Shown here piece after piece: positions 1-64,000 of a stretch of DNA of 64,000 nt. The notes beneath the pieces are model-generated. The model ran no database searches. It had not been told where the DNA came from and saw only the letters and a list, made by a program, of their open reading frames with translations. Position numbers and translations under genes: made by a program. Location of the stretch: positions 1-64,000 of the forward strand of contig MEDY01000130.1 of the NCBI GenBank assembly GCA_001724265.1, given 5' to 3'. This stretch comes from Rhizaria sp. SCN 62-66. Taxonomy: Eukaryota. Each line of letters begins with the position of its first letter. Position 1 is the stretch's first letter.

Positions 1-584
1 CGTGCTGGCCGAGCGCGTCGGCGGCCGCGTCCACACCACGACCATCTACTGGTCCGAGCGGCCCTACGGCGTGTCGGCCGTCATGTCGACCTACGACGAG
101 GAGGACGGCGCCGCGCTCTACTCGATCGCGCCCACGGGCGTGGTGCTGAAGCAACACGCCGTGGCCGTGGGCCGCCACCGCCAGGGCGCCAAGACGGAGC
201 TGGAGAAGATCCGCTTCGACCAGATCACGGTCCGCGAGGCCGTGGCGCTCATTGCGCTCATCCTCCACAAGCTCCACGACGACGTCAAGGACAAGCCCTT
301 TGAGGTCGAGATGATGTGGCAGTGCGCCGCCAGCAGTTATAAGGCCGTCTCCGTCCCCAAGGAGATCGTCGACGAGGCCGTCACTGTACGTCTTATAATA
401 TCTCACGCATCAGTTTTCTCCTCCAGTCGCTTCACCACTTCGCGTTGACTTGTTTTCCGTACACTTCGCTCACATACTCCTTATCATTGTATTTCTCTGT
501 CACTGTGTACTTTTTTGCTCACAGGTTGCCAAGGCCGCCAAGCAGCGCGCTCTCATGGCCGACTCCGACTCGGACGACGAGTAA
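1..584 (+). CDS. PSMA3: 20S proteasome subunit alpha type-3 (alpha7), 3' part; exons <1-385 and 525-584
   Basis: Motifs TTIYWSERPYGVS, LYSIAPTG, AVGRHRQGAKTELEK, HDDVKDKPFEVEM. Intron 386-524 (GTACGT...CTCACAG, 139 nt) restores the acidic C-tail VAKAAKQRALMADSDSDDE-TAA. Confidence 0.93.
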
Positions 585-948
585 ACGAACATGAACAACA
601 ATATTCACCCACCGTCAAAAAGCTGACACAGTGGTGATCGGGCATGTCGCGCTGTTATTGTCGCTGCAGTCAACCACTGTTTATCGCCGACTTATTACAT
701 ATGACTCTAAAACGTGAAAGAACAAAACAAACACATCAAAATCTCTCTACCAAGAACAAAAAACAAAACAATACAAACTGTTTCATTGAAATACCTTCGC
801 ATGAGTCCTTAAATACGTTTTTTCTTATGTATTCATCCAAATAATACTTATAGTTATACTTATAAACGTCCTCATACTATCTTCATCTCACATGTCACAC
901 AAGTGCAGCACTGTTCGCTTCAGTCTTCGCATCATCGAGCTAATGTGC

Positions 949-3900
949 TTACTTGCGGGCCTTGCGAGCCTTCTTAGCAGCGCGCTCGCCCTCCGCGGTG
1001 GCGCCACTGTCGGCCTCACCGGCGACCACAGCGTTCACGACGCTAACCTTGCCCACAGCGGCGAGGTTCACGGCCGCGGCGGCCTTGCCAGCGCGAGCGG
1101 CCTCGGCCGCGGCCTTCTTGCGGTCAAGCTCGGCCGCGACGTCAATCACACCGTCCTCGTCGTCGTCAGCGTCAGCAGCGGCCGAGTCAGACATCGCGGT
1201 GCGCTTGGCGCCAGTTGTGACGCGGGCCTTCTTGTTCGCAGCGGCGGCAGAGGCGGCGACGACGGTGGGTGAGATCTCGACCTTGATGCCTGCGGCGGCT
1301 GCGGCGGCAGCAGCGGCACCGCGGGAGCGCGGGGCGTCTCCGAAGGCTTTGTCGAGGCGCTCACGGTCCGCGCCAGCGATCTCGACGCACATCCAGCGGC
1401 GGCGCATCTTGTTCTCCTTGACCTGGATCGACACGGTGACGCGCTGCAGGATGCGCAGAGTGAGCGCGCCGACTGACAGGGTGACGGCGTCAGGGTCGTG
1501 GACCAGCTTGACGCCACGCGCGGCCGCCGCGGCAGGGTCCGCAGCCTCGATCTTGACGGCGCACTCGATGCCGTACTTGGGGACAAGCACGCGCACACCG
1601 GTGGACTTGACGGCGACGATGACGGCCTCTTCCTCGACGTACTTATCGGCAAAGTAAAGCATCGAGTAGACCTCGGTCGACGCGCGCGAGGCGAGCTGCG
1701 CCATGCGGTGGCGGTGGTTGAGGTTATCAACTACATCGCGCATGTGCGCACGGTCCTTAAGCGCGTCGGGCAGCGGCGCGATGCCCAGCGACGCCGCGAG
1801 CAGACGGTGCGCGACGACGTCAGAGTAACGGCGAATGGGCGACGTGAAGTGGGTGTAGTTCTGCGCGGCGAGACCGAAGTGTGCGTAGTTCTTCTCGTTC
1901 GTTTCGCCAGAGGAGACGTACACGGCCTGGGTCATACAGCGCGTGGTGAGCATGCGCACGACCTTGTTGAAGATGGGGTCATCCTCGCGGACAATGCGCG
2001 CGAGCGAGTCATTGAGCGCCTTACCGGAGGAGATATCGACGTCAAAGCCCCAGGTCTTGGCGGCCTTAACTAGCGGCTGCAGCATCTCGGGCGCCGGCGT
2101 CGGGTGGCGACGCAGCAGTGCGAGTGTAGGGAAAGCGCGCAACACGTGCTCGGCAACGGAGACGTTGGCGAGAAGCATGAACTCTTCGACGAGCGAGTTA
2201 GCCTCCTTCATCTTGTACATCGTCACGTCAGTCGGCAGGTGCGACTCCTTGTCGAGCACGAACTTAACCTCAGCCGACGCCAGCGACACGGCACCCTTGG
2301 CGATGCGCTGCGCCTTGATGAGCCGCGCGAGCATCATGAGATCCTTGCACGACTGCGTCAGCGGGTCCTTAGTCGTGGCCGCGTCTTCATCGTTATCAAT
2401 GCGCTCCTGCGCCTGTGCGTACGTCATAGCCGCGCGCGAGTTAATAACCGACTTGAAGAAGCGCGTCTCGAGAATCTCGGCCTTAGCGTTGAGGCGCCAG
2501 ACCGCGGAGAAGGCGAGGCGGTCGACATGCTCGTGCAGCGAGCAGATATTGGTCGACAGCCGCGCCGGGATCATATCGATACGGCGGTCGACGAGGTAGA
2601 CTGAAGTGGAGCGCGTCGCGGCCTCGACGTCAAGCGCGGACCCAGGCTTGACGTAGTGCGTAACATCGGCAATGTGCACGCCGACCTCGAAGGAGCCGTC
2701 GGGCAGACGCGTGCAATGTAGCGCGTCGTCGATATCCGTGCAACCGGGAGGGTCGATAGAGCATACGTTGACGCCACGCAAGTCGACACGGCCCGCGCGC
2801 TCGAGCTCGTTGATCTCGTAGTCGGGCCCCGGGAGACAGGCCTCGACGGCCTTAGACCACGCGTCGTGGCGGATCTCATGCTCCAGCAGCACAACCTCAG
2901 TCTCGGTCGCGTGGTCGCCAATCTGGCCCAGCACGCGCACCAAGTGACCGCGCGGGTGGCGGGACGACGCGGGCCACGAGTCGAGCGCAACCATCACGCG
3001 CTTATCCAGCAAGTCCTGGATCTGGCGCGAGGAGATCATCATCTTCGGGTAGCGCCGGTTGACGGGAAGGAAAAGCACGTTGCCTTCGGTCTTGTCAGTC
3101 TCTTCAAGCACGCCGCAAATAGGTTTGAGCTCGCGCGACCAGATACCGACGATCTCGGCCGTGGGGACGGCGCCCGGCGGCGCCTGGCCGGCCGCGATGG
3201 CCGCCGCGGCCGCCTCGGCGCGCTGCTGCTGCAGAGCGACGGCGTCGGCGTCGTCGGCGTCAATACCATCGTCCAGACCGATGTTGTTGTCGTCTTCAAC
3301 GTCGCTGCGGCGGTGGCCGTCGAGCGTCCACTCGGCCGCCGCGTCCTTGCTACTGCGCGCCTGCTTCTTGTCCTTGCTGCTGCCATCAGCGCCGTCCTCG
3401 GCGGAGTCGGCGGCGTCGTCGTCGGGCGGCGCGAGACGGGTCGAGGGCACACGCCACTGCGTCTGCGGCAGCATACGTGCGACAACCGTGTCGCCGTGAA
3501 TCGCGCGGTTCATAGCGCGGAATGACGGCACGAACACACGGCCCTGCCCCGGCACCGAGACGGAGCCCTCGGACCAGTAATCGCGGTTGACGTCAAACAC
3601 ACCGCGCACGAGCGCGCCAGCAGACACGCCAGCGCGCATGGCCTCCTCACTGAGGTGGGGCGCATACTCCCACTGCTGGTCCGCGCGGGCCTCCTCGTCG
3701 CGCGCGGTCTTGGCCAGCACGTCATCGAGCCGCGGCCACGCGGGCGCCATCGCCGCACACAGCTCCGCAGCCGTGACCGACAGAACGCCGAGCTGGCGGG
3801 CCGCGGCGGCGGCGGCGGCGCTGTTGGTGAGCACGACTGGCAGCGCGCGGCCGGCGAGGTGCTGCGCCAGCCAGCGGCCCGCGGCGAGCACCAGCGCCTC

Positions 3901-4851
3901 TTGCTGCGCAGTCGCGGCCGCGGCCTTGACAGTGGCGAGCGCCGCGGCGGCCGCGGAGCCGTGGTCGATGACGGTCACGAGCGGGGTGAGTGCGCGGAGC
4001 TCCTCGACCTCGCTGTCGTCGCCGCTGTCGTCCCCGTCGTCTTCGCCACTGCTGCCGCTCGAAGGCGCAGCGGCGGCGTCGTCGTCGGCCATGGGCTCGG
4101 ACTTGACCGACGCGGCGGCCACGGCGGCGGACGCGGCGAGCGGGGTCTCGCCGACGTAGGCCGCGGCCTCGGCGGGAGAGAGCCACGTCGAGCGGTGGTG
4201 CAGATTTGAGAACACGGTCGCGTGCGCGGTCAACGAGGCCTCGGCCAGGGGCGCCTTGACGCCGTCGGCGGCCGCGTCGCCGGAGCCGGAGCCCGCGGCG
4301 GCGGAGACGGAGCGCGCGACGAAGTTCTGGTTCAGCGTCGTGGCGGCCTCGAAAGAAGAGGCCTTGACGAGCGCGCGCATGCGCTGGTAGGTCTTGTAGT
4401 GGCGGTGGCGCATCTCGTCCAGCACGGATTGCAGCACGATGACGGACGAGAAGGGCGCGGTGCGGCTCTCCAGCAGGTCCATCTGCGCGCCAAAAACGGA
4501 GTGGTCGGGAATTAGCAATAACGGCGTCGTCGCGGCCGCGCGCGCCAGAGCGGCGCCGAGGGGAGTCGTGCGCAGGTCCGGGTGTGCCTCAACGTAGCGC
4601 TGCAGCAGTGCGACGGGTGACGCCGCGGCGGCGTCGGTGGCGTCGAACTCGGGCGACGTGGGGTCGAGGCGCGGGTGCGGAACCTTGGGATTCGCGCCGC
4701 CCAGCGTCTGCGCCAGGCCAGCCTCCAGAGACTTGCAGGAAGGGCACAGCGAGCAGCCGCACACAATGTCGTCGCGCAGGTAGTGCTCGGTGACGACCTT
4801 AAGCACGTTGCCCTTACGATTCTTGCGAATCGCGGTGCGTTGAGTCTGCAT
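949..4851 (-). CDS. DIS3: Exosome complex exonuclease DIS3/RRP44 (CR3-PIN-CSD-RNB-S1), intronless
   Basis: N-terminal KVVTEHYLRDDIVCGCSLC, NRAIHGDTV, RNB catalytic SIDPPGCTDIDDALH, NSLVEEFMLLAN, YTHFTSPIRRYSD. First ATG at 4851; ends TAA. Confidence 0.96.
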   Translation of the reverse strand: MQTQRTAIRKNRKGNVLKVVTEHYLRDDIVCGCSLCPSCKSLEAGLAQTLGGANPKVPHPRLDPTSPEFDATDAAAASPVALLQRYVEAHPDLRTTPLGAALARAAATTPLLLIPDHSVFGAQMDLLESRTAPFSSVIVLQSVLDEMRHRHYKTYQRMRALVKASSFEAATTLNQNFVARSVSAAAGSGSGDAAADGVKAPLAEASLTAHATVFSNLHHRSTWLSPAEAAAYVGETPLAASAAVAAASVKSEPMADDDAAAAPSSGSSGEDDGDDSGDDSEVEELRALTPLVTVIDHGSAAAAALATVKAAAATAQQEALVLAAGRWLAQHLAGRALPVVLTNSAAAAAAARQLGVLSVTAAELCAAMAPAWPRLDDVLAKTARDEEARADQQWEYAPHLSEEAMRAGVSAGALVRGVFDVNRDYWSEGSVSVPGQGRVFVPSFRAMNRAIHGDTVVARMLPQTQWRVPSTRLAPPDDDAADSAEDGADGSSKDKKQARSSKDAAAEWTLDGHRRSDVEDDNNIGLDDGIDADDADAVALQQQRAEAAAAAIAAGQAPPGAVPTAEIVGIWSRELKPICGVLEETDKTEGNVLFLPVNRRYPKMMISSRQIQDLLDKRVMVALDSWPASSRHPRGHLVRVLGQIGDHATETEVVLLEHEIRHDAWSKAVEACLPGPDYEINELERAGRVDLRGVNVCSIDPPGCTDIDDALHCTRLPDGSFEVGVHIADVTHYVKPGSALDVEAATRSTSVYLVDRRIDMIPARLSTNICSLHEHVDRLAFSAVWRLNAKAEILETRFFKSVINSRAAMTYAQAQERIDNDEDAATTKDPLTQSCKDLMMLARLIKAQRIAKGAVSLASAEVKFVLDKESHLPTDVTMYKMKEANSLVEEFMLLANVSVAEHVLRAFPTLALLRRHPTPAPEMLQPLVKAAKTWGFDVDISSGKALNDSLARIVREDDPIFNKVVRMLTTRCMTQAVYVSSGETNEKNYAHFGLAAQNYTHFTSPIRRYSDVVAHRLLAASLGIAPLPDALKDRAHMRDVVDNLNHRHRMAQLASRASTEVYSMLYFADKYVEEEAVIVAVKSTGVRVLVPKYGIECAVKIEAADPAAAAARGVKLVHDPDAVTLSVGALTLRILQRVTVSIQVKENKMRRRWMCVEIAGADRERLDKAFGDAPRSRGAAAAAAAAAGIKVEISPTVVAASAAAANKKARVTTGAKRTAMSDSAAADADDDEDGVIDVAAELDRKKAAAEAARAGKAAAAVNLAAVGKVSVVNAVVAGEADSGATAEGERAAKKARKARK

Positions 4852-6189
4852 GGGACGAAGTTCTGTCTGAGTTCCGAGGAGACCTGTGTGTGAAAAAGGG
4901 GGACTGAAAGTCATGAAGGACGCAAGATTCCAAGAGTGAGGTTTTGAATTTATAAAAGATACCAAGGCTAATTTCCTAAAACGTGTGTTACAAATTCACT
5001 GCACGAGAAAATAGCTCTAATTTCGATGACGCCGGAGTCACAGTTCTCGATGTGCCGTCGAGCAAGTTTGTGGTGGATCTCGTCGTGGGCCGAAAAATGA
5101 TCGCCCTCACCACACCCAGCCCGCCCATCTTCAAGTCACCATATCTTCGTACACTAAAGCCACACTTTGCCAACCACGCAGTACAATATTGTTTAAGTTT
5201 GTTAATTTGTGATCTAATATCTTAATTCTTTGTAGTCGTTGATCCTGATGAGATATGCCTTAGAAACTCACGAACGTGGCACTGCTACTTGACGGCACTT
5301 ATACAACAATCTGTGCTGCCAGAAACTGTAACAGCTTACTTTGATCATCTTTGGACCACATACATGCGGTTGGCTATCATAGTTTAATTTTTTGCAATAA
5401 TTTTAAAACCCGCTGGGAAATAGTATGCGATATCGTCTCTGTCAAAGCAAGTCCGATTCGCCGTCCTTCGTGACGGCCTGAACTTAAAATTGTCGTGTAC
5501 AGGCGGGAACCAAAAGATTATAGTGTATTTAAGTATTTAAAACAAACGCAACGGTTGATCAAACATATTCAAAAGCATGTTAGTCTTAAGGAGCAAAATA
5601 TATCTGACGATGCAGCCCTCGAAATCATTAACGCAACGCTCGGACAGCGGCGAACTTTATAGTGGCACTTTAGCACTATAAGATCATTGTAAGAAACATC
5701 CTCATAGTGACTACACATTTACTAGCTATTATTGTATTTGAATAAATACTTTGATTGCTCTCGTGCTTATCATCTATGTTCTAATTTTTTTAATAATTAT
5801 TTCGGGCGATCGAAAAAAAGATCGTCTGAAGTAAATCTTGTTTATTCATAATTTATATGGTTACAAAGTTAAGATTAATCACATATATTTAGATAGATAT
5901 CCAAATAATATTATGAAGAAAGAGAACATTTCACTAAGAAAAGCGATCAAAGCATTATTGTATTGCTTACAGAGAAGCTCACACGTCACATAGCATATCT
6001 CGCCTGCAAACAGTAGCAGGTGCAACAGACAAACACGAGAGACAGATAGACACAGTGACAAAACATTCGAAAACATCGACTCACTCGCAATAGACACCCA
6101 CATGAATAATAACATGATCATGCGCATTGCAGAAGATCACATCACATACGCCTTGTTGCGCTTAAAGCTTTAGTTAAAGAGCTGTAGAC

Positions 6190-7371
6190 TTACGCGGTGT
6201 AGCGGACAGCCCAAGCGGTCTGCTCGCGGGTGATGCCGACAGCGGCGCCGTAGGAGGCATCCTCGGAGATGAAGAGACCGACGAACATGCCGACGTTGGC
6301 CTGCTTGTACGAGACGGACCAAGTGCGGCCGCCGTCAGTGGAGCCATAGACGTAGCCGTTGAGGCCGTCCTTGTCGAAGTTGCCACCGGACGCGAAGGCG
6401 GTCTTGCCGTTGCCGGCAAAGCGGACCTTGAAGAGCGAGGACATGATGGTGGAGGACTGGGAGAAGACAGCGGTCCACGTGCGGCCGGAGTCCTCGGAGC
6501 GGTAGATCTGACTGGCAGTGGCGCCCTCACCGACAGCGAGGCACACGGCCTCGCCGCGGCCGCCAGCGAGCGAGCAGGAGATGTCGTTGAAGTAGTACTC
6601 GTTGGTGGAGTAGACCTCCTCGAAAGTGCGGCCACCGTCGGTGGAGCGAAGGATGTTGCCGATGTAGGCGTCGTTGCGGGGGGAGGCGAGGCGCTCGTTG
6701 TGGGCGCGGACCTGGGCGAAGCTGAGGTCGCCGGCGGGAACGCAGATGTGCTGAGACTTGCGGAGGCAGTGGTTCAGCGTGTCAGCGGCGAGCTGCTTGG
6801 CCGACGAAGGCCAGGTGCCCTGGGTGATGAAGAAGAGCTTGTCGGAGGGGTAGGAGCCGTAGCGGGCGTACTGGCCGGGGAGCTTGATGCCGGTGAAGGA
6901 GCGAGCGCCGTCGTTGCTGAAGAAGAGGTTGTCGCTGTTGTCAAGCATGGTGTTGGCAACAAAGGCGAAGGCAGCGCGAGCGGGCGAGGTGGCGTTGTTG
7001 CGGATCGCCTTGATGTCCTGGCCGACAGCCATGGGCATGCGGGCGTTGTAGAAGGTCTTGCCATCGTTGGAGGCAAGGATGGCGGAGTAGTTACCCACGC
7101 CCATGCCACCAGCCGCGACGGGGCCAGCGGGGGAGGCGTCAACGGACATGATCATGGGGGAGAAGCCCTTCATGTCGGCGAGGTCCCAGGTCTGGAAGTC
7201 AGTGGACTCATACACACCGAAGGGAGTGTTGGAGTAGCCGCCGACGAGGTAGCAGTGGTCGGGGCGCGAGCAGGTGATGTCCATCGCGATGTTGGGGCAG
7301 GTGTCGAACGCCTCCCAGCCGGCAAAGGCAAGGGGCAGCAGAGCCACAATAACGGCAGCAATGTAACGCAT
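6190..7371 (-). CDS. Secreted BNR/Asp-box repeat beta-propeller protein
   Basis: Signal peptide MRYIAAVIVALLPLAFA; repeated Asp-box-like motifs (SNDGKTF, SNDGARSF, STDGGRTF, SEDSGRTW, STDGGRTW); strong C/G-ending codon bias; ends TAA. Confidence 0.85.
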   Translation of the reverse strand: MRYIAAVIVALLPLAFAGWEAFDTCPNIAMDITCSRPDHCYLVGGYSNTPFGVYESTDFQTWDLADMKGFSPMIMSVDASPAGPVAAGGMGVGNYSAILASNDGKTFYNARMPMAVGQDIKAIRNNATSPARAAFAFVANTMLDNSDNLFFSNDGARSFTGIKLPGQYARYGSYPSDKLFFITQGTWPSSAKQLAADTLNHCLRKSQHICVPAGDLSFAQVRAHNERLASPRNDAYIGNILRSTDGGRTFEEVYSTNEYYFNDISCSLAGGRGEAVCLAVGEGATASQIYRSEDSGRTWTAVFSQSSTIMSSLFKVRFAGNGKTAFASGGNFDKDGLNGYVYGSTDGGRTWSVSYKQANVGMFVGLFISEDASYGAAVGITREQTAWAVRYTA

Positions 7372-8538
7372 TGACGCTGCGTGGGACGCGAGCCGAGGAA
7401 GAAAGGAAAGGAGCCGAATCAAAAGGAGGGTGGTATGTGAGCGATGAGAGACAAGATAGTCATGGGATCGGGGTTATGTCATCGATTCGCGTCAAATTAC
7501 GTATTAACGCAGCATTTTCACACCGGGAAGTGTAGTTATCGTGTTAAATAGCCCGTGACTTCACGATGGAGAGCTAGATGACCGTCGAGAGATAGAAGTA
7601 TCCGTCCTCTGACAACGAGCCCTGTCACTTCCAAATTCTTCTTGCTCCTGCATCACTACAAGTCTCAAACGAAGATATGAAAAACAGGCGCAAAAATTAA
7701 GGCGATTAGCAGTGTCAATATGCACATATCAAGCAACTACAGAAGCTTGATGGTGCAATATCTTCTTTTAAAGTAGACGTGAGGAGGTACTTAGCCAACT
7801 CCCTTGTTGTCGCTCGAAGATCTTGGGCTCAGGACCGAAAAAATAGCCTCTCCGTGACTTGAAACAAAGCGTATCTTTATGAGAGTGTGAAATTATTAAT
7901 AAGCTTATCGAAAAATAATTCTAACCGGGCGAAAACATATTTCAATACTGATTTCCGGTACAATGTTTTTGATTTCAATCAGGACCACTTCGTTCTTGTT
8001 GAGTACACCCACTGCGTCTCTTTGCATCTCCCTCTTACGGCGTGATTCCAAGGCGACTGAGAACATTTAACATCCAATTGGCATGATCAGGGGACAACGC
8101 CTTCACGTCTTGCCCAATGTGATATTCCGGTGCGCGTTGCGCGAGCGCTATGTGTTGCAGTAGAGCTCGTATGTGTTCATGCGTTCTTGCAGTATGGTCA
8201 CACTGCTGTGCTGACGTATGACGCAGAGTATTAATCATTTCAGCAATTTTCTCAGAGCATGACAGCATAATCAGTCACATTTTGGCGTTAAATAGGCACT
8301 TTATTCAGTGACATGAGAGGTACTCGAGTCGCGTGGGTTCGCCACCCGAGCAGCGACCCCAAGACAAAACAATCAGTAGACAATCATAAAGAGAAAGATT
8401 TGGACAAGTTTTAACTGGAACAATTTATGGTAAAGCGTCAGTAAACGTATTATTTGCAGTCGCAAATGATACAGTGTACTAGTGCGCTGCGGGAGAAGAT
8501 AACCGATTCGCACAGCTGGTTAAATAAAAACAAAATAG

Positions 8539-8583
8539 TGGGGCATGCGCCTATACCGTGACTTGGTATAGACACATGCCCCA
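8539..8583 (-). other. 19-bp RNA hairpin about 350 nt downstream of the ABCG stop codon (candidate 3'UTR element)
   Basis: TGGGGCATGCGCCTATACC / GGTATAGACACATGCCCCA around a 7-nt loop; the two C/A mismatches on + become G-U pairs on the - strand. Confidence 0.5.
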
Positions 8584-8935
8584 TCAACAAACGAGCAAAT
8601 TATAGAAGCAAACAATCAAAAAACGAAATGAAGTACAAAGTAATGATAGAAAACAGGAGGAGAAGGCAACACAAGATGCTAGCATATGAAATCAGCCTGC
8701 GTTAGTACAAGGTCGCAACACAACAACAACAAAACTTCAACAGCGAGCAGCAGCACAAGCCTGTATCAGCTCCACCGAGTCAACGCAAACGTGTTTCTGA
8801 AGTGCTACCCCACGACAGTTGTTTTGTTGCGCACCAACAAAGAGTATCAGTCTGCCTTGACAGACAGATTAACCGAAAGAAAGAGAAGGAAACAAAATAT
8901 CAAAACAAAAGCAGTAGGAAAGTAAAAGAGAGACT

Positions 8936-11900
8936 TCAGCGCTTGTCAAAGCGCACCTTAGATGTCGTAATAAACGCAATGATCCACATCACAGCGATAT
9001 ACAGCACGGCCCATCCGATAGCGTCCCAGTACCCGAACAGCCCGAATCCAAGGTACTTGGAGACGTACTCGGCGACAGGCCGCTGCACAGTGTCAACACC
9101 CTCGACGACATCGATGAGGCGCGTGCACTGCGGCAGCGGTTCGCAGGTGTGGAACTGCGGCATCACCAGCGCCTCTGAGAGGTGGCCACAGGGGAGCATG
9201 CGGAAGAACCACACCCAACCGCGCGGGATCGTGGGGAACGGAATCGAGATACCGGTGAAGGAGAAGCAGAGCGAGTAGAAGGCGCCCAGCAGCACGTTGC
9301 CTGTGGGCGCGTTGGGCACGATGGTGGCGACCGTGGTTGCCGTGGCGACGAAGGACAACGCGTAGAGATACGTCGCGAAGAAGAACTTGAAGAACGCGTC
9401 AGCGTCGAGGTTCATGCCGACGAGGAAATACAATGGGATTTGCAGGCAGATGGCGCCCCACGCGCACCACACGACGTCGCAGACAAGATCAGCAAGGAAC
9501 CAGAGTGCGGGAACATACATGCCCGACGAGGTTTCGCGGTAGAACACCGGTTTAGAGGAGATCTTGCCCGGGAACGCGCTCGCGCCGTGCGTGATCGAGT
9601 TGAAGACGACGGACACGGCGATGGCGGCCACGTACGACGTCGCAGCGGCTTGGGTATCGACCGTGAGCCGAAAGTAGATGAGACCGAGAATGATCGCCTG
9701 GATGACAACAACAGCGGTGCGCGTGACCAGCATCGGCGGATTGCGCCAGTACCCGCGCCACGCGCGCGCCATCACCACGAGCATCTGCCGCGGCACCGAC
9801 ACGCGGTCCGCGGCCTCCGTGCTCGACGCCAGCACCAGCGGCAGTGGCGCTGAGACGTGCGAGAGCTGCGACAGCGACTCGGTGCGCGCGCCGCGGACTG
9901 AGTCCGCGTCAGAGTCGGCGTCGCTACCGGCGTCCGACTCGCCACGTCGCCGCGCACCCAGCAACGCGCTCTGGCCGCGCTTGCCGCCGCCGCTGTGACT
10001 GTGGCCGCCACCGTGGGCGCCGAGCGCGGTGCTGCGAGCGGCACCGGAGCCAGTGCCGGCGGGCATGCTGACGACTGGTGCTGGCGCTCTGGCACTCGTG
10101 GAGGCGGGCGCGACTGTGAGCTCGAGCTCGGCCAGTCTGAGCGCGGGAGCGGCGGCGGCGGCCAGCGACGGCGTGCGCGCGGCGACGCCCTCGGGCAGCG
10201 CGACAGGGGACGGCACGGCCGCGGGCGCGGGCGCGGGGAGAGCGAGCGGCGTGTGCACGTCGCCGTCCTCCGCAGCGGCGTCCAGATCACCCTGCGTGTC
10301 CGTCGCAGCAGAGGCGGCGGCTGCGGGCACGGTGCCTGCAGCGGCGGCCTCAGCCTGCGCGCGCGCCTCGGCCTCGGCGCGGAGACCGATGGCCTCGATG
10401 GCCTCGATTTTGGCGCGGGCCGCGGCGCGCACTGAGGAGCGCGCGTAGTGCTGCACAAAGCGTGCCATAATCGCCTTCTGGTCCTCGACGGGCGCTGCAT
10501 CACCGGCGTCGGCGGTCTTAAGAGCGGCGACGCCGACGCCGAGCTGCTCTAGCATCCACGAGGCCGGATTGTAGCGCGGCGGGATCGGCGACACACCGGG
10601 CGCGGCTTGCATATAACGCACAAAGCGGCGCGAACGCGTGCCGAGGTCGCCGAAGAAGACCTGATAGCCACCGGATGCGAGCAGCACAAGACGGTCGAAG
10701 AGGTAGAAAAGCTCGGCGGACGGCTGGTGGATGGTGCAGATGACGGCGCGGCCGGAGCGCGCGATACGGCGCACGACGCGCATGACGGTCTGCGCAGCGC
10801 GGGAGTCGAGACCCGTGGTGGGCTCATCGAGGAACAGCACGGCGGGGTTGGCGACGAGCTCGCAGCCGATGTTGACACGCTTGAGCTGTGACGGGGACAG
10901 ACTTGGCGACGACGCCGAGCCCAGCACGCGGTGCTGGATCGGGGTCAAGTCCAGAATATCGAGCACTTCATCGACAATGCGCTCCTTGATCTCGTTTGAC
11001 ACCGAGGCCGGGAGACGCAGGTGCGCGGCAAAGGCCAGCGTCTCGCGCACTGTGTCGGTGCCGAACAGCGAGTCAAACTGCTCGACGTAGCCCGTCACGC
11101 GCGCCACATCCGCGCGCGACGGCACGCGTCCGTTGAGCAAGATCTTGCCTTCGACGACGCCAGTGTTCTTGCGGCCAGCTAGCACGTCGAGCAGAGTCGT
11201 CTTACCGGCGCCGGACGCGCCCATGAGCGCGGTGAGCCGGCCGGGCTCTGCGTAGCCGTTGACGCCGCGTAGCAGCGGCCGGTCGACCATCGCGCCGCCC
11301 GCGGGCCCCGGCACGCGGACCGTGTAGTGTACGTCGGAGAACGTCAGCCACGTCGGCGAGAAAGGCACAGCCTCGCGGAGCGTGTGGAGCGTGTTGCCGC
11401 CCGTCGCCAAGTCCTGGCTGTGCGCGTCGTCGTCGGCCGCGGCCGCGCGGGGCGCGGTGAGGAACGCGGGCACGCCGGTGACGCGCGAGACCGAGAGCTC
11501 GGCCTCTGCAGCCTCGCGGTACGTGATGCCGGGAGGCAGCGGGGAACCGAGCCCGGGGTCGTCGGCGTGCGCGTCGTCGTGCGCTGCGATGACCTTGTCG
11601 GTGTCGTTGTCCAGCATCTCAGCCTCGTCGTCAAAGCGGGTCGTGCCGCGCGAGGACTCGAAGTTAGGCTGGTACAGCAGCCACGAGTGCATAATCATGC
11701 AGAAGATGGCGAAACCGATGACGTAGAGGAACGCGTAGCCGATGTACTCGCGCCCGGCCTCCATATCAATCGCGCGCAGGTACAAATCGCCCAGTGGGAT
11801 CCCTTCCTCAGCGATGACGCGGTATGCGGACGTGAGGAACTCGTTGTTGACGAGAGCGCGCACGGACCAGAAGTATGGCGAGAGGTACATCAACCAGCGC

Positions 11901-14173
11901 ATGAACACGGGGAGATTGCTGGGCGAGACGAAGTAGCCACCGAAAACAACGAAAAGACTGGTGCTGGGTCCGGCGATCGAGTGCGCCGCGGCCTCGGAGC
12001 CCGTGGCAGCGGAGATAAGCCGGAACCAGATGCCGATCATCACTGTGCAGATGTAGACCATGGCGAAGAACGTGAAGAACGCGCCTGCTTCGGCGGCAGC
12101 GCCGGACATGAAGTAGAACATCGACATGACCGAGGTTTCAAGAAAGACTGTGGGCATACCACACACGGCGGCCGCCATGACGTACATGTAGCTGGGATAA
12201 AAGCTCGCACTCGAATGTTTGGCGATGATCACGTTGGCCTCAACTGAGGACGCGAGCTCAGACATCGACCCGAAGCCGATCTCGCTCTGCGCAATCAGCA
12301 GCGAAGACACACGCAGCCGGTAGCTGTCGCGCGGGACCTGCCAGTAAAGCGAGCCAAATATGAGTCCCATGACAACAGACTGCACTAGACGCGGGATCTG
12401 GATGGCTTTGTTGCGCACCAGGTTGAGCCACTGGCGCCGCAGGATGATGCTGAAAAGGCTCGTCCACGCCAGTGTGTACCCCGTCTTGTACATCGCGCGC
12501 GTTTCGGGGGACGGCATCAGCGCCTCGAGCGCCAGCGGGGCCGCTGTCGCGCTCACGCTCTCGCTCACACTCATTGGGTTGTCGGGAACCGTGTCGTCGG
12601 CAGCGACCGCGCCTGCGACCTTCTTGGCTGCGGCGACGTCACACTCCGCATCAGCACCATCAACAGGAGCAGGAGCAGCGGTCTCGCCAAGAGTGCCGCC
12701 GAGCTTGTGCTTGCGGTCCATCTCGTCGCTTGCGCGCAGCACGGCGTTCAGATGCGCACGCATGCGGCGCGCCATAGGTGAGGCCTCGAAATGCGCCACC
12801 ATCTGCGCCGTCGTCACACAGGGCGCCTCCGCACGCCGCAAGAAGTTATCACTCTCCTTCTCAGAGCTGCTCGGTGACACAGGGGACGCCGGGGAAAAGG
12901 GCGAGACCGGCGCGTCGGGCTCGGGGGTGGAGAGCTCCCACCGCTCGATCTGCGGCTGCGGCGGAGGCGCGGGGCGGCCCGCGGCGGCGTCAGCGCGCGC
13001 GGCGGCCTGCGCGGCAAGACGCGCGTTGTGCTGCAAGCGCTCGAGCGCGACGCGCGGCTGGGAGAGACAGTCGATGACGAAATCGCAGATGTCGACGTCG
13101 TCGGGACACGCGAAGCCCATCGACGCAAAGAAGGCCTCTAAGTCTGCGCGCGGGCCGTGGTATGCGACGCGGCCTTCGCGCATCACGATGACGTCATCGA
13201 ATAGTGCGAGCAAACCGGGCGTCGGCTGCTGCAGCGAAGTCACCATGAGCGAGCCCGTCTCGCGGCAGCACTGGCGCAGACCGCGCGTGATGTCTTCCGC
13301 CGTGGCGGTGTCGAGACCGTTGGTGTACTCGTCGAGGAACAGCGCGCAGGCGTCACCGACGAGCATTTCGCCCAGTGTCACACGGCGCTTCTGACCACCT
13401 GACACACCGCGCACGACCGCGGAGCCGATGATCGTATCGCGGCACTCGTTGAGCCCTAAAAGCGCGATCACGCCTTCGACACGCGCGGGATCGAAGCGGG
13501 CAGCTGAGACCCGGTGCGCGAACTCAAGCGTCTCGGTGACCGTGAGCAACGGCAAGTGCTCGTCGATTTGATCACAGTACTGTGTGAGGCGGCGCACGTT
13601 GCAGCCCTCGCGCGCGGCGGCGTCTGCGGAACGTCCGTTGTAGCGGATGTCGCCCTGTGTCGTCTCTAGGCGCGATGAGAGCACCTTGAGCAGCGACGAC
13701 TTGCCGTGGCCGGGGGGCGCGAGAATAAGAGTCATCGTGCCGGGGCGCAGCACGCCGGACACGGCCTCAAGGCGGTGGAAGTCGCGCCGGCGCATGCTGC
13801 GGCCGCAGGTGCCGATGGCGGCCGCGGCGGCCAGCAACGGACCGATGACTGTGGGGACCGTGGGTTCCGCCTCGGGCACGCGTACGCTCAAGTACAGGTC
13901 GTTATAAGCAATGGTGAGTTGCGTGCGGGCGAATTCGCCAGCCTGGGAGATGCGAAGGTCCAGCGGCGCGGCGGCGGCGTCTTTGGAGGCCGACTTGGCC
14001 GCGCTAGAGGCGGCTGCGGTGCTGTCGACGGCTGCACTGCTCGAAGGCAACAACTGTAGGGCCGCCGTGGAAGACGCCCCGGGACTCGCCAGAGGGAACG
14101 CACCAAGGGGAATCATTTCAATTCCGTCAGTACCGTCCCTCGGCTGACTGTTGCCGTGAGTGTCGGACGACAT
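8936..14173 (-). CDS. Full-size ABCG / pleiotropic drug resistance (PDR) transporter, NBD-TMD-NBD-TMD
   Basis: NBD1 APPGHGKSS, GVSGGQKRRVT, FLDEYTNGLD; NBD2 GASGAGKTT, degenerate signature LSPSQLKRVNIG, FLDEPTTGLD, CTIHQPS; two multi-TM blocks. First ATG at 14173; ends TGA. Confidence 0.96.
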   Translation of the reverse strand: MSSDTHGNSQPRDGTDGIEMIPLGAFPLASPGASSTAALQLLPSSSAAVDSTAAASSAAKSASKDAAAAPLDLRISQAGEFARTQLTIAYNDLYLSVRVPEAEPTVPTVIGPLLAAAAAIGTCGRSMRRRDFHRLEAVSGVLRPGTMTLILAPPGHGKSSLLKVLSSRLETTQGDIRYNGRSADAAAREGCNVRRLTQYCDQIDEHLPLLTVTETLEFAHRVSAARFDPARVEGVIALLGLNECRDTIIGSAVVRGVSGGQKRRVTLGEMLVGDACALFLDEYTNGLDTATAEDITRGLRQCCRETGSLMVTSLQQPTPGLLALFDDVIVMREGRVAYHGPRADLEAFFASMGFACPDDVDICDFVIDCLSQPRVALERLQHNARLAAQAAARADAAAGRPAPPPQPQIERWELSTPEPDAPVSPFSPASPVSPSSSEKESDNFLRRAEAPCVTTAQMVAHFEASPMARRMRAHLNAVLRASDEMDRKHKLGGTLGETAAPAPVDGADAECDVAAAKKVAGAVAADDTVPDNPMSVSESVSATAAPLALEALMPSPETRAMYKTGYTLAWTSLFSIILRRQWLNLVRNKAIQIPRLVQSVVMGLIFGSLYWQVPRDSYRLRVSSLLIAQSEIGFGSMSELASSVEANVIIAKHSSASFYPSYMYVMAAAVCGMPTVFLETSVMSMFYFMSGAAAEAGAFFTFFAMVYICTVMIGIWFRLISAATGSEAAAHSIAGPSTSLFVVFGGYFVSPSNLPVFMRWLMYLSPYFWSVRALVNNEFLTSAYRVIAEEGIPLGDLYLRAIDMEAGREYIGYAFLYVIGFAIFCMIMHSWLLYQPNFESSRGTTRFDDEAEMLDNDTDKVIAAHDDAHADDPGLGSPLPPGITYREAAEAELSVSRVTGVPAFLTAPRAAAADDDAHSQDLATGGNTLHTLREAVPFSPTWLTFSDVHYTVRVPGPAGGAMVDRPLLRGVNGYAEPGRLTALMGASGAGKTTLLDVLAGRKNTGVVEGKILLNGRVPSRADVARVTGYVEQFDSLFGTDTVRETLAFAAHLRLPASVSNEIKERIVDEVLDILDLTPIQHRVLGSASSPSLSPSQLKRVNIGCELVANPAVLFLDEPTTGLDSRAAQTVMRVVRRIARSGRAVICTIHQPSAELFYLFDRLVLLASGGYQVFFGDLGTRSRRFVRYMQAAPGVSPIPPRYNPASWMLEQLGVGVAALKTADAGDAAPVEDQKAIMARFVQHYARSSVRAAARAKIEAIEAIGLRAEAEARAQAEAAAAGTVPAAAASAATDTQGDLDAAAEDGDVHTPLALPAPAPAAVPSPVALPEGVAARTPSLAAAAAPALRLAELELTVAPASTSARAPAPVVSMPAGTGSGAARSTALGAHGGGHSHSGGGKRGQSALLGARRRGESDAGSDADSDADSVRGARTESLSQLSHVSAPLPLVLASSTEAADRVSVPRQMLVVMARAWRGYWRNPPMLVTRTAVVVIQAIILGLIYFRLTVDTQAAATSYVAAIAVSVVFNSITHGASAFPGKISSKPVFYRETSSGMYVPALWFLADLVCDVVWCAWGAICLQIPLYFLVGMNLDADAFFKFFFATYLYALSFVATATTVATIVPNAPTGNVLLGAFYSLCFSFTGISIPFPTIPRGWVWFFRMLPCGHLSEALVMPQFHTCEPLPQCTRLIDVVEGVDTVQRPVAEYVSKYLGFGLFGYWDAIGWAVLYIAVMWIIAFITTSKVRFDKR

Positions 14174-15361
14174 GCCGCTCTGTAAGGCTCGATGCAAACT
14201 GCAATAATGAAAGTTGGAGGTGTGGAAGACGTTAGATTTTAATATAGCATTTTGGCTAAGTTACCGGGGGATTTGCGTGTTATAATTAGAGTTACAAATA
14301 CTTAACAGCACAAAAAACAGTATCAAGTCACGACGTCGTTAAAATGTCGTGTGGTTACGACCCAATGCATCTCCGCAGAAACTGCGACCGTCGACCAGGT
14401 CGAGTTGCGTGGCTGTGCCATGCTCAGGAGCGACGGTCTCACGTCATCCTCTAAATCCCCGGTGTTCTTGCGCGTTATCGTTGCCTATTAAAATGAATTT
14501 GAAATATTATCTACAATATTAAGATAATGGTTCTGAATTATATTAATATTTGGGATTGAAGTGAGTTATGCTTGTTAAGTCTTTCGAAATACTGTTCTAG
14601 CCACAAACGTGTTTTGGTCTGAAAGCATGAACATATCAAGGCGAGTCTCGTGGATACAAGTTTGCGATGAAATAACAAACACATTCTTGTTAAATAAATC
14701 AGTCGATTATTTCTAAAATACTGCGTATAAATCCGGAATGAGCTTGTTATGGCTGTGTACGGCTGCATTATAGTGACATTCAGGTAAATATTTTGCTTAC
14801 ACTTGAAACGCCTTAAGATATATCAACATAGATTGGACTGAAAATAGTTCGTAAACAAAGATACATGTGCGGCGTACTTTATATATACACGGTTGGTATG
14901 CACACTTGCGTTTTGACTGCCCCAATAGGTGATTTATTAAGCTTCCACAGGTGCGCAATTGGGATGTTGCGGGTGATTTAACAGACTATTAAGCTACGCT
15001 ACAAAAAAACTATCACCATACAGTTTATCCAAACACATTGATCACCAAATTGCACCATTTTACGGCAAAGGTAGCAAAAACACATGACTATACTTTTATT
15101 TTCACTATAAAGTTTGCCGCCCGGCTCAGCGGTTGCAGGCCAAGTCCGTTCTCTCAGAGCTCCGAGAGCGAACCGCAGTGCAGTCCATATCGTGCCCAGT
15201 TCACCGTCGTTAGGAGTATGATACGATGTTATTCATATGAATAATGCGCATGTATATAATATTTTCTGCTCATTTAACAACACTTTGTTCTTGTCTCTCT
15301 AGCCCCTTTTCCCTTAAACTGCGATCGCCCGTTCAACGCCCCGACTGTGCGCGACGCTCTC

Positions 15362-18300
15362 ATGTCGTCCCGCAGTAAGGCCGTCGTTTCGGCGACTCTG
15401 GGCAAGCTGGCGCCAACGCCACTGGGCCCGCACTCCCACACCGGCGCGGAACGGCTCCCTATCTCTCGCTGCGCCGTCGCCGAGTCTTCGCAACAGCCCT
15501 GCCCGCCCACCGTCGCGCTCGCACCCGCGCGCGCTTTCTCATCCTCGCCGTCATCCTCCGGCGCCTCTGGCCCGCACCGCGGCCGCTTCCCGACCGCGCC
15601 TACGGGAAAGGTCCCGTCGGGACTCCCGCGCGGCGTTGTGCCCGTTGCAGACCAAGTCCCGCTCGCCGACCGTGACCCAATGGCATTCCTCGACGCGCCG
15701 ATGAGGCTGCTGTCGCGCGCCGCCGACGCTGTCGCGGGCTTCCGCCAGCGCCGTGCCAAACTCAAGCAGTACCCGCGCGGCGCCGACGCCTTCGCCACGC
15801 GCGGCCGCGCTGCGCCGCCGTCGTCGCCGCTGCCGGAGTTCCTGCGCTATCATCAGCAGCAGCAGCAACCACAGTCGTCTCCCGCCGCCGCTGCCGCGGC
15901 GGACACCGTGCTAGCCGTTGCGACCGCCGCCGCCGAGCGCGCTGGCCTGCCCACGACGGCGACCACGCCGTCCGGTCTCCCTGCAGCGCTGGCGGACCCC
16001 CGCGTGCGAGCCGCCGCCGCCGCCGCGGTGGCCGAGGAGTCATTCCGCGCGGACGGGTCCGCCGCTCTGTTCGAGGCGCTGCTGTCCATGACGGTGGCGG
16101 AGGCGCGCGACCCCGACCCCGCGGTGACCAAGCGCGCCACCAAGACGGCCGCGGAGCTGCGGCTGCAGCTGGAGGCGACGGCGCGGGCGGCGGGCGCGTT
16201 GTTGCTGCCGTTGCGTGTGTACACACACGTTGCGGCCCTGCTGCGCGCGGCGGCGACGCCCGAGCTGACACGGGAACTCGCGGGGGTACTCGTGGGTATC
16301 ACGCGTTCCCGCCGCGTCAACCCGCGCATCGTCGCGCGCGCCATCGCAGACGACGTGTTGCCCGTGCTCAACGCCAAGCTCCTCCGCGGATTCGTCGCTG
16401 ATGCGTTCCCCGAGGACGCCGACCCGTTCTGCTCCGACACGGCCGCCTCGGGCCTGTATTTAGTGGGTTTTCTTGCCGCCGAGGGTGGACCGGCGCTGTG
16501 GCGGCGCATCACCACGGTTCCTGCCCACGTTCTCGCGCAACAGCGCGCGCTCGAAGACGCCGCCGCGCGCGCAGCAGCGGCCGCGCGGTCCGAAGAGGAG
16601 GCCGCCGCCGCGACCGCCGCCGCGGCCGCCGCGCAGTCGGATGGGTTCTCGATCGAGGGCGTTGCGACGAGCTTCTTCCACGTCACCGCAGAGGCGCGCA
16701 AGGCTGCGGCGGTCGCGGCGGACAAGCTCTCTGCGCGCATGCGGGGCGGTGGCCGCGGGGCCGCCGGAGAGCCCGCGGAGACTGCTGCCGCCGACGCCGC
16801 GGACACTGCGGGCGCTGCGACAGCGGACGGCAAGCCCGCGCCGGTGACGGATCTGCCGCGCGACGAGAGGGCTGAGGCGCAGCAGCATATGCAGCAGCAA
16901 CAGGAGCAGGCCGCCGCGGCCGCTGCATCGGTTCAGGCTGCTGTGTCCGCACCCGCGCGCCGCGGCCGGTCGCGCGGGCCGATCTCGCGCACTCTAGCGC
17001 TGGTGTGGACCGCCGCGCGGTCTCCGCACCTGGCGTCGACCATGGACGCGTCCCCGCGGCTCGCGCTGGCGACGACGCTGGCCGAGCTGCAGCGCACGAT
17101 GCCGCTTGCTGTGGAGCCGGAGGTAGAGCGCGCGCTGGCAGTGGCGACCGCGGACCTCATGCTTTCGGTCCAGGGACAGATCCAGGCGAGGCTGCGCTCG
17201 CTGCGCAACATGCCAGAGGTTCCCCCCGTCGTGCTCGCCGCCGCCACGCGCGCGCTGGTGATGGCCGCGGACCGCGCGCAATCGGCCAACTACCTTATCT
17301 CAGCTCCGGCAATGCGTGGTGTGGTGACGCGCTACGGCGCCGCGCTCAACGACAAGCTCTCGGCACTGGAGCGGCTGCCCGCGCGGCAGCAGATCGGCAC
17401 CGTCGCGCTCTTGCGCTCGCACTACACGTACACGGCGGCGGAGCTGGCTGTGGCGCTGGAGCGGATGCTCGTGCGGCAGCCAGGCGCGCACGCCGTCACA
17501 GAGCGCGTGATGCCGGCTTTCGCGGCGCTGCTCGAGGCCACGCTTGAAGGGCTGCGCGGCACAGAAGCGCGCGACGCGCTGCGTGCGATGCTGCGGCGAC
17601 ACAAGCTCAAACAGCGCGAGGCGCTCGCGACAGCGCGTGTGTGGGTGCGCCGCGCGCAGCCCGCGGGCGCGATGGAGCCCCGCGAGCGCGCGCGCGCCGC
17701 GGCCAAAACCCGCCGCCGCGAGGCCGCTGTGCGCGCGCGGGCCGCCGAGGAGGCGCGGCTGGCGGAGGCCGTGGAGAGCGCGCGCGAGGCTGCGGACAAC
17801 GCGGCGCTGAAGCGGTTGCGCGCGGAGCTGATGCCCGCGGCGCGCGCTGAGGTTGAGGCCGAGGAGCGCGCGGAGGCGGAGGCGCAGGCAGAGGAAGACG
17901 CGGAGGCCGCGCACAAGAGGGGTAAGGGCGCCAACATCACTGCCGCCGACATCGAGAGCATTAACGCGAATAAGACTGATGATGCTAACGATGCCGAGGC
18001 GACTGGCGTGCTGGGCGCGTTTAAAGCGTCGTTCACGGCCGCGCAGCGCGAGACAGCTCTGGCGGCGCGTGCGGACGCGCTCGTGCAACGGCGGGCCCTC
18101 GTGTCGCTGCTGATGCTGCGGCTGGGCGAGGACGTCACGCCCGCGGCCACCACGGCACGGCGCGCGCGCGAGCTGGGACTGCTGACTCACGCTGAGGAAG
18201 AGCTGCTGACCGCGCTCCACGCCGAAGGCAACGGCTCTGGAACTACTGCTGCTGCTGCCGATTCTACCGATGCCACTTCGGCCACCAACGCTGACACCGA

Positions 18301-18519
18301 CGCTGCCGACTCTGCGGCTCCTGCCGCGACCGCGAATGCTGCTACCACTGCTGCTTCTGCGGCGGCGCCGTCGTTGCTAGAGCGTGCGCGCGCCCTGGGC
18401 GAGACTTACATGCGCACGCGCGCCGCCGCCGCTACAGCTGCGGTGCCGCACCCCGTCCTCGCGGCCGCCGCCGCTGCTGACGCGGCTGCAGAGGCTCACA
18501 GCGGCAACACGAGCACTGA

Positions 18520-18556
<37 letters not shown>

Positions 18557-21500
18557 ACCGCTGCTGCGACGCCCGCGTCCGACCCCGCTGTTGCCGCCGT
18601 TGCCGCGGCCGCGGCTGCGATGGAGTCGGCGACTGGCGGGCTGGCGGCGCAGGAAGGCCGCGACATGCAGCTGGCCGTGCTGCAGCTCATGCTCTCCGAC
18701 GCGGCCTCGGACTCGGTTGCACACGTGCGCCGGACGCAGCAGTCAGACCCCGCGTTGCCACGCGCACTGCCGCCGGGGTACGCTGAGGTCGCCGCGGCCG
18801 ACGCCGAGGGCGCGAATCTGCCCGCCATGTCGGTCTCCGCGGCTATGTACGCGGGCGGCGGCGCCGTCGTGCGCTCGACCCCGCTCGACCCGCGCACGTA
18901 CCTCAAGCTGCGTCTGCTCAACCCGTCGGCCCGCGAGCTCTACTCGATCGCGCGACTGCACCAGGCGCTGTCCATCGCCGCGCGCCGCGAGGCTGAGATT
19001 GCAGACGCCGAGGCCGTTGCCGCCGCCGCTGCGGCCGCCGCGGAGGCCGAAGGCGACGAAGAGGCCGCCGAAATCGCCCGCGCGTCCGCCGGCGCGGCCG
19101 CGCACCGCGGCTGGGGCGACGCCGCCACGCTCGCGCGCGCCGCACTGGACCCTTCGGCGTACGGCGTGCACGTCGGCGGCGCGTCCCGCGGCGCGACGGG
19201 CGAGGCCGTGGAGGAAGACACCGACTTTGTGATCCGGCAGACGCACATGCTGCTGGCGCAGCGCTCGCCAGAGGCTGTGGCGGCCGAGATGGAGGCGCTG
19301 CGCAATAGTGTCGCGCGCCACGCCGCATCTTCGCTTGCGTATATGCTGTTTCACCCCGCGGAGGCGATCCAGGCGCGCGCGCCGCAGCTCGCCAAGTTCC
19401 TCCGTCTCCGCAGCTCTACCGCGCTCGAGGCCGAGCGCTTGGCCGACGAGGCCGAGGCCGCCGAGCTCGCCGCCGCGGAGGCCGCTCAACGCGCGCTGCC
19501 GCGCATCACGGTGTCGACCCCGCTGGGCCACGACCTGCGCGCGCTGCTGCCGCTGTGGGAGCATCTGGTGGCCCCGCGCCGCGGCGCCGCGCTGCCCTCG
19601 CGCGCCGTGACGTTCCTGCTGCGGCAGGCCACCGCGGTTGTGCGCGGCGCTGTGCGTGCGGGCGTCGCGGTGGCGCAGGCCACCGGACGCGCGCGCAAGC
19701 GGCTGCGCAGTGCGCGCGCGCGGCGTGAGGAGCTGGCCGCCGGCGCGGGCCGCGTGAAGCCTGTGTTCGCGATGACTGAGCACGGCTTCGAGGCGGTCGA
19801 CCGGCACCGCGACGACGGGATCCCCGTGATTGAGGCCAAAAGGGCGCTCCCACTCCTCGGCACTGGCGCTGGCGCCGCCGGTGTTGACGTGGCGCAGAGC
19901 GGCGGTCCGGGTGCGGTTGCGGGGCTCATTGGCGAGCACGGTGGCGACGGCCCGGATAACTCGCAGGCACGCGTTTACCCCGAGGCAGAGGTCGCGACTG
20001 CGGAGACCAACGTGCCCGCTGCGACCGTTGTCACTTCGACAAAGCAGACGGTCGTGGCTGAGGGTAACAGCACAGCGGTCATCACCGAGGCCGTCGTCGT
20101 CGAGCTGCCTGCTGCACCCGCTGTGACAACCGCTGCGACCACTGCTGAGACTGCTGCTGAGACGGTTGCTGCGACTGCAGCGGACACCTTCGACGCCGAC
20201 TTCGAGGCTCGGCTGACCGCCTGCCTAGACCCGCCTCTCGTCGGCCTCTCCCGCGCGCTTGTACCGGGCGCGACGGGTGCCGCGGCCGAGCCGCCCACCG
20301 TGCCCACGGCGCACCGCGCGTCGTGGGCGGTGCTGCTGGGCTCGCCCGCCGCGCGCGCCGAGGCCGCCGCGCTGGCTCCCGCCGGCACCGCGGAGACACG
20401 GCACGTCCCGCACGGCAGCGCGGCCGCCGGGCTCGAGTCGGCGCTGTCTGCGCTGTCGATGCCCAGCGCGAGCGCAGAGTCCCGCGCCGCCGCGCGCGCG
20501 CTGGTCGGGATGCTGCGCGACGCACTCTCCGCGCCCACCACTGCGACCACCGCCGCTGCCGATGGCGCGAGCGCTGGCGCTGGCGGCTCTGTTGTGTCAA
20601 GCGCCGCTTGGGCTGCGGAGGTGCAGCGCGCGCAGCGCACCGAGGCCGGGGCTCTGGCGGCGGTTGAAAAGGCCCGCCGCGCCGCTGAGGAAGCCGCCGA
20701 GGCCGAGTACGCTGCGGACGGTGACGACGCGAGCGCTGGCGTCGACGGCACGCCGCTGACCACGACTGCGCGTCTGCAGCAGGAGCAGAATGACGGCGCG
20801 GTGGAGAGTCCCGCGGCTGTGCGCCGTCGCCAGGAAGCGGCCGCGCAGGCGGCGTTTGCGGCGCGGCGCCAGCGCCTCATGCTCAGCATCGTACACGCGC
20901 GCACAAACTCGGCGGCGCGCGGTGGCGCGGCGGCGGGCACGGCGCCGCTGACGGTCGTGCGCGAAGGGGTGGCGATGCTGCTCGCTTCGGAGCGCGCGCG
21001 CGGAGGCGCCGGCGCCAGTGCGGCGGCGCTGTCCGAGCGCGACCGGCGCGAGGCCACTGCGCTGGCGTCTGAGCTCATCAAGGCCGCGCGCGGCCGCGGC
21101 ACCAACGATCTCCAGTCTGCCTCGCCTTCGGCCTCGATCTCGGTGGAAAGCGAGGAAGAGGAAGAAGTGCTGGCGTTGACGCTCGACTACGTGGCCGCGT
21201 TTGTACGCGCGCAGACGGCGGCCAATGGGCTGTTGCAGTACTCCGAGCGCGTGCCGCTGTCTGTTGCTGAGGCGCAGATCGCCGATGCTGCCGGTGACGC
21301 TGCGCGTGACCCGCGCCGTGCGGTGCCGGGCTCGCTCATGGGCGGGGACAGCGCGGCGGTCGCGGCTGCCATTGCCGCAGCTGACGCCAAGGCCGCCGCA
21401 GCAGCTGCTGCTGCAAAGCCGGCCACTGCAGCACAGGCACAGAGCACGGCCTCGGCGGACTCGAAGATCGTGGATGCCGTTGTGGCCGACGCCTCTGCGG

Positions 21501-23863
21501 CCGAGTCTGCGGCCTCCAAGTCTTCCACTGTGACCGCGGAAGCCGCTGGCGTGGTAATCGAGGTCGATGAGACTGCGGCACAGGCAGCGCAGCGGTACGC
21601 CGCGATGGTGTACGACTTCCTCCACGAGACCCCCGCCGCGGTGCGGTTCTACACTGGCGACGACGCACTGGCCAGCGCGTTCCTCCCGCGCTCGGCGTTG
21701 ACGCCCGCCGTGCTGGCGCAGGTCGACGCTGCCGCGGCCACACACGAAGAGGGCTAGCGCGTGGTGCTGGGCGAGCTCGCGCGGCTGCTGCGCGAGCGGC
21801 CGCCGTTCTCCCCCGCGGTGGGCCGCGCACTGCACGCCGTGCGCGTGGTCGGCCACGAGGACCTGTGTCCCGTCACGCGCTGGCCAGAGCTGGGTGGCGC
21901 GCTCGCGGCATCGCTTGATAAGGCCGTCGCGGCGGGCAAGTTCGCTGAGGGCGCCACCAAGGCCGCAGCGGAGCGTGCGCGCATGGAGGAGTCGTCGCTG
22001 CAGCTGGCGCGTTTCCACGCTGCCGACTACTGGCGCCTCATGGTGCTTACTATGGACGGGGTTGCCGACGAGCTGCAGTTTCTCCCGCTCACGCCCGAGG
22101 CCGCGCGCGCCGTGTCGACGTACCTCACGCACTGGCGCGAGCCGGTATTCCACGCCCGCCGCGTGCGCGAGATGGACATGGCCGCCGCGGCAAAGGTTAG
22201 CGGTCGCCCCGCGCCGGGTGCTGCGCAAGACGCACAGCCCGACAGCAAGCTGCGGCTTAGCGCGGCAGTGCGTGCAGACCGCGCCGCTACGGCGGCTGAG
22301 GCGGAGCGCGCGAAGCAGACCGCTAAGGGCCCCGCCCCGCGGCTGCTTGAAGGGCGCGGCGTGACCGCGGCGGGTGAGCAGGCTGACGATGAGGGCGAGG
22401 GCGACGAAGACGACGAGTTTGCGCTCGACCTCGGCGGCGCGTACGGGCCCGACGCTGAGGCAGCTGCGGCTGCGGCAGCGCGCGCGTGCCCGCGGTCAGT
22501 CGACGCCGACGGACGCGTGCGTGTGGGCGGGTTTGCCGTCGCGCACGGCCGCGAGCGCGCTGTGCTGGATGCGATCCGTGAGGACGAAGAGGGCGACGCT
22601 GTCAAGGGCGTTTCGCTTGTGCTGCCGGTGTACCAGGCCAAGGCGTGGGTGCCGCCGTTCGAGTGCGTGCACTGCGCGCTGGCCGCGTTGGGCAACGCCG
22701 TCGCCGCGGCGCCCGGCAATATTACCATCATGACCGCCGCCACGAGCACCGAGTCGATGGAGCGGTACTGGACCGCTCTCAGCGAGCTTGATGCGCACCA
22801 CGCACAGGCTGGCACGTGCACGCGTCCCCGCGGCGCGCGCGTGCGCCTCGTGGGGCCCGACGGAGATCTCTTCCCGCGCGTGCGCTGGAGCTCAGACGCG
22901 CGCGTGCCGCTGTACCCGCTGTTCAAGCCCGCGCTGGCTCTTCCGGAGCCGGGCGCGCGCGACGACGAGGACGAGTTGTGGAGTGACGAGGAGCCGGCGA
23001 AGCTGGGCCCCGGCGCGGGCGTCACCTCGCTGCCACCGCTGCTCCGGCCGTACCCACTTGGCCCTAGCGCCGCGGTGCCGCCGCCGCTCGTGGGCCCCAC
23101 GCCCGCGAACCCGCTGGCGAGTGTGGCTCCGCTCGACGCCGCGTTCCTCCAGGCTGCGATCCGCGCCGCGGACTCGCACACGGCCGCGCAGCCGCCGCTC
23201 ACGCCCACAACCGCCGCCGATGCCGCATCGTCGAGTGCTGCGGTGGGGTCGCAGTCGCTGCTGTTGCAGCGGTTCGGCAAGTTCATGCGGCCGCCCGTGG
23301 TGGCGCAGGCGGACGGCACCGTGCCAGAGCACATGCGCGTCGTTGCGGCGCAGCAGGCGCTGGAGCGCGCAGAGGAGTCGGCTGTCAAGGCCGTACTGCT
23401 GCGGAAGCAGCGCGAGCTGCAGCTGGCTGAGCGCGTGCGCGCAGCGATGACGGCGGGTACGGAGCAGTCCGCGATCGATGAGGCAGTTTCGAAAGCGCTC
23501 GATCGACTTGAGCTGGCGATGGGCGATGCTGATGGCGAAGTGCTGCGTCTCAAGGGCGAGGTTAAATCCGCGCGCGCTACAGGCTCGGTGCCGCTGCTCG
23601 TCGGCAAGCCTCCCACAGCGAAGCCAGCGATGTCACCGCTGGCTAAGATGCGTGAGCAGACAAAGGTCGACATCGCTGCTCGCAGGGAGCTGCTGCGCGC
23701 CGACACCGCCGCCGCCGCTGCCGGGAGTACCGGCGCAGCTGAGCCCGGCAAGGGCCTGTTCGCCGCTATCACCGGTCATAACAAACTCTTGCGCAAGAGC
23801 AATGCGAGCAAGAACAAGGATGGCGATGACAAGTCGCAGTCTAAGGGCAAGCGCCGTTTGTAA
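15362..23863 (+). CDS. Giant Ala-rich hypothetical protein (~2833 aa) with one in-frame TAG at 21755-21757; possible mitochondrial presequence
   Basis: ORFs 15347-21757 and 21761-23863 are in the same frame, separated only by TAG-CGC. There is no AT-rich spacer or intron-like sequence at the junction. N-terminus is Ser/Arg-rich with an ARAFSS motif; final stop TAA. Confidence 0.75.
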
Positions 23864-24172
23864 GGACAGTTGCACTGGGTGACGCAAGCGAGTAAAAGAT
23901 TCGTTATCATTAACGCATCTATTAATCTTTCTGATGTACCTATTTACCTGTTGTATTTAATCATTATTTGTATTATTGACGTGTTTGTTTCTGTGCAACT
24001 GTCATTATTATTTATTCACAGTGTTCCTGTGAACATTGTTAACAAGAAGTCGTCACAGCCATTATGACTGCGACTCTTCCAATAAAATACATCTACTTAG
24101 AGATCGTCCATAACTATACTGGTGTTGTGTCACATATACTTTTAAGTAGTGCGGAGTCTCAACGCAACGTGC

Positions 24173-27100
24173 TTACGAGGTGACAGCAAAGCTCTTGACA
24201 AGTGCGAGCAGCGCCTTGCCAGTCTCAGCAGCCTCCACACGCGCAGCGTCCTGGTCCTTGGCGATGCGCTGGAGGACAGGCAGCGTGTGCGTGGCGCCGC
24301 CGCCGCACGCGGGCGCGGCTTCGGTGGGCGCACCCAGAGCCGCTGCGGCATCAGCGTCCGTGGTGCAGAAGTACGCCATCATGCTGCGGTGCTGCATAGG
24401 GCCCTCGGTCGCGCTCGCAGCGGCGTCGAGCGCGCCGCAGAGCGTCTCCAGAGCAGCGCCCGCGGACGCTACAAGGTCCACCAGCGCCGCACGCGGGGGC
24501 GCCAGTGCAGCGCCGGCGGCCTCCTCGACGGCAGCGGAAAGCCCGACACGGCCCGCGGCGGCGACCTGCTCCTTGACGGCCGCGCGCGCTGTCTCGGGAG
24601 CGGGCACGGCGACCGCCCATGCGGGCAGCAGCGCGGCAACGAGCGCCAGCGGGCGCGCAACCAGTGCAGCGGCGGCGGCGACCTCCTGGGCCACGCGGCC
24701 CGCGGCCGTGGCGGCGGCCAGCGCGGTGGCGTGCGCGGCGGCCGCGGCCTCGACATCGGCGGCGAGCGCCACGAGCGTGGTGGCGGCGATCTGCCAGCGC
24801 AGCGCGCGAGCCTGTTCCCAGTCCGCGGCGTCGCCCGTGCCGTCCTCCGCGGACGCCGCAGCGGCCTCGTCGAGCACAGCGCCCGTCTCGCACACGCGTG
24901 TCCATAGCGCCCACCCGCGCGCCGCCAGCGCGTCAACACCGGCCGTAGCGGCGTGGTTTGCGGGGCAGTGCGCGGTGGGCAGCAGCGCGGCGAGCGCGGC
25001 GAGCGCGCTGCGCATGGCGGGCGCGTCGTGCTCCAGCCCGGCGCGCGCGCACCGCGGCAGCAGCAGCGCGACGCGCAGTGCGGACACGGCGCCGTCAGCG
25101 GGCAGCGTGTAGACGTTGTCAAAGACGCGGCTCGTCTCGGCATCGCGCTGCAGCGATGCCAGCGCGCCGTGCGCGGCCGCGAACGAGTCGGACATGGTCC
25201 ACGGCGCGGGCGCGTTGAGCGCAGTCGCCAGCGCGGAGAAACCCGTGGCCAGCTGTCCCGCGGCGAGCGCGGCGGCGGCAGCATTGTTGTTGCCACCGGT
25301 GGCGGGCACGGCGGCGTGGCAGCGCACTATGCCGCGGTCCTGGTTTTGGACCAGCACGCGCGCCAGCGCCTCGCCCGCCGCGTCGGTCAGCGCCGGGGAC
25401 AGCGCGTCACCCTCGGGCGTAGTTACGACGGCGGCGGCGGTGACCGACGGCTGCAGCGCGAGCGCGGCGGCTGCGGGCGTGCCGTAGTGGCGAGCGAGCA
25501 CCGCGGAAACGAGCCCATCGGTGTCCTTGACGACACGCGAGGCGGCAGCGCGCGCAGCGGCTGCGGCGGCGACGGCGCCGTCGGCATCCGCGACTACAGG
25601 CACAGTGAGCGCGGTGACGATCGCGTCCCAGGCCGCGGCGGCGTTGCAGGCCCAGAAGCTGTGTGAACGCTCCATGCGTGAACGGAACTCCTGGAAGTCA
25701 AGCACTTGCGCGTATGTTCCTTCGTTGTACGCCGCGGCGGTGAGCGACGCGTCATCGGCGCGGTGTGGCTGGACGAAATCCTCGTTGGCTTCGGCAACCT
25801 CGCGCGCAACGGCGCGGCGGCCCCAGCGCAACGCGTCATCAAGCCACAGGTGCGCCATCGACTCATTCTGCACCGTCCTCACTCGCAGGCCGCCGGGGTC
25901 GCTCTCGCCGGCCAGCTCGCGCGCGCGCCCCACCGCGCCCAGCGCGGGGTGAGCGTACAGACGCACCAGCCAGAGTCGCGCGTCGGCGTTGTCAACGTTC
26001 GCGCCGGCGCCCAGCTCCAGCAGCAGCACGGCGTCGACGACGGCGGCGCGCTCGGCGGCCACAGCCACAGCGCGCGCCGCGGAGTCGCCCGCCGCAGCGG
26101 CGCGGGTAGCTCGGAGACGCGCGCGCTCGGCGACCTCGAGCAGCGCTGCGGCGGCCGACGGCAGCAGCGGGTCCGCGCTTGTGGGCTTGGGCGCGGGGGC
26201 GTCCTCGGGGACCTTGAGCTCGAGGTGGTTGCGCGTCTCGTTGTACCGCGCGAGCTTCTGCGCCATCGCCGCCGCATCTGCGCTGACTGGGGGCGCGGCC
26301 TCGTATGCGACAAAGCGCGCCGCAAGCGCGGCAGCGTGGCGCTCCAGCGCGGCGTCATCGAGCGCGGCCACGAGCCCCAACCGGAGACGCGCAGTCTCGA
26401 GCGTGACGCCCCGGCGCACAGCGCGGTCGCCGGCGTCGCTGCGGCCTGCTGCCGTGTCGGCGTCGTTCGCGGCCGCCGCGGCGGCCTCGAGCGCGGTTTG
26501 CAGCGCGGTTGCGGGGCGGATCGTGGCAGCGGCCTCGGGCGCGGTGGCCAACAGCGCGATCACAGCAGCGGCGGCAGAGGCGGGGGCGGCGGCCTCAGTC
26601 GCGGCGGTGGCGGTGAGCGTGGCGGGCAGTGCAGCGACCGAGGCCGCTGCGGGAGCGTGCGCAATAACGTCGAGGTACGCCGCCATGTCCTCCTGCGCGC
26701 ACGGGGCGGCGCCGTAGGCGGAGAAGTAGCGCACGAGCTCGGCGCAAAGCACGGCGAGCGCGTCGCTATTGGCGGTGTTGGCGGCGTAGCCAAGCCGCGC
26801 GGCCTCCACGGCCGCCAGCGCGGGGCCGCGGACGAGAGGAGACTTTGCGCCCAGTGCGCGATACACCGCCACGGCCTCGGCGACGGCCTCGGCGACGGCG
26901 GCGGCGTCAGCGGGGGCCGCGACAGGGCAGAGCGTCTCGAGCGGCCGCGGGAGGGACTCGAGCCCACAGACCGCGGACGGGTGGGCATGCGTTCCGCCCA
27001 CGGTCAGGTACGCGTGGGTGGCCAGCCAGCGCCAGTCGTCGGGCGCGCGCGCGATCTGTTCCGCCGCCAACGCGCGCAGTGCAGTGGCCGTCTCAACGGG

Positions 27101-28129
27101 GGCGGAGGGGCCGCGTAACAGCATTAGACGCGCACGTAGCAACGCGGCCTCAGCGGGGCCCATGTGCGTCGCCGCGCCCGCACCCGCGGGGCCCGCCAGC
27201 AGCGCCAGCGCGCGCGCGGCCGCGGCGGCGCGGGCGGCGTCGGCGGCGGCAGGATCCGCGGCGTCGGCGGCGGCGCACTCGCTCTGTGCGAGGATCGTGC
27301 GGAGGTAGAGATCGAACACAGCGGGCGGCTGCGACGCAGTTTCAGGGTGCTGCCGAGCCAGCATGCCCTGCGCCAGCGCCAGGAGCTTCGCCGACGGCAG
27401 CGCAGCGCACAGCCCGATCGCGGCCGTTGCTGAGGAGGCCGTGGGCGTGCGGTCGCGGAGGAGCGCGCGGTGGGCGCGCTGTTGCTCGAGCGAGAGCAGC
27501 AACGTCGTCGCCGACCAGCAGAGAAACGGCGCCGCCTTGGTTAGACTGTACAGCTTCATGGCGAGCTGCTGCTGGCGCGCGAAGGCGCCCGAGCGGCCGA
27601 GCGCGGTGAAGAGCATCTGCACCATAGTGTCTGTGGCGCCGGGGAGCGCGACGGCGGCCTCGAGTGTGGCGATGAGCTGCGCCCAGTCCGCGTCAGGGCG
27701 GCGCTTAATGCCGTACTGCCACAGGTTAAAGTCCTGCGCGGTGAGGCGTTCGGGCGGGGCGAGCGTCTTGATGCGGGCCGAGATAGCCGCGATTTCGGGC
27801 TCTAACGCGGGGTCTTGCATGCGCGCGGCGCACACAAGCGCGAAAACCAGCAGCGACGGGTGCGGCCCCACCGAAGAGATGAGGTCCGAGACGTGCTTGG
27901 CGGCGAGCGCGAAGTTGCCGTTGTCGAGGTGACGGTACAACGGGGAGAGGTTCGCCGAGTTGAAGTTCTTGAGGGGCATGCTGCTCGTCGCGGTCGCGGC
28001 AGCAGAGGGCGTGTAGGCCGCAACAGCGGGGGCAGCCGCTGCGGGCGCCACGAAAGACGAGGACGCAGACGCGGACGTCGGCTTCGAGGCCGGCTTTGAC
28101 CCGGCCCTGGATGCAGACTTGGGAGGCAT
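24173..28129 (-). CDS. NAA25: NatB N-terminal acetyltransferase auxiliary subunit (NAA25/MDM20)
   Basis: LSPLYRHLDNGN, QQQLAMKLY, FLCWS, RLWLVRLY..LG, LRVRTVQNESMAHL and AYNEGTYAQVLDFQEFRSRMERS match remembered NAA25 blocks; ends TAA. Confidence 0.88.
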   Translation of the reverse strand: MPPKSASRAGSKPASKPTSASASSSFVAPAAAAPAVAAYTPSAAATATSSMPLKNFNSANLSPLYRHLDNGNFALAAKHVSDLISSVGPHPSLLVFALVCAARMQDPALEPEIAAISARIKTLAPPERLTAQDFNLWQYGIKRRPDADWAQLIATLEAAVALPGATDTMVQMLFTALGRSGAFARQQQLAMKLYSLTKAAPFLCWSATTLLLSLEQQRAHRALLRDRTPTASSATAAIGLCAALPSAKLLALAQGMLARQHPETASQPPAVFDLYLRTILAQSECAAADAADPAAADAARAAAAARALALLAGPAGAGAATHMGPAEAALLRARLMLLRGPSAPVETATALRALAAEQIARAPDDWRWLATHAYLTVGGTHAHPSAVCGLESLPRPLETLCPVAAPADAAAVAEAVAEAVAVYRALGAKSPLVRGPALAAVEAARLGYAANTANSDALAVLCAELVRYFSAYGAAPCAQEDMAAYLDVIAHAPAAASVAALPATLTATAATEAAAPASAAAAVIALLATAPEAAATIRPATALQTALEAAAAAANDADTAAGRSDAGDRAVRRGVTLETARLRLGLVAALDDAALERHAAALAARFVAYEAAPPVSADAAAMAQKLARYNETRNHLELKVPEDAPAPKPTSADPLLPSAAAALLEVAERARLRATRAAAAGDSAARAVAVAAERAAVVDAVLLLELGAGANVDNADARLWLVRLYAHPALGAVGRARELAGESDPGGLRVRTVQNESMAHLWLDDALRWGRRAVAREVAEANEDFVQPHRADDASLTAAAYNEGTYAQVLDFQEFRSRMERSHSFWACNAAAAWDAIVTALTVPVVADADGAVAAAAAARAAASRVVKDTDGLVSAVLARHYGTPAAAALALQPSVTAAAVVTTPEGDALSPALTDAAGEALARVLVQNQDRGIVRCHAAVPATGGNNNAAAAALAAGQLATGFSALATALNAPAPWTMSDSFAAAHGALASLQRDAETSRVFDNVYTLPADGAVSALRVALLLPRCARAGLEHDAPAMRSALAALAALLPTAHCPANHAATAGVDALAARGWALWTRVCETGAVLDEAAAASAEDGTGDAADWEQARALRWQIAATTLVALAADVEAAAAAHATALAAATAAGRVAQEVAAAAALVARPLALVAALLPAWAVAVPAPETARAAVKEQVAAAGRVGLSAAVEEAAGAALAPPRAALVDLVASAGAALETLCGALDAAASATEGPMQHRSMMAYFCTTDADAAAALGAPTEAAPACGGGATHTLPVLQRIAKDQDAARVEAAETGKALLALVKSFAVTS

Positions 28130-28673
28130 GTGAAGTGAACGAGGTCAAGGGCTAGTGGTCCGCGGAAGCGCTTTGCGCCTGCAACAAAGAGTCAGGGAAT
28201 GCGGGCGATTGAAGTGGATTGGAAGTGGTAAGCGGAGCTTTTAGGCGTATAATTATAGGAAATCATATATAACACACCAAAGTCTATCAAGGTTGTACTT
28301 GATTCCCTAAAATTCGGATCTATCCTTGTCCACATTCTTCTTAAGTCTAGCAGGTCAGTGCGGCTGTGGAGCTCCCTCGGCTCATCGGCTGACTTGGCAG
28401 ATTCTCGATCTTGACATGGCTCATTCTCGCTAGAACCATCGTGTAATGTTCATATTCTTGCTTAGTTGGTTATTAGCATTGATGAGTCATCTGGGTTTTA
28501 TATTGTCTCTCTCACAAACGTCATCTGTGCCTCTTGTCACACTCTTTCGTGCCACCCCATCACAGCGACTCCGACAGTCTACCAATCACTTCGCCCGACC
28601 GGTCCCGTTCCAGGCTCCTTTCTTTCCACTTCACTGCACACCCCCGCCTCGGTGCCCCGCCCTTCCCGCCGCG

Positions 28674-29422
28674 ATGAACTCCGTACTGAACCGGCTGAAC
28701 CTGGTCGGTTTTTTCGCGCTCTGGGCGCTGGGGCTTGCTGCGCTTCTCTCTGCAATCACGGGCGCTTTCCAGCCCTCCGCGCCGTACATCCGCATCTACA
28801 ACCCTGAGCTCACATCCTACGGCACCCACGTTGGCACCATGATGTACCACACGCAGAAGCGCGGACAGACGGCCGAACTGCGGTTCGACCTTGACATGGA
28901 GCTGTCGACGCTGTTTAACTGGAACGTGAAGCAGCTCTTCGTTTGGGTGTCTGCTGAATACCCTACAAAGGGCTACCGCAGCAACCGCGTCACTGTGTGG
29001 GACACTGTTGTTGACGCCGCGGACCGCGCGGAGGCGGACATGTACCTCGAGAACCAGGTCGCAAAGTACCGTCTCACGGACATCGCAGGGCCCATCGAGT
29101 ACGTCACACAGCAATCATTTGTCGTATTTTGCACAATCTCATTGCTGTAGACTTGAAATATTTGAGAAATCGTTATCTGTTGATGTATAACATTGATTTT
29201 ATACGAACGCGTATTTCACAAACTTTATGACTCACTAAACCCCATTCTTCCATTCTTTCTGTTTAATTTTGTGTTTTGTGATATTTCTCCGCGTTTAGCA
29301 ACATTCCTGTAAACCTTACGGTGCACTGGGAGCTGACGCCTGTGATGGGCCTCTTCCGTCTTGGCGGCGGGCCTCAGGTTCACACGCAGAGCTTCATGCT
29401 CTCTGCCGCTGACCTCGTTTAA
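28674..29422 (+). CDS. SPCS3: Signal peptidase complex subunit 3 (SPC22/23); exons 28674-29098 and 29299-29422
   Basis: MNSVLNRLN + TM helix, LFNWNVKQLFVWVSAEY, NRVTVWD, KYRLTD. Intron 29099-29298 (GTACGT...TTTAG, 200 nt) gives NIPVNLTVHWELTPVMG...; ends TAA. Confidence 0.93.
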
Positions 29423-30826
29423 GTCCGCACGCAAGGCCGTTGTGTTGCTTGGAAGTTGTGAGTCTTGCGTTGCGCACGTGAGGCAGAGATATAGGTGGTT
29501 GTTTCGTTATAAATAGAGTATTCATGTTATATTTACAAGGTGGCGGAAGGATATTAATTAACTTATATGTATATAATATGAAATGAATAAAAAACCGCAA
29601 CGAAAAAAATGCGTAATTTAACAGATATGTAATACGGAACAGGCCTAACGAGACCATTTACGGACGTAAAGACAGGAAAAGGAAGAAAAACAACAGTGCA
29701 AGTAACAATGGGTTTGAATGGGGTGAATGACTGGGGAGACTGAATATTGATGATTCTTGATTGCTTATTGTTTGTTATTGTTGTAGTAGATTATTATGAG
29801 TATGTTTGGAGGCAAAATACGATGTGAAGATTGTGAGTGCAGTGGTGGCCGATCAAACTGGGTGGTAGAATAGTAGTCAGCGTAGCGCGCAGACACACGC
29901 GCATACCGGTGATGGATAACGTTTGACAGAGCGAGGCATGCTGCTTTACCGTATCGCATGTGACACAGAGGCAACACGTCATGCCTGTCTGATAGACACC
30001 GCGACACAAGACACAAACACACACTTGGAGGCATCATACGATCACATACACGCATACGCGCGCATACACAGCAGAAACAACACAAGCCTGCGCACATTGA
30101 AGCTGCGCGGCACACTTACATCATTTCATAACGCACCAACCAAGATAAGAACCGCGATAAAGTGATATCACGACTGCGAACCAACTATGAACCGTGACTG
30201 CTACACACAGTCTGCGAGTGGACGTGTCTGTGCGCGTGACAGAGTGTTTGTGCGAGTGGGTTGACTGCGAAAGCATATGCGGCCAGTCCGGGGAATCATG
30301 GGTCCAGACACGACACAACACGAGCATCACAGTGAGGCACGGCAAAACATCAGCACACACAGCAAGCACATCAACACGCAGATCACATCAACATAACACA
30401 GGGCAATGCAGCGCCAGTGCGAAGCGAAGGCAAATAGCGGGAGCAGACACAACTGACTGGCAGACGGACGGTTGAGAGATAAGAGATGATGAAGATTGGG
30501 TGAATACTGAATAGAGAACGCGCATGTGAAAACGACGGTGGGGAAGCGGTGTGTCAACATGAAAAGAGACGAAGGGAAGAAGCAAAAAGTAGAGAGTTGA
30601 GAGAGTTGAGAGAGCAAAAGAGCGAGGAGATTGATGACGGCTGGAGACAGAGAGATAGAGATGCGAGGAAAACGAGAGAGGGATCACGGCAACCGCGGGA
30701 ACGCAACGAGCGCAGCGGACAGCGCGCGAACATGTCCAAAGTGGTGAGCAAGTGGGTGGGAGTAAAAACATGTGGGCATGTGACAATGCATGTGACCCTG
30801 TAGGAGCATATGAGTGCGCGCATGTG

Positions 30827-30828
30827 GT

Positions 30829-30870
<42 letters not shown>
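30827..30870. repeat. Compound microsatellite (GT)13(GA)9
   Basis: Read directly from the sequence, in the long non-coding region downstream of the PKA gene. Confidence 0.92.
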
Positions 30871-32272
30871 AACTCCTTCCAAATCACCAAGCAGAGCCAG
30901 GGCTGGAGATGGACTCAAACAGGACCAGCGCTGGTCACCGAGTCGGAGTGGCAATGATGGCATGGTAGACTGACATACGCACATATATACACATATACAC
31001 ACAGATGCGCGCACACAAAAGCTGTGTCAGAAGCAACGTCAGCAGCAACAAACAAGCATACAAGAGAGCAACACGTTATCCAAAGCAACAATAAAGGAAC
31101 AAATTGACAGATGAAAAAAGACCCCACCCGCACCCCAAGCGGTGGACAAGTGGCTCGCGGAGGCAGGGCGGGACACAGAGTGAAAGCACAAAAAACGACA
31201 ACAGGCGGCAGAGACACACAGGCCAACCAACAGTGGCGCAGCGGCTGCCAGTGCCGTGCAATGCACAGCGCTGCGTTGTAGAGCAAGGCAATCTGCACAG
31301 ACTTTGCATACCATAACAAAGCCTGACACAGAACACATCCAGACACACAGAGCAGCAGCAGCAACAGCAGGAGCAAAAGCAGGCGCGGTAAGCGTCATCA
31401 CTGAGGGCTGAACGTTTCAGAGACACAGGGCACGCGCGTACCAAGTCGAACACACGGGCCCTGGTCTGGCCTCTTCTCAGCTCGCAGTGCTATCTTCGTT
31501 TCGCACTCGCACGCGCACGTAGCACTCGCAGTGGGGGACCGGAGGACGTGAGGGACGGTGAGAAAAACAAAACAGGAACAGTAAAAAGGGTACACGTGAA
31601 AAAACAAACATAAAAAGTAACTAGCGGACGAATGCTTTGCAGAATACGAATGAATGAACATGGGTGAGTGACTGAGGGATTGAGGGGGGAATGAATATTG
31701 TTGGACGAATCGAAAAAAAGTGAGTGAGAAAAATATAAAGTAAAGCAGTTAAAGTCGTGACTCAAAATGAATACTTTTTTTTAAGCACCGACGCGAAAGG
31801 TAAGCAAACAGAAACGAGGAGAGTCGGCAAGCCAAAGAAAAGACGAGCGAGGGACGAGACAAAAACAACAAAGCAAGTTGTAGCAGTGACTGAGTGAGTG
31901 GTGATGCTGTGTAAAACAGAGTGTGTTAGTGTTATGTGTTGAGGTTTGACTGCACAGCATAAACGTGCACTACAGTCAAATGACAAACAAAACAGTCCGA
32001 TACAGCAGACAGCTCGACGCACAGAACACCACCAACAATCACAATACCGACGAACAAGCGAGCGGCAACGAAAGAGTACAACATACGACAACAGATTACG
32101 TGATAACGGAAGTGCATCACACCGTCATCAGTTTGGATTCATTTTCAGTTTGTCGCATCGTTGCAGCCATATGTTCATCGTTCGTTTTCATTGTTGTGAT
32201 ATTGTTTACTTTTGCAGTCGTATATCTCAAAACACACACAGTCCGATCCATGGATTGGCCAACGTCGTGTCT

Positions 32273-33832
32273 TCAAAAGTCGTCAAACAGCGCCTGGTCC
32301 TTGGCCGAGAGCGCCACATCGTGCCCAGTCGAGTCGGGGTATTTGTCAAAGTGCGACGTGTCATCCGGAGCGCGCGCCAGCGGCACGTACGGCGGCTTGA
32401 TGCGGCGTTGGTAGCACGCCACCCAGTCGATGCCGCGGAACCACTTCTGGTTCTTGACGTCCTCGGCGCCGTCGCGGAGGCAGCCGAGCCGCTTGGTGCG
32501 GTCAGCGACGAGGAGCTTCTTGACGAGCTCCTTGGCATAGGGGTCGAAGTGGCGCGGGAACTCGATGCGGCCCGCGAGAATCTTCTGGTAGATCCCGAAG
32601 GCGTTCTCGTCGTAGAACGGCGGGTAGCCGGCGAGCATCTCGTAGATGAGGATGCCCAGTGCCCACCAGTCGACGGCCTTGCCGTGGCCCTTGGACTGGA
32701 TGATCTCGGGCGCGAGGTACTCGGGGGTGCCGCAGAGCGTCCACGTGCGGTCAGGGACGACCTTAGCGAAGCCGAAGTCGGTGATCTTGATGTGACCCTC
32801 TTTGTCGATGAGCAGGTTCTCGGGCTTGAGGTCGCGGTACACAATGTCGTTCTCGTGCAGGTATGCAAACGCGAGGGCGATCTCGGCGGCGTAGAAACGC
32901 GCCGTGTCGTTGACAAAGCGGCCGGCCTTGCGGAGCTGCGAGAAGAGCTCGCCTCCGATGACGAACTCCATGAGCATGTACAGACAGCGCTCGTCGACGA
33001 AGGACGTGTAGAGCGAGACGATGAACGGGTGCGCGATTCGCTCCAGAATCGCCTTTTCGGACTTAATGTGGTCGACTTGCTTGAGGCGGATGATCTCGCT
33101 CTTCTTGAGCGACTTGAGCGCAAAGTAGAGCACGCGCTTGTTGTGTGTGCACGTCACGAGCATGACGCGGCCGAAAGTGCCCGTGCCAAGAGTGTCACCG
33201 ATGACGAAGCTGCGCACAGACACGCCGATCGACGCAAAGTACTCGCGCAGCGCCAGGACTTCTGCCACGGCGGAAGACGTCATGGCCTGCGCCGTGGCGG
33301 AGCCCGCGGAGACGCCTGTGGTCGCTGCGGTGCCCGCGGAGGCAGCGTAGATAGCGTCGTCACGTGGGTCGCGACCTCCAGAGCCGGCGGAGCTGGAGCT
33401 GCTGCCGCCGCTGCTGCTGCTCGAGGACGAGCCCCCGGAGGACGAGCTGGACGTGACTGAGTGGGTGTACGAGGACGGAGAGCCGTGCGCGTAGTGCGAG
33501 GGCGTCGCGGCGCCAGACGCGGGCACGGAGGCGTGCGACGAGGCAGAGGAGATAGGACGAAACGAAGGCGACGCAGCGGGCGTGTAGGACGACGTCGAGT
33601 GCATGGGCTGCGAGGCCATGGGAGCGGCGGGCGCAATGGGCACGTGGAGCGTAGAGCCACCGTAGGCCGAGGTAGAGATGACGCCCGTGGCCGGGGACAT
33701 GCTGCCCACGCCCGGAGAGCCGTTCGGCAGGTGCCTCCCTTCGTCCCGCGGGGTCGTTGAGACCGGCCGCGAGAGGGTCTTGGGGGTGTCGGGAGCGTCC
33801 CGCTTGTCTTTCTTTTTGAAAATGAAAGACAT
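32273..33832 (-). CDS. cAMP-dependent protein kinase catalytic subunit with Ser/Ala-rich N-terminal extension
   Basis: LGTGTFGRV, LKQVDHIKSEK, YRDLKPEN, DFGFAK, RTWTLCGTPEYLAPE, KAVDWWALG, C-terminal FDDF hydrophobic motif; ATG at 33832; ends TGA. Confidence 0.96.
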   Translation of the reverse strand: MSFIFKKKDKRDAPDTPKTLSRPVSTTPRDEGRHLPNGSPGVGSMSPATGVISTSAYGGSTLHVPIAPAAPMASQPMHSTSSYTPAASPSFRPISSASSHASVPASGAATPSHYAHGSPSSYTHSVTSSSSSGGSSSSSSSGGSSSSSAGSGGRDPRDDAIYAASAGTAATTGVSAGSATAQAMTSSAVAEVLALREYFASIGVSVRSFVIGDTLGTGTFGRVMLVTCTHNKRVLYFALKSLKKSEIIRLKQVDHIKSEKAILERIAHPFIVSLYTSFVDERCLYMLMEFVIGGELFSQLRKAGRFVNDTARFYAAEIALAFAYLHENDIVYRDLKPENLLIDKEGHIKITDFGFAKVVPDRTWTLCGTPEYLAPEIIQSKGHGKAVDWWALGILIYEMLAGYPPFYDENAFGIYQKILAGRIEFPRHFDPYAKELVKKLLVADRTKRLGCLRDGAEDVKNQKWFRGIDWVACYQRRIKPPYVPLARAPDDTSHFDKYPDSTGHDVALSAKDQALFDDF

Positions 33833-34669
33833 TCTGTGGCGACAGCGGTTGAAATATAGCACAAAGAACAAGGGTTGGGGTGAAATAAAGGCCAAGTGAG
33901 CACCAAGTCAGGGTGCCAGAGATACCGAGTCTGACATAAAGCGAGACGTTTCTCGCGAATATGAACTGCAAGCCCCGCCACAGACTCGTGGAATAGTCTT
34001 CCCCCAATGCTTAAAATATTATATTAATTTACTGCCGTTACAGGAGCACGGGAACCTAGGCTGGAGGGCGTCAGACGGGTTTTGACTGGGCCTCCACTGC
34101 CTCCCCGTCTAAGGGGCCGCCAGCCCTTAGACGCGTCCACCGAGCCGTTTCTCACCCCACACCTCTCTGGCAGGAGGGCACTCGGCGCTTTGCAAACCGG
34201 CCTCCAGCGCTCAACACCACCGTCAACTGGCTCTACAAAGGCATATTATAACAAATTGAGCCATGCATTCATCCTATACTCTTATTATTACCACCCATCT
34301 CCACTGCCTGGCGTGCGTTGTCGAGCTGTTCGAAGCGCCCGACGACCCTTCGACTGCTCGTGTCCGTTTGACCTGCCCCCTCTGAATTTGCGTCCTGTGC
34401 TCACGTTATGCTTTCTTGTTTGCTACTTCGCACCACCCTTAGACACCCGCGCTCTACTAGCGCGTGTATCCGGACTTTGACTTCGCAGTACTGACGTACC
34501 GGAGGTCAACTCACCCGGCTTTCGTTTCTCCCACAAACACCCCCCGGTCAACCAGTCTCGCACGAGAGAGACTTACCTCTCCGTCCGTGCCCGGCTCCAC
34601 CCTCTTGCCCTCGCACCCGGCAACCCCCTCGTGCCCTGTTTTACAGGCTTCTCCGCTCACACACCGAAG

Positions 34670-37600
34670 ATGAGCGTCCCCGTGTCTCGGTCGTCGGCTA
34701 TCGTGGGCGTGAACGACCCCAACCTGCCGGTCAAGGACCTCGACGATGTCTACGCCGCGCGCGCTCAGGCCGAGCTCATGGGCGCTGACGAGCAGGAGCA
34801 ACTCTCCCGCGAAGAGCCCTACGTGCCGCTCGCGATGGCTGAGATTCGCGTGCGCTCGATGATGGGCGACCTCAAGGATATGAAGGCCGACCACTTGGAG
34901 CGCATGAACCACCTGCAGAAGACCTACGACGACTTGCTGCGCAACCAGCACAAGGTCGCCAACGACATGCTCGACAAGGTCCGTGACAAGGCCGCCGAGC
35001 GCATCAAGGCGTACAAGGACAAGGCGATGGCGATCAACAAGCAGATGATCGCGGACAAGAAGGCCCAAGAAAAGGCCCAGCGCGTGGCTGAAAAGGAAGT
35101 CAAGGCGATGAAGAAGAACCTCGACGCCATCATCCGCGCCAAGAAGGACCTCGACGAAGAGCTCGCCGCGCGCGAGCGCAAGCTCAACAAGAAGCACGAG
35201 GAGCTGCGCCAGGCCAACGAGAAGCTTCGCGATCTTGAGGACAACGGCAAGGGCTCCGCTGAGCAGGCCGCCGCTCTGGCTGCCGAGGTCGGCACTCTGG
35301 GCACCGAGGTTGAGGCACTGCGCGGCACTGTTGCGAAGAAGGACGAGGAGATCGCGCGGCTTAACCTGTCGCTCGACAACACGTCCTCGGGCCTCTACCG
35401 CCTCAAGGCTGACGGCGTCACTGCGTCTGCTGGCGAGGCGGAGAAGCTGCACCGCGACCTCATCGACACGCAGCAGCGTGCGCAGGTGCTTGAGACGGAG
35501 CGCGGTCAGCTCATGACCGAGATCGCCCGTCTCGGCGCTCTTGTCGCCGCGGGCGCCACGTCTGCTGAGGTCAGCGCCGGTGATTCCGCGAAGTTGCACG
35601 CTCTCGAGTCGCAGCTTGCCGATCTGGACCGCGCGCGCCGCGTCGAAGCCGAGAAGCACCACGCCACGCTCGTTGCGCTCGATGACAAGCACGGCAAGGA
35701 CAAGGCGGGCGCGTTGCTGGCGCAGAAGACGCTCTACGACAAGATGCTGAAGCAGATGACCAAGGCCGGCGAGGACCAGGAGAAGGCCAAGGCGCGCGAG
35801 GCTAAGGATTCCGCCGTCAACGTCAAGGTCGGCGCCGCTAAGCGCGAGGCTGACGAAGCGGCGCGCAAGAAGGCTCTCGCGGACCAGCAGAAGGAGGAGG
35901 CCGACGATCGGTTCAACCACTGCGACGGCCGTTTGAACGAGGTCGACGCTGAACTGGCCGCCAAGCTCAAGCGCAAGCAAGAGGTCGACCCCGAGCTTAC
36001 CGTGCGCGCCCGTGAGCTGACCGAGAAGCAGCGCGCTGCCGACGCCGCCGAGGGCGACCGCGACCGTGTGAGTAAGTACTCTGAGGATGAAGGCCGCGCG
36101 CAGATGGCTAAGTTCGGCCTCAACTGGGACGATGTCAACGGTCCGCTCGTCACGCAGCTGCTCGAAGTGTCGAAGCACTACAACCTGCAGAAGGCCGGCC
36201 AGGAGGACATGAAGACGATCAAGGCCGAGCACGAGGAGCTTAAGGCGCTCGCGGCCTCCCCGGACCAGGAGATCGCCGGTCCCGCCAAGGTCAAGACCAA
36301 GGACCTCTCGGCCAAATTTAAGGCTGTCAAGGACGAAGCCACGGCACACAAGGCGCAGTGGACCGAGCTCGTGCAGAACCTCGGCCTCAAGGAGTCCGGC
36401 GTGCCGTTCGACAAAGACGCCGATTTCGACGAGCTCGCGCTGGCCGCTGAGATGTGGCACGAGGTCATGCGCAAACAGCCCGCCAAGCGTGCTGACCCGT
36501 CCGCACTGCCGCCGCATATCGTTGAGGCGCTGGCCGCGTTCGGCGTTGCGCCCGCGGCCTTCACGCCCGAAGTTGTAGCTGATATGGAGACCATTGTCGC
36601 CGACTTTGGCCGCCAGCGCGCGCTGCAGGAGCAGATGAAGACACTCAAGAACGACTTCGACGCCTGCAAGGCCAACACCAAGGACAACGAGGCCGCGCGC
36701 GATGCCGCCAAGGACGAGCTCGCCGTGGCGCGCGCCGAGGGTGCCCCGCAGGACGTTGTTGATGCGCTCCAGGCCAAGGTCGAGGGCCACATGAAGGAGG
36801 TTGAGGCCAACTCTGCCAAAGGCAAGGAGGTCTTCGGCCAGTTCACCGACGTCAAGAACGAGGCCACCAAGGCCAAGGCCGCGTGGACTGCGACTATGAA
36901 GAAGAACAACCTCGACTCCAACGGTCGTGCGTTCGACAAGCTTGCTGACTTCGACCTGCTGTCGCAGATCGTCTCCGAGTACAAGGAACACATCAACAAG
37001 GCCCCCGAGGAGGTTTCCGAGCGCGTGGTCACCGACGACGCCTCGCCCGAGGGCCCCTCCGCCGAGCTCAAGGCTCTGGTCGAGCAGCTCGCCGCCGAGG
37101 AGGCCGCACTGGCACAGGCGATTGACTCGCTGAAGAACGAGCGCGTGAAGCTTGTGCAAGATAAGGAGGAGTACGAGGACCAGCAGCAGATGGCCGCCCT
37201 TGCCGCCGTCTCCGCCAACAAGGAAGTCATGCGTCTCCGCGCCAAGCTCACCGAGGCCCAGAAGGCTGCCGCCGCTGAGGCCGCTGCCAACGGCGGCGCC
37301 GCGCCCGAGGATGACGAGGACGAGGAAGACCTCACCGGCGGTGTCCGCATCACCATCCCCGGCGACATGGCCGAGGCACAGAAGGAGCTCATCGACGCCC
37401 GTTTCGCGCTTGCACAGGCCGAGAAGCAGTCCGAGGCGTTCCGCCAGCAGATCCACGACGAGCGTAAGAAGTACAACCAGTCGATCGACGACCTGGAGAC
37501 GCGTATCCGCGAGCTTGAGGCCGAGATCGAGCGTTGGAAGCGCCTCGAACAGCAGTGGAAGATCACTGCCGGTACGTTCTACGCCAAGTCTGGCATCATG

Positions 37601-40075
37601 GGCCAGCAGTCGCAGTCCGTCGCGGGCTTCGAACACGCGGCCGGCGGCGGCGGCGGCAGTCCCGAAGACGCGGCTAAGTACGAGAAGCTCCGCGGCGACC
37701 ACGCCAAGTCTCTGCGCGATCTCGAGCAGTCGAAGAAGCGCTACAACGACCTGCTGATCCTGCAACGCGGTGTCGAGGACAAGCTCAACGCTGGCGACAC
37801 TGAGGGCGCGCTTGAGCTGCTCCGCTCCGGCACCGACGAGTCCGGCGCGCTCCGCGGCATCGCGGGCGCCGCGGGCAAGAGCGACAGAGTCGGCGAGGGC
37901 AGCGGCAGCGGCGCGTCCGCGGCCGTTGTGGCCGAGCTGGAGGCGCGCATCGAGACCGAGCGCTCTGCCAAGGAGGCCGCCGAGGCCGAGATCAAGTCTC
38001 TCCAGGCGCAGCTCTCGGTGCTGCAGTCGTCGTCGGGCAGCTCGTCCGCGCAGCTGCAGCAGCAGCTCGCGACGGCGTCGGGCGACCTGCAAAAGACCGC
38101 TGCCGAACTGGAGACGGCTAAGACGCGCCGCGCTGAGCTCGAGACCGAGCTCGCCGCGCTTAAGTCTAGAGCGGGCGAGGAGAAGTCTTCGCTCGACGCG
38201 CGTGTCGAGGCGCTTGAGGCGTCGCTGTCGTCCACCCAGGGCACGCTCGACGCCAAGAACGCAGAGCTGTTGACGCAGATCGCCGCGCTTGCCGCACTTG
38301 AGAGCCAAGTGCAAGGCCTGAACCGCCAGCTCGCCGGCAAGGACGAGGAGATGCTCAGCAAGCTCGCCGCCGCCGAGGCCGCCGCCACTGCCGCACTCAC
38401 GGCCGCGCAGGAGGAGCACGCGCGCGCGCTCGAGGAGCAGGACGCCGCCGCCAAGGCCGAGCTCGCTGCCGTTGCCGCCGAGCGTGACCGCGCTGCCGGT
38501 GCGCTGGCCGCCGAGGTTGCGCTTAAGGTTGCCGCCCTCGAGGACGCCGCTGCGAAGCAGGCGCGCATCGAGGAGCTCGACAAGGAGGTCGCTGACTGGT
38601 CGAAGCGTCTCGCCGATCTCTCCGTCAAGTACGTCGAAGAGCAGGAGCGCCGCAAGTACTTCCAGCAGGAGTACGAGGCTGCTAAGGGTAAGATCCGTGT
38701 GTACGCCCGTGTCCGCCCGTGGATTCGTCTCGAGAAGGAGTCCGACAATCCGCAGGCGCTGGTCAAGTGCGTGCGCCCCGGTCCTAACGTGTGGAGCATG
38801 ATGCTCAACCACCAGAAGATGTCCGTGCAGGATAACAAGCTCATGGACGACTGGAACCCCAAGACGTTCGACCACGTGTTCCTCGGTGGTTACAATGACG
38901 ACTTCCCGGGCACCGACAACGGCTCTCAGGCCGAGGTGTTCAAGGAGTGCGAGGGTTTCGCCGAAATGGCCTTCGATGGCCTCAACACGTGTATCTTCGC
39001 CTACGGCCAGTCCGGTTCCGGCAAGACGTGGACGATGCGTGGCTCGACCACGGACCCCGACCAGTGGGGTCTGAAGCCGCGCATGGTGCGCCACCTGTAC
39101 CAGATGCGTGACGCCACCAAGGCGCGCTACGAAGTCCGTATCTTCTGCACCATGTTCGAGATCTACAACGACGAAATTCAGGACATTTTCGAGCGCCACG
39201 AGCAGGTTCAGCGCTGGGAGAAGGAGAACAAGAAGTGCTACAAGTGCTATGCGCCCGACCACAGCTTTATCGAGTGCACCAACTGCGCCAAGTGCCGTCA
39301 GCCTGGCCACTCGTTCTCGCTCTGCAAGGCCAAGCAAGCCGGTAAGTTCTACCTCGACCGTTTCGATCCCCCGTCGAAGAAGCTCGAAGTCAAGGTTCTC
39401 GGTAACCAGCGTGTCGCCATCAACGGTCTCCAGGAGCGCACGTGCCAGACGTTCGACGAGATGCAGCGCCTCTGCGATGAGGCTGAAATGCTGCGTCGTG
39501 TGCGCGCCACGGGTCTGAACGATGAGTCGTCGCGTTCGCACCTCATTTTCGCGATCCACATCGAGAAGAAGGAGAAGAACCCCAAGGACAAGAAGAACGC
39601 ACTTCCGTCGTACGGCAAGTTGTCGCTCTGTGACCTTGCCGGTTCCGAGCGTGCTGAGCGTACGGCCATGGGCAAGGACATCTCGCCGCAGGACAAGGCG
39701 CTCATGGAGCTCGAAGGCAAGCGTATCAACCAGTCGCTGTCCGTGCTCACGTCTATTTTCGCTGCGCTCGGTGCCAAGCTCAAGCCAGGAGAGAAGCGTC
39801 AGCTGCCGCGTTACCGTGAGAACCTGCTTACAAACGCCATGCAGGACTCGATTGGTGGTAACGCGCGTACGCTCATGTTCGTCAACGTGTCGCCGTCGCT
39901 GATGAATTTCGAAGAGACGAAGCAGACGCTGTCGTACGGTGATCTCGTGCAGAACATCACTGGTGCTGTCGCGACCAGCGACGTCGACGTTGAGCAGTAT
40001 GTTGACCGTATCGCCACGCTCGAGGAGCAGCTCAAAAAGTACGAGGCTGCGGCGCACCACGCGCCCCCCGAGTGA
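34670..40075 (+). CDS. Kinesin-14-type protein: long N-terminal coiled coil, C-terminal motor with inserted tandem CCHC zinc knuckles
   Basis: Neck KGKIRVYARVRP, P-loop IFAYGQSGSGKT, EIYNDEIQD, switch I NDESSRSH, switch II DLAGSE, INQSLS, GGNARTLMFVNVSP; ends TGA. Confidence 0.95.
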   Translation: MSVPVSRSSAIVGVNDPNLPVKDLDDVYAARAQAELMGADEQEQLSREEPYVPLAMAEIRVRSMMGDLKDMKADHLERMNHLQKTYDDLLRNQHKVANDMLDKVRDKAAERIKAYKDKAMAINKQMIADKKAQEKAQRVAEKEVKAMKKNLDAIIRAKKDLDEELAARERKLNKKHEELRQANEKLRDLEDNGKGSAEQAAALAAEVGTLGTEVEALRGTVAKKDEEIARLNLSLDNTSSGLYRLKADGVTASAGEAEKLHRDLIDTQQRAQVLETERGQLMTEIARLGALVAAGATSAEVSAGDSAKLHALESQLADLDRARRVEAEKHHATLVALDDKHGKDKAGALLAQKTLYDKMLKQMTKAGEDQEKAKAREAKDSAVNVKVGAAKREADEAARKKALADQQKEEADDRFNHCDGRLNEVDAELAAKLKRKQEVDPELTVRARELTEKQRAADAAEGDRDRVSKYSEDEGRAQMAKFGLNWDDVNGPLVTQLLEVSKHYNLQKAGQEDMKTIKAEHEELKALAASPDQEIAGPAKVKTKDLSAKFKAVKDEATAHKAQWTELVQNLGLKESGVPFDKDADFDELALAAEMWHEVMRKQPAKRADPSALPPHIVEALAAFGVAPAAFTPEVVADMETIVADFGRQRALQEQMKTLKNDFDACKANTKDNEAARDAAKDELAVARAEGAPQDVVDALQAKVEGHMKEVEANSAKGKEVFGQFTDVKNEATKAKAAWTATMKKNNLDSNGRAFDKLADFDLLSQIVSEYKEHINKAPEEVSERVVTDDASPEGPSAELKALVEQLAAEEAALAQAIDSLKNERVKLVQDKEEYEDQQQMAALAAVSANKEVMRLRAKLTEAQKAAAAEAAANGGAAPEDDEDEEDLTGGVRITIPGDMAEAQKELIDARFALAQAEKQSEAFRQQIHDERKKYNQSIDDLETRIRELEAEIERWKRLEQQWKITAGTFYAKSGIMGQQSQSVAGFEHAAGGGGGSPEDAAKYEKLRGDHAKSLRDLEQSKKRYNDLLILQRGVEDKLNAGDTEGALELLRSGTDESGALRGIAGAAGKSDRVGEGSGSGASAAVVAELEARIETERSAKEAAEAEIKSLQAQLSVLQSSSGSSSAQLQQQLATASGDLQKTAAELETAKTRRAELETELAALKSRAGEEKSSLDARVEALEASLSSTQGTLDAKNAELLTQIAALAALESQVQGLNRQLAGKDEEMLSKLAAAEAAATAALTAAQEEHARALEEQDAAAKAELAAVAAERDRAAGALAAEVALKVAALEDAAAKQARIEELDKEVADWSKRLADLSVKYVEEQERRKYFQQEYEAAKGKIRVYARVRPWIRLEKESDNPQALVKCVRPGPNVWSMMLNHQKMSVQDNKLMDDWNPKTFDHVFLGGYNDDFPGTDNGSQAEVFKECEGFAEMAFDGLNTCIFAYGQSGSGKTWTMRGSTTDPDQWGLKPRMVRHLYQMRDATKARYEVRIFCTMFEIYNDEIQDIFERHEQVQRWEKENKKCYKCYAPDHSFIECTNCAKCRQPGHSFSLCKAKQAGKFYLDRFDPPSKKLEVKVLGNQRVAINGLQERTCQTFDEMQRLCDEAEMLRRVRATGLNDESSRSHLIFAIHIEKKEKNPKDKKNALPSYGKLSLCDLAGSERAERTAMGKDISPQDKALMELEGKRINQSLSVLTSIFAALGAKLKPGEKRQLPRYRENLLTNAMQDSIGGNARTLMFVNVSPSLMNFEETKQTLSYGDLVQNITGAVATSDVDVEQYVDRIATLEEQLKKYEAAAHHAPPE

Positions 40076-40582
40076 GCGCGCTAACGAAGCTTTAACATAC
40101 GCTGTGGGAGGAGGATTATTAAGAAAGAAAGATTTAGAAGCAATGGAGGTGATCTGTGTTTGTTCTTTAGACGTGCATGGTGCTGGCTGTTAACTGTGGG
40201 CGCGATGCTGCGTGTGGCGTGCTTGGGCGCGGTGACACAACAGTAGCGACGACAGCGGCCTGATAATGACAGCGTTGTGCGATAACGATCGTTGGAGTAG
40301 TGATATAGTTGGCCAGGATACGGCCTTAGTTCTTAGGTGTGCAATTTATAGAAACTACATTTTATTAGAAAACAATAAATTTAATACAATACATTACTAT
40401 TATTTTCGTAACTCTCGTTTATGCCTCATTTTTAAATGGAAAAAAGGAATGTCGTCACACTTTGTGCAGTTCGATGGTGGCGCAATCGCGAGGGGTCCCG
40501 GATGATCGAGGAATTCGTTCAACTGGAGCTCTGCGAACAGTCCGTCAACAGTGTGCGCACCATCACGAGGTGCTTTCCTACG

Positions 40583-41611
40583 ATGGAGACTGCAATTACA
40601 CTAAATCATTTTGTTGAGCTTCACTCGCAAGCTCTCCGCTTCCTCACAAAACAAGACGCCACAATCGAGTCTTGGTTGGCATGCCGCGACCAGTGCTCCC
40701 GTCAAGTCTCCTCCCTCGCCAACCTATGGCCGCGCCTCGAACTCTTTGCGACAGCATCTAACACCTGCTCGCCGCCCTCCGCCGGCACGAGCGCGGATGC
40801 CGGCGCCGGCTTCGCGTCGTCGCAGGCCTTCGACGCGCTTGGCGTGCTCTGTGCGTTGGATGCCGGCGCCGCCCCGGGCCTCGGCGTCGGCTCCGAGCTC
40901 CTCTCTCTCTGCGCGGATCAGCTCGCCGCCGTGCTGCGCAACCTTGCACAGCTCTCAGGCACGCTCACCGCGCGCGCCGCCGAAGCGCACGAAACTGTCA
41001 CAGCGCTGGCTGCCGCGGTGGCAGAGGCTGCGCTGCCGCCGGAGCTGCTGGTGCGTGTGCCGCCGCTGCCCGGTGACCAGGCCGCGCGCGCGCCGCCGCT
41101 GCCGATGACCATCGCCGATGCGCTCGCGCTGCTGCGCACGCAGGCACAGCTCGTTGCGGACGAGAGCGCGCGCTTGGCAGGTCTGCTGGCTGCCGCGACA
41201 ACTGCTTCAACAACGTGGACCGCGGCTGGCAACGGCTCACAGCACTGTGTTTCAACCACTGACGTCGTCGCTCAAGCAGCCGCGGCCGCGAGCGAGACTG
41301 TGAGCGAGGGCCACTGGGAGCTTGGTACGCGGCTAGGCGCGGCGCTCGCTGCTGCGGCGACTGGCAGCGTCGGCCGCGGCGGCGGCAATGGCGGAGCTGG
41401 CGGGTTTGAGTTCGCGCACAGTGACACACAGGGCGCTCAGACGGGCGTGCTACGACTGCAGCCCGCGCGCACGGGTACGCGGACCGAGCCGGCGCCGCTG
41501 GGCGTGCTGCCGGAGTTGCCCGCGCACTGGGCCGGGAACGGCGTTGCGGTCGCGCGCTTGGCCGAGGGCCGCAAGCTTGTCACTGCCGCCACCAAGAAGC
41601 CGCGCCAGTGA
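40583..41611 (+). CDS. C1orf109/AIRIM-like (CA109-like) protein, tentative
   Basis: W...C...VSSLANL..RL, then a helical segment and PMTIADALALL, resemble remembered C1orf109 blocks (W...C..LLSSLSNL; PSVADMLEWL). Coding-like composition; ends TGA. Confidence 0.55.
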   Translation: METAITLNHFVELHSQALRFLTKQDATIESWLACRDQCSRQVSSLANLWPRLELFATASNTCSPPSAGTSADAGAGFASSQAFDALGVLCALDAGAAPGLGVGSELLSLCADQLAAVLRNLAQLSGTLTARAAEAHETVTALAAAVAEAALPPELLVRVPPLPGDQAARAPPLPMTIADALALLRTQAQLVADESARLAGLLAAATTASTTWTAAGNGSQHCVSTTDVVAQAAAAASETVSEGHWELGTRLGAALAAAATGSVGRGGGNGGAGGFEFAHSDTQGAQTGVLRLQPARTGTRTEPAPLGVLPELPAHWAGNGVAVARLAEGRKLVTAATKKPRQ

Positions 41612-42070
41612 GTGGTAATGTCGCTGAACACTTGCACGCACGAGATATCGTGTGAATTCGAGTGTGACCAACCAGTATATAGCATTGTTTTACCTAGAAC
41701 ACATGACTTCATGTCGCACGACGGGCCGATACTCATTTTTCGACCGCTCCAGACTGGGCTGTTGGGTGCTGACCCGCGGCGGCAGACTTGGGAGATCCCC
41801 CCGATCTGCGATAACAAAATACATTGTTTTGATCTTGTCTTTACGTGAATCGCGTTCATGCTTGCGTTTTTGGATTATCTCTAGGATTTTCCATATTTAA
41901 TATCAATTGTTTTGTCGATCGAGCCGCTGTGTCTCTGCTAAAGTGTCGTTTCGTGATGAGGCTTGCGCACCACATCAAGCTATGACGTTTCAGGTCTCCG
42001 AAGCCAGAATTCTCACAACATACCAACTGTTTCCCCGTTTCTTTCTTGTTTTCTTGCGACCGCGATAGCT

Positions 42071-43161
42071 ATGGGCTTCCTCAACATTGCCGGCATTGTG
42101 GCCGTGGGCGTCATCGCGTACGCGGTGATCAAGTTCTTCTACCTCCACTTCATCATGAAGACTGACCTCTCGAAGTATGGCGCCAAGAAGGGCGCGTGGG
42201 CCCTCATCACTGGTGCCCGCGACGGCATTGGCAAGGGCTTTGCTGTCGCCCTCGCCGCGCGTGGCTTTAATGTTATCCTCATCGCGCGCAACGCCGAGGG
42301 CCTGAAGGAGGTCGCGGCTGAGATCAAGGCTAAGTCTAAGGTCGAGACCCTCGTCGTGCCCGTCGACGCCTCTGCGCCCACCGCTGTGGCCGAGATCATG
42401 AGCAAGATTGAGGGCAAGGACATCCGCGTCCTTGTCAACAACGTCGGCGTCAACACGCAGTTCCCCTGCAACCTCGCCGAGACCGACCAGGCTGAGATCG
42501 ATGGGTACGCCTTCATATCTATCTCTGATGGTCAAATCGTTCACCTCAGCTGTTTAATTGCAACATAGAGTGAGATCTTAAATGACATATGTTTATTTTT
42601 CCAACACTCATATCTAACGCTAATGGTTTCCGTCTTGTGCTTTGCTTCTTCCTTCGTAGCATGATCAACATCAACGTGACCTTCACGACCAACTTCACCC
42701 GCGCGATGATCCCCGTGCTCCAGAAGTCCAAGAACTCGCTGATCTATATGCTCTCCTCTTTCTCCGGCATCGTCCCCGTTGGCATGATGCCCGTGTACTC
42801 GGCCACCAAGGCGTACAACGACGTCCTTGCGCGCGCGCTCGCCGCCGAGCTCGCGCCCACCGGCGTTACGGTCAAGTCCGTCGTGCCGCACTTCGTCGTC
42901 TCGGCCATGTCGGGCTTCTCGCGCGCCACCTGGGCCGTCCCCGACGCCGTGTCCTTTGCGCACGCCACGATTGCCAAGACCGGTATCTGGGATGTGTCGA
43001 TTGCGCCCCACTGGTGGCACGACCTCACCATGCGCATCGCTTCCGCTGCGCCCGACTTCCTCATCGGCGGCTTCACCGTCAAGCAGATGAAGGCGGCCCG
43101 CGTCAAGCTCATGCGCCGCGCGGAGAAGAAGGCGGCTGAAAAGGCTGCTGCTGCTCAGTAA
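42071..43161 (+). CDS. SDR, very-long-chain 3-oxoacyl-CoA reductase / 17beta-HSD12-like; exons 42071-42504 and 42660-43161
   Basis: N-terminal TM, WALITGARDGIGKGFA, LVNNVG, catalytic YSATK. Intron 42505-42659 (GTACGC...CTAAC...CGTAG, 155 nt) joins EIDG-MININV; ends TAA. Confidence 0.92.
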
Positions 43162-43721
43162 GCGTGGTAACTCGCCGCTCTGCCACTTCCGCGAAATGTA
43201 AATCACACTTGGCTGCGATCACGCCGCGCCTCGCCACTCACTTTGTTCTTTGTTGTCATAAGATAAATACAAGCCCATTGTTTTCCAAGGTCTTAATATC
43301 TCTATCATATTCAAATATTTACGTTGGTTGAGTTTATTCCGTTTATTTTTGACTCTGTTGTTTGCGCGCGCGCGTCACTTGTCACGGAGTCTCCTCCTTG
43401 TCCACGCGCACACAGTCGTTGTGTCCGTTGCAATGAGTCTCGCGATTTTGATACCACATTTCTGTATGAGTGCTCGTTTGTTTAGCAATTACTCTTAGTA
43501 TCAGGACGTTATACCACATGGGATATTTGGATATATAATTCAAATCCTAACATCTATCTGTATTGTTTGAATTTTTGTACCTTTTTGTCTAGTCTTCACT
43601 GTAGGCAACGTCCTCATCCATCTCTCTACTATCCGAGCCATTCTCACTTCCGTCGTTGCACAGCACCCCGGCGCAAGCGTTTCCCGCGTTCGCCCTTTCC
43701 GCGCGCTACGCTTGCCCCACA

Positions 43722-46700
43722 ATGTCCCAGTTTCTGGACGCGCCCTTCCCGCTCCCGGCGGCGGCGGTGGCCGAGGCACGCCGCCGTCTTGAGGCCCCCT
43801 TGCCGTCTGACACGCGTATCCAGCGCTGCCCAGACACAGGACTCGTTTTCTACGTTCACGACGACCGCCAGACGACGTCTTGGACGCATCCGTTGTGGCC
43901 TCTTCCGCCGCATCCATCCGCACTCGTTGCCGCTGTTGCAGAGGGCGCCCACAGTCCTACCAATGCCTCAGCTTAGTCCGCGTCCGCGCCTGCTGTTGCT
44001 GCTGCGGGCGCGCTCGCGGCCGCGGTGGCTGCACTGGAGCCCGGGTGGAGCGAAAAGAAAGACCCCGACGGCGCATCATACTACCTGCCTTTGCCGCCAC
44101 CAGCGCGTCTCACAGTCACTTCAATATCAACGTCCTCGTCGTCGCATCCGGGTGACGCTTCAAACGCCCCTGCCTCAGACAGCAGCAACTACGCGGGCGG
44201 GGCGTCGACTGCGGCAACCTCATCCTCGGCACCGGTGTCGTCGACTAACACAGGGACACTGGGTGCCGGGCTATACCGGGACCCGCGCGGCCCAGTTGCG
44301 CAGGCTCTGCTGCCCGCTCTCGCGCTGCCGCTGCCGCTGCACCTGGAGCCGCGGCTCGACCCGCGCGGGTACGCCTACTTAGCCGATCTAAGGGCCGGCG
44401 GGACCGGGTGGGCAGATCCCCGCGCCGCCGCGCCGGTCGGCTGGGGACAGAAGCGGCTCCGACGCCGTAATGCCACCACCGCCACGAACAACAACAACGG
44501 TGGCAATCCCAGCAAGAGTGCGAACAGTGCCGTGACACCTGCCGCTGCCGCTGCGACCGCGGGTGCGGGGGCGAGTGGAGGCGACCGCGAGCAGCAGGGC
44601 CACTGCGTGCACCCGCTGTTCTGCGCTGCTGTGGCTGCGCTGCGCTCCTGGGCTGCCGCACGCACTGCCGCGACGCCTGGAGCCGCGACTGGGGCGGACA
44701 CTGAGGCAGCGACTGAGACTGAGTTCGCGAAGACGGCGACTACTGCCGCTGCGGTTGACTCTGCTGCAGTGGCTGCGCTGTTGCGTCGTGACAGAGTGAC
44801 ATGCGGATTCACTTCTGACTGCGGCTTAACTTCCGCTCTCGGCGCCCTCTCGCTCTCACACCCCACTCCTGCGTCAACGTCACTCGTCAGCAATGACTCT
44901 GCTCGTGACAGTAGTAGTGGGAGATGGACGTGGCGCGACGCACTGCTGTGGGCTCTCTCCTCGCCCGCCGCTGCCGCTGCGAACGCGACCAACGCTGTCT
45001 CTGATAACAACAGCAGTAACAACAACAACAACAGCAACGACGACAGCGACAGCCGCAGCGACTGTAACAGCTGCTACTGCGAGGCTCTGCTTCCCCCGCC
45101 ATCTCTTTTGCCCGCGTCCGCCACCGCTGCTACGGGTACTCATGGGACTCACGGAGTGGTAACACGTGTGTCGCAGCGCGCACCGGTGCCGTTCTCGCGT
45201 CCCCACGGGTTTGTCACGTGTTTCTTCGCCGCAAACGCGCCCGCCGCGGCGCTTGCCGCCGCGCCGCTGCTCCGCGTTGAGCCGCGTACATCCGGAAATG
45301 ACTGTGAGCAGGGTGACTGTGAGCAGGGTGACTGTGAGCAGCAGCAGCAGGGTCAAGGTGAAGACGATGATGCCATTGACGCACTCATAGCCTCCGCACT
45401 CGCTGCTCACAGTCACTCTGCTGCTCACAGCCACTCTCCAGGTCTGGTAGCGCCCCAGTCGGCCACAACAGCTGTCGAAAGCGAGCTGCAAGACGAGGCG
45501 AGTCCGTTGCGTGCACTGGGCGCACTCCTTTGGTCGCTGCCGCGCTGGGCTCTGGCGCCGACCGCATCCTCCGCCGCTCCCGCCGTCGCCGCGGTCGCCG
45601 TCATTCCGGCCGAGTCTCATCCCGCCCCCCAGTCTAGTACCGCCCAGTCAAATAGCGCACAGTCTCGTCCCGCTCAGTCGACGGCTGCGGGCGAGTGTGC
45701 GGGCGGCGCGTGTGTGAGCGCAGAGCTGGCTGCGGCGGCGCGGCGGTGGGCTCTGCGCGCGGCGGCCACCGCGGCCTGTCTGCCGCCCGCCGCCGCCGCC
45801 GCTCTGCTCACGACGGATACGCAGCGCGAGCAGAAGACGGACGCCGGCGACGCAAGGACTGTGATGTCAGGGCTGCCTGCCTGGGCGCGCGCGCGCACCG
45901 CGGCCGCCGCGGCCACTGCTGCGGACTCAGCAGTTCTGGCGACCACCTTGGCACTCACGGAGCCTCTGACCCGCGTATCCGAAGACCCCCGCTTGCAGGC
46001 CCCGCTGCACACCGCACTTCCGCTCCCAGCAACGACGGACTGCGGTGTCAGTGCTGGCTCTGGCGCTTCGACTGGGCTATTGGCGGGGCGCGGGGATGTC
46101 GGCGCCGCCACGCTGCAAGGACTTGCCGCGCTCCTCACCGCGACTACCGCCGCAGCCACTGCCAATCTCAACACCATTAGCAAGAATACCAGCAAGAGCA
46201 AGAAGAAGACTGCGAAGGGCTCCGGTGGCGATGCTGACTGTGAGCACGCCGCTGCCGCCGTATCCGACGCTGTTGCGCCTTCTGTGCCCGCCTGGCTGCG
46301 CACGGCCGCCGCGTCTCTCGACACCCGCGACTGTAACAGCAGCGAGATCAGTGCCGACGATGCCGTGATGCGTGTGCTGCGCGCACTGGGCGTGCCGCGC
46401 CGCGTCCGCCGCTGCGCCGCCGCCGCCGCCGCCGCGCGCGCGCAGTGGCGGCTCCGCGTCGACCCCCGCGGCACGTACTACGCTGCCAACATTACCACCG
46501 ACCCAGCCTCAGCCGCCACAGCAATCACAACGGGGAAGAACACAGTGTCAGCGGCGACAACGGCGACTGTGAGCTGGTGGGATCCCGCGGACGTGCCGCC
46601 CCCTGGGTGGCGGCTCGCGGTCACACGCGCCGGCACACGCGTCTGGCTGCCCGCCCAGTCAAACCCTTCAGCCAACCACAAGGATGGGACTGCGATTAGG

Positions 46701-49700
46701 GCTGAGGCGCAGAGAGTGGCTGTGAGCGAGTGGGAGAGGGACGGCCGTGCTGCACTGGCTGCGTTGGCCGCGGATCCCGGTGTGTGGCTCAACCCCGACA
46801 CTGCTGCACCTCTCGACAACAACAACAACAACAACAGCAACAGCAACAACACTCACACCGGCGAAAGTGACGGTGACAGTGGCAGCGGCGCTGATGACTG
46901 CGACGACGACAGCACCAACGCTGCCGTGAGCGCGCGTGCCGCAGCTTTACTCAGCGCCGCGTTTCCCGCCGCTCCCGCCGGCGCCAACTCGGCCGCCGCG
47001 AGCTCTCATGCAGGCCGTTTCTTCTGGCCGCGCGGCGCCGACCCCCGGTCCGCGGCGTCCGTCGCCGCCGCGCTGTCCGCCGCCGAGGCCGCGCTTCCGC
47101 TCTCCGCTGCCGTCGCCGCCTCCGCAACAGTCACTGGCCTGCCTGCGTTGTTGGCGCTTTTCCGCTCCAGCGCGCGCCGCGGCGGGGCGCACAGCCGCGG
47201 GCACAGTCGCGCGCACAGCCGATCGCACCTCGACGCGGACACCGGCGCACACTCCGCCGCCGCCGCGGTGACCGTGGGCAGTGCGGGGCCGACTGCGAAT
47301 GTGTCTGCGACAGCTGCTGAGCCCAAGACGGGCCGCGGCAGTCCGTGGGGCGACCGTAGCACCAACGACGACGCGGACGACGACACGGATAGCGACGCGG
47401 ACGACTTCGAAGCCGCCGCGGGCGCGGGCGCGAGAGCGGCGCGCGCGGCCGCCGGCGTGGGCTCCGCCGCCGTCGCCGTCGCGAGGATCGCGTATCTGCG
47501 GCTGCTGCTGCGGCTGCTGCTGGGCGCGCCGTGGGCTCTCACGGTCACGTGTGCGGACCCCGAAGCGCGCGCATTGGCGCGGGCGCGGGCTGAAGCCGAA
47601 GCTGAGGCCGAGGCTGAGGCGGTCGCGGAAGTGAAGGCTGAGGCCGACGCCCTGGACCCTGCCGCAGCCGCCTCCGCTGCCTCAGCGGAGGACGCGACTG
47701 CCAGCACCGTGACTGCCGCGACCGATGCGAGAGAGACTGCTGCTAGAGAGACTAGTGCTAGCGCGAGCGCTGTCACCGGTGCGCGTGGCCGCAGTCGCCT
47801 CGCTGTCTCGGCCGCGTCCGCCGCTGCGGCTGCGCGCCTTTCGGCTGGCCGCAGCAGTGTCGGTGACAAGCCCAGCGCTGCTGACAAGTCTAGCAGTGAC
47901 AGCAAGAGCGCCGCTGCAGCGAGCGAGGTGAAATCTCCGGGCCGTGCCGCTGGCGCGGGGACGTTCGGTACTGCGGGCACCAAGCGCACGGCGGTTGCGA
48001 GCAGCACGGCGGCCTACGCAGGGGCCCCGCCGCCGCCGCCACCCGCCACGCCCGCCGCCGCGCGCGCCTCGACCCGCCGCCCCACTGCTGCTGACTCAGC
48101 CGCGGCGAGCCAGAGTACGGGGGCGGGGGCTGGGGCGATCCCGCCGCCGCCGCCGACGCCCGCGGGCCGCGTCGTAGCTGTGGGCCGTACGGGCGGATAC
48201 GGCGCCGCGGCCGCCGCGGCTGCTGCGAAGCCCGACGACACTGCGAACTCGACGTCGTCGCCGTCCATCTCGCCGCGCCGCCACGCCACCGCGGCCACCG
48301 CTAACGGCAACGGCAAGAGTGATGCGAGCGCGAAGAGTGATGCCGCGTCGAACTCCGTGAGCGCAATGCCCGCGCCGCCCGCTCATCTGCGGCTGCGGAT
48401 GGCGTCCCCGGCCGCCCCGCGCCGCGCTGCCCCGCCCGCGCTTAACGTCGCCTCCGTCGCCGCCACATCGATCACATCTCCCACGAACTCCAGTAGCGGC
48501 GGGAACGCGAGCGGTAATGCAAGTGCGAATGTAGCGCCGGCAGTGCGGCGCCCGGTCGCGATGTCCGCCGCGACGCCCACCGCGGCGGCCCGGCGCGCCA
48601 GCGGGTTCCGGGCCCCCGTCGCCGTCACCGCCGCCGCAGCGAGCGGCGCGGACCCGGCGACTCCGGCGCGACGGCCCGCGGCGGGTGCGGCCACGGTCGG
48701 CAGCAAGCACCGCCGGCTCTCGGTCGTGCCGGACTCGCCCGCGCCGGGGACTGCGGCCGCGACTTCGCAAGAGCAGGAGCAAGAGCAGATGGAGTCGCCG
48801 CCGCTGTCGCCCCGAGGCACCGGCGGCGGCGGCGGCGGCGGGCGCGCTGCTGCTGCCGCTGCTGCGGGCGCTGCGACTGGGACCGGCTCTGCAGCCGTGC
48901 GCGGCCGCACCCCCGCGCGAGACCGCGACAGCACCGCGCGCGCGCGCCGCGCCTCGGTCGGCTCCATGGGCACTGGCACCGGCGGTAACAACGGCAACGC
49001 CGGCACGGGCGCTGCGGCGGCCGCGGTGAGCGCTGCTGCCGCCGCCGGGCGCGCCGCGGCCGCCGCGGCCGCCACGTCGTCCGGCGCGTCGGGCGCGAAG
49101 CTGTCCGCCGTGACGCCTGTGGCTGACCCGCGCAAGCTGAGCGCGGGCGCGGCGGCGGCGCTGGCCGAGCTGGCGCGCGCGACGCCCGCGACCGTGGGCG
49201 GGGCGCGCGTGGCGACAAACTGCAGCTACGAGGCGCAGTTCGAGCGCGGCGAGCGGCTCGACTCCGGCGCGTTCGGCACGGTGTGGCGCGTGCGCCGGCG
49301 CTCTGACGGCAAGGCGCTGGTGATGAAAGAGAGCGATCTGACAAGGTTTGACCCTGAGCAGAAGCGCGCGGCGCGGCTTGAGGCGCAGATTCACTCGCAG
49401 CTGAGCTCACACTTTGTCGTGCGCCACGAAGCGAGCTTTCTCACGGCCAGCAACGTCTGGGTGGTGATGGAGTACGCCCCCGCCGGCTCACTATGGGACC
49501 TCATCGCGCACCGGCGCGCCAACTTTGCCGCGCTGGGCTACTGGCCCGAAGAGCAAGTGCTCTGGTGGTTCGCTCAGCTCGCACAGGCGCTGGCGCATGT
49601 GCACGCCAAGGGGGTCGTTCACTTGGACCTCAAACCGGCGAACTTGCTGCTGGCGCGCGACTGGTCACTGCGGTTGTGCGACTTCGGTCTCTCGCTGCTG

Positions 49701-50558
49701 CTGTCGGAGCAGGCGCGTCGCGTGCACAACAAAGACGCCTTCGCCGGCACGCCTGCGTACGCGTCGCCGGAGCAGATGACCGGCCAGCCGCCGGAGCGCA
49801 GCACTGACGTCTGGGCGTCGGGCGTGATTCTCTATATGCTCTGCGCACTTGTCCCGCCGTTCGGCGACATCACGGCGCGCGGCGGGGCGCTGGCGGGCGG
49901 CAAGATGGGCGCGGACGAGGCGCGCCAGTTCGCGGACCTGCGCAAGCGCATCCTACAGAGCGGATTCGAGCCGTTGCCGCCGCACTTCAGCCCGGAGCTC
50001 AACGCGCTGCTGGCGCGGCTGCTGGCCAAGAAGGCGCGCTTCCGCCCCACGATGGCCGAAGTGCTGGCGATGCCGCTGCTGCAAAAGTACATCCACCTGC
50101 CGCAGCCTGTCGCCGCGACTGCCAGTGCCAGTGCTCAGGATGAGCCTGAGACGCCGCCGCCGCCGCAGCAGCAGCACGAGGACGGCGACCGCGGCGGGTA
50201 CGGAGGCCACTCGCGCCACGGGAGCTACGATCGTGAGCAGTACGAGCGCAGCCACGGCCATGAACACGGGCACGGTCGTGAGGCGCATCATCAGTTTGAG
50301 CGCAGCGAGCAGCAGCGGCGCTACAGGCACGAGCTCCAACACGATGATAACGACAACGAACATGAACAGGAGCGGTCGCGGTCGCGCTCGCGGACGCGGG
50401 CGGAGACTGGTGGTTACGAGCATGAACAGGACTATGAGCGCGAGCATGCGTATACCAATACTACTACACACGTGCATGAGCAACAACAACAGCAGCAGCA
50501 GGAGCGTGGGCACGAGTCGCACCATGCGGGGGCGGAGCATGCGCATGATGAGTACTAA
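43722..50558 (+). CDS. WW-like-repeat, NEK-type Ser/Thr kinase (~2278 aa) with one in-frame TAG at 43974-43976
   Basis: The ATG 43722 ORF (WW-like FYVHDDRQTTSWTHP) is in frame with the 44025-50558 ORF across a single TAG. Kinase near the C-terminus: SGAFGTV, VMKE, VMEYAPAGSL, WFAQLAQAL, HLDLKPAN, DFG, GTPAYASPE; ends TAA. Confidence 0.82.
45300..45341 (+). repeat. 15-bp coding tandem repeat (DCEQG, ~3 copies)
   Basis: GACTGTGAGCAGGGT repeated. Confidence 0.85.
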
Positions 50559-51050
50559 AAAGTTGTTGAGCACGATTAATAACACAGTTTTAAAAGGATC
50601 TGATTTTATTCTATGATTTATTTGCAACTGTCACTTGATTACGGTCATACACCAACTTGTTTGATGATACAACGATTCCGTGGCCGATTTGTGGCCAGCG
50701 TTGACCGAGTGTCGGCCTTCGCCTTGCCGAGTCATCTTTACTGATCGCGCAGGAACTCGTAACATGCATCGTGAGATCGCACTGCGACTCGCCAAGCAGA
50801 TTATATTGTTCTTTATATCATATATGTTTTGTTCAAACTTGCTAGAATCGTGCTTTAATACGGTATAATCGCTTGATTCTATCTGCAATCTGACGACGTC
50901 TTGACCTCCTTCGCCTCACCCTTCAATCATATCCATTCGTCTATTATCTTCGATACCCTTCAAGCCCCAACAAAAAACAAAGAGATCAACCCCTTGGGAC
51001 TTATAAAGTCTGGGCAGTTGGCACTAGACGTGTCGTTCTCCCCGCTTCCC

Positions 51051-53291
51051 ATGCCCCGCCACGTCGCTGGCGTCGCGCCTCTCACAGCGGCGCTCTCCGC
51101 ATCGCTGCTGTTCCTTGCGCTGCTGCTGGCGGCCCCCGCCCCTTGCACGGCTCAAACCGCGACGCAGAAGGCGATTCTCGACATGATGGAATCCAAGGGC
51201 CCGTCGATCCACGTCCAGGACGACGACGTCTCGCTGTCGTACGCCATCATCGACAAGTACCAATGCAGCTCCATGACCGGCTCGCATTGTATCGCGCTCC
51301 ACGGTGGCGGGTTCTCGGCCGCGCACGCCGCGCCTGCTGAGGTTGACCGCGCCATGGACTCGGTCGTGCGCAAGTACGCCCGTACCGCGCATCTTCGCGT
51401 CTCCACGCTGCGCGACAAGCCGTCCCTGCGCGGTCGCCGTGCAAACAACGCCGCGAACTCTGCTGCAGCGAAGCGTGGCGCGACCGGCACTGCGAGCAAC
51501 CCCTTCGCGTCGTTGTCCGCGGCCGCCGCATCGTCGTCTCAGCGCGCGTTTACGTCTGTGTTGACCGCGCCCTCGCTGGTGGCCGCTTTGACCCAGCTCG
51601 CGGCCACGTCCAAGGCACCCGCCGACGCCTCTGCGGTTGCCACTTCCTCTGCGGGCGCCGGCACCGAGGGCCGCGAGGCCGTGGAGGCGCTATTGAAACG
51701 CATCTACGGGCCAGGGTCAAAGATTGAAGTCCGTGAGGAGCCCCGTGGCACGTGGCACATCTCGAGCAACACACAACCAGGCCAATACGCCGCGTCCGCC
51801 GCTGCCGCTGCGGGTGCGACGACGGGGGCGAACGGGATGGCCAAGGCGGCCGCGGTGCCGTTGGCGGAGATCGACTACGATGCGCCGGCGTCGGATGCTA
51901 TTTTCGCCGCGCTGGCCAAGGAGGCGAAGCGCAACCGCGCGCTCAAGGCTGCCGGCATCGCTCCGCCGCCTGCTGCTCATGCCAACGCTGCTGCTGTGCC
52001 CGCTGCTGCCACTGCGGGTGCGAATGTGGGCGGAGTGACGCAGCTGGCGGAGATCCTGGTGGCTGCGGCGGCCGCGATCGAGTCAGGCAATGTCAAGGGC
52101 GCGATAATCTCGCAGTCGCAGTCGCAGTCTCCGTCGCAGCAGACTCAGGCGGAGGCTGGCGGCACAGTTCTCACAACCCAAGGCGCGGACGGGGCGACGG
52201 TGACTGTGCTGAGCATGGAGGATGCGGTGGCGCAACTCAAGGCCTTTAAGCTCGCCGCTGCCGCGCTCACTGCCGCGCCGTCACAGGCTGAGCAGGCAAA
52301 GGTACAGTTCCAGGCTCCAGCAGCAACTGTGACAGCGGGTGACGCCAGCGGTTTGGCGCAAGGTAAGGCTGCTGGCGCGAATGGAGGCGATAAGGCGCAT
52401 GCTGCGCTACTGTCGCGGCTTGCGAACGAAGGCTACACTCGCGTGTCTAGCGGCGCCAACACCAACGCGGACGTGGATGCAGATGCGGATGCAAGTGCGG
52501 ACACTGACGTAAAGGCGAACGCGAACGCCGTGGACGCTGATACGAAGGTGAGCGCGAACGCTAACGCGAAGGCTGATCCGCATGCGAACACGAATGCTCA
52601 CGCGAATCCTAACGCTAACGCAAAGGCGAGTGCTAAAGCTAAAGTCAAGGCACATGATAAAGCAAGCGCGAAGGCGACCACGCAGGCAAACATCGATGGT
52701 GCCGCTAGTAAGAAAGTTGGCACCCCCGTAGCCCCCGCTACGAATGCTGCTCCTGCTGCTCCTGCAAATGCTGCGAATGGTGCGCCTGCGGTGCCTGCTG
52801 CGACAACCAGCGTTGCGCCTAACGTGCACGTTGTGACCGCCGCCACTGGCGCCGCCACAGAGTCCGGCGCTGGCGGCGATGAAAAGGCTGATGCTGAGGC
52901 AATTTTGGAGGCCGCGTTGGCTGCGAGGCGTGCGCGCAGGCCTGTCACTGCAAATGCTGGTGCGAACAAGGATGCCGCCATTCAGAATGCCGCTGCCAAC
53001 AAGGACACGAGCAAGGACACGGTTGCTTCGACCAAGGACATCAACAAGGATGCGACCAACAAGGACGCACCCGACACGGGCGCTGCCAGCCACGACAACA
53101 CGGAGGCGAGCAAGGGCGCTGTTGCGGGCGACGCCACGAGCAAGGGCACCACCCGCAGGAGCAGAAACAACCGGAACAACAAAAACAAGGGCAATAGCGA
53201 CAAAGCGAACGCTCCTGTCGCTGCAGGCGCGGCTGACGCGGTTGCGAGTACGACGCCTGCTGGGGTGTACAACGATGCTAAGAAGCCGTGA
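51051..53291 (+). CDS. Predicted secreted low-complexity (Ala/Asn/Lys/Asp-rich) hypothetical protein
   Basis: Long ORF from ATG 51051 with signal-peptide-like LSASLLFLALLLAAPAPCTA; flanked by AT-rich spacers; ends TGA. Confidence 0.75.
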   Translation: MPRHVAGVAPLTAALSASLLFLALLLAAPAPCTAQTATQKAILDMMESKGPSIHVQDDDVSLSYAIIDKYQCSSMTGSHCIALHGGGFSAAHAAPAEVDRAMDSVVRKYARTAHLRVSTLRDKPSLRGRRANNAANSAAAKRGATGTASNPFASLSAAAASSSQRAFTSVLTAPSLVAALTQLAATSKAPADASAVATSSAGAGTEGREAVEALLKRIYGPGSKIEVREEPRGTWHISSNTQPGQYAASAAAAAGATTGANGMAKAAAVPLAEIDYDAPASDAIFAALAKEAKRNRALKAAGIAPPPAAHANAAAVPAAATAGANVGGVTQLAEILVAAAAAIESGNVKGAIISQSQSQSPSQQTQAEAGGTVLTTQGADGATVTVLSMEDAVAQLKAFKLAAAALTAAPSQAEQAKVQFQAPAATVTAGDASGLAQGKAAGANGGDKAHAALLSRLANEGYTRVSSGANTNADVDADADASADTDVKANANAVDADTKVSANANAKADPHANTNAHANPNANAKASAKAKVKAHDKASAKATTQANIDGAASKKVGTPVAPATNAAPAAPANAANGAPAVPAATTSVAPNVHVVTAATGAATESGAGGDEKADAEAILEAALAARRARRPVTANAGANKDAAIQNAAANKDTSKDTVASTKDINKDATNKDAPDTGAASHDNTEASKGAVAGDATSKGTTRRSRNNRNNKNKGNSDKANAPVAAGAADAVASTTPAGVYNDAKKP

Positions 53292-53761
53292 ATTGGGGAG
53301 AGGGGTGTGTGATGCGGGATGTGTTATGCTAGAGTGTGATGCTGAGTCTCGGCATTTGATTGGCCATGGTCTTGCTAAGGCCAATCAACAATAATAAACA
53401 AAATACGCTTCAAATCAGATATCTACTTCTTGACACACAGCTGTAACTGCGCTGCGTCATCAGTGCGAGTGCGCGCGCAACATACCTAATGCGGGTCGCG
53501 TCCGAGGTCACCCACAAAATTCTCACTATAACCTTCTTGTTGCGCGATACCAAAGCACATGCTTTAACATCACGAGTGAAATTTGAATTTCATAGTTGGA
53601 CCATCAGTTTTGATCAAAAGTGGCACTTTATTTTCTATCAGGCCCAGTGGCCCTGATGAGTGACAATGTAATAATCGCCAGTTGTTGTAAATCACACCGC
53701 ACTGACTTTTATCATAACCATATGGTAACGTGCGTTTGCAGTTCCGCGCGAGATAAGCTTT

Positions 53762-56700
53762 TCACCGTGCAGCCTTAGCAAGCGCGCGCTTGATGAGCTC
53801 AGCCGCTTTAGTCGCGGAATCCTTCTCCGTCTTGCGCGCCTTGTCACCGTTCTTCTCGCTCTTACTACGCGCAACATCAATGTCAGCACCGGCGTCACCG
53901 CCAGCGGCCGCCGACGCATCGCGGCCCATGCTCTTGATAGTCTCGGCGACAGCGTCAATGTCGCTGCGGCTCATCACGCCGCCGTACTGCTTCAGCAGCC
54001 CCGCGACGAGCTCGCGCAGCACATGCACCTGCCGCTGCTGCGCCGCGAGCCGGCGCAAGTCCTTGCCGAAGGCGGCCGACAGCTCGCCCGCGCGCGCGCG
54101 CTCCGCCTCGAGCTGGCTCTCGAGCACAGCCACGCGCGTGCGCAGCGCCTCGACGACGGCTTCGCGCCCGCGCAGCTCCTCGGACTGCGCGCGCAGCGAC
54201 TCCGTGAGGAACGCGTACGGCTGCTGCTCGCTCTGGCCCGCCACGGCAGGCTGCCCCGCCTGCTGCTGCTGCAGGGTGAGCGCGGGGAACGCCGAGGTGG
54301 CCGCAAAGTCCATGCGCGCGCCCGGGCCGGGTGGGAACAGCGCGGCGTCAGCGCCCGCGACAGCCGCCATCGCGGAGCCGCCGAACCCGGCGCGCGCGGC
54401 GTCGGCAGACAGCAGCGCGAGCAGCGAGTCGCGCCGGCCCGCGCGCGCGGCCGCGGCGTGGATAGCGGCCAGCTCGGCGGCCTGTTTCTCGCCCGCCGCG
54501 CGGCTCTGCGCGAGCTCCTGCGTCAGGCGCGCGATCTCGGCCTGCTTCTCAGTCAAGCGGTGCGCCAGCAACAGCGACTGGCGCAGACGCTGCCGCGCCG
54601 CGCCAGTCGCAGCGGTCATGTCAGACCCGCCCGAAGCAAGCGCGCCGAGCACTGCGTCGACGCCGTGGATCTTGTGCGCGGACGCCGACGTGGCACCCGC
54701 GGCGCCGGGCCCGCTGCCGCCGCCAGACCAGAGAACGCGCTCGCCGGGATGCTTGCCCGCGCGGCCGGCCCCGCTGGCGTTGTCAAACGCGGCCGCAGTG
54801 TCTGCGCCCGCGCGCACGATGGCGAGGTCGAGGTCGTGCTCGAGCACTGCGTACGCCTGTAGCCGTCCGCGCAGCGCCTGCTCTGTGGCGCGCGACTCGG
54901 CCTCGAGCTTGGCCGTGGCCTCGCGCACGGCGTGGTACTCGGCCAAGATGACGTCGGCGCGTTCCTTGGCGGCGTCGTGCAACACGCGCATCGCCTGGTA
55001 GTCGTTGTGCGCCTTCTCGTACAGCCCCGCCACGCGCTCAGCTTCGGCGGCCTTGACGCGCAGCTGCGTCAGCGCGTCGGCCGCCTGTGCCTCAGCAGTG
55101 GCCTTGTCGTGCCGCAGCCGGTCCTCGGTCTCCTCGCGCGCGCGCCGCAGCTCGGACAGCTCGCTCTGCGCGCGCGCCAGCTGCGCCCAACCTTCGTCCT
55201 TGCTCTGCTTCAGCGCGGCCAGCTCGCGGTGGTGCACCTCGGTCTGCTGCGCGCGGACTTCGCTCAGAGCGGCCTCGGAGCGCTCGCGCAGCCGCGCCAG
55301 CTCGCCGTCGAGCCGCGACTCGTACTGCAGCCGCGCGTCAACCTGCGCGCGCAACAGCTGTTCGCCGAGCTCTTCCTTGTTGCGCTTCAGCGCGGCGGCC
55401 TTGTCGCGGGACCGTGCGAGCTCGCTCTCGGCCGTGCGCAGCTGCTCGCGGAGCAGGATTGCCTCGCGCAGCAAGTGCTCTTTGTCGGCCCGCAGCAGCG
55501 CCGCTTCCTGCTGCGCGTGGCCCATCTCCTCGCGCGCGCGCCGCGCCTCCTCGGTGGCAGCCTGCGTGGCCGCGGAGGATTCCTTCGCGGTCGCCGCGGC
55601 AGCGTCCGATGAGCCCTTGAGCCGGGCGACCTCCGCCTCGAGCTCGGCCGCGCGCGCAGAGACGAGGTCAAACCGGCGGCCCTTGTGCCGCAGCGACACG
55701 GCCTCGGTCTCGAGCGCGGCGTGCTCGGCCTCGTGCGTCGCGCGCTCGCTCGCCAGCTGCTGCAACAACCGCGCCTGCGTCTGCCGCGCGTCGGCCAGGT
55801 CACGCGCCTGCACCTCGGTCTGCGCTGTCAGCGACTGCGCGCGCTCCGACAGCTCGCGCACGGCCCCCGCGGCGCCCGCGGCGTGGGACCGGTGGCGCGC
55901 CACGGCTTGCCACAGCTGTGTCTGCACGCGCTCCAGCAGCGAAAGCGACTCCGGGGCGCGCGCCGCGAGCCGCGCGAACTGGACATCGTCGACCTCGAGC
56001 GACTCTACGGCCAGCGACGCCAGCAAGCGGTCCTTAACCGTGTTGGCGCCCGCGCGGAGCCCCGCGGCGTCGCGTTCCGCCGCAGCCGCGCGCGCAGTTG
56101 CAGCAGCGGCCGCAGTCGCGCCTCGCTCGGCCGCGGCGGCCGCGGCGGCGCGCGCGCGTTCGAGCTTGTCGATCTCGGTAAGCAGCGCGGCAACGTCGTT
56201 GCGGCCCGAGGTCTGGAGGCGGTGCGCGAGCGCATGCAGCGTCGCGTAGTCGGCCTGCAGCTGATGGCAGTGCAGCAGCAGCCGCGGCAGATCCAGTGAG
56301 GCCGGGAGCAGTTGCGAGAGAAGCTGGCCTTGATACGCAGCGCTCGCGGCGCCCGCCTTGTCGCCCTGCGCGGACATGGCGGGCACGGGCGTCGTCGCCA
56401 ACGCGGCCGCGACGGCCGCCGGTGGCGGCAGCGGTAGCATCGGGTGGCTCAGGCGGCGCAGTAGCGCGTCGACCTGGCCTACGTCGACATGCTCCACGGC
56501 CGTGACGCTCGTGTTGACCGAGCCCGCGCCAGCGCCGGTGCTGGGCGTGACACCGAAGCCGAGCCCGAGACTGGGGTCAGACGCCGGGATGACCGGGCCG
56601 CCGTGGGGGCCGGCACAGGCAGCGGAGTGCGTTGTCTGCGCGTGGGTCGCGAGTACGCCGGTGATGCTGTGGGACTGCGCGGGCGCCGGAAAGAGCTGCC

Positions 56701-57229
56701 GGTGCGCGCCAGAGGCGGCGGAGCCGGGACGACTGAGCCCCGCACCAACCGCGGCCGCGCTGGTGTCGGGCGCGGCCGCAGCGGCGGCGGGCGCGGAGAG
56801 GTTCATCGGGGGACTGATGGCGTATGGCCCGCCGGCGGCGGCGGCGGCGGCAGCCAGCGCGGCGGCCTCGGCGGCAAATCGAGGGTCGGGCGGAGAGATG
56901 GCGTTTGCGGCGGACACAGTGGGCGCGCTGGAGTAGTCATGCGGCAGCGCGCGGGCGCGGATGGCGGCCGCGGCGGAGGAGGCAGAGGCCGCGGCGGCGG
57001 CAGCGGAGGCGACGTGCGAAGATGTCGCGGACTGCGCGGCAGCGACGGATTCGGGGGGAGACACGCGGCGCGGAGTAACCAGGTCGTTAATGGCAGCGGG
57101 ATCCGCGGCGTAGGTGCCCGCGGCGGCCGGCGACGCGTGTGCGAGCGAGGACGACCCGGCGGGAGCGAGCGGCGGCAAGGCGTCCCCGGAGCCGCCGCTG
57201 CCCGTTACGGGAGGCAGCTTCAGCGACAT
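53762..57229 (-). CDS. PIBF1: Centrosomal coiled-coil protein PIBF1/CEP90
   Basis: Ordered blocks matching remembered PIBF1: LEVDDVQFARLAARAPESLSLLE, LLRADKEHL, YESRLDGELARLR, YAVLEHDLDLAI, ARQRLRQSLLLAHR, QPYAFLTESLR; ends TGA. Confidence 0.85.
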   Translation of the reverse strand: MSLKLPPVTGSGGSGDALPPLAPAGSSSLAHASPAAAGTYAADPAAINDLVTPRRVSPPESVAAAQSATSSHVASAAAAAASASSAAAAIRARALPHDYSSAPTVSAANAISPPDPRFAAEAAALAAAAAAAGGPYAISPPMNLSAPAAAAAAPDTSAAAVGAGLSRPGSAASGAHRQLFPAPAQSHSITGVLATHAQTTHSAACAGPHGGPVIPASDPSLGLGFGVTPSTGAGAGSVNTSVTAVEHVDVGQVDALLRRLSHPMLPLPPPAAVAAALATTPVPAMSAQGDKAGAASAAYQGQLLSQLLPASLDLPRLLLHCHQLQADYATLHALAHRLQTSGRNDVAALLTEIDKLERARAAAAAAAERGATAAAAATARAAAAERDAAGLRAGANTVKDRLLASLAVESLEVDDVQFARLAARAPESLSLLERVQTQLWQAVARHRSHAAGAAGAVRELSERAQSLTAQTEVQARDLADARQTQARLLQQLASERATHEAEHAALETEAVSLRHKGRRFDLVSARAAELEAEVARLKGSSDAAAATAKESSAATQAATEEARRAREEMGHAQQEAALLRADKEHLLREAILLREQLRTAESELARSRDKAAALKRNKEELGEQLLRAQVDARLQYESRLDGELARLRERSEAALSEVRAQQTEVHHRELAALKQSKDEGWAQLARAQSELSELRRAREETEDRLRHDKATAEAQAADALTQLRVKAAEAERVAGLYEKAHNDYQAMRVLHDAAKERADVILAEYHAVREATAKLEAESRATEQALRGRLQAYAVLEHDLDLAIVRAGADTAAAFDNASGAGRAGKHPGERVLWSGGGSGPGAAGATSASAHKIHGVDAVLGALASGGSDMTAATGAARQRLRQSLLLAHRLTEKQAEIARLTQELAQSRAAGEKQAAELAAIHAAAARAGRRDSLLALLSADAARAGFGGSAMAAVAGADAALFPPGPGARMDFAATSAFPALTLQQQQAGQPAVAGQSEQQPYAFLTESLRAQSEELRGREAVVEALRTRVAVLESQLEAERARAGELSAAFGKDLRRLAAQQRQVHVLRELVAGLLKQYGGVMSRSDIDAVAETIKSMGRDASAAAGGDAGADIDVARSKSEKNGDKARKTEKDSATKAAELIKRALAKAAR

Positions 57230-57910
57230 TGGGGCGCAGGGTGGGAGCGCAAAAGCCGTATCTAAAGAAACAGCAGTTGAATGGCTGTCGTCTAGCTAGC
57301 CTGAAATACACCTCGCAAGTTGGTGTGGTGCGTAGAGCGGCCGGGAAACGGAGTGAAGAAACCCACACGCTCGGTTTCAGAAGCCTCTGAAGGTAGCCGG
57401 TGTCAATGAAACAAAATGCAAAATAGTGTTTTGTAAGGAGTACGTCATATTTTCATCCGAAATACTGTTGAATTTTAAAAGCACGATTAAAAACTCCCAT
57501 ATTTTGAATCTCTTTGAACCTCTTGTTTTGGCGCCCTCCAACGGCTAGGCGTCGTGGCTCTGTGTGAGGCAAAAGCAGACCTCTCAGCGACAGATCTTTG
57601 CAGATTACGGACGGGGAGTAAGAGATTGTTAGTGTATTCTAATGAAAATGTACACGAAACCATGTTGCGTATGTGATGGCAATATATGCTTACACACGTG
57701 CATTGGTCTCTGAGGGGAAAATGACGTGGGCATGTAAGTGTCACACCTCACGTTTCGCCAGATTTCGGGTCTTAACGACGCACTTAAAGACATCAACAGC
57801 CGCAGATCATGCTTGCGACTTAAGGCGTACTACAAGCACGGTTCACCCACAGTATATCCTACGTGTAGCGCGACATGGCTGCGTTGATGCCGTCATCTGT
57901 GAGCGTGCGC

Positions 57911-58314
57911 TTAGACGACCTTGGCCTTTAGCTCGCCCATTTCGACGAGCTCCTCGAGAGTGGCGTAGTCGCCGATGTACACGCCGTCGACGAACAACTG
58001 CGGCAAGGAGCGCTTGTTCTCAGCGCCGGACTTCTCGGCCAGAAGCTACACGGGTGAGGCAAGATGAAGAGAAAGAGGGGAGTGAGCAGGAGAGGAAGGG
58101 AGAGGCACGCGCGATGGCGTCACTGAAAGGTCCGAGTAAAGGAGAGCAGATGAGGACCACGTACCTGGCGAGCAGCCTCGTCAACGGCGCAGTCAACCTC
58201 GGTGTAGGGCGCCTTAAAGGACAGCAACCAGGTCTTGACCTGGGTGGTGTTCTTGTTGACGAAGACGTTGCCGGCAACGGAGGAGGTGTACAGAACAACC
58301 TTCTTTCCAGACAT
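57911..58314 (-). CDS. SH3BGR-like glutaredoxin-fold protein; exons 58314-58165 and 58045-57911
   Basis: VVLYTSSVAGN...YTEVD, then intron 58164-58046 (GTACGT...GTGTAG, 119 nt), then LPQLFVDGVYIGDYATLEELVEMGEL; no CxxC; ends TAA. Confidence 0.9.
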
Positions 58315-58741
58315 CTGACTGTTGAGGGGTGACGCAGAGGGAGATCAAGGAGTGGTGAAGATCAGTTTTAGATAATTAGACAACAACTCAATTTGTCCGT
58401 GTTGCACAATGTTGCAGAGCAAAATGACGATCAGTTATGTCAGGTTCACGAGTGATTCATAAACTCGACGCCTCCTCTGCCACTCGGCCATTGACGTGAG
58501 CCGACCCAGTGAGAAACGACCACATGGAATTTCTGAGTTCAACAGATGTAATCGTATTTTCAAGACCTGTAATTAACGAGTTAGGACAAATGCAGTCTGT
58601 CTTATTCGGGATTAACACTTATTTTTCTTGTAACGGTTGTATGTCGCCGCATATCAATAGGTTTTGAGGCGTTCATCTTAGAGCTGCTTCCCAACCCCAC
58701 ACTCGCTCTCACCCGCCCGTCTCCGGGCTTCTGGGCTTCCC

Positions 58742-61700
58742 ATGTCGCTCTATCGCCCGATGCTGGGCACTACCGACACCCCGATTGCACCCGTGGAGCC
58801 TGCTCCCCCGCGCCGGTCCCCACATGCACCTGCGTCGACGCACAAACGCAATGCACCGCATAGCTCGCACCATCACGGCGGCCGCGGTTCAGGCTCAGCG
58901 CAGCACGCGCAGCCGCTGCAACAGCTGGCCGCGCCTGACGTTGCCAGCGCACCAGACAGCAACCCGGACGCATTAGACGACGCCAATGTTGGCGCTGAGG
59001 AAGATGCCAGCTCTGAGGCAGATGCAATCGCAAAGGTTCAGGTTGAAACTGAAGCGGACGGTGGTGATTCGAACGAGAACGCTATTGTCACAGCTATTGA
59101 CGATCTCATGGATGACGGTGGTGCTTATGAACACGACGCTACTACGTTGACATCTGCCGATGCTGGCCCTGCGCCTCAGCGCCCAGCCCCGCAGCACCCC
59201 GCGCCGCGCGCTCAGTCACCAAGCAATCAGCCACCGCGTTCTCAGTCGCCGCGCACACAGTCGTCTCGCTCTCAGTTGCCGCGCCAATCACTCACACGCA
59301 CACATGCACTGCCGCGCAGCGACGCCCCCGCGCTCTCCCCCGCGCACTCCCCCGCGCACTCCCCCGCGCACTCCCCCGCGCACTCCCCCGCGCACTCGCG
59401 CGCACACTCACCAGCACCGGTGCCCACCGAAACATCACTGGCGACATCACTCGCGACAGCCGCACCAACATCTTCAACGACGCTGTTAACACAAGCGCCG
59501 GCGTCTCCGTTGCGAACGCAGTCTATGTCGCAGACACGCGCCGCCGCAGCCGCCGCGACTGCCTCCGCTTCGGCCGTCACGTCCCCGCTGCGCGCGCGCT
59601 TTGAGGGCGCGCTTGGCCCGGCCGCAGTCGCAGCTGCTGCCGTGCCTATGTCCACCGCCAACTCTAGCAGCTCTAGCGGCTCTGGCTTGGCTTCTGGCGC
59701 AGCCGCGGGCGATAGCGCGTTTGTGGCGTCTGCGTCGGCCGCGGCACGTGCGCGCGCGCGTGCGTACGGGCGCGGCCACGTGCCGGCACTGCAGCGCGCC
59801 GCAGCGTCAGCAGCGACGTCTGCCTACGGCGCACCGGCGTTGCTCAGCAGTGCGCTGCTCAGCAACACGCAAATCAGCAGCACACTCCTCGGCAACACTC
59901 CGAGTACCGGGGCGAAAAGCAATGGTAATAAGACAGCGCAACAGAGTGGGTATGCGCGTTCATTTGCGTACGCGCATCAGCACGCGCGCCCCGAGCCCAC
60001 GGCGTCAGTCTCCGGAACTGACAACATCGACGGCAGTGCGGTTGCGAATGCGAGTGCCGTGCCAGAACCGGTGCAAGTGGCGACACCGGCGCCGGTGCTA
60101 GTTTCGCTGTCGCAGCGGCACATGGCGCAGCTATACTCGCGCCACGCAGCGTCGCTCGCTGACGAACTATCGATGGCTGCGACGGCGACGGCGCACAACA
60201 ACAGTCTCAGCAATACTGGCGCAAGCGCTTCATTCCCACTCACGGTCACCGCCGCAGGTGCGCTGTCGCAGAGCGCCGTTGCCGGCTCCGACGGGGCTTC
60301 TCTCACTGCAGGCGCCGTGAATCACGACACTGCTGACACGGTTGCCCACGCGAGTGATGCGCCTGTAACTGGGGAGGACGTCGTGACACTGCGCGCAAGC
60401 ATTGTGGCTCGCAGCGGTGCCGCTACATGCGCACACTGCCGCGCACCGCTTGCGGACTGCTGCTGCGGTCACCCCACTGCCAGCCTGCGCTTTCGTACGC
60501 GTGCACGCTCATCAGCGCCGTTGCGCCCACAGTTGCCGCTGCGCTCACAGTCACCCGCGCGCTCCCGGTCGCCGTCGCGGTCACAGTCTAACACGCATTC
60601 ACTCTCGCATCCACTCTCGCGGTCGCAAACACCGTCACCATCGCTGTCGCCTCGCCGTGCGGCTGACCCCAGCACACATGCGGACACAGAGACTGAGCTC
60701 TACGCCGACGCTGCGGCCGCGCTGCCGCTGGCGCTGGCGGCTCCGCGCGGCCTGTCTCCGCCGCGCGCTGCGCTCGTGCAGCCGTTTGGGATGTCACTGG
60801 GCCGTGTCACCGCGAACGTGCTCGCCGCAACCGCGCCCGCGGGCCCCGCGTCGGTGCCACCCATCGCGACGCACAAGCTCGGACTGCGTCCCGACAACGC
60901 AGCACAGAAGACCACTGATTCTGAGACTACGACAGTAGCCGATGCGCCAAGTGCTGTGAGAGTGGTTGCGACGGGCGCACCTAGTTCCCGCCGCATACTG
61001 TCGACTGTCTCTGGCGTTCAAGCGCCCTCATCGAACTCTTTCCTCGAGAACCACGCATCTCACCACGCCGAGAGCGCGCACGCCCGTGCTGCCGTCACAG
61101 CGAAACGCGTCATTGAGACTGAGCCTGACATCGGCGCGAGCGCTGGTGTGGGGCTCGGCGTGGGCCCCCTGGGCCGGCCGCTGCAGTCGCGGCGGCGCGC
61201 GTGGCGGCGCGAGGCCATGGCGCCCCCCACCGCGGCGCTGGTTGTGCGACCGCCGCTGGGCCGCTCGCGGGCCGAGACCGACGCCGCCAACGCCGCCGCC
61301 GCTGCTGCTGTTGCTGCGAGTGTGGCCGCGAGAACCGGCGCCCTGCGCGTGGCGCGACTGGCGCGGCCCGCGGACAAGGCGGGCGCGAATGCGGCGACAT
61401 TTAACGCGAACTGCGCGCCAAGCGCTGCCGGGCTTGCGGTCAGTGCTGGTGCGCACCCGGCCGCGGCGGGTAAACGTGACGGCTTGAAGTCGCCAGGTTC
61501 TGGCTACTTCCTCCAGGGCATCTTGAAGCCGTCAGAAGAATTACACAGTCAAGATCAAGAGCAGGAGCAAGTGCGCACTGACTCGGTGGCTGATGCAGAG
61601 GTCGAGACTGCGGTAGCTGAGGTTGGCGCTGCTGTTGGCGCTGAGGCTCAGACCGAGGTTGCCACTGATGCAGATGCTGGCTTGAATCCGACCGCTGCTG

Positions 61701-63496
61701 CTGACGCCGACGCTGATACAGAGGCTGCAGCGAGAGAAAACGCTGGCGATGAGAAGGCGACTGCTGCCGACTCAGAGGTTGTTACTAATGATGCCGCAGC
61801 GACTACTAGTCCAAAATCTGGTTATAACACAACTGAATCTGCCACCGCGACTGTTGAGACAGAGCCCACGCCCCGGTCGCGCGCGGCGAATTCGACCGTG
61901 AACAAAGGGCTGGCGCGCGGCTTCGCGTGTCGCCCCAACGGTTCAAAGCCCGATCTCACTGCGGGGGCCACGCTGACTGCGACCGACAGAGAGAGCGCTG
62001 GCGCTGCGGCCCCACTGCGCGCGCTGACCACGAGCTGGACATCCACCGCCGCCGCAGTCCGCAAGGCGTCTGACGCAAACGCAAGCGCCGCGTCAACAGC
62101 AACGACGCCTGTTGCGCTCGGCGACCGCGTCAACACAGCGTATCTGTTCTCTGGCGCCGTGAACGGCGGTGACGACGAGACTGGCGCTCAGGGCCACGCT
62201 GGTCCGAGAGGCGGACTCGCGGCGTCGTATTCACGCTCACTGCTCTCACTCTCGCACTCGCGCGACGGGCTCGAAGCGAGTCACGGCGACAGTCACGCTG
62301 ACGGCTTTCACGATGAGATCGGCGCTATTGATGCAGGTTACTTCTTACAAAACGGCGATCTCTCGTCTTCACGCGGCATTCTCAATTCCGGTCGCACTGG
62401 CCCCACCTCCGCCTTTGCATTAAGCGCACAGTGGCGCATGCAGCATCGCCTGCGCCGCGCACTGGAGCTCGGCGCAAGCGGCAATGGCGGCGATGAACAC
62501 ACTGCCAGCGACCGCGCGCAGTCGCGCGGCCAGAACCAGCCGCGGCTGATTCACGAGCGCGCACCTCTGTTCCCGCGCGCTGATCCCGCTGGCCCGACCG
62601 TGCGCGTGCCCACTGCGCGCGCCGACGCTGAAGCCGCTGAGGCCGGGCGCCGCGCTGTTGATGTAGCGCAGCTGGGCTGGGGCGTGGCGTCGTTGCCGGG
62701 CCTTGTTCTCCGCCGTGCGCGCACCGCCACCACCACCGCGAACGCTGGCTTGACACGCGCATGCGATGACGAGGCAGTGGGGTTTGGGGCTGCGGCCACG
62801 GACGCGCACACGGCGCGACTCACTGGCGTCGCTAACACAACGGTTTTGCCAGCTACGGGACCCGTGACCGCGCGTCCTGCCACCGTGCCTGCCCTTGCCT
62901 GCACCAATTCCACGGGGTTTGGCAATGCCGCTGCGCTGGTGAGCGTGGAGGCTGGAACGCACACGACGGCGCGACTCGCGACCACGGCCACGGCGGCGTC
63001 GGCGGCGTTTGCAGCCGCGGGGCCCGGCGCGGCGCGCGTGCTCGCGGCTGCAACGGCGGCGCGAAGTGGACGAGAGCTTCCCGCCTCGGCGCGCCACGCG
63101 TTATCGACAACCACCAGCACTGTCCAGACCAATGACCATACTGCGCAGCGCACCGCAGTCAGCCAACGCGCGGCTGCGGCTGCGGCGGCCGCGGCGACAT
63201 CGAGCGGGATCTGGGTTGCGCCACTGGACGCCGCAAACGCGCGCCGTAACCGCTACCTCTCCGCAATGGCTCCGCCAGCAGCGTCAGCATATGGCTCGAC
63301 TAGCGGCGCGACTGCGGTGATGTTGCCGCAGGTTTTGGGGCCGCGGGCTCGACTCCCGGCGCAACACATGCTGCCTGTTGCGGGCGCGCACTTGGTGGCG
63401 CGGCCGGGAGAGTTCTCTGCTGCGTTCCGCGACAAGGCGAGCCGGGACCGCGCGCGGCGCGCAGAAGCTGCTGCTTTCGATTCGTCACTGCTGTGA
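58742..63496 (+). CDS. Large low-complexity Ala/Ser/Thr/Pro-rich hypothetical protein (1584 aa)
   Basis: 4.75-kb ATG-initiated ORF bounded by AT-rich spacers; no recognisable domain; ends TGA. Confidence 0.75.
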   Translation: MSLYRPMLGTTDTPIAPVEPAPPRRSPHAPASTHKRNAPHSSHHHGGRGSGSAQHAQPLQQLAAPDVASAPDSNPDALDDANVGAEEDASSEADAIAKVQVETEADGGDSNENAIVTAIDDLMDDGGAYEHDATTLTSADAGPAPQRPAPQHPAPRAQSPSNQPPRSQSPRTQSSRSQLPRQSLTRTHALPRSDAPALSPAHSPAHSPAHSPAHSPAHSRAHSPAPVPTETSLATSLATAAPTSSTTLLTQAPASPLRTQSMSQTRAAAAAATASASAVTSPLRARFEGALGPAAVAAAAVPMSTANSSSSSGSGLASGAAAGDSAFVASASAAARARARAYGRGHVPALQRAAASAATSAYGAPALLSSALLSNTQISSTLLGNTPSTGAKSNGNKTAQQSGYARSFAYAHQHARPEPTASVSGTDNIDGSAVANASAVPEPVQVATPAPVLVSLSQRHMAQLYSRHAASLADELSMAATATAHNNSLSNTGASASFPLTVTAAGALSQSAVAGSDGASLTAGAVNHDTADTVAHASDAPVTGEDVVTLRASIVARSGAATCAHCRAPLADCCCGHPTASLRFRTRARSSAPLRPQLPLRSQSPARSRSPSRSQSNTHSLSHPLSRSQTPSPSLSPRRAADPSTHADTETELYADAAAALPLALAAPRGLSPPRAALVQPFGMSLGRVTANVLAATAPAGPASVPPIATHKLGLRPDNAAQKTTDSETTTVADAPSAVRVVATGAPSSRRILSTVSGVQAPSSNSFLENHASHHAESAHARAAVTAKRVIETEPDIGASAGVGLGVGPLGRPLQSRRRAWRREAMAPPTAALVVRPPLGRSRAETDAANAAAAAAVAASVAARTGALRVARLARPADKAGANAATFNANCAPSAAGLAVSAGAHPAAAGKRDGLKSPGSGYFLQGILKPSEELHSQDQEQEQVRTDSVADAEVETAVAEVGAAVGAEAQTEVATDADAGLNPTAAADADADTEAAARENAGDEKATAADSEVVTNDAAATTSPKSGYNTTESATATVETEPTPRSRAANSTVNKGLARGFACRPNGSKPDLTAGATLTATDRESAGAAAPLRALTTSWTSTAAAVRKASDANASAASTATTPVALGDRVNTAYLFSGAVNGGDDETGAQGHAGPRGGLAASYSRSLLSLSHSRDGLEASHGDSHADGFHDEIGAIDAGYFLQNGDLSSSRGILNSGRTGPTSAFALSAQWRMQHRLRRALELGASGNGGDEHTASDRAQSRGQNQPRLIHERAPLFPRADPAGPTVRVPTARADAEAAEAGRRAVDVAQLGWGVASLPGLVLRRARTATTTANAGLTRACDDEAVGFGAAATDAHTARLTGVANTTVLPATGPVTARPATVPALACTNSTGFGNAAALVSVEAGTHTTARLATTATAASAAFAAAGPGAARVLAAATAARSGRELPASARHALSTTTSTVQTNDHTAQRTAVSQRAAAAAAAAATSSGIWVAPLDAANARRNRYLSAMAPPAASAYGSTSGATAVMLPQVLGPRARLPAQHMLPVAGAHLVARPGEFSAAFRDKASRDRARRAEAAAFDSSLL
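59336..59395 (+). repeat. 12-bp coding tandem repeat x5 (SPAH)
   Basis: TCCCCCGCGCAC repeated five times. Confidence 0.9.
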
Positions 63497-63677
63497 TTAA
63501 TAACAGTTCGATACTCCTAAAAAAATATTTGATTACAGTTACATTAGAAAACGAGTTACATAATTGTGATAATTAAATAATATTGGATTTATTCATGATA
63601 ATATTAAGAGGCTACTTAGAATACACAGTTTTTCATTTCATTTGGGATAATTGTCGGTGTTAAGCAAACGCACGATT

Positions 63678-64000
63678 TTAGACGCGCTTGAACTCAGAGG
63701 GCACGAGTCCGCGGCCACGCATGTACTGATGCAGTGCCTGGCGCTTTGCAGCCACAAGCTCTAACCTGCGCTCGATCTCTTCGGGCTCCAGCAACTCAGC
63801 ACTGCCGACGTCCGCACTGGCACTGTCGCTACTCACAGTACCCGTGGAACCCGTGGGCTTCGACGCGGACTTCTTCGCGGTTTGCGACTTCAGCGTCTGA
63901 GTCTGGGACTGCGACGGGGGTTGCGAGCGCAAGCGACCGGTGCTGTTGTTGCTGCTCGCAACGCTGTTATTAGCAGATGTTGCGGCCGCAGTCGCAGTCG
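63678..64000 (-). CDS. 3' end of a hypothetical protein running off the window
   Basis: Frame open from the window edge to TAA at 63678-63680; coding-like composition next to an AT-rich spacer. Confidence 0.7.
   Translation of the reverse strand, partial: TATAAATSANNSVASSNNSTGRLRSQPPSQSQTQTLKSQTAKKSASKPTGSTGTVSSDSASADVGSAELLEPEEIERRLELVAAKRQALHQYMRGRGLVPSEFKRV

Follow-up and report, generated by a model that had tools for sequence, protein, structure and literature searches.

Two TAG codons, TAG1 and TAG2, were found in a 64-kb window (the whole stretch of DNA that was analyzed). Both are real, lie in frame with coding sequence on either side, and are not gene boundaries. The odds that this organism decodes UAG, or terminates poorly at it, are somewhat below even; the observations from this one 64-kb window could fit the reading of UAG as an amino acid and the presence of two tolerated premature stops alike.

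Table 1. Positions of the two in-frame TAG codons, the genes that carry them, their domains, and the introns modeled in the window.
Feature	Position	Strand	Description
Gene 1	15362..23863	+	2833 codons; Ala-rich orphan; ends TAA; from ORF merge and one-frame coding score
TAG1	21755..21757	+	GGC TAG CGC; next base C; codon 2132 of gene 1
Gene 2	43722..50558	+	2278 codons; WW-like motifs, long low-complexity region, C-terminal protein kinase domain; ends TAA
WW-like motif, upstream of TAG2	43821..43892	+	PF00397, E 4.3e-4, 20.7 bits, below the curated 26.9
TAG2	43974..43976	+	GCT TAG TCC; next base T; codon 85 of gene 2
WW-like motif, just downstream of TAG2	44034..44084	+	PF00397, E 1.1e-3, 19.3 bits, below the curated cut-off
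Protein kinase domain, intact	49242..50078	+	PF00069, E 7.5e-48, profile positions 2-262 of 263
Proteasome alpha-type gene intron	386..524	+	Near 3' end; GTACGT donor, CAG acceptor; spliced model in frame
SPC22 gene intron	29099..29298	+	AT-rich; GTACGT donor, TAG acceptor; contains TAG 29148-29150
Short-chain dehydrogenase gene intron	42505..42659	+	AT-rich; GTACGC donor, CTAAC motif, TAG acceptor; contains TAG 42566-42568

Coding sequence on both sides of two in-frame TAG codons

The preliminary description of this DNA had reported the two TAGs, and both were found at the positions it gave, inside long frames (Table 1). When TAG was read as sense, the only coding-frame merges obtained by ORF merging were those of gene 1 and gene 2, giving products of 2833 and 2278 aa with one odd codon each. 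The frames, put earlier at about 700 and 2190 codons past the TAGs, were counted at 701 and 2193 codons. Across the 15 gene models (16,724 codons), these two TAGs were the only in-frame stop codons, TAA and TGA being absent within the frames; the TAG density is thus approximately 1 per 8,000 codons.

In gene 1, the GC1/GC2/GC3 pattern was unchanged between the sequences upstream and downstream of TAG1, and on either side the TAG frame gave the highest codon-usage log-odds score. The segment 21890-21964, which precedes the earliest ATG following TAG1 (21983), scored 18.5 in this frame, and the 75 codons between TAG1 and that ATG kept the same-frame coding signal. In gene 2, the 629 codons from TAG2 to the next in-frame ATG contained no stop, while the other five frames over the same stretch contained 9, 29, 14, 12, and 12; eight out-of-frame ATGs preceded that in-frame ATG, 630 codons past TAG2. 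The DNA around both TAGs was 65-80% GC and, as previously claimed, neither TAG had an AT-rich spacer, the nearest AT-rich segments being 23775-24196 and 43213-43649.

No Pfam family was matched by gene 1, and no homologue of it was found among 1.84 billion protein representatives beyond its own two pieces. Homologues of gene 1 and of the N-terminal part of gene 2 were likewise absent from the collections of 1.84 and 5.8 billion proteins. With no homologue detected around either TAG, any purifying selection past the TAGs would be conjectural, which weighs against UAG decoding. The kinase domain of gene 2 starts 1756 codons after TAG2.

Independent copies, introns, and gene ends

TAG2 was also present in a 300-nt contig of the polyA RNA library X4, which belongs to a 2025 study and is distinct from the 2015 sample from which this DNA may derive. 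This contig was colinear over 43800-44099, with no differing letter and no gap; TAG2 is common to the 2015 and 2025 samples of the different studies, whose contigs differ at other sites. TAG2 was thus unspliced in the one RNA-library contig spanning it. As regards assembly error, TAG1 recurred as an ORF boundary on three to four assembled contigs (P0003, 2131 aa, on three; P0124, 700 aa, on four), and no read-through-length variant of these ORFs was found in the protein collections.

Three introns were modeled, all of them AT-rich, 139-200 nt long, and beginning with GTACG[TC]. TAG closes the mechanical ORFs 28446..29150 and 42071..42568, but each of these TAGs is intronic. For SPC22, exon 1 matched profile positions 1-134 and exon 2 positions 141-167; the spliced model was in frame and stop-free, and the real stop was TAA 29420-29422. 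The two halves of the short-chain dehydrogenase matched the adh_short profile at 2-102 and 102-190, and its spliced model was also in frame. The proteasome alpha-type gene stopped at TAA 582-584.

These copies and introns bear on the explanation that the TAGs are artefacts, caused by a sequencing or consensus error, by an unrecognized intron removing the TAG, or by adjacent genes sharing a frame by chance. The RNA check covers TAG2 only, and the finding of three introns, with two mechanical TAG ends proving intronic, gives this explanation some ground. Nevertheless, it is highly improbable: TAG2 was identical in the independent RNA-library contig, the TAG1-bounded ORFs stood on several contigs, and a high coding score was obtained upstream of the first ATG after TAG1. 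Furthermore, the GTA[CA]G nearest upstream of TAG1 (21610) would give a GC-rich 148-nt intron with the frame broken, and GTA[CA]G was not found between 43600 and TAG2. The missing AT-rich spacers and a +4 base differing from that of 16 of the 17 real stops also argue against it.

The 17 gene ends described earlier (10 TAA, 7 TGA, and no TAG) were reproduced, three of them resting on intron-aware models; the ten TAA ends occur despite a GC3 of about 0.85. In this small sample of 17, the chance of finding no TAG end was P = 0.023 at a TAG share of 20% and 0.06-0.17 at 10-15%. If TAG made up 33-40% of TAR stops, the probability that none of the ten TAR stops was TAG would be 0.006-0.018. A purine occupied the +4 position after 16 of the 17 true stops, whereas C and T followed the two TAGs; hence, the TAGs were unlike evolved terminators.

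Possible decoding of UAG, premature stops, or readthrough

The preferred reading is that UAG would be an inefficient terminator decoded as an amino acid, either as a reassigned sense codon in very infrequent use or as an ambiguous, suppressed stop, with UAA and UGA terminating all genes. The products would then be 2833 residues long for gene 1 and, for gene 2, a WW-kinase protein of 2278 residues; in both, UAG would specify a single residue, located in low-complexity sequence of poor conservation. Passage of the TAGs by ribosomes may involve either a weakening of eRF1 or a tRNA whose anticodon is CUA; the 64-kb window contained no tRNA gene (ARAGORN, Rfam) and no eRF1 gene. Glutamine as the UAG residue is only a guess, from the one-step neighbor CAG. 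With TAG2 at codon 85 and the next in-frame ATG 630 codons on, the standard code would leave untranslated a 2193-codon ORF that is intact and whose kinase domain is complete. The preliminary description had read UAG as decoded at low frequency, and that reading was refuted neither by the unspliced TAG2 and the recurring TAG1 nor by the gene ends, none of which is TAG, but the TAG density lay far below that of the published UAG-reassigned lineages.

Alternatively, the code may be standard and both TAGs premature stops, either nonsense alleles of recent origin or marks of young unitary pseudogenes, in two long genes that evolve fast and are probably dispensable; the missing TAG ends would then reflect codon-usage preference and small-sample chance. 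This is nearly as probable as the decoding of UAG. A single in-frame stop in an otherwise intact ORF, placed early or in the final quarter of a long gene with little conservation, is a feature that the window shares with premature-termination alleles and young unitary pseudogenes of wild microbial eukaryotes. The TAGs lie at 75% (TAG1) and 4% (TAG2) of gene length, and tolerated truncating variants cluster at such sites in yeast and human population data. Moreover, no other gene among the 15 models is as long as these two, which account for 31% of codons and are where chance stops are most likely, and the lack of homologues for gene 1 and for the N-terminal region of gene 2 also favors premature stops. 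It had been argued earlier that both stops being TAG pointed to decoding. Both are indeed TAG, but 69-71% of one-step nonsense changes here give TAG, so that the probability of both being TAG by mutation is about 0.5 and the TAG-only pattern carries little weight.

Conserved genes also agreed with premature stops, as no TAG was found in the nine Pfam-supported models other than gene 2 (7,737 codons) and, hence, no TAG was aligned to a conserved residue. Given that the window is too small, this absence is no refutation of UAG decoding. Another point in favor of premature stops came from the nearest retrievable relative, a distant one (Dis3 50% identical), in which three of six ORFs ended at TAG; any change of code would therefore be recent and lineage-specific.

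Nonetheless, two such alleles would be needed among 17 neighboring genes, together with the separate coincidence of no TAG end in 17 (P = 0.02 at a 20% share). No second lesion was found in the 701 or 2193 downstream codons, and the intact allele was absent from the protein collections. In gene 2 the kinase gene, intact in other respects, would be lost through TAG2, a codon that nevertheless recurs in samples from studies ten years apart. Signs of pseudogenization (further stops, lost coding signal, or a longer variant) were found neither downstream of the TAGs nor in the collections, an absence compatible with a very young allele, which would show none of them.

The bases following the TAGs raise another explanation under the standard code, namely gene-specific readthrough, in which UAG would be a true stop whose weak context is passed by near-cognate tRNAs at some rate, so that gene 1 would yield two isoforms, one short and one long, and gene 2 would be expressed at a low level. 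In eukaryotes, termination is weakest when the +4 base is a pyrimidine, especially C, and both TAGs carry one, whereas a purine follows nearly all the true stops. However, a +4 pyrimidine occurs by chance in 37% of codons, and two in a row have P ~0.14. The 120-nt stretches downstream folded no better than shuffles (z -0.58 and -0.50), and no CARYYA-type motif was found after either TAG. For gene 2, with its TAG at codon 85, passage would be the sole route to any product, and the missing TAG terminators are left unexplained. Taken together, readthrough of this kind is improbable.

Returning to the decoding of UAG, we tentatively suggest that the organism may be at an early stage of a UAG-only reassignment. 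Terminators would already have been cleared of UAG, every remaining stop would have a purine context that makes it strong, and sense UAGs, so far only a few, would be arising in weakly constrained parts of long genes. The organism itself is an uncultured, GC-rich, intron-poor eukaryote of wastewater bioreactors, and its closest named Dis3 is ~50% identical.

Comparison with nuclear codes in which UAG is recoded

Reassignment of UAG with UAA still a stop is described for only a handful of nuclear lineages in PMC5304391. In the fornicate Iotanema spirale, UAG encodes Gln while UAA and UGA are stops; 204 in-frame UAGs are given there for 126 genes, complete transcripts end with UAA (104/119) or UGA (15/119), Gln is the aligned residue for 22 of 28 UAGs at hyperconserved positions, and a T32G change is present in eRF1 (PMC5304391). 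The window resembles this case, as described, in having only UAG in frame and only UAA and UGA ends (10 and 7 of 17), but differs in holding two UAGs in 16,724 codons, none of them in a conserved gene. In the rhizarian exLh, UAG encodes Leu, with 384 UAGs in 71 genes and Leu at 82 of 86 hyperconserved positions (PMC5304391). Its terminators are UAA (56) and UGA (15), and its UAG use varies strongly by gene class, half of the ribosomal protein genes having none (PMC5304391). UAG alone in frame and UAA plus UGA as terminators are features shared with the window, in which, unlike the exLh data of that report, nothing favors Leu or another specific residue. The TAG density here falls short of the figures reported for these two lineages by one to two orders of magnitude (PMC5304391).

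Further precedents for UAG changing meaning alone are the UAG-only reassignments reported in phyllopharyngean ciliates (PMC11687900) and a ciliate code in which UAA and UAG differ in meaning (PMC10553269); the window, by contrast, is marked by long, GC-rich genes with canonical GTACGT introns. In Amoebophrya sp. ex Karlodinium veneficum, stop codons are used as sense at uneven frequency, and roughly half of the annotated transcripts lack the recoded codons, so that their absence from many genes has a precedent (PMC6394959). That report concerns all three stops in an AT-biased genome (PMC6394959), whereas TAG alone in GC-rich coding sequence was found here. The window also departs from the tolerated premature stops of wild populations, in that two of them would fall among 17 neighboring genes, one of them shared across studies, with no TAG terminator in the window.

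If UAG is decoded, this would be an independent further case of UAG-only nuclear recoding, and its use of UAG, far below any described case, would bear on how reassignments begin. If the early-stage reading also holds, it would offer a rare natural snapshot of the intermediate predicted by the codon-capture and ambiguous-intermediate models. If the code is standard, the TAGs would be an ordinary pair of truncating alleles and a warning that nearly all chance nonsense codons are TAG in GC3-rich genomes.

In practical terms, both genes are split at the TAG by gene callers. Gene 1 is cut at TAG1, and the protein collections carry its pieces of 2131 and 700 aa; gene 2 is split as well, at TAG2.

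Long reading frames across two TAG codons

The two in-frame TAG codons that the preliminary description had placed in long genes are both present in the sequence as described (TAG1 and TAG2 in the table). When TAG was read as sense, only two mergers of ORFs in the coding frame were obtained, gene 1 (2833 aa) and gene 2 (2278 aa). Tentatively, and with a confidence that falls just short of even, UAG may be decoded in this organism or serve it as a poor terminator.

Features of the window
Feature	Position	Strand	Remarks
Gene 1	15362..23863	+	Ala-rich orphan
TAG1	21755-21757	+	codon 2132 of gene 1
Gene 2	43722..50558	+	WW-like motifs, C-terminal protein kinase domain
TAG2	43974-43976	+	codon 85 of gene 2
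Dis3/Rrp44 exonuclease	952-4914	minus	Pfam
Proteasome alpha subunit-like C-terminal part	left end of window		named by eye from translation, no family search
Glutaredoxin-like gene	57914-58320	minus	stop TAA 57911-57913; named by eye from translation, not via Pfam
ORF-poor stretch	29450-32270		about 2.8 kb, about 50% GC
Intron 1	386-524		GTACG[TC] start, CAG or TAG end
Intron 2	29099-29298		GTACG[TC] start, CAG or TAG end
Intron 3	42505-42659		GTACG[TC] start, CAG or TAG end

The 2833 codons of gene 1 are GC-rich and Ala-rich, with a clear coding signature and no Pfam family. Its GC1/GC2/GC3 pattern is the same before and after TAG1. A log-odds score of codon usage, for which seven other genes served as the training set, took positive values in the TAG frame on both sides of this codon and negative values in the two remaining frames. 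The segment 21890-21964, upstream of the first ATG after TAG1 (21983), scored 18.5 in the TAG frame. Since the coding score is high upstream of that ATG, the part beyond TAG1 is not a separate gene starting there. The exact 2131-aa ORF ending at TAG1 was found on three contigs of the ENA and Logan assemblies, and the 700-aa ORF just past it on four.

In gene 2, no stop occurs over the 629 codons between TAG2 and the following in-frame ATG, as against 9-29 stops in each of the other five frames. Eight out-of-frame ATGs precede that in-frame ATG, so the long ORF would be left without a plausible start under the standard code. A start at ATG 43963, within another open frame (43567-44382), was rejected, the coding score of that frame being negative. 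The score of gene 2 itself is weaker than that of gene 1, as the region is of low complexity. WW-like matches flank TAG2, both weak and under the Pfam cut-off (E 4.3e-4 and 1.1e-3), and a complete kinase domain lies 1756 codons downstream (Pfam, E 7.5e-48).

Residues 1980-2480 of gene 1 matched only their own 2131-aa piece among 5.8 billion proteins, and residues 1700-2833 only their own two pieces among 1.84 billion representatives; no gene 1 variant of read-through length was present in these collections. The 701-aa part after TAG1 gave 142 pattern matches in a scan of JGI metagenomes, with no relative among them, and an Atlas search with the 700-aa piece gave no usable match. For residues 1-420 of gene 2, a protein search limited to near lengths returned no match and missed the gene's own piece as well. 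An AlphaFold2 model of the 300 residues around TAG1 was unusable (mean pLDDT 40.8). With no homologue for either TAG region, no residue aligns with either TAG. This lack of homologues in the protein searches speaks for the standard code, under which both TAGs would be premature-stop alleles, a plausible reading to which we give odds only slightly lower than to the decoding of UAG.

Run contigs at TAG2 and introns of the window

Contigs of public sequencing runs were compared with the window over 28000-47999, the stretch that holds TAG2. A 300-nt contig of X4, a polyA RNA library of 2025, was colinear on 43800-44099 without any difference or gap. X4 comes from a different study than the 2015 sample, the possible source of the window; TAG2 is thus present in an independent sample and unspliced in that molecule. 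The splicing out of TAG2, which the preliminary description had named as a refutation of a variant code, is not seen in the one X4 contig that spans it. Contigs of an RNA library may come from DNA, and none of the X4 contigs listed spans a known intron; an RNA origin is likely, as several intergenic bins of X4 have zero depth and seven of its eight listed pieces lie inside genes. Among the pieces listed, none from the DNA runs X2, X3 and X5 crosses TAG2, which weighs neither way.

Between runs, 14 letter differences were counted, 11 of them in genes and two of these synonymous, too few for a selection test. For X2 and X3, the contig pieces listed and their letter differences are the same and the depths nearly so, although the two runs are assigned to separate studies and years. 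Possibly they are a single data set entered twice, and they should count as one.

The three introns found in the window are 139-200 nt long and AT-rich (about 35-42% GC, compared with 70% in genes). After splicing, the gene models are in frame without internal stops, and Pfam profiles run on over the junctions. The terminal TAGs of the mechanical ORFs 28446..29150 and 42071..42568 are intronic, the true stops being TAA at 29420-29422 and 43159-43161. From these three introns, the organism appears poor in introns, and its donor sites very uniform. An intron removing either TAG is unlikely, given the 65-80% GC of the DNA there and the donor positions: the nearest GTA[CA]G before TAG1, at 21610, would give a GC-rich, frame-breaking intron of 148 nt, and no such donor-like motif occurs from 43600 to TAG2. 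Artefact, intron and two adjacent genes, taken together, are a highly improbable account of the two codons.

Gene ends and the possible decoding of UAG

The terminators counted in the preliminary description were recovered unchanged, with 10 TAA, 7 TGA and no TAG at the 17 gene ends. The base after these stops is a purine in 16 cases (9 G and 7 A) and T in the remaining one (P = 1.4e-4 relative to an even expectation), TAAGC and TAAGT being frequent. This bias suggests that termination efficiency is under strong selection in the organism. The two in-frame TAGs precede a pyrimidine instead, C after TAG1 and T after TAG2, and neither resembles an evolved terminator. The same leaky context would favour readthrough specific to these two genes; RNA folds downstream of the TAGs are no better than shuffles (z -0.58 and -0.50), and gene-specific readthrough is highly improbable. 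Pyrrolysine or selenocysteine at UAG was rejected, since eukaryotes are not known to have such a system for this codon.

The standard code with premature-stop alleles gains from the codon usage of these genes, where CAG, GAG, AAG, TCG and TAC are common and CAA, GAA and CGA rare. One-step nonsense mutations would yield TAG in 69-71% of cases, so that under plain mutation both in-frame stops would be TAG with a probability of about one half. Moreover, the TAG-bearing genes are the two longest of 15 models, with 31% of the 16,724 codons, and no TAG was found in the 7,737 codons of the nine Pfam-supported models other than gene 2. Nevertheless, three separate coincidences are required: a premature stop in two otherwise intact genes among 17 neighbours; the loss of a complete kinase gene by a stop that is yet common to samples from two studies separated by ten years; and the lack of TAG terminators, which has P = 0.02, 0.06 or 0.17 for a TAG share of 20, 15 or 10%. 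TAA is preferred although GC3 is about 0.85, and no TAG among ten TAR stops would have P of about 0.006 if their third base tracked spacer composition.

Truncating alleles were taken to affect roughly one gene in 100 in wild microbial eukaryotes, and a UAG-only change roughly one protist lineage in 1,000. On these rough priors, a code change and premature-stop alleles come out close to even.

The pattern is of the same kind as the codes of Iotanema spirale and exLh, in which UAG is sense and UAA and UGA are stops. Two defining features, in-frame UAG and TAG-free terminators, were found in the window's small sample, and with these two the organism is not classed with such codes. UAG use in reassigned lineages is far higher (204 in-frame UAGs across 126 genes in one and 384 across 71 in another, many of them at conserved sites; PMC5304391), which favours the standard code here. 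Uneven use has precedents: in exLh, UAG is absent from half of the genes for ribosomal proteins (PMC5304391), and recoded codons are absent from about half of the transcripts in Amoebophrya (PMC6394959). If UAG is decoded here, a further code would join those of Iotanema spirale and exLh as one of their kind, and its very sparse use of UAG would be unusual.

Gene content and relatives of Dis3

The window is GC-rich eukaryotic DNA. Genes lie on both strands (65-75% GC in coding DNA), and the AT-rich spacers between them (about 40% GC) measure 0.2-1.6 kb. Pfam also named a full-size ABCG transporter, a NatB subunit, the signal peptidase subunit SPC22, a C-terminal-motor kinesin, a short-chain dehydrogenase and an AGC-type kinase ending in FDDF. 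The small glutaredoxin-like gene probably has one intron. The stretch was found in bioreactor, wastewater and activated-sludge metagenomes of six studies.

Among named Dis3 proteins, the nearest share about 50% identity with that of the window; metagenome proteins reach 85% (P0005, on a contig of 10.9 kb) and 66% over the RNB region. A Dis3 alignment scan returned 80 loci, of which only L001 and L004 fell in the Dis3 clade (50% identity), neither with synteny to the window around Dis3. A scan of a prokaryote genome collection with Dis3, for mis-binned contigs, found none, and an Atlas search with Dis3 gave no taxon signal. L001, the only retrievable member of the clade (52% GC), ends three of its six long ORFs with TAG, including its Dis3. 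Such use of TAG by a distant relative favours the standard code, and any code change would be recent.

No PIN domain match (PF13638) was obtained in the Dis3/Rrp44 of the window or in its seven closest metagenome relatives (P0005, P0008-P0013); the domain is present in most other eukaryotic Dis3 matches listed. L001 also carries a single-chain ATP-citrate lyase (17985-20930), with all four domains within one ORF.

The ORF-poor stretch has no convincing ORF. Its composition is strongly skewed towards A over T (0.40 in 30001-32000), and CA-type microsatellites occur near 30800-30900. A contig from an RNA library matches it at 31082-31451, and the stretch could represent a non-coding RNA or a long UTR belonging to the adjoining kinase gene.

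Follow-up and report, generated by a model that had tools for sequence, protein, structure and literature searches.

Two tandem CCHC zinc knuckles at the start of loop L8 in the motor domain of a kinesin-14-type protein from an uncultured protist

The stretch of DNA analysed here (64,000 nucleotides, hereafter the window) encodes a C-terminal kinesin whose motor domain carries, at the start of loop L8, an insertion with two tandem CCHC zinc knuckles, motifs that usually bind RNA. Judged by sequence comparison and the literature, a knuckle pair in a motor head appears to be a new arrangement that is confined, among the kinesins retrieved, to one small clade. The module is real, translated and selectively maintained, and was gained once, in a clade of uncultured protists. 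Taken jointly, the anatomy, the conservation and the single origin of the insertion are claims in which we place high confidence. What the knuckles bind is a more tentative matter, and direct binding of single-stranded RNA by the motor head is the reading to which we give the lead.

An insertion opening loop L8 of a C-terminal kinesin motor

The gene and its features are given below in window coordinates.

34670..40075, + strand: whole gene, an intron-free single ORF of 1801 aa plus stop codon (ORF listing and translation)
38603..38683, + strand: neck helix, running straight into the motor core in the kinesin-14 style (AlphaFold2 helix, residues 2-28 of a 491-aa fragment)
38690..39964, + strand: kinesin motor domain (Pfam PF00225, 3.7e-75; fragment residues 31-455)
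39005..39028, + strand: P-loop GQSGSGKT (sequence; near-invariant positions in alignment A1)
39155..39190, + strand: beta4 and beta5 (EIQD), joined by the L7 hairpin that bears the invariant Tyr (EIYND) (model strands 177-189 and 192-195 by DSSP)
39185..39229, + strand: helix continuing from beta5 and carrying an invariant Trp, the stalk of the insertion (AlphaFold2 helix 196-210; block pLDDT 94 dropping to 87)
39197..39364, + strand: insertion of 56 residues opening loop L8, fragment residues 200-255 (interruption of the alignment to KIF13B; alignment with 22 relatives)
39236..39277, + strand: knuckle 1, CX2CX4HX4C, CYKCYAPDHSFIEC, aa 1523-1536 (ORF frame, orthologue alignment)
39278-39283, + strand: linker TN (frame of the single ORF)
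39284..39325, + strand: knuckle 2, CX2CX4HX4C, CAKCRQPGHSFSLC, aa 1539-1552 (ORF frame, orthologue alignment)
39332..39364, + strand: conserved insertion tail KQxGxxYxDRF (K, Q, G, Y, D, R and F invariant in 5/5)
39383..39427, + strand: hairpin of beta5a, short L8 tip and beta5b (LEVKV..QRVAI), of normal length (DSSP strands 263-267 and 271-275; alignment)
39527..39541, + strand: switch I, SSRSH (sequence; invariant in A1)
39632..39649, + strand: switch II, DLAGSE (sequence; D, L, A, G and E invariant in A1, S nearly so)
39989..40057, + strand: helix C-terminal to the motor core (AlphaFold2 helix 464-486)

The protein, of which an identical 1801-aa copy (P0001) is present in the protein collection, starts with a stalk of ~1300 aa that is mostly coiled-coil and continues through the neck helix into the motor (residues 1340-1765 of 1801). 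A C-terminal motor with the neck helix directly N-terminal to it is the architecture of kinesin-14. In a Pfam scan of the whole protein, Kinesin (PF00225) was matched with 2.7e-74 and 253.4 bits (cut-off 29.3 bits) in two stretches, the match being interrupted around the knuckle segment and split by the insertion, and Microtub_bd (PF16796) with 4.6e-25 and 91.6 bits. The patterns GxxxxGK[ST], SSRSH and DxxGxE are all present in the translation, and the invariance noted above for P-loop, switch I and switch II refers to the 48 rows of alignment A1. A self-comparison of the 1801-aa protein with blastp returned no internal repeat at E<=1e-3; by eye, two stalk segments resemble each other.

The kinesin fold of the motor is predicted with confidence. 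The AlphaFold2 model of the 491-aa fragment reached a mean pLDDT of 87.7 and a pTM of 0.86, Foldseek matched it to kinesin motors with E down to 4e-31, and in VIA-align 354 chains scored Z>=8, among them Eg5 (3hqd; Z 41.9, rmsd 2.2, 336 residues aligned). In the model, the neck helix (residues 2-28) leads into beta1, and the alignments with Ncd (1n6m, 2ncd) and Kar3Vik1 (4etp) begin at model residue 1. Among named proteins, the relatives closest in sequence bear the annotation KCBP, KIN14I or calmodulin-binding C-terminal kinesin. When sequence alone was compared with the PDB, the top match was the kinesin-3 KIF13B (2.5e-46), followed by KCBP (2.8e-42), and the tree described below held no other kinesin families. 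The host is an otherwise intact C-terminal motor that is kinesin-14-type and KCBP-like. With KCBP (kinesin-C, kinesin-14) it shares the C-terminal motor after a neck helix and the Pfam pair Kinesin and Microtub_bd, and the KCBP structures 4frz and 3h4s match the motor model at Z 38.0. Unlike KCBP, it carries a 56-residue zinc-knuckle insertion after beta5, and no MyTH4 or FERM family was found by Pfam at E<=1 in the 1801-aa protein, whereas some named relatives carry PF00784 and PF00373. Membership of the KCBP subfamily, for which N-terminal MyTH4/FERM domains are the criterion, was rejected on this Pfam result.

The phmmer alignment to KIF13B ends at residue 199 of the motor fragment and restarts at residue 256; therefore, 56 residues have no counterpart. 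About 42-46 of the insertion residues are missing even in the knuckle-less sister clade (motor alignment with 22 relatives), and the distance from P-loop to switch II is 208-231 residues in the knuckle clade versus 155-169 in ten motors of the sister clade (P0006-P0013, P0016, P0017). Since L7 is the beta4-beta5 hairpin bearing the invariant Tyr of EIYN, as described in PMC3473065, the insertion comes after beta5 and opens L8. It is flanked by FEIYNDEIQDIF on the upstream and KKLEVKVLGNQRVAINGL on the downstream side. The first-pass annotation of this DNA had reported two exact CX2CX4HX4C motifs at 39236-39325, nested in a kinesin-14 motor domain with intact catalytic motifs, and had assigned the site to the beta5/L8 region; the coordinates proved exact, both knuckles lie in the frame of the single ORF, the three catalytic motifs and the flanks are as it described, and the L7 nomenclature of PMC3473065 leads to the same region.

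In all five orthologues (5/5), knuckle 1 has an aromatic residue right after its first Cys and another two residues past the His. In knuckle 2, K, G-H, F and S are invariant, the first Cys is followed by Ala or Gly instead of an aromatic, and an aromatic again stands two residues past the His in 5/5 orthologues. The insertion has a net charge of +5 to +6 and 8-9 aromatics in 59-63 residues. An AlphaFold model had been proposed as a check, and its outcome was divided: the motor fold came out well, but the knuckles were poorly modelled, with block pLDDT of only 55-79. The model of the insertion alone (5-row alignment; mean pLDDT 58.1, pTM 0.44) was unusable.

Origin, expression and conservation of the insertion

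From the composition of the protein itself (15 Cys and 31 His in 1801 aa) 1.8e-5 CX2CX4HX4C motifs are expected, and such a motif arose in 0 of 20000 protein shuffles; thus, the knuckle pair is not a product of chance. A six-frame scan of the whole 64-kb window returned only three such motifs: the two knuckles and, at 52922-52963, a third that has no relation to them. The insertion has a GC3 of 0.84 and the knuckles one of 0.87, compared with 0.78-0.86 elsewhere in the gene, in line with the codon usage claimed earlier.

A contig of 261 nt from a polyA RNA library spans 39112-39372 with 0 differences and is unspliced across the segment, and no splice joint at the knuckle segment was seen in any of the sequencing runs examined (4/4). 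Identical contigs for the segment also came from several runs whose material was DNA or of unknown type. The RNA-library evidence consists of assembled contigs with possible DNA carry-over, the same run also covering 40230-40492, past the stop codon; in this polyA run 9 of the 30 bins of the gene are without a contig, and holes in the contig cover are uninformative.

All eight Cys/His ligands are invariant in the four further orthologues (4/4; 5/5 knuckle-bearing motors), down to 50-53% motor identity, and the insertion with all ligands is also present in the separate assemblies L001 and L002. Besides the ligands, W, K, G, F, S and KQ.G..Y.DRF are invariant in 5/5 knuckle motors; in the insertion alignment 21 of 66 positions are invariant besides the ligands' neighbours, several aromatics among them. 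In three pairwise comparisons, dN/dS was 0.29, 0.063 and 0.115 for the insertion and 0.083, 0.143 and 0.112 for the whole motor. By this sequence measure, the insertion is under purifying selection. A metagenome scan for the locus returned only three loci, and the window itself is identical to one of these.

These data also bear on whether the segment is an artefact, be it a retained intron, an assembly chimera or the remnant of a decaying gene. Nine of 33 GT..AG pairs could remove it in frame and the RNA evidence comes from contigs only, which would speak for such an origin, but the complete ligand set in four independent orthologues and two separate assemblies, dN/dS values of 0.06-0.29, a GC3 equal to that of the gene, the unspliced RNA-library contig and the identical contigs from other runs make it extremely improbable. 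That the segment is exonic and that its Cys and His residues are kept in orthologues had been set beforehand as tests, and on both points the contig, the dN/dS values well below 1 and the invariant ligands bear the proposal out.

In a quick tree of 37 rows, calculated with the insertion removed, the five knuckle motors form one clade (SH-aLRT 100). Its sister group comprises 11 knuckle-less rows and includes a cercozoan, and the knuckle clade sits on a long branch away from the named KCBP-like rows. The host is an uncultured wastewater protist of a poorly sampled clade and probably a cercozoan, Dis3 and the kinesin sister clade each giving only a hint of Cercozoa. Such a motif occurred in none of the 243 other kinesins retrieved (0/243); the best 150 of 36,020 matches of a kinesin-domain search (E<=0.001) were examined. 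The literature search yielded no description of a zinc-knuckle pair inside a kinesin motor head, and the earlier suggestion that the architecture is neither widespread nor described stands within this scope. When longer proteins were searched by words for a donor of the 66-aa insertion, only the protein itself and two orthologues were recovered (4 candidates scored). The ESM Atlas gave no usable match to the insertion alone, and with residues 160-300 all matches were generic kinesin clusters at 0.82-0.83, under the lead level of 0.9, and none had a knuckle family.

Resemblance to nucleocapsids and possible functions

The ligand spacing of zf-CCHC (PF00098), CX2CX4HX4C, occurs twice and exactly. 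However, Pfam scored the motor fragment at 10.8 bits and a 100-aa piece at 14.5 bits, both below the gathering cut-off of 20.8, and no zf-CCHC match at E<=1 was obtained in the related proteins P0002-P0005 and P0126 (0/5). The first-pass annotation had proposed a Pfam/InterPro scan for zf-CCHC nested in Kinesin as a check; the split Kinesin match was recovered, whereas the knuckle family stayed under its threshold. A profile built from the five insertion sequences was compared with solved structures, and the top match was HIV-2 nucleocapsid (2ec7; E 8e-4, 22.9 bits) with both knuckles aligned, followed by HIV-1 NCp7 entries (E 0.013-0.046) and also EIAV p11. Of the 14 matches with E < 0.05, nucleocapsids made up 11, in a comparison that is marginal and cysteine-biased, with unrelated Fur, snake C-type lectins and WDR5 at E 0.016-0.09. 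No CLIP-170 chain was among the best 60 of the 85 matches. The epithet 'retroviral-type' derives only from the spacing and from this marginal match to nucleocapsids.

Like the retroviral nucleocapsids (2ec7, 2l4l, 1a1t), the module has two tandem CX2CX4HX4C knuckles, a basic character, an aromatic following the first Cys in knuckle 1 and a comparable short tail, the KQxG part of which aligns with the tail past the second knuckle of nucleocapsids. Unlike them, it lies inside an ATPase core without Gag context, and in knuckle 2 the first Cys is not followed by an aromatic. Because the linker has two residues here, in place of a longer basic one, a gap of 5 residues is required to align it with nucleocapsids. 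Membership of the retroviral or retrotransposon nucleocapsids was rejected in view of the 2-residue linker, the lack of any Gag or capsid family in the protein (Pfam) and a similarity of only E 8e-4. By analogy, the knuckle pair may work like a nucleocapsid without being a member.

According to the reading that we tentatively place first, the head would bind single-stranded RNA directly via the knuckles. The insertion leaves beta5 as a helix, carries the two knuckles and the KQxGxxYxDRF tail and rejoins the beta5a/beta5b hairpin of L8. Each knuckle would hold one Zn(II), and jointly they would make up a small nucleocapsid-like surface on the motor head, basic (+5 to +6) and rich in aromatics, that binds single-stranded nucleic acid, most likely RNA. 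Because this surface sits at the base of L8, a microtubule-binding lobe, the binding of RNA and that of microtubules would affect each other, and the outcome would be either a head with tethered RNA or a motor modulated by RNA. The exact knuckle spacing, the nucleocapsids as top solved-structure matches, the aromatics and the charge argue for nucleic-acid binding. Nucleocapsid-type knuckles stack bases on such aromatics. Against it count the Pfam score below the gathering threshold, the marginal PDB profile match, the missing aromatic after the first Cys of knuckle 2, the short linker with the gap it imposes, and the poor AlphaFold2 modelling of the knuckles; instead, the ligands may form an interleaved zinc site, CX2C...CX2C plus HX4C...HX4C. 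A broader and rather doubtful proposal is that the catalytic core of a minus-end kinesin acquired a nucleocapsid-like double knuckle, possibly captured from the Gag of a retroelement, and has long retained it; RNA beside L8 and the L7/beta-sheet coupling path would gate microtubule binding or ATP turnover, and the motor would be RNA-regulated or RNA-carrying with no adaptor needed.

The position next to a microtubule-binding loop likewise counts against nucleic-acid binding and favours an auxiliary microtubule contact, in which the basic, zinc-stabilised module would extend the L8 lobe, touch acidic tubulin tails or a neighbouring subunit and so let a non-processive minus-end motor bind with higher affinity, dwell longer or crosslink more. 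The insertion opens L8, which is named microtubule-binding loop 8 in the Cin8 paper (PMC5582858), its charge is suitable, and the length of the same connection already varies in the sister clade. We nevertheless consider such a contact rather unlikely: electrostatic tethers like the Cin8 insert show disorder and little conservation, whereas 21/66 invariant positions, aromatics included, point to a specific folded surface here, and the insertion precedes beta5a, away from the L8 tip, the part that from topology is read as facing the lattice. According to PMC5582858, the 99-residue class-specific L8 insert of the yeast kinesin-5 Cin8 alters microtubule-binding stoichiometry and salt tolerance. 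The two systems are alike as large class-specific insertions in L8 of the motor core, the one in Cin8 changing the contact between head and microtubule; according to the same paper, the Cin8 insert is predicted to be disordered, Asn/Gln-rich and without zinc ligands, and its replacement construct suggests a place at the L8 tip between the hairpin strands, whereas ours lies ahead of the hairpin. A Cin8-type disordered, low-complexity L8-tip insert was rejected as a class for this Cys/His-rich, conserved insertion before beta5a.

Protein docking, with the knuckles recruiting a regulator at the head or being masked by one, has its model in CLIP-170, likewise a microtubule-cytoskeleton protein with CCHC knuckles. 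According to PMC2172020, its two knuckles bind proteins and not nucleic acid, a further point against RNA binding: they contact LIS1 and the CAP-Gly domains of p150Glued and CLIPs and mediate an autoinhibitory fold-back. In the kinesin, a similar fold-back on the head could be made by the long stalk and the C-terminal helix. However, CLIP-170 is a plus-end tracker and not a motor, with its knuckles at the C-terminus, no docking partner is known for the kinesin, and its best profile matches (E 8e-4, 0.013) are nucleocapsids rather than CLIP-170, so that docking appears distinctly unlikely. Still less probable is a structural or redox/zinc-sensing element without external ligand, which would rigidify the loop or couple activity to zinc or redox state via beta5 and L7. 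The nucleotide site is coupled to the microtubule site through L7 and the central sheet, and mutation of the L7 Tyr alters both sites (PMC3473065); rigidity of the insertion could matter because it begins four residues past the L7 hairpin, and six cysteines are a plausible redox target. Conservation of the aromatics, the Lys and the KQxG..Y.DRF tail beyond the ligands, however, exceeds the needs of a pure scaffold. Direct RNA binding would have a relative in KIF1C-CNBP, where a kinesin is likewise tied to mRNA via a protein of CCHC knuckles; this protein is reported to be a separate adaptor (PMC12002053), whereas here the knuckles are in cis, inside the head.

Implications for kinesin motors and their hosts

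Loop insertions serve to tune kinesin heads, and all those known to us are flexible loops. The present insertion is a zinc module that is conserved, seems to be folded and belongs to a type that binds nucleic acid; it is placed four residues past the L7 coupling hairpin at the base of L8. If RNA binding holds true, the motor would recognise RNA by its head and not by a tail adaptor, and its mechanics might respond to RNA. If lattice binding is true instead, the module would represent a new way of building an extra microtubule contact. Either way, it provides a compact natural construct for testing how far the beta5/L8 junction tolerates a foreign structure, and the insertion also marks a poorly sampled, probably cercozoan protist clade that is common in wastewater reactors.

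Position of the two knuckles in a kinesin-14-type motor

The frame was open throughout 34481-40075 and encoded, from the first ATG at 34670, an uninterrupted protein of 1801 aa, the knuckle kinesin. Its C-terminal motor (491-aa fragment, 38600-40072) matched Pfam PF00225 (3.7e-75) in two separate stretches as well as PF16796 (Microtub_bd, 6.3e-26). The first-pass annotation had placed two CX2CX4HX4C motifs within this motor, and translation returned both at exactly those positions, two residues apart. The catalytic motifs were intact, as it had also stated, and their columns in a 48-row alignment were invariant or close to it.

39005-39028, plus strand, P-loop GQSGSGKT, intact
39236-39277, plus strand, knuckle 1, CYKCYAPDHSFIEC
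39284-39325, plus strand, knuckle 2, CAKCRQPGHSFSLC
39527-39541, plus strand, switch I SSRSH, intact
39632-39649, plus strand, switch II DLAGSE, intact

The protein contains 15 Cys and 31 His per 1801 residues; 1.8e-5 CX2CX4HX4C motifs are expected in it by chance, and 0 of 20000 shuffled versions contained one. A six-frame search of the whole window gave three matches, both knuckles and CEACAQACHCKCWC (52922-52963, plus strand). The latter, inside an ORF of 746 aa without Pfam family (51051-53291), looks like an unrelated Cys-rich stretch rather than a knuckle.

The phmmer alignment to KIF13B stopped at fragment residue 199 and restarted at 256, thus leaving 56 residues (39197-39364) without counterpart. 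When 22 motors were aligned, the five knuckle-bearing proteins were longer here by about 42-46 residues than their nearest knuckle-less relatives, and the excess was even greater relative to KCBP-like motors. Likewise, the P-loop to switch II spacing was 208-231 in the knuckle clade versus 155-169 in ten motors of the knuckle-less sister clade (P0006-P0013, P0016, P0017).

The AlphaFold2 model of the motor (48-row alignment; mean pLDDT 87.7, pTM 0.86) showed strands at residues 177-189 and 192-195, a helix running out of the second strand (196-210, block pLDDT falling from 94 to 87), the knuckles at low confidence (pLDDT blocks 79, 55, 55) and two short hairpin strands (263-267, 271-275). Kinesin motors were strong matches to it: Foldseek gave E 4e-31, and VIA-align superposed 336 residues at rmsd 2.2 with Z 41.9. 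Ncd and Kar3 chains aligned from model residue 1, so that the neck helix lies ahead of the core as in kinesin-14. L7 is described as the beta4-beta5 hairpin bearing an invariant Tyr (excerpt of PMC3473065), here the Tyr of EIYND; the insertion therefore comes after beta5 and opens loop L8, in line with the location proposed from the sequence. It precedes the beta5a/beta5b hairpin, the tip of which is of ordinary length. Altogether, a conserved Cys/His module sits on a helical extension of beta5, which places it at the foot of the L8 lobe and beside the L7 hairpin.

Relative to other kinesin-14-like motors, two further small additions were seen in the knuckle-clade alignment (window 39560-39610 and 39650-39720); the beta6-beta7 loop held about 5 additional Lys-rich residues (NPKDKKNALPS) and L11 after switch II was lengthened. 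In the stalk (36110-36980, about aa 481-770), two segments of about 130 aa appeared by eye to share a pattern, K-A-x-W ... F-D-K-x-A-D-F-D, with a similar helical piece before each; blastp of the protein against itself gave no internal repeat at E<=1e-3.

Conservation and probable transcription of the insertion

The same insertion occurred in four more proteins of a collection of 5.8 billion, namely P0002, P0003, P0004 and P0005, with 91%, 80%, 68% and 50% motor-region identity, respectively. An exhaustive search of 1.84 billion representatives added only a P0003-type fragment, P0126. Among the best 150 of its 36,020 kinesin matches, all sequences without knuckles were split at the insertion except P0233, P0236 and P0249, which matched in one stretch and lack the motif. 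Even the loosened motif C-x2-C-x3-6-H-x3-6-C was found nowhere in the 243 other retrieved proteins.

All eight Cys/His ligands, the conservation of which had been named as a check, were invariant across the knuckle-bearing orthologues. Equally invariant were the helix Trp, both CxKC lysines, knuckle 2 residues G-H, F and S, and the tail K-Q-x-G-x-x-Y-x-D-R-F. P0005 carried about 20 additional residues directly after this tail, so the exit is probably surface-exposed. Nei-Gojobori dN/dS, calculated with DNA of two metagenome orthologues (L001, L002) and only rough since synonymous sites were near saturation, was 0.29 for the insertion and 0.083 for the whole motor (window versus L001), 0.063 and 0.143 (window versus L002), and 0.115 and 0.112 (L001 versus L002). 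Codon usage resembled the rest of the gene, as annotated earlier (GC3 0.84 in the insertion, 0.78-0.86 elsewhere).

For a quick maximum-likelihood tree, 38 rows were picked from 249 proteins and P0018 was left out, having no P-loop match; the 37 motor domains were used with the knuckle segment excised and rooted at the midpoint only. The five knuckle rows formed one clade (SH-aLRT 100) with 11 knuckle-less rows as sister, and both together split from the KCBP-like remainder (SH-aLRT 100). A single gain is the simplest reading of this topology.

Metagenome runs of 9 studies, taken from wastewater, bioreactors and activated sludge, contained the stretch, and contigs of four runs were compared over 34300-40500. 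In X9, a polyA metatranscriptome, 39112-39372 was crossed by a 261-nt contig without difference or gap; the segment, which might have been spliced out, is thus unspliced there, DNA carry-over being possible. These are contig-level data, and X9 contigs also covered 40230-40492, past the stop codon. None of the four runs had a joint at the knuckle segment; the three joints listed all lay in the repetitive stalk, and their short sides measured 21-25 letters. In principle the segment could be removed in frame by nine GT..AG pairs; the protein-level constraint argues against such removal.

Neighbouring genes and the host

ORFs in the window are long, uninterrupted by introns and rich in GC (GC3 0.84), and its spacers are rich in AT. 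The genes include:

949-4914, minus strand, Dis3/Rrp44 homologue with RNB, CSD1, CSD2 and S1 domains

Pfam gave no PIN domain in it at E<=1e-5. Its close relatives were solely unnamed metagenome proteins (78-54% identity), and the best named full-length matches came from two Paulinella species (47-48%). In precomputed Pfam lists, PF13638 was missing from its nearest unnamed relatives (P0251, P0253, P0255-P0259) and both Paulinella proteins and present in most other matches; absence of the PIN domain may be a lineage trait in which the host and cercozoans agree. The kinesin sister clade includes a Mataza sp. protein, and these two cercozoan affinities hint at a rhizarian host, short of a placement.

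For seven long ORFs (391-2131 aa; 15362-21757, 21983-23863, 32171-33460, 40436-41611, 51051-53291, 53762-57229, 58742-63496), Pfam gave no family at E<=1e-5. Long spurious antisense ORFs also arise where GC is very high, so that some of the seven may not be genes. Intergenic 30001-32000 was strongly skewed towards A over T (0.38-0.42) with moderate GC (0.49-0.52), and a tandem-repeat scan gave only a short (TG)16 array (30823-30853).

Kind of knuckle and candidate roles

The gathering score of Pfam zf-CCHC, 20.8, was reached neither by the motor fragment (10.8 bits) nor by a 100-aa piece of it (14.5 bits), and the family was absent at E<=1 from P0002-P0005 and P0126. By Pfam's threshold the insertion therefore falls short of this family; its ligand spacing is that of a CCHC knuckle. 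When a profile of the five insertions was searched against all PDB sequences, the best match was HIV-2 nucleocapsid 2ec7 (E 8e-4, 22.9 bits), taking in both knuckles and a short tail. EIAV p11 and several HIV-1 NCp7 entries (E 0.013-0.046) were also among the best, interleaved from E 0.016 with unrelated Cys-rich or chance matches (Fur, snake C-type lectins, WDR5). The likeness to the two-knuckle nucleocapsid arrangement thus appears real but marginal, and the kinesin differs by a shorter, two-residue linker (5-residue alignment gap), because of which the zinc sites could possibly be interleaved rather than sequential. An aromatic follows the first Cys of knuckle 1 (5/5), Ala or Gly that of knuckle 2, and in both an aromatic stands two residues past His. 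Net charge was +5 to +6, with 8-9 aromatics per 59-63 residues.

The insertion would form two Zn(II) sites and offer a basic, aromatic surface that binds a ligand. Ranked first, and put forward tentatively, is single-stranded nucleic acid, most likely RNA, because ligand spacing, aromatic placement and the match to nucleocapsids favour it. KIF1C-CNBP ties a kinesin to RNA transport via CCHC knuckles, which there reside in the adaptor (excerpt of PMC12002053). An additional microtubule contact is a weaker candidate: loop L8 binds microtubules, and in Cin8 an L8 insert of 99 residues alters binding stoichiometry and salt tolerance (excerpt of PMC5582858). Docking of a protein, for which CLIP-170 knuckles binding CAP-Gly domains and LIS1 are a precedent (excerpt of PMC2172020), seems unlikely. 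We consider a purely structural or redox/zinc role more doubtful still, and an artefact highly improbable.

The full-text literature, judged by titles and abstract beginnings and with subscription journals outside its coverage, yielded no description of knuckles in a kinesin motor domain. A distant kinesin family could carry them as well, the comparison having taken in the best 150 of 36,020 matches. The knuckle kinesin itself is a kinesin-14-type motor, a known kind, with a novel embedded module.
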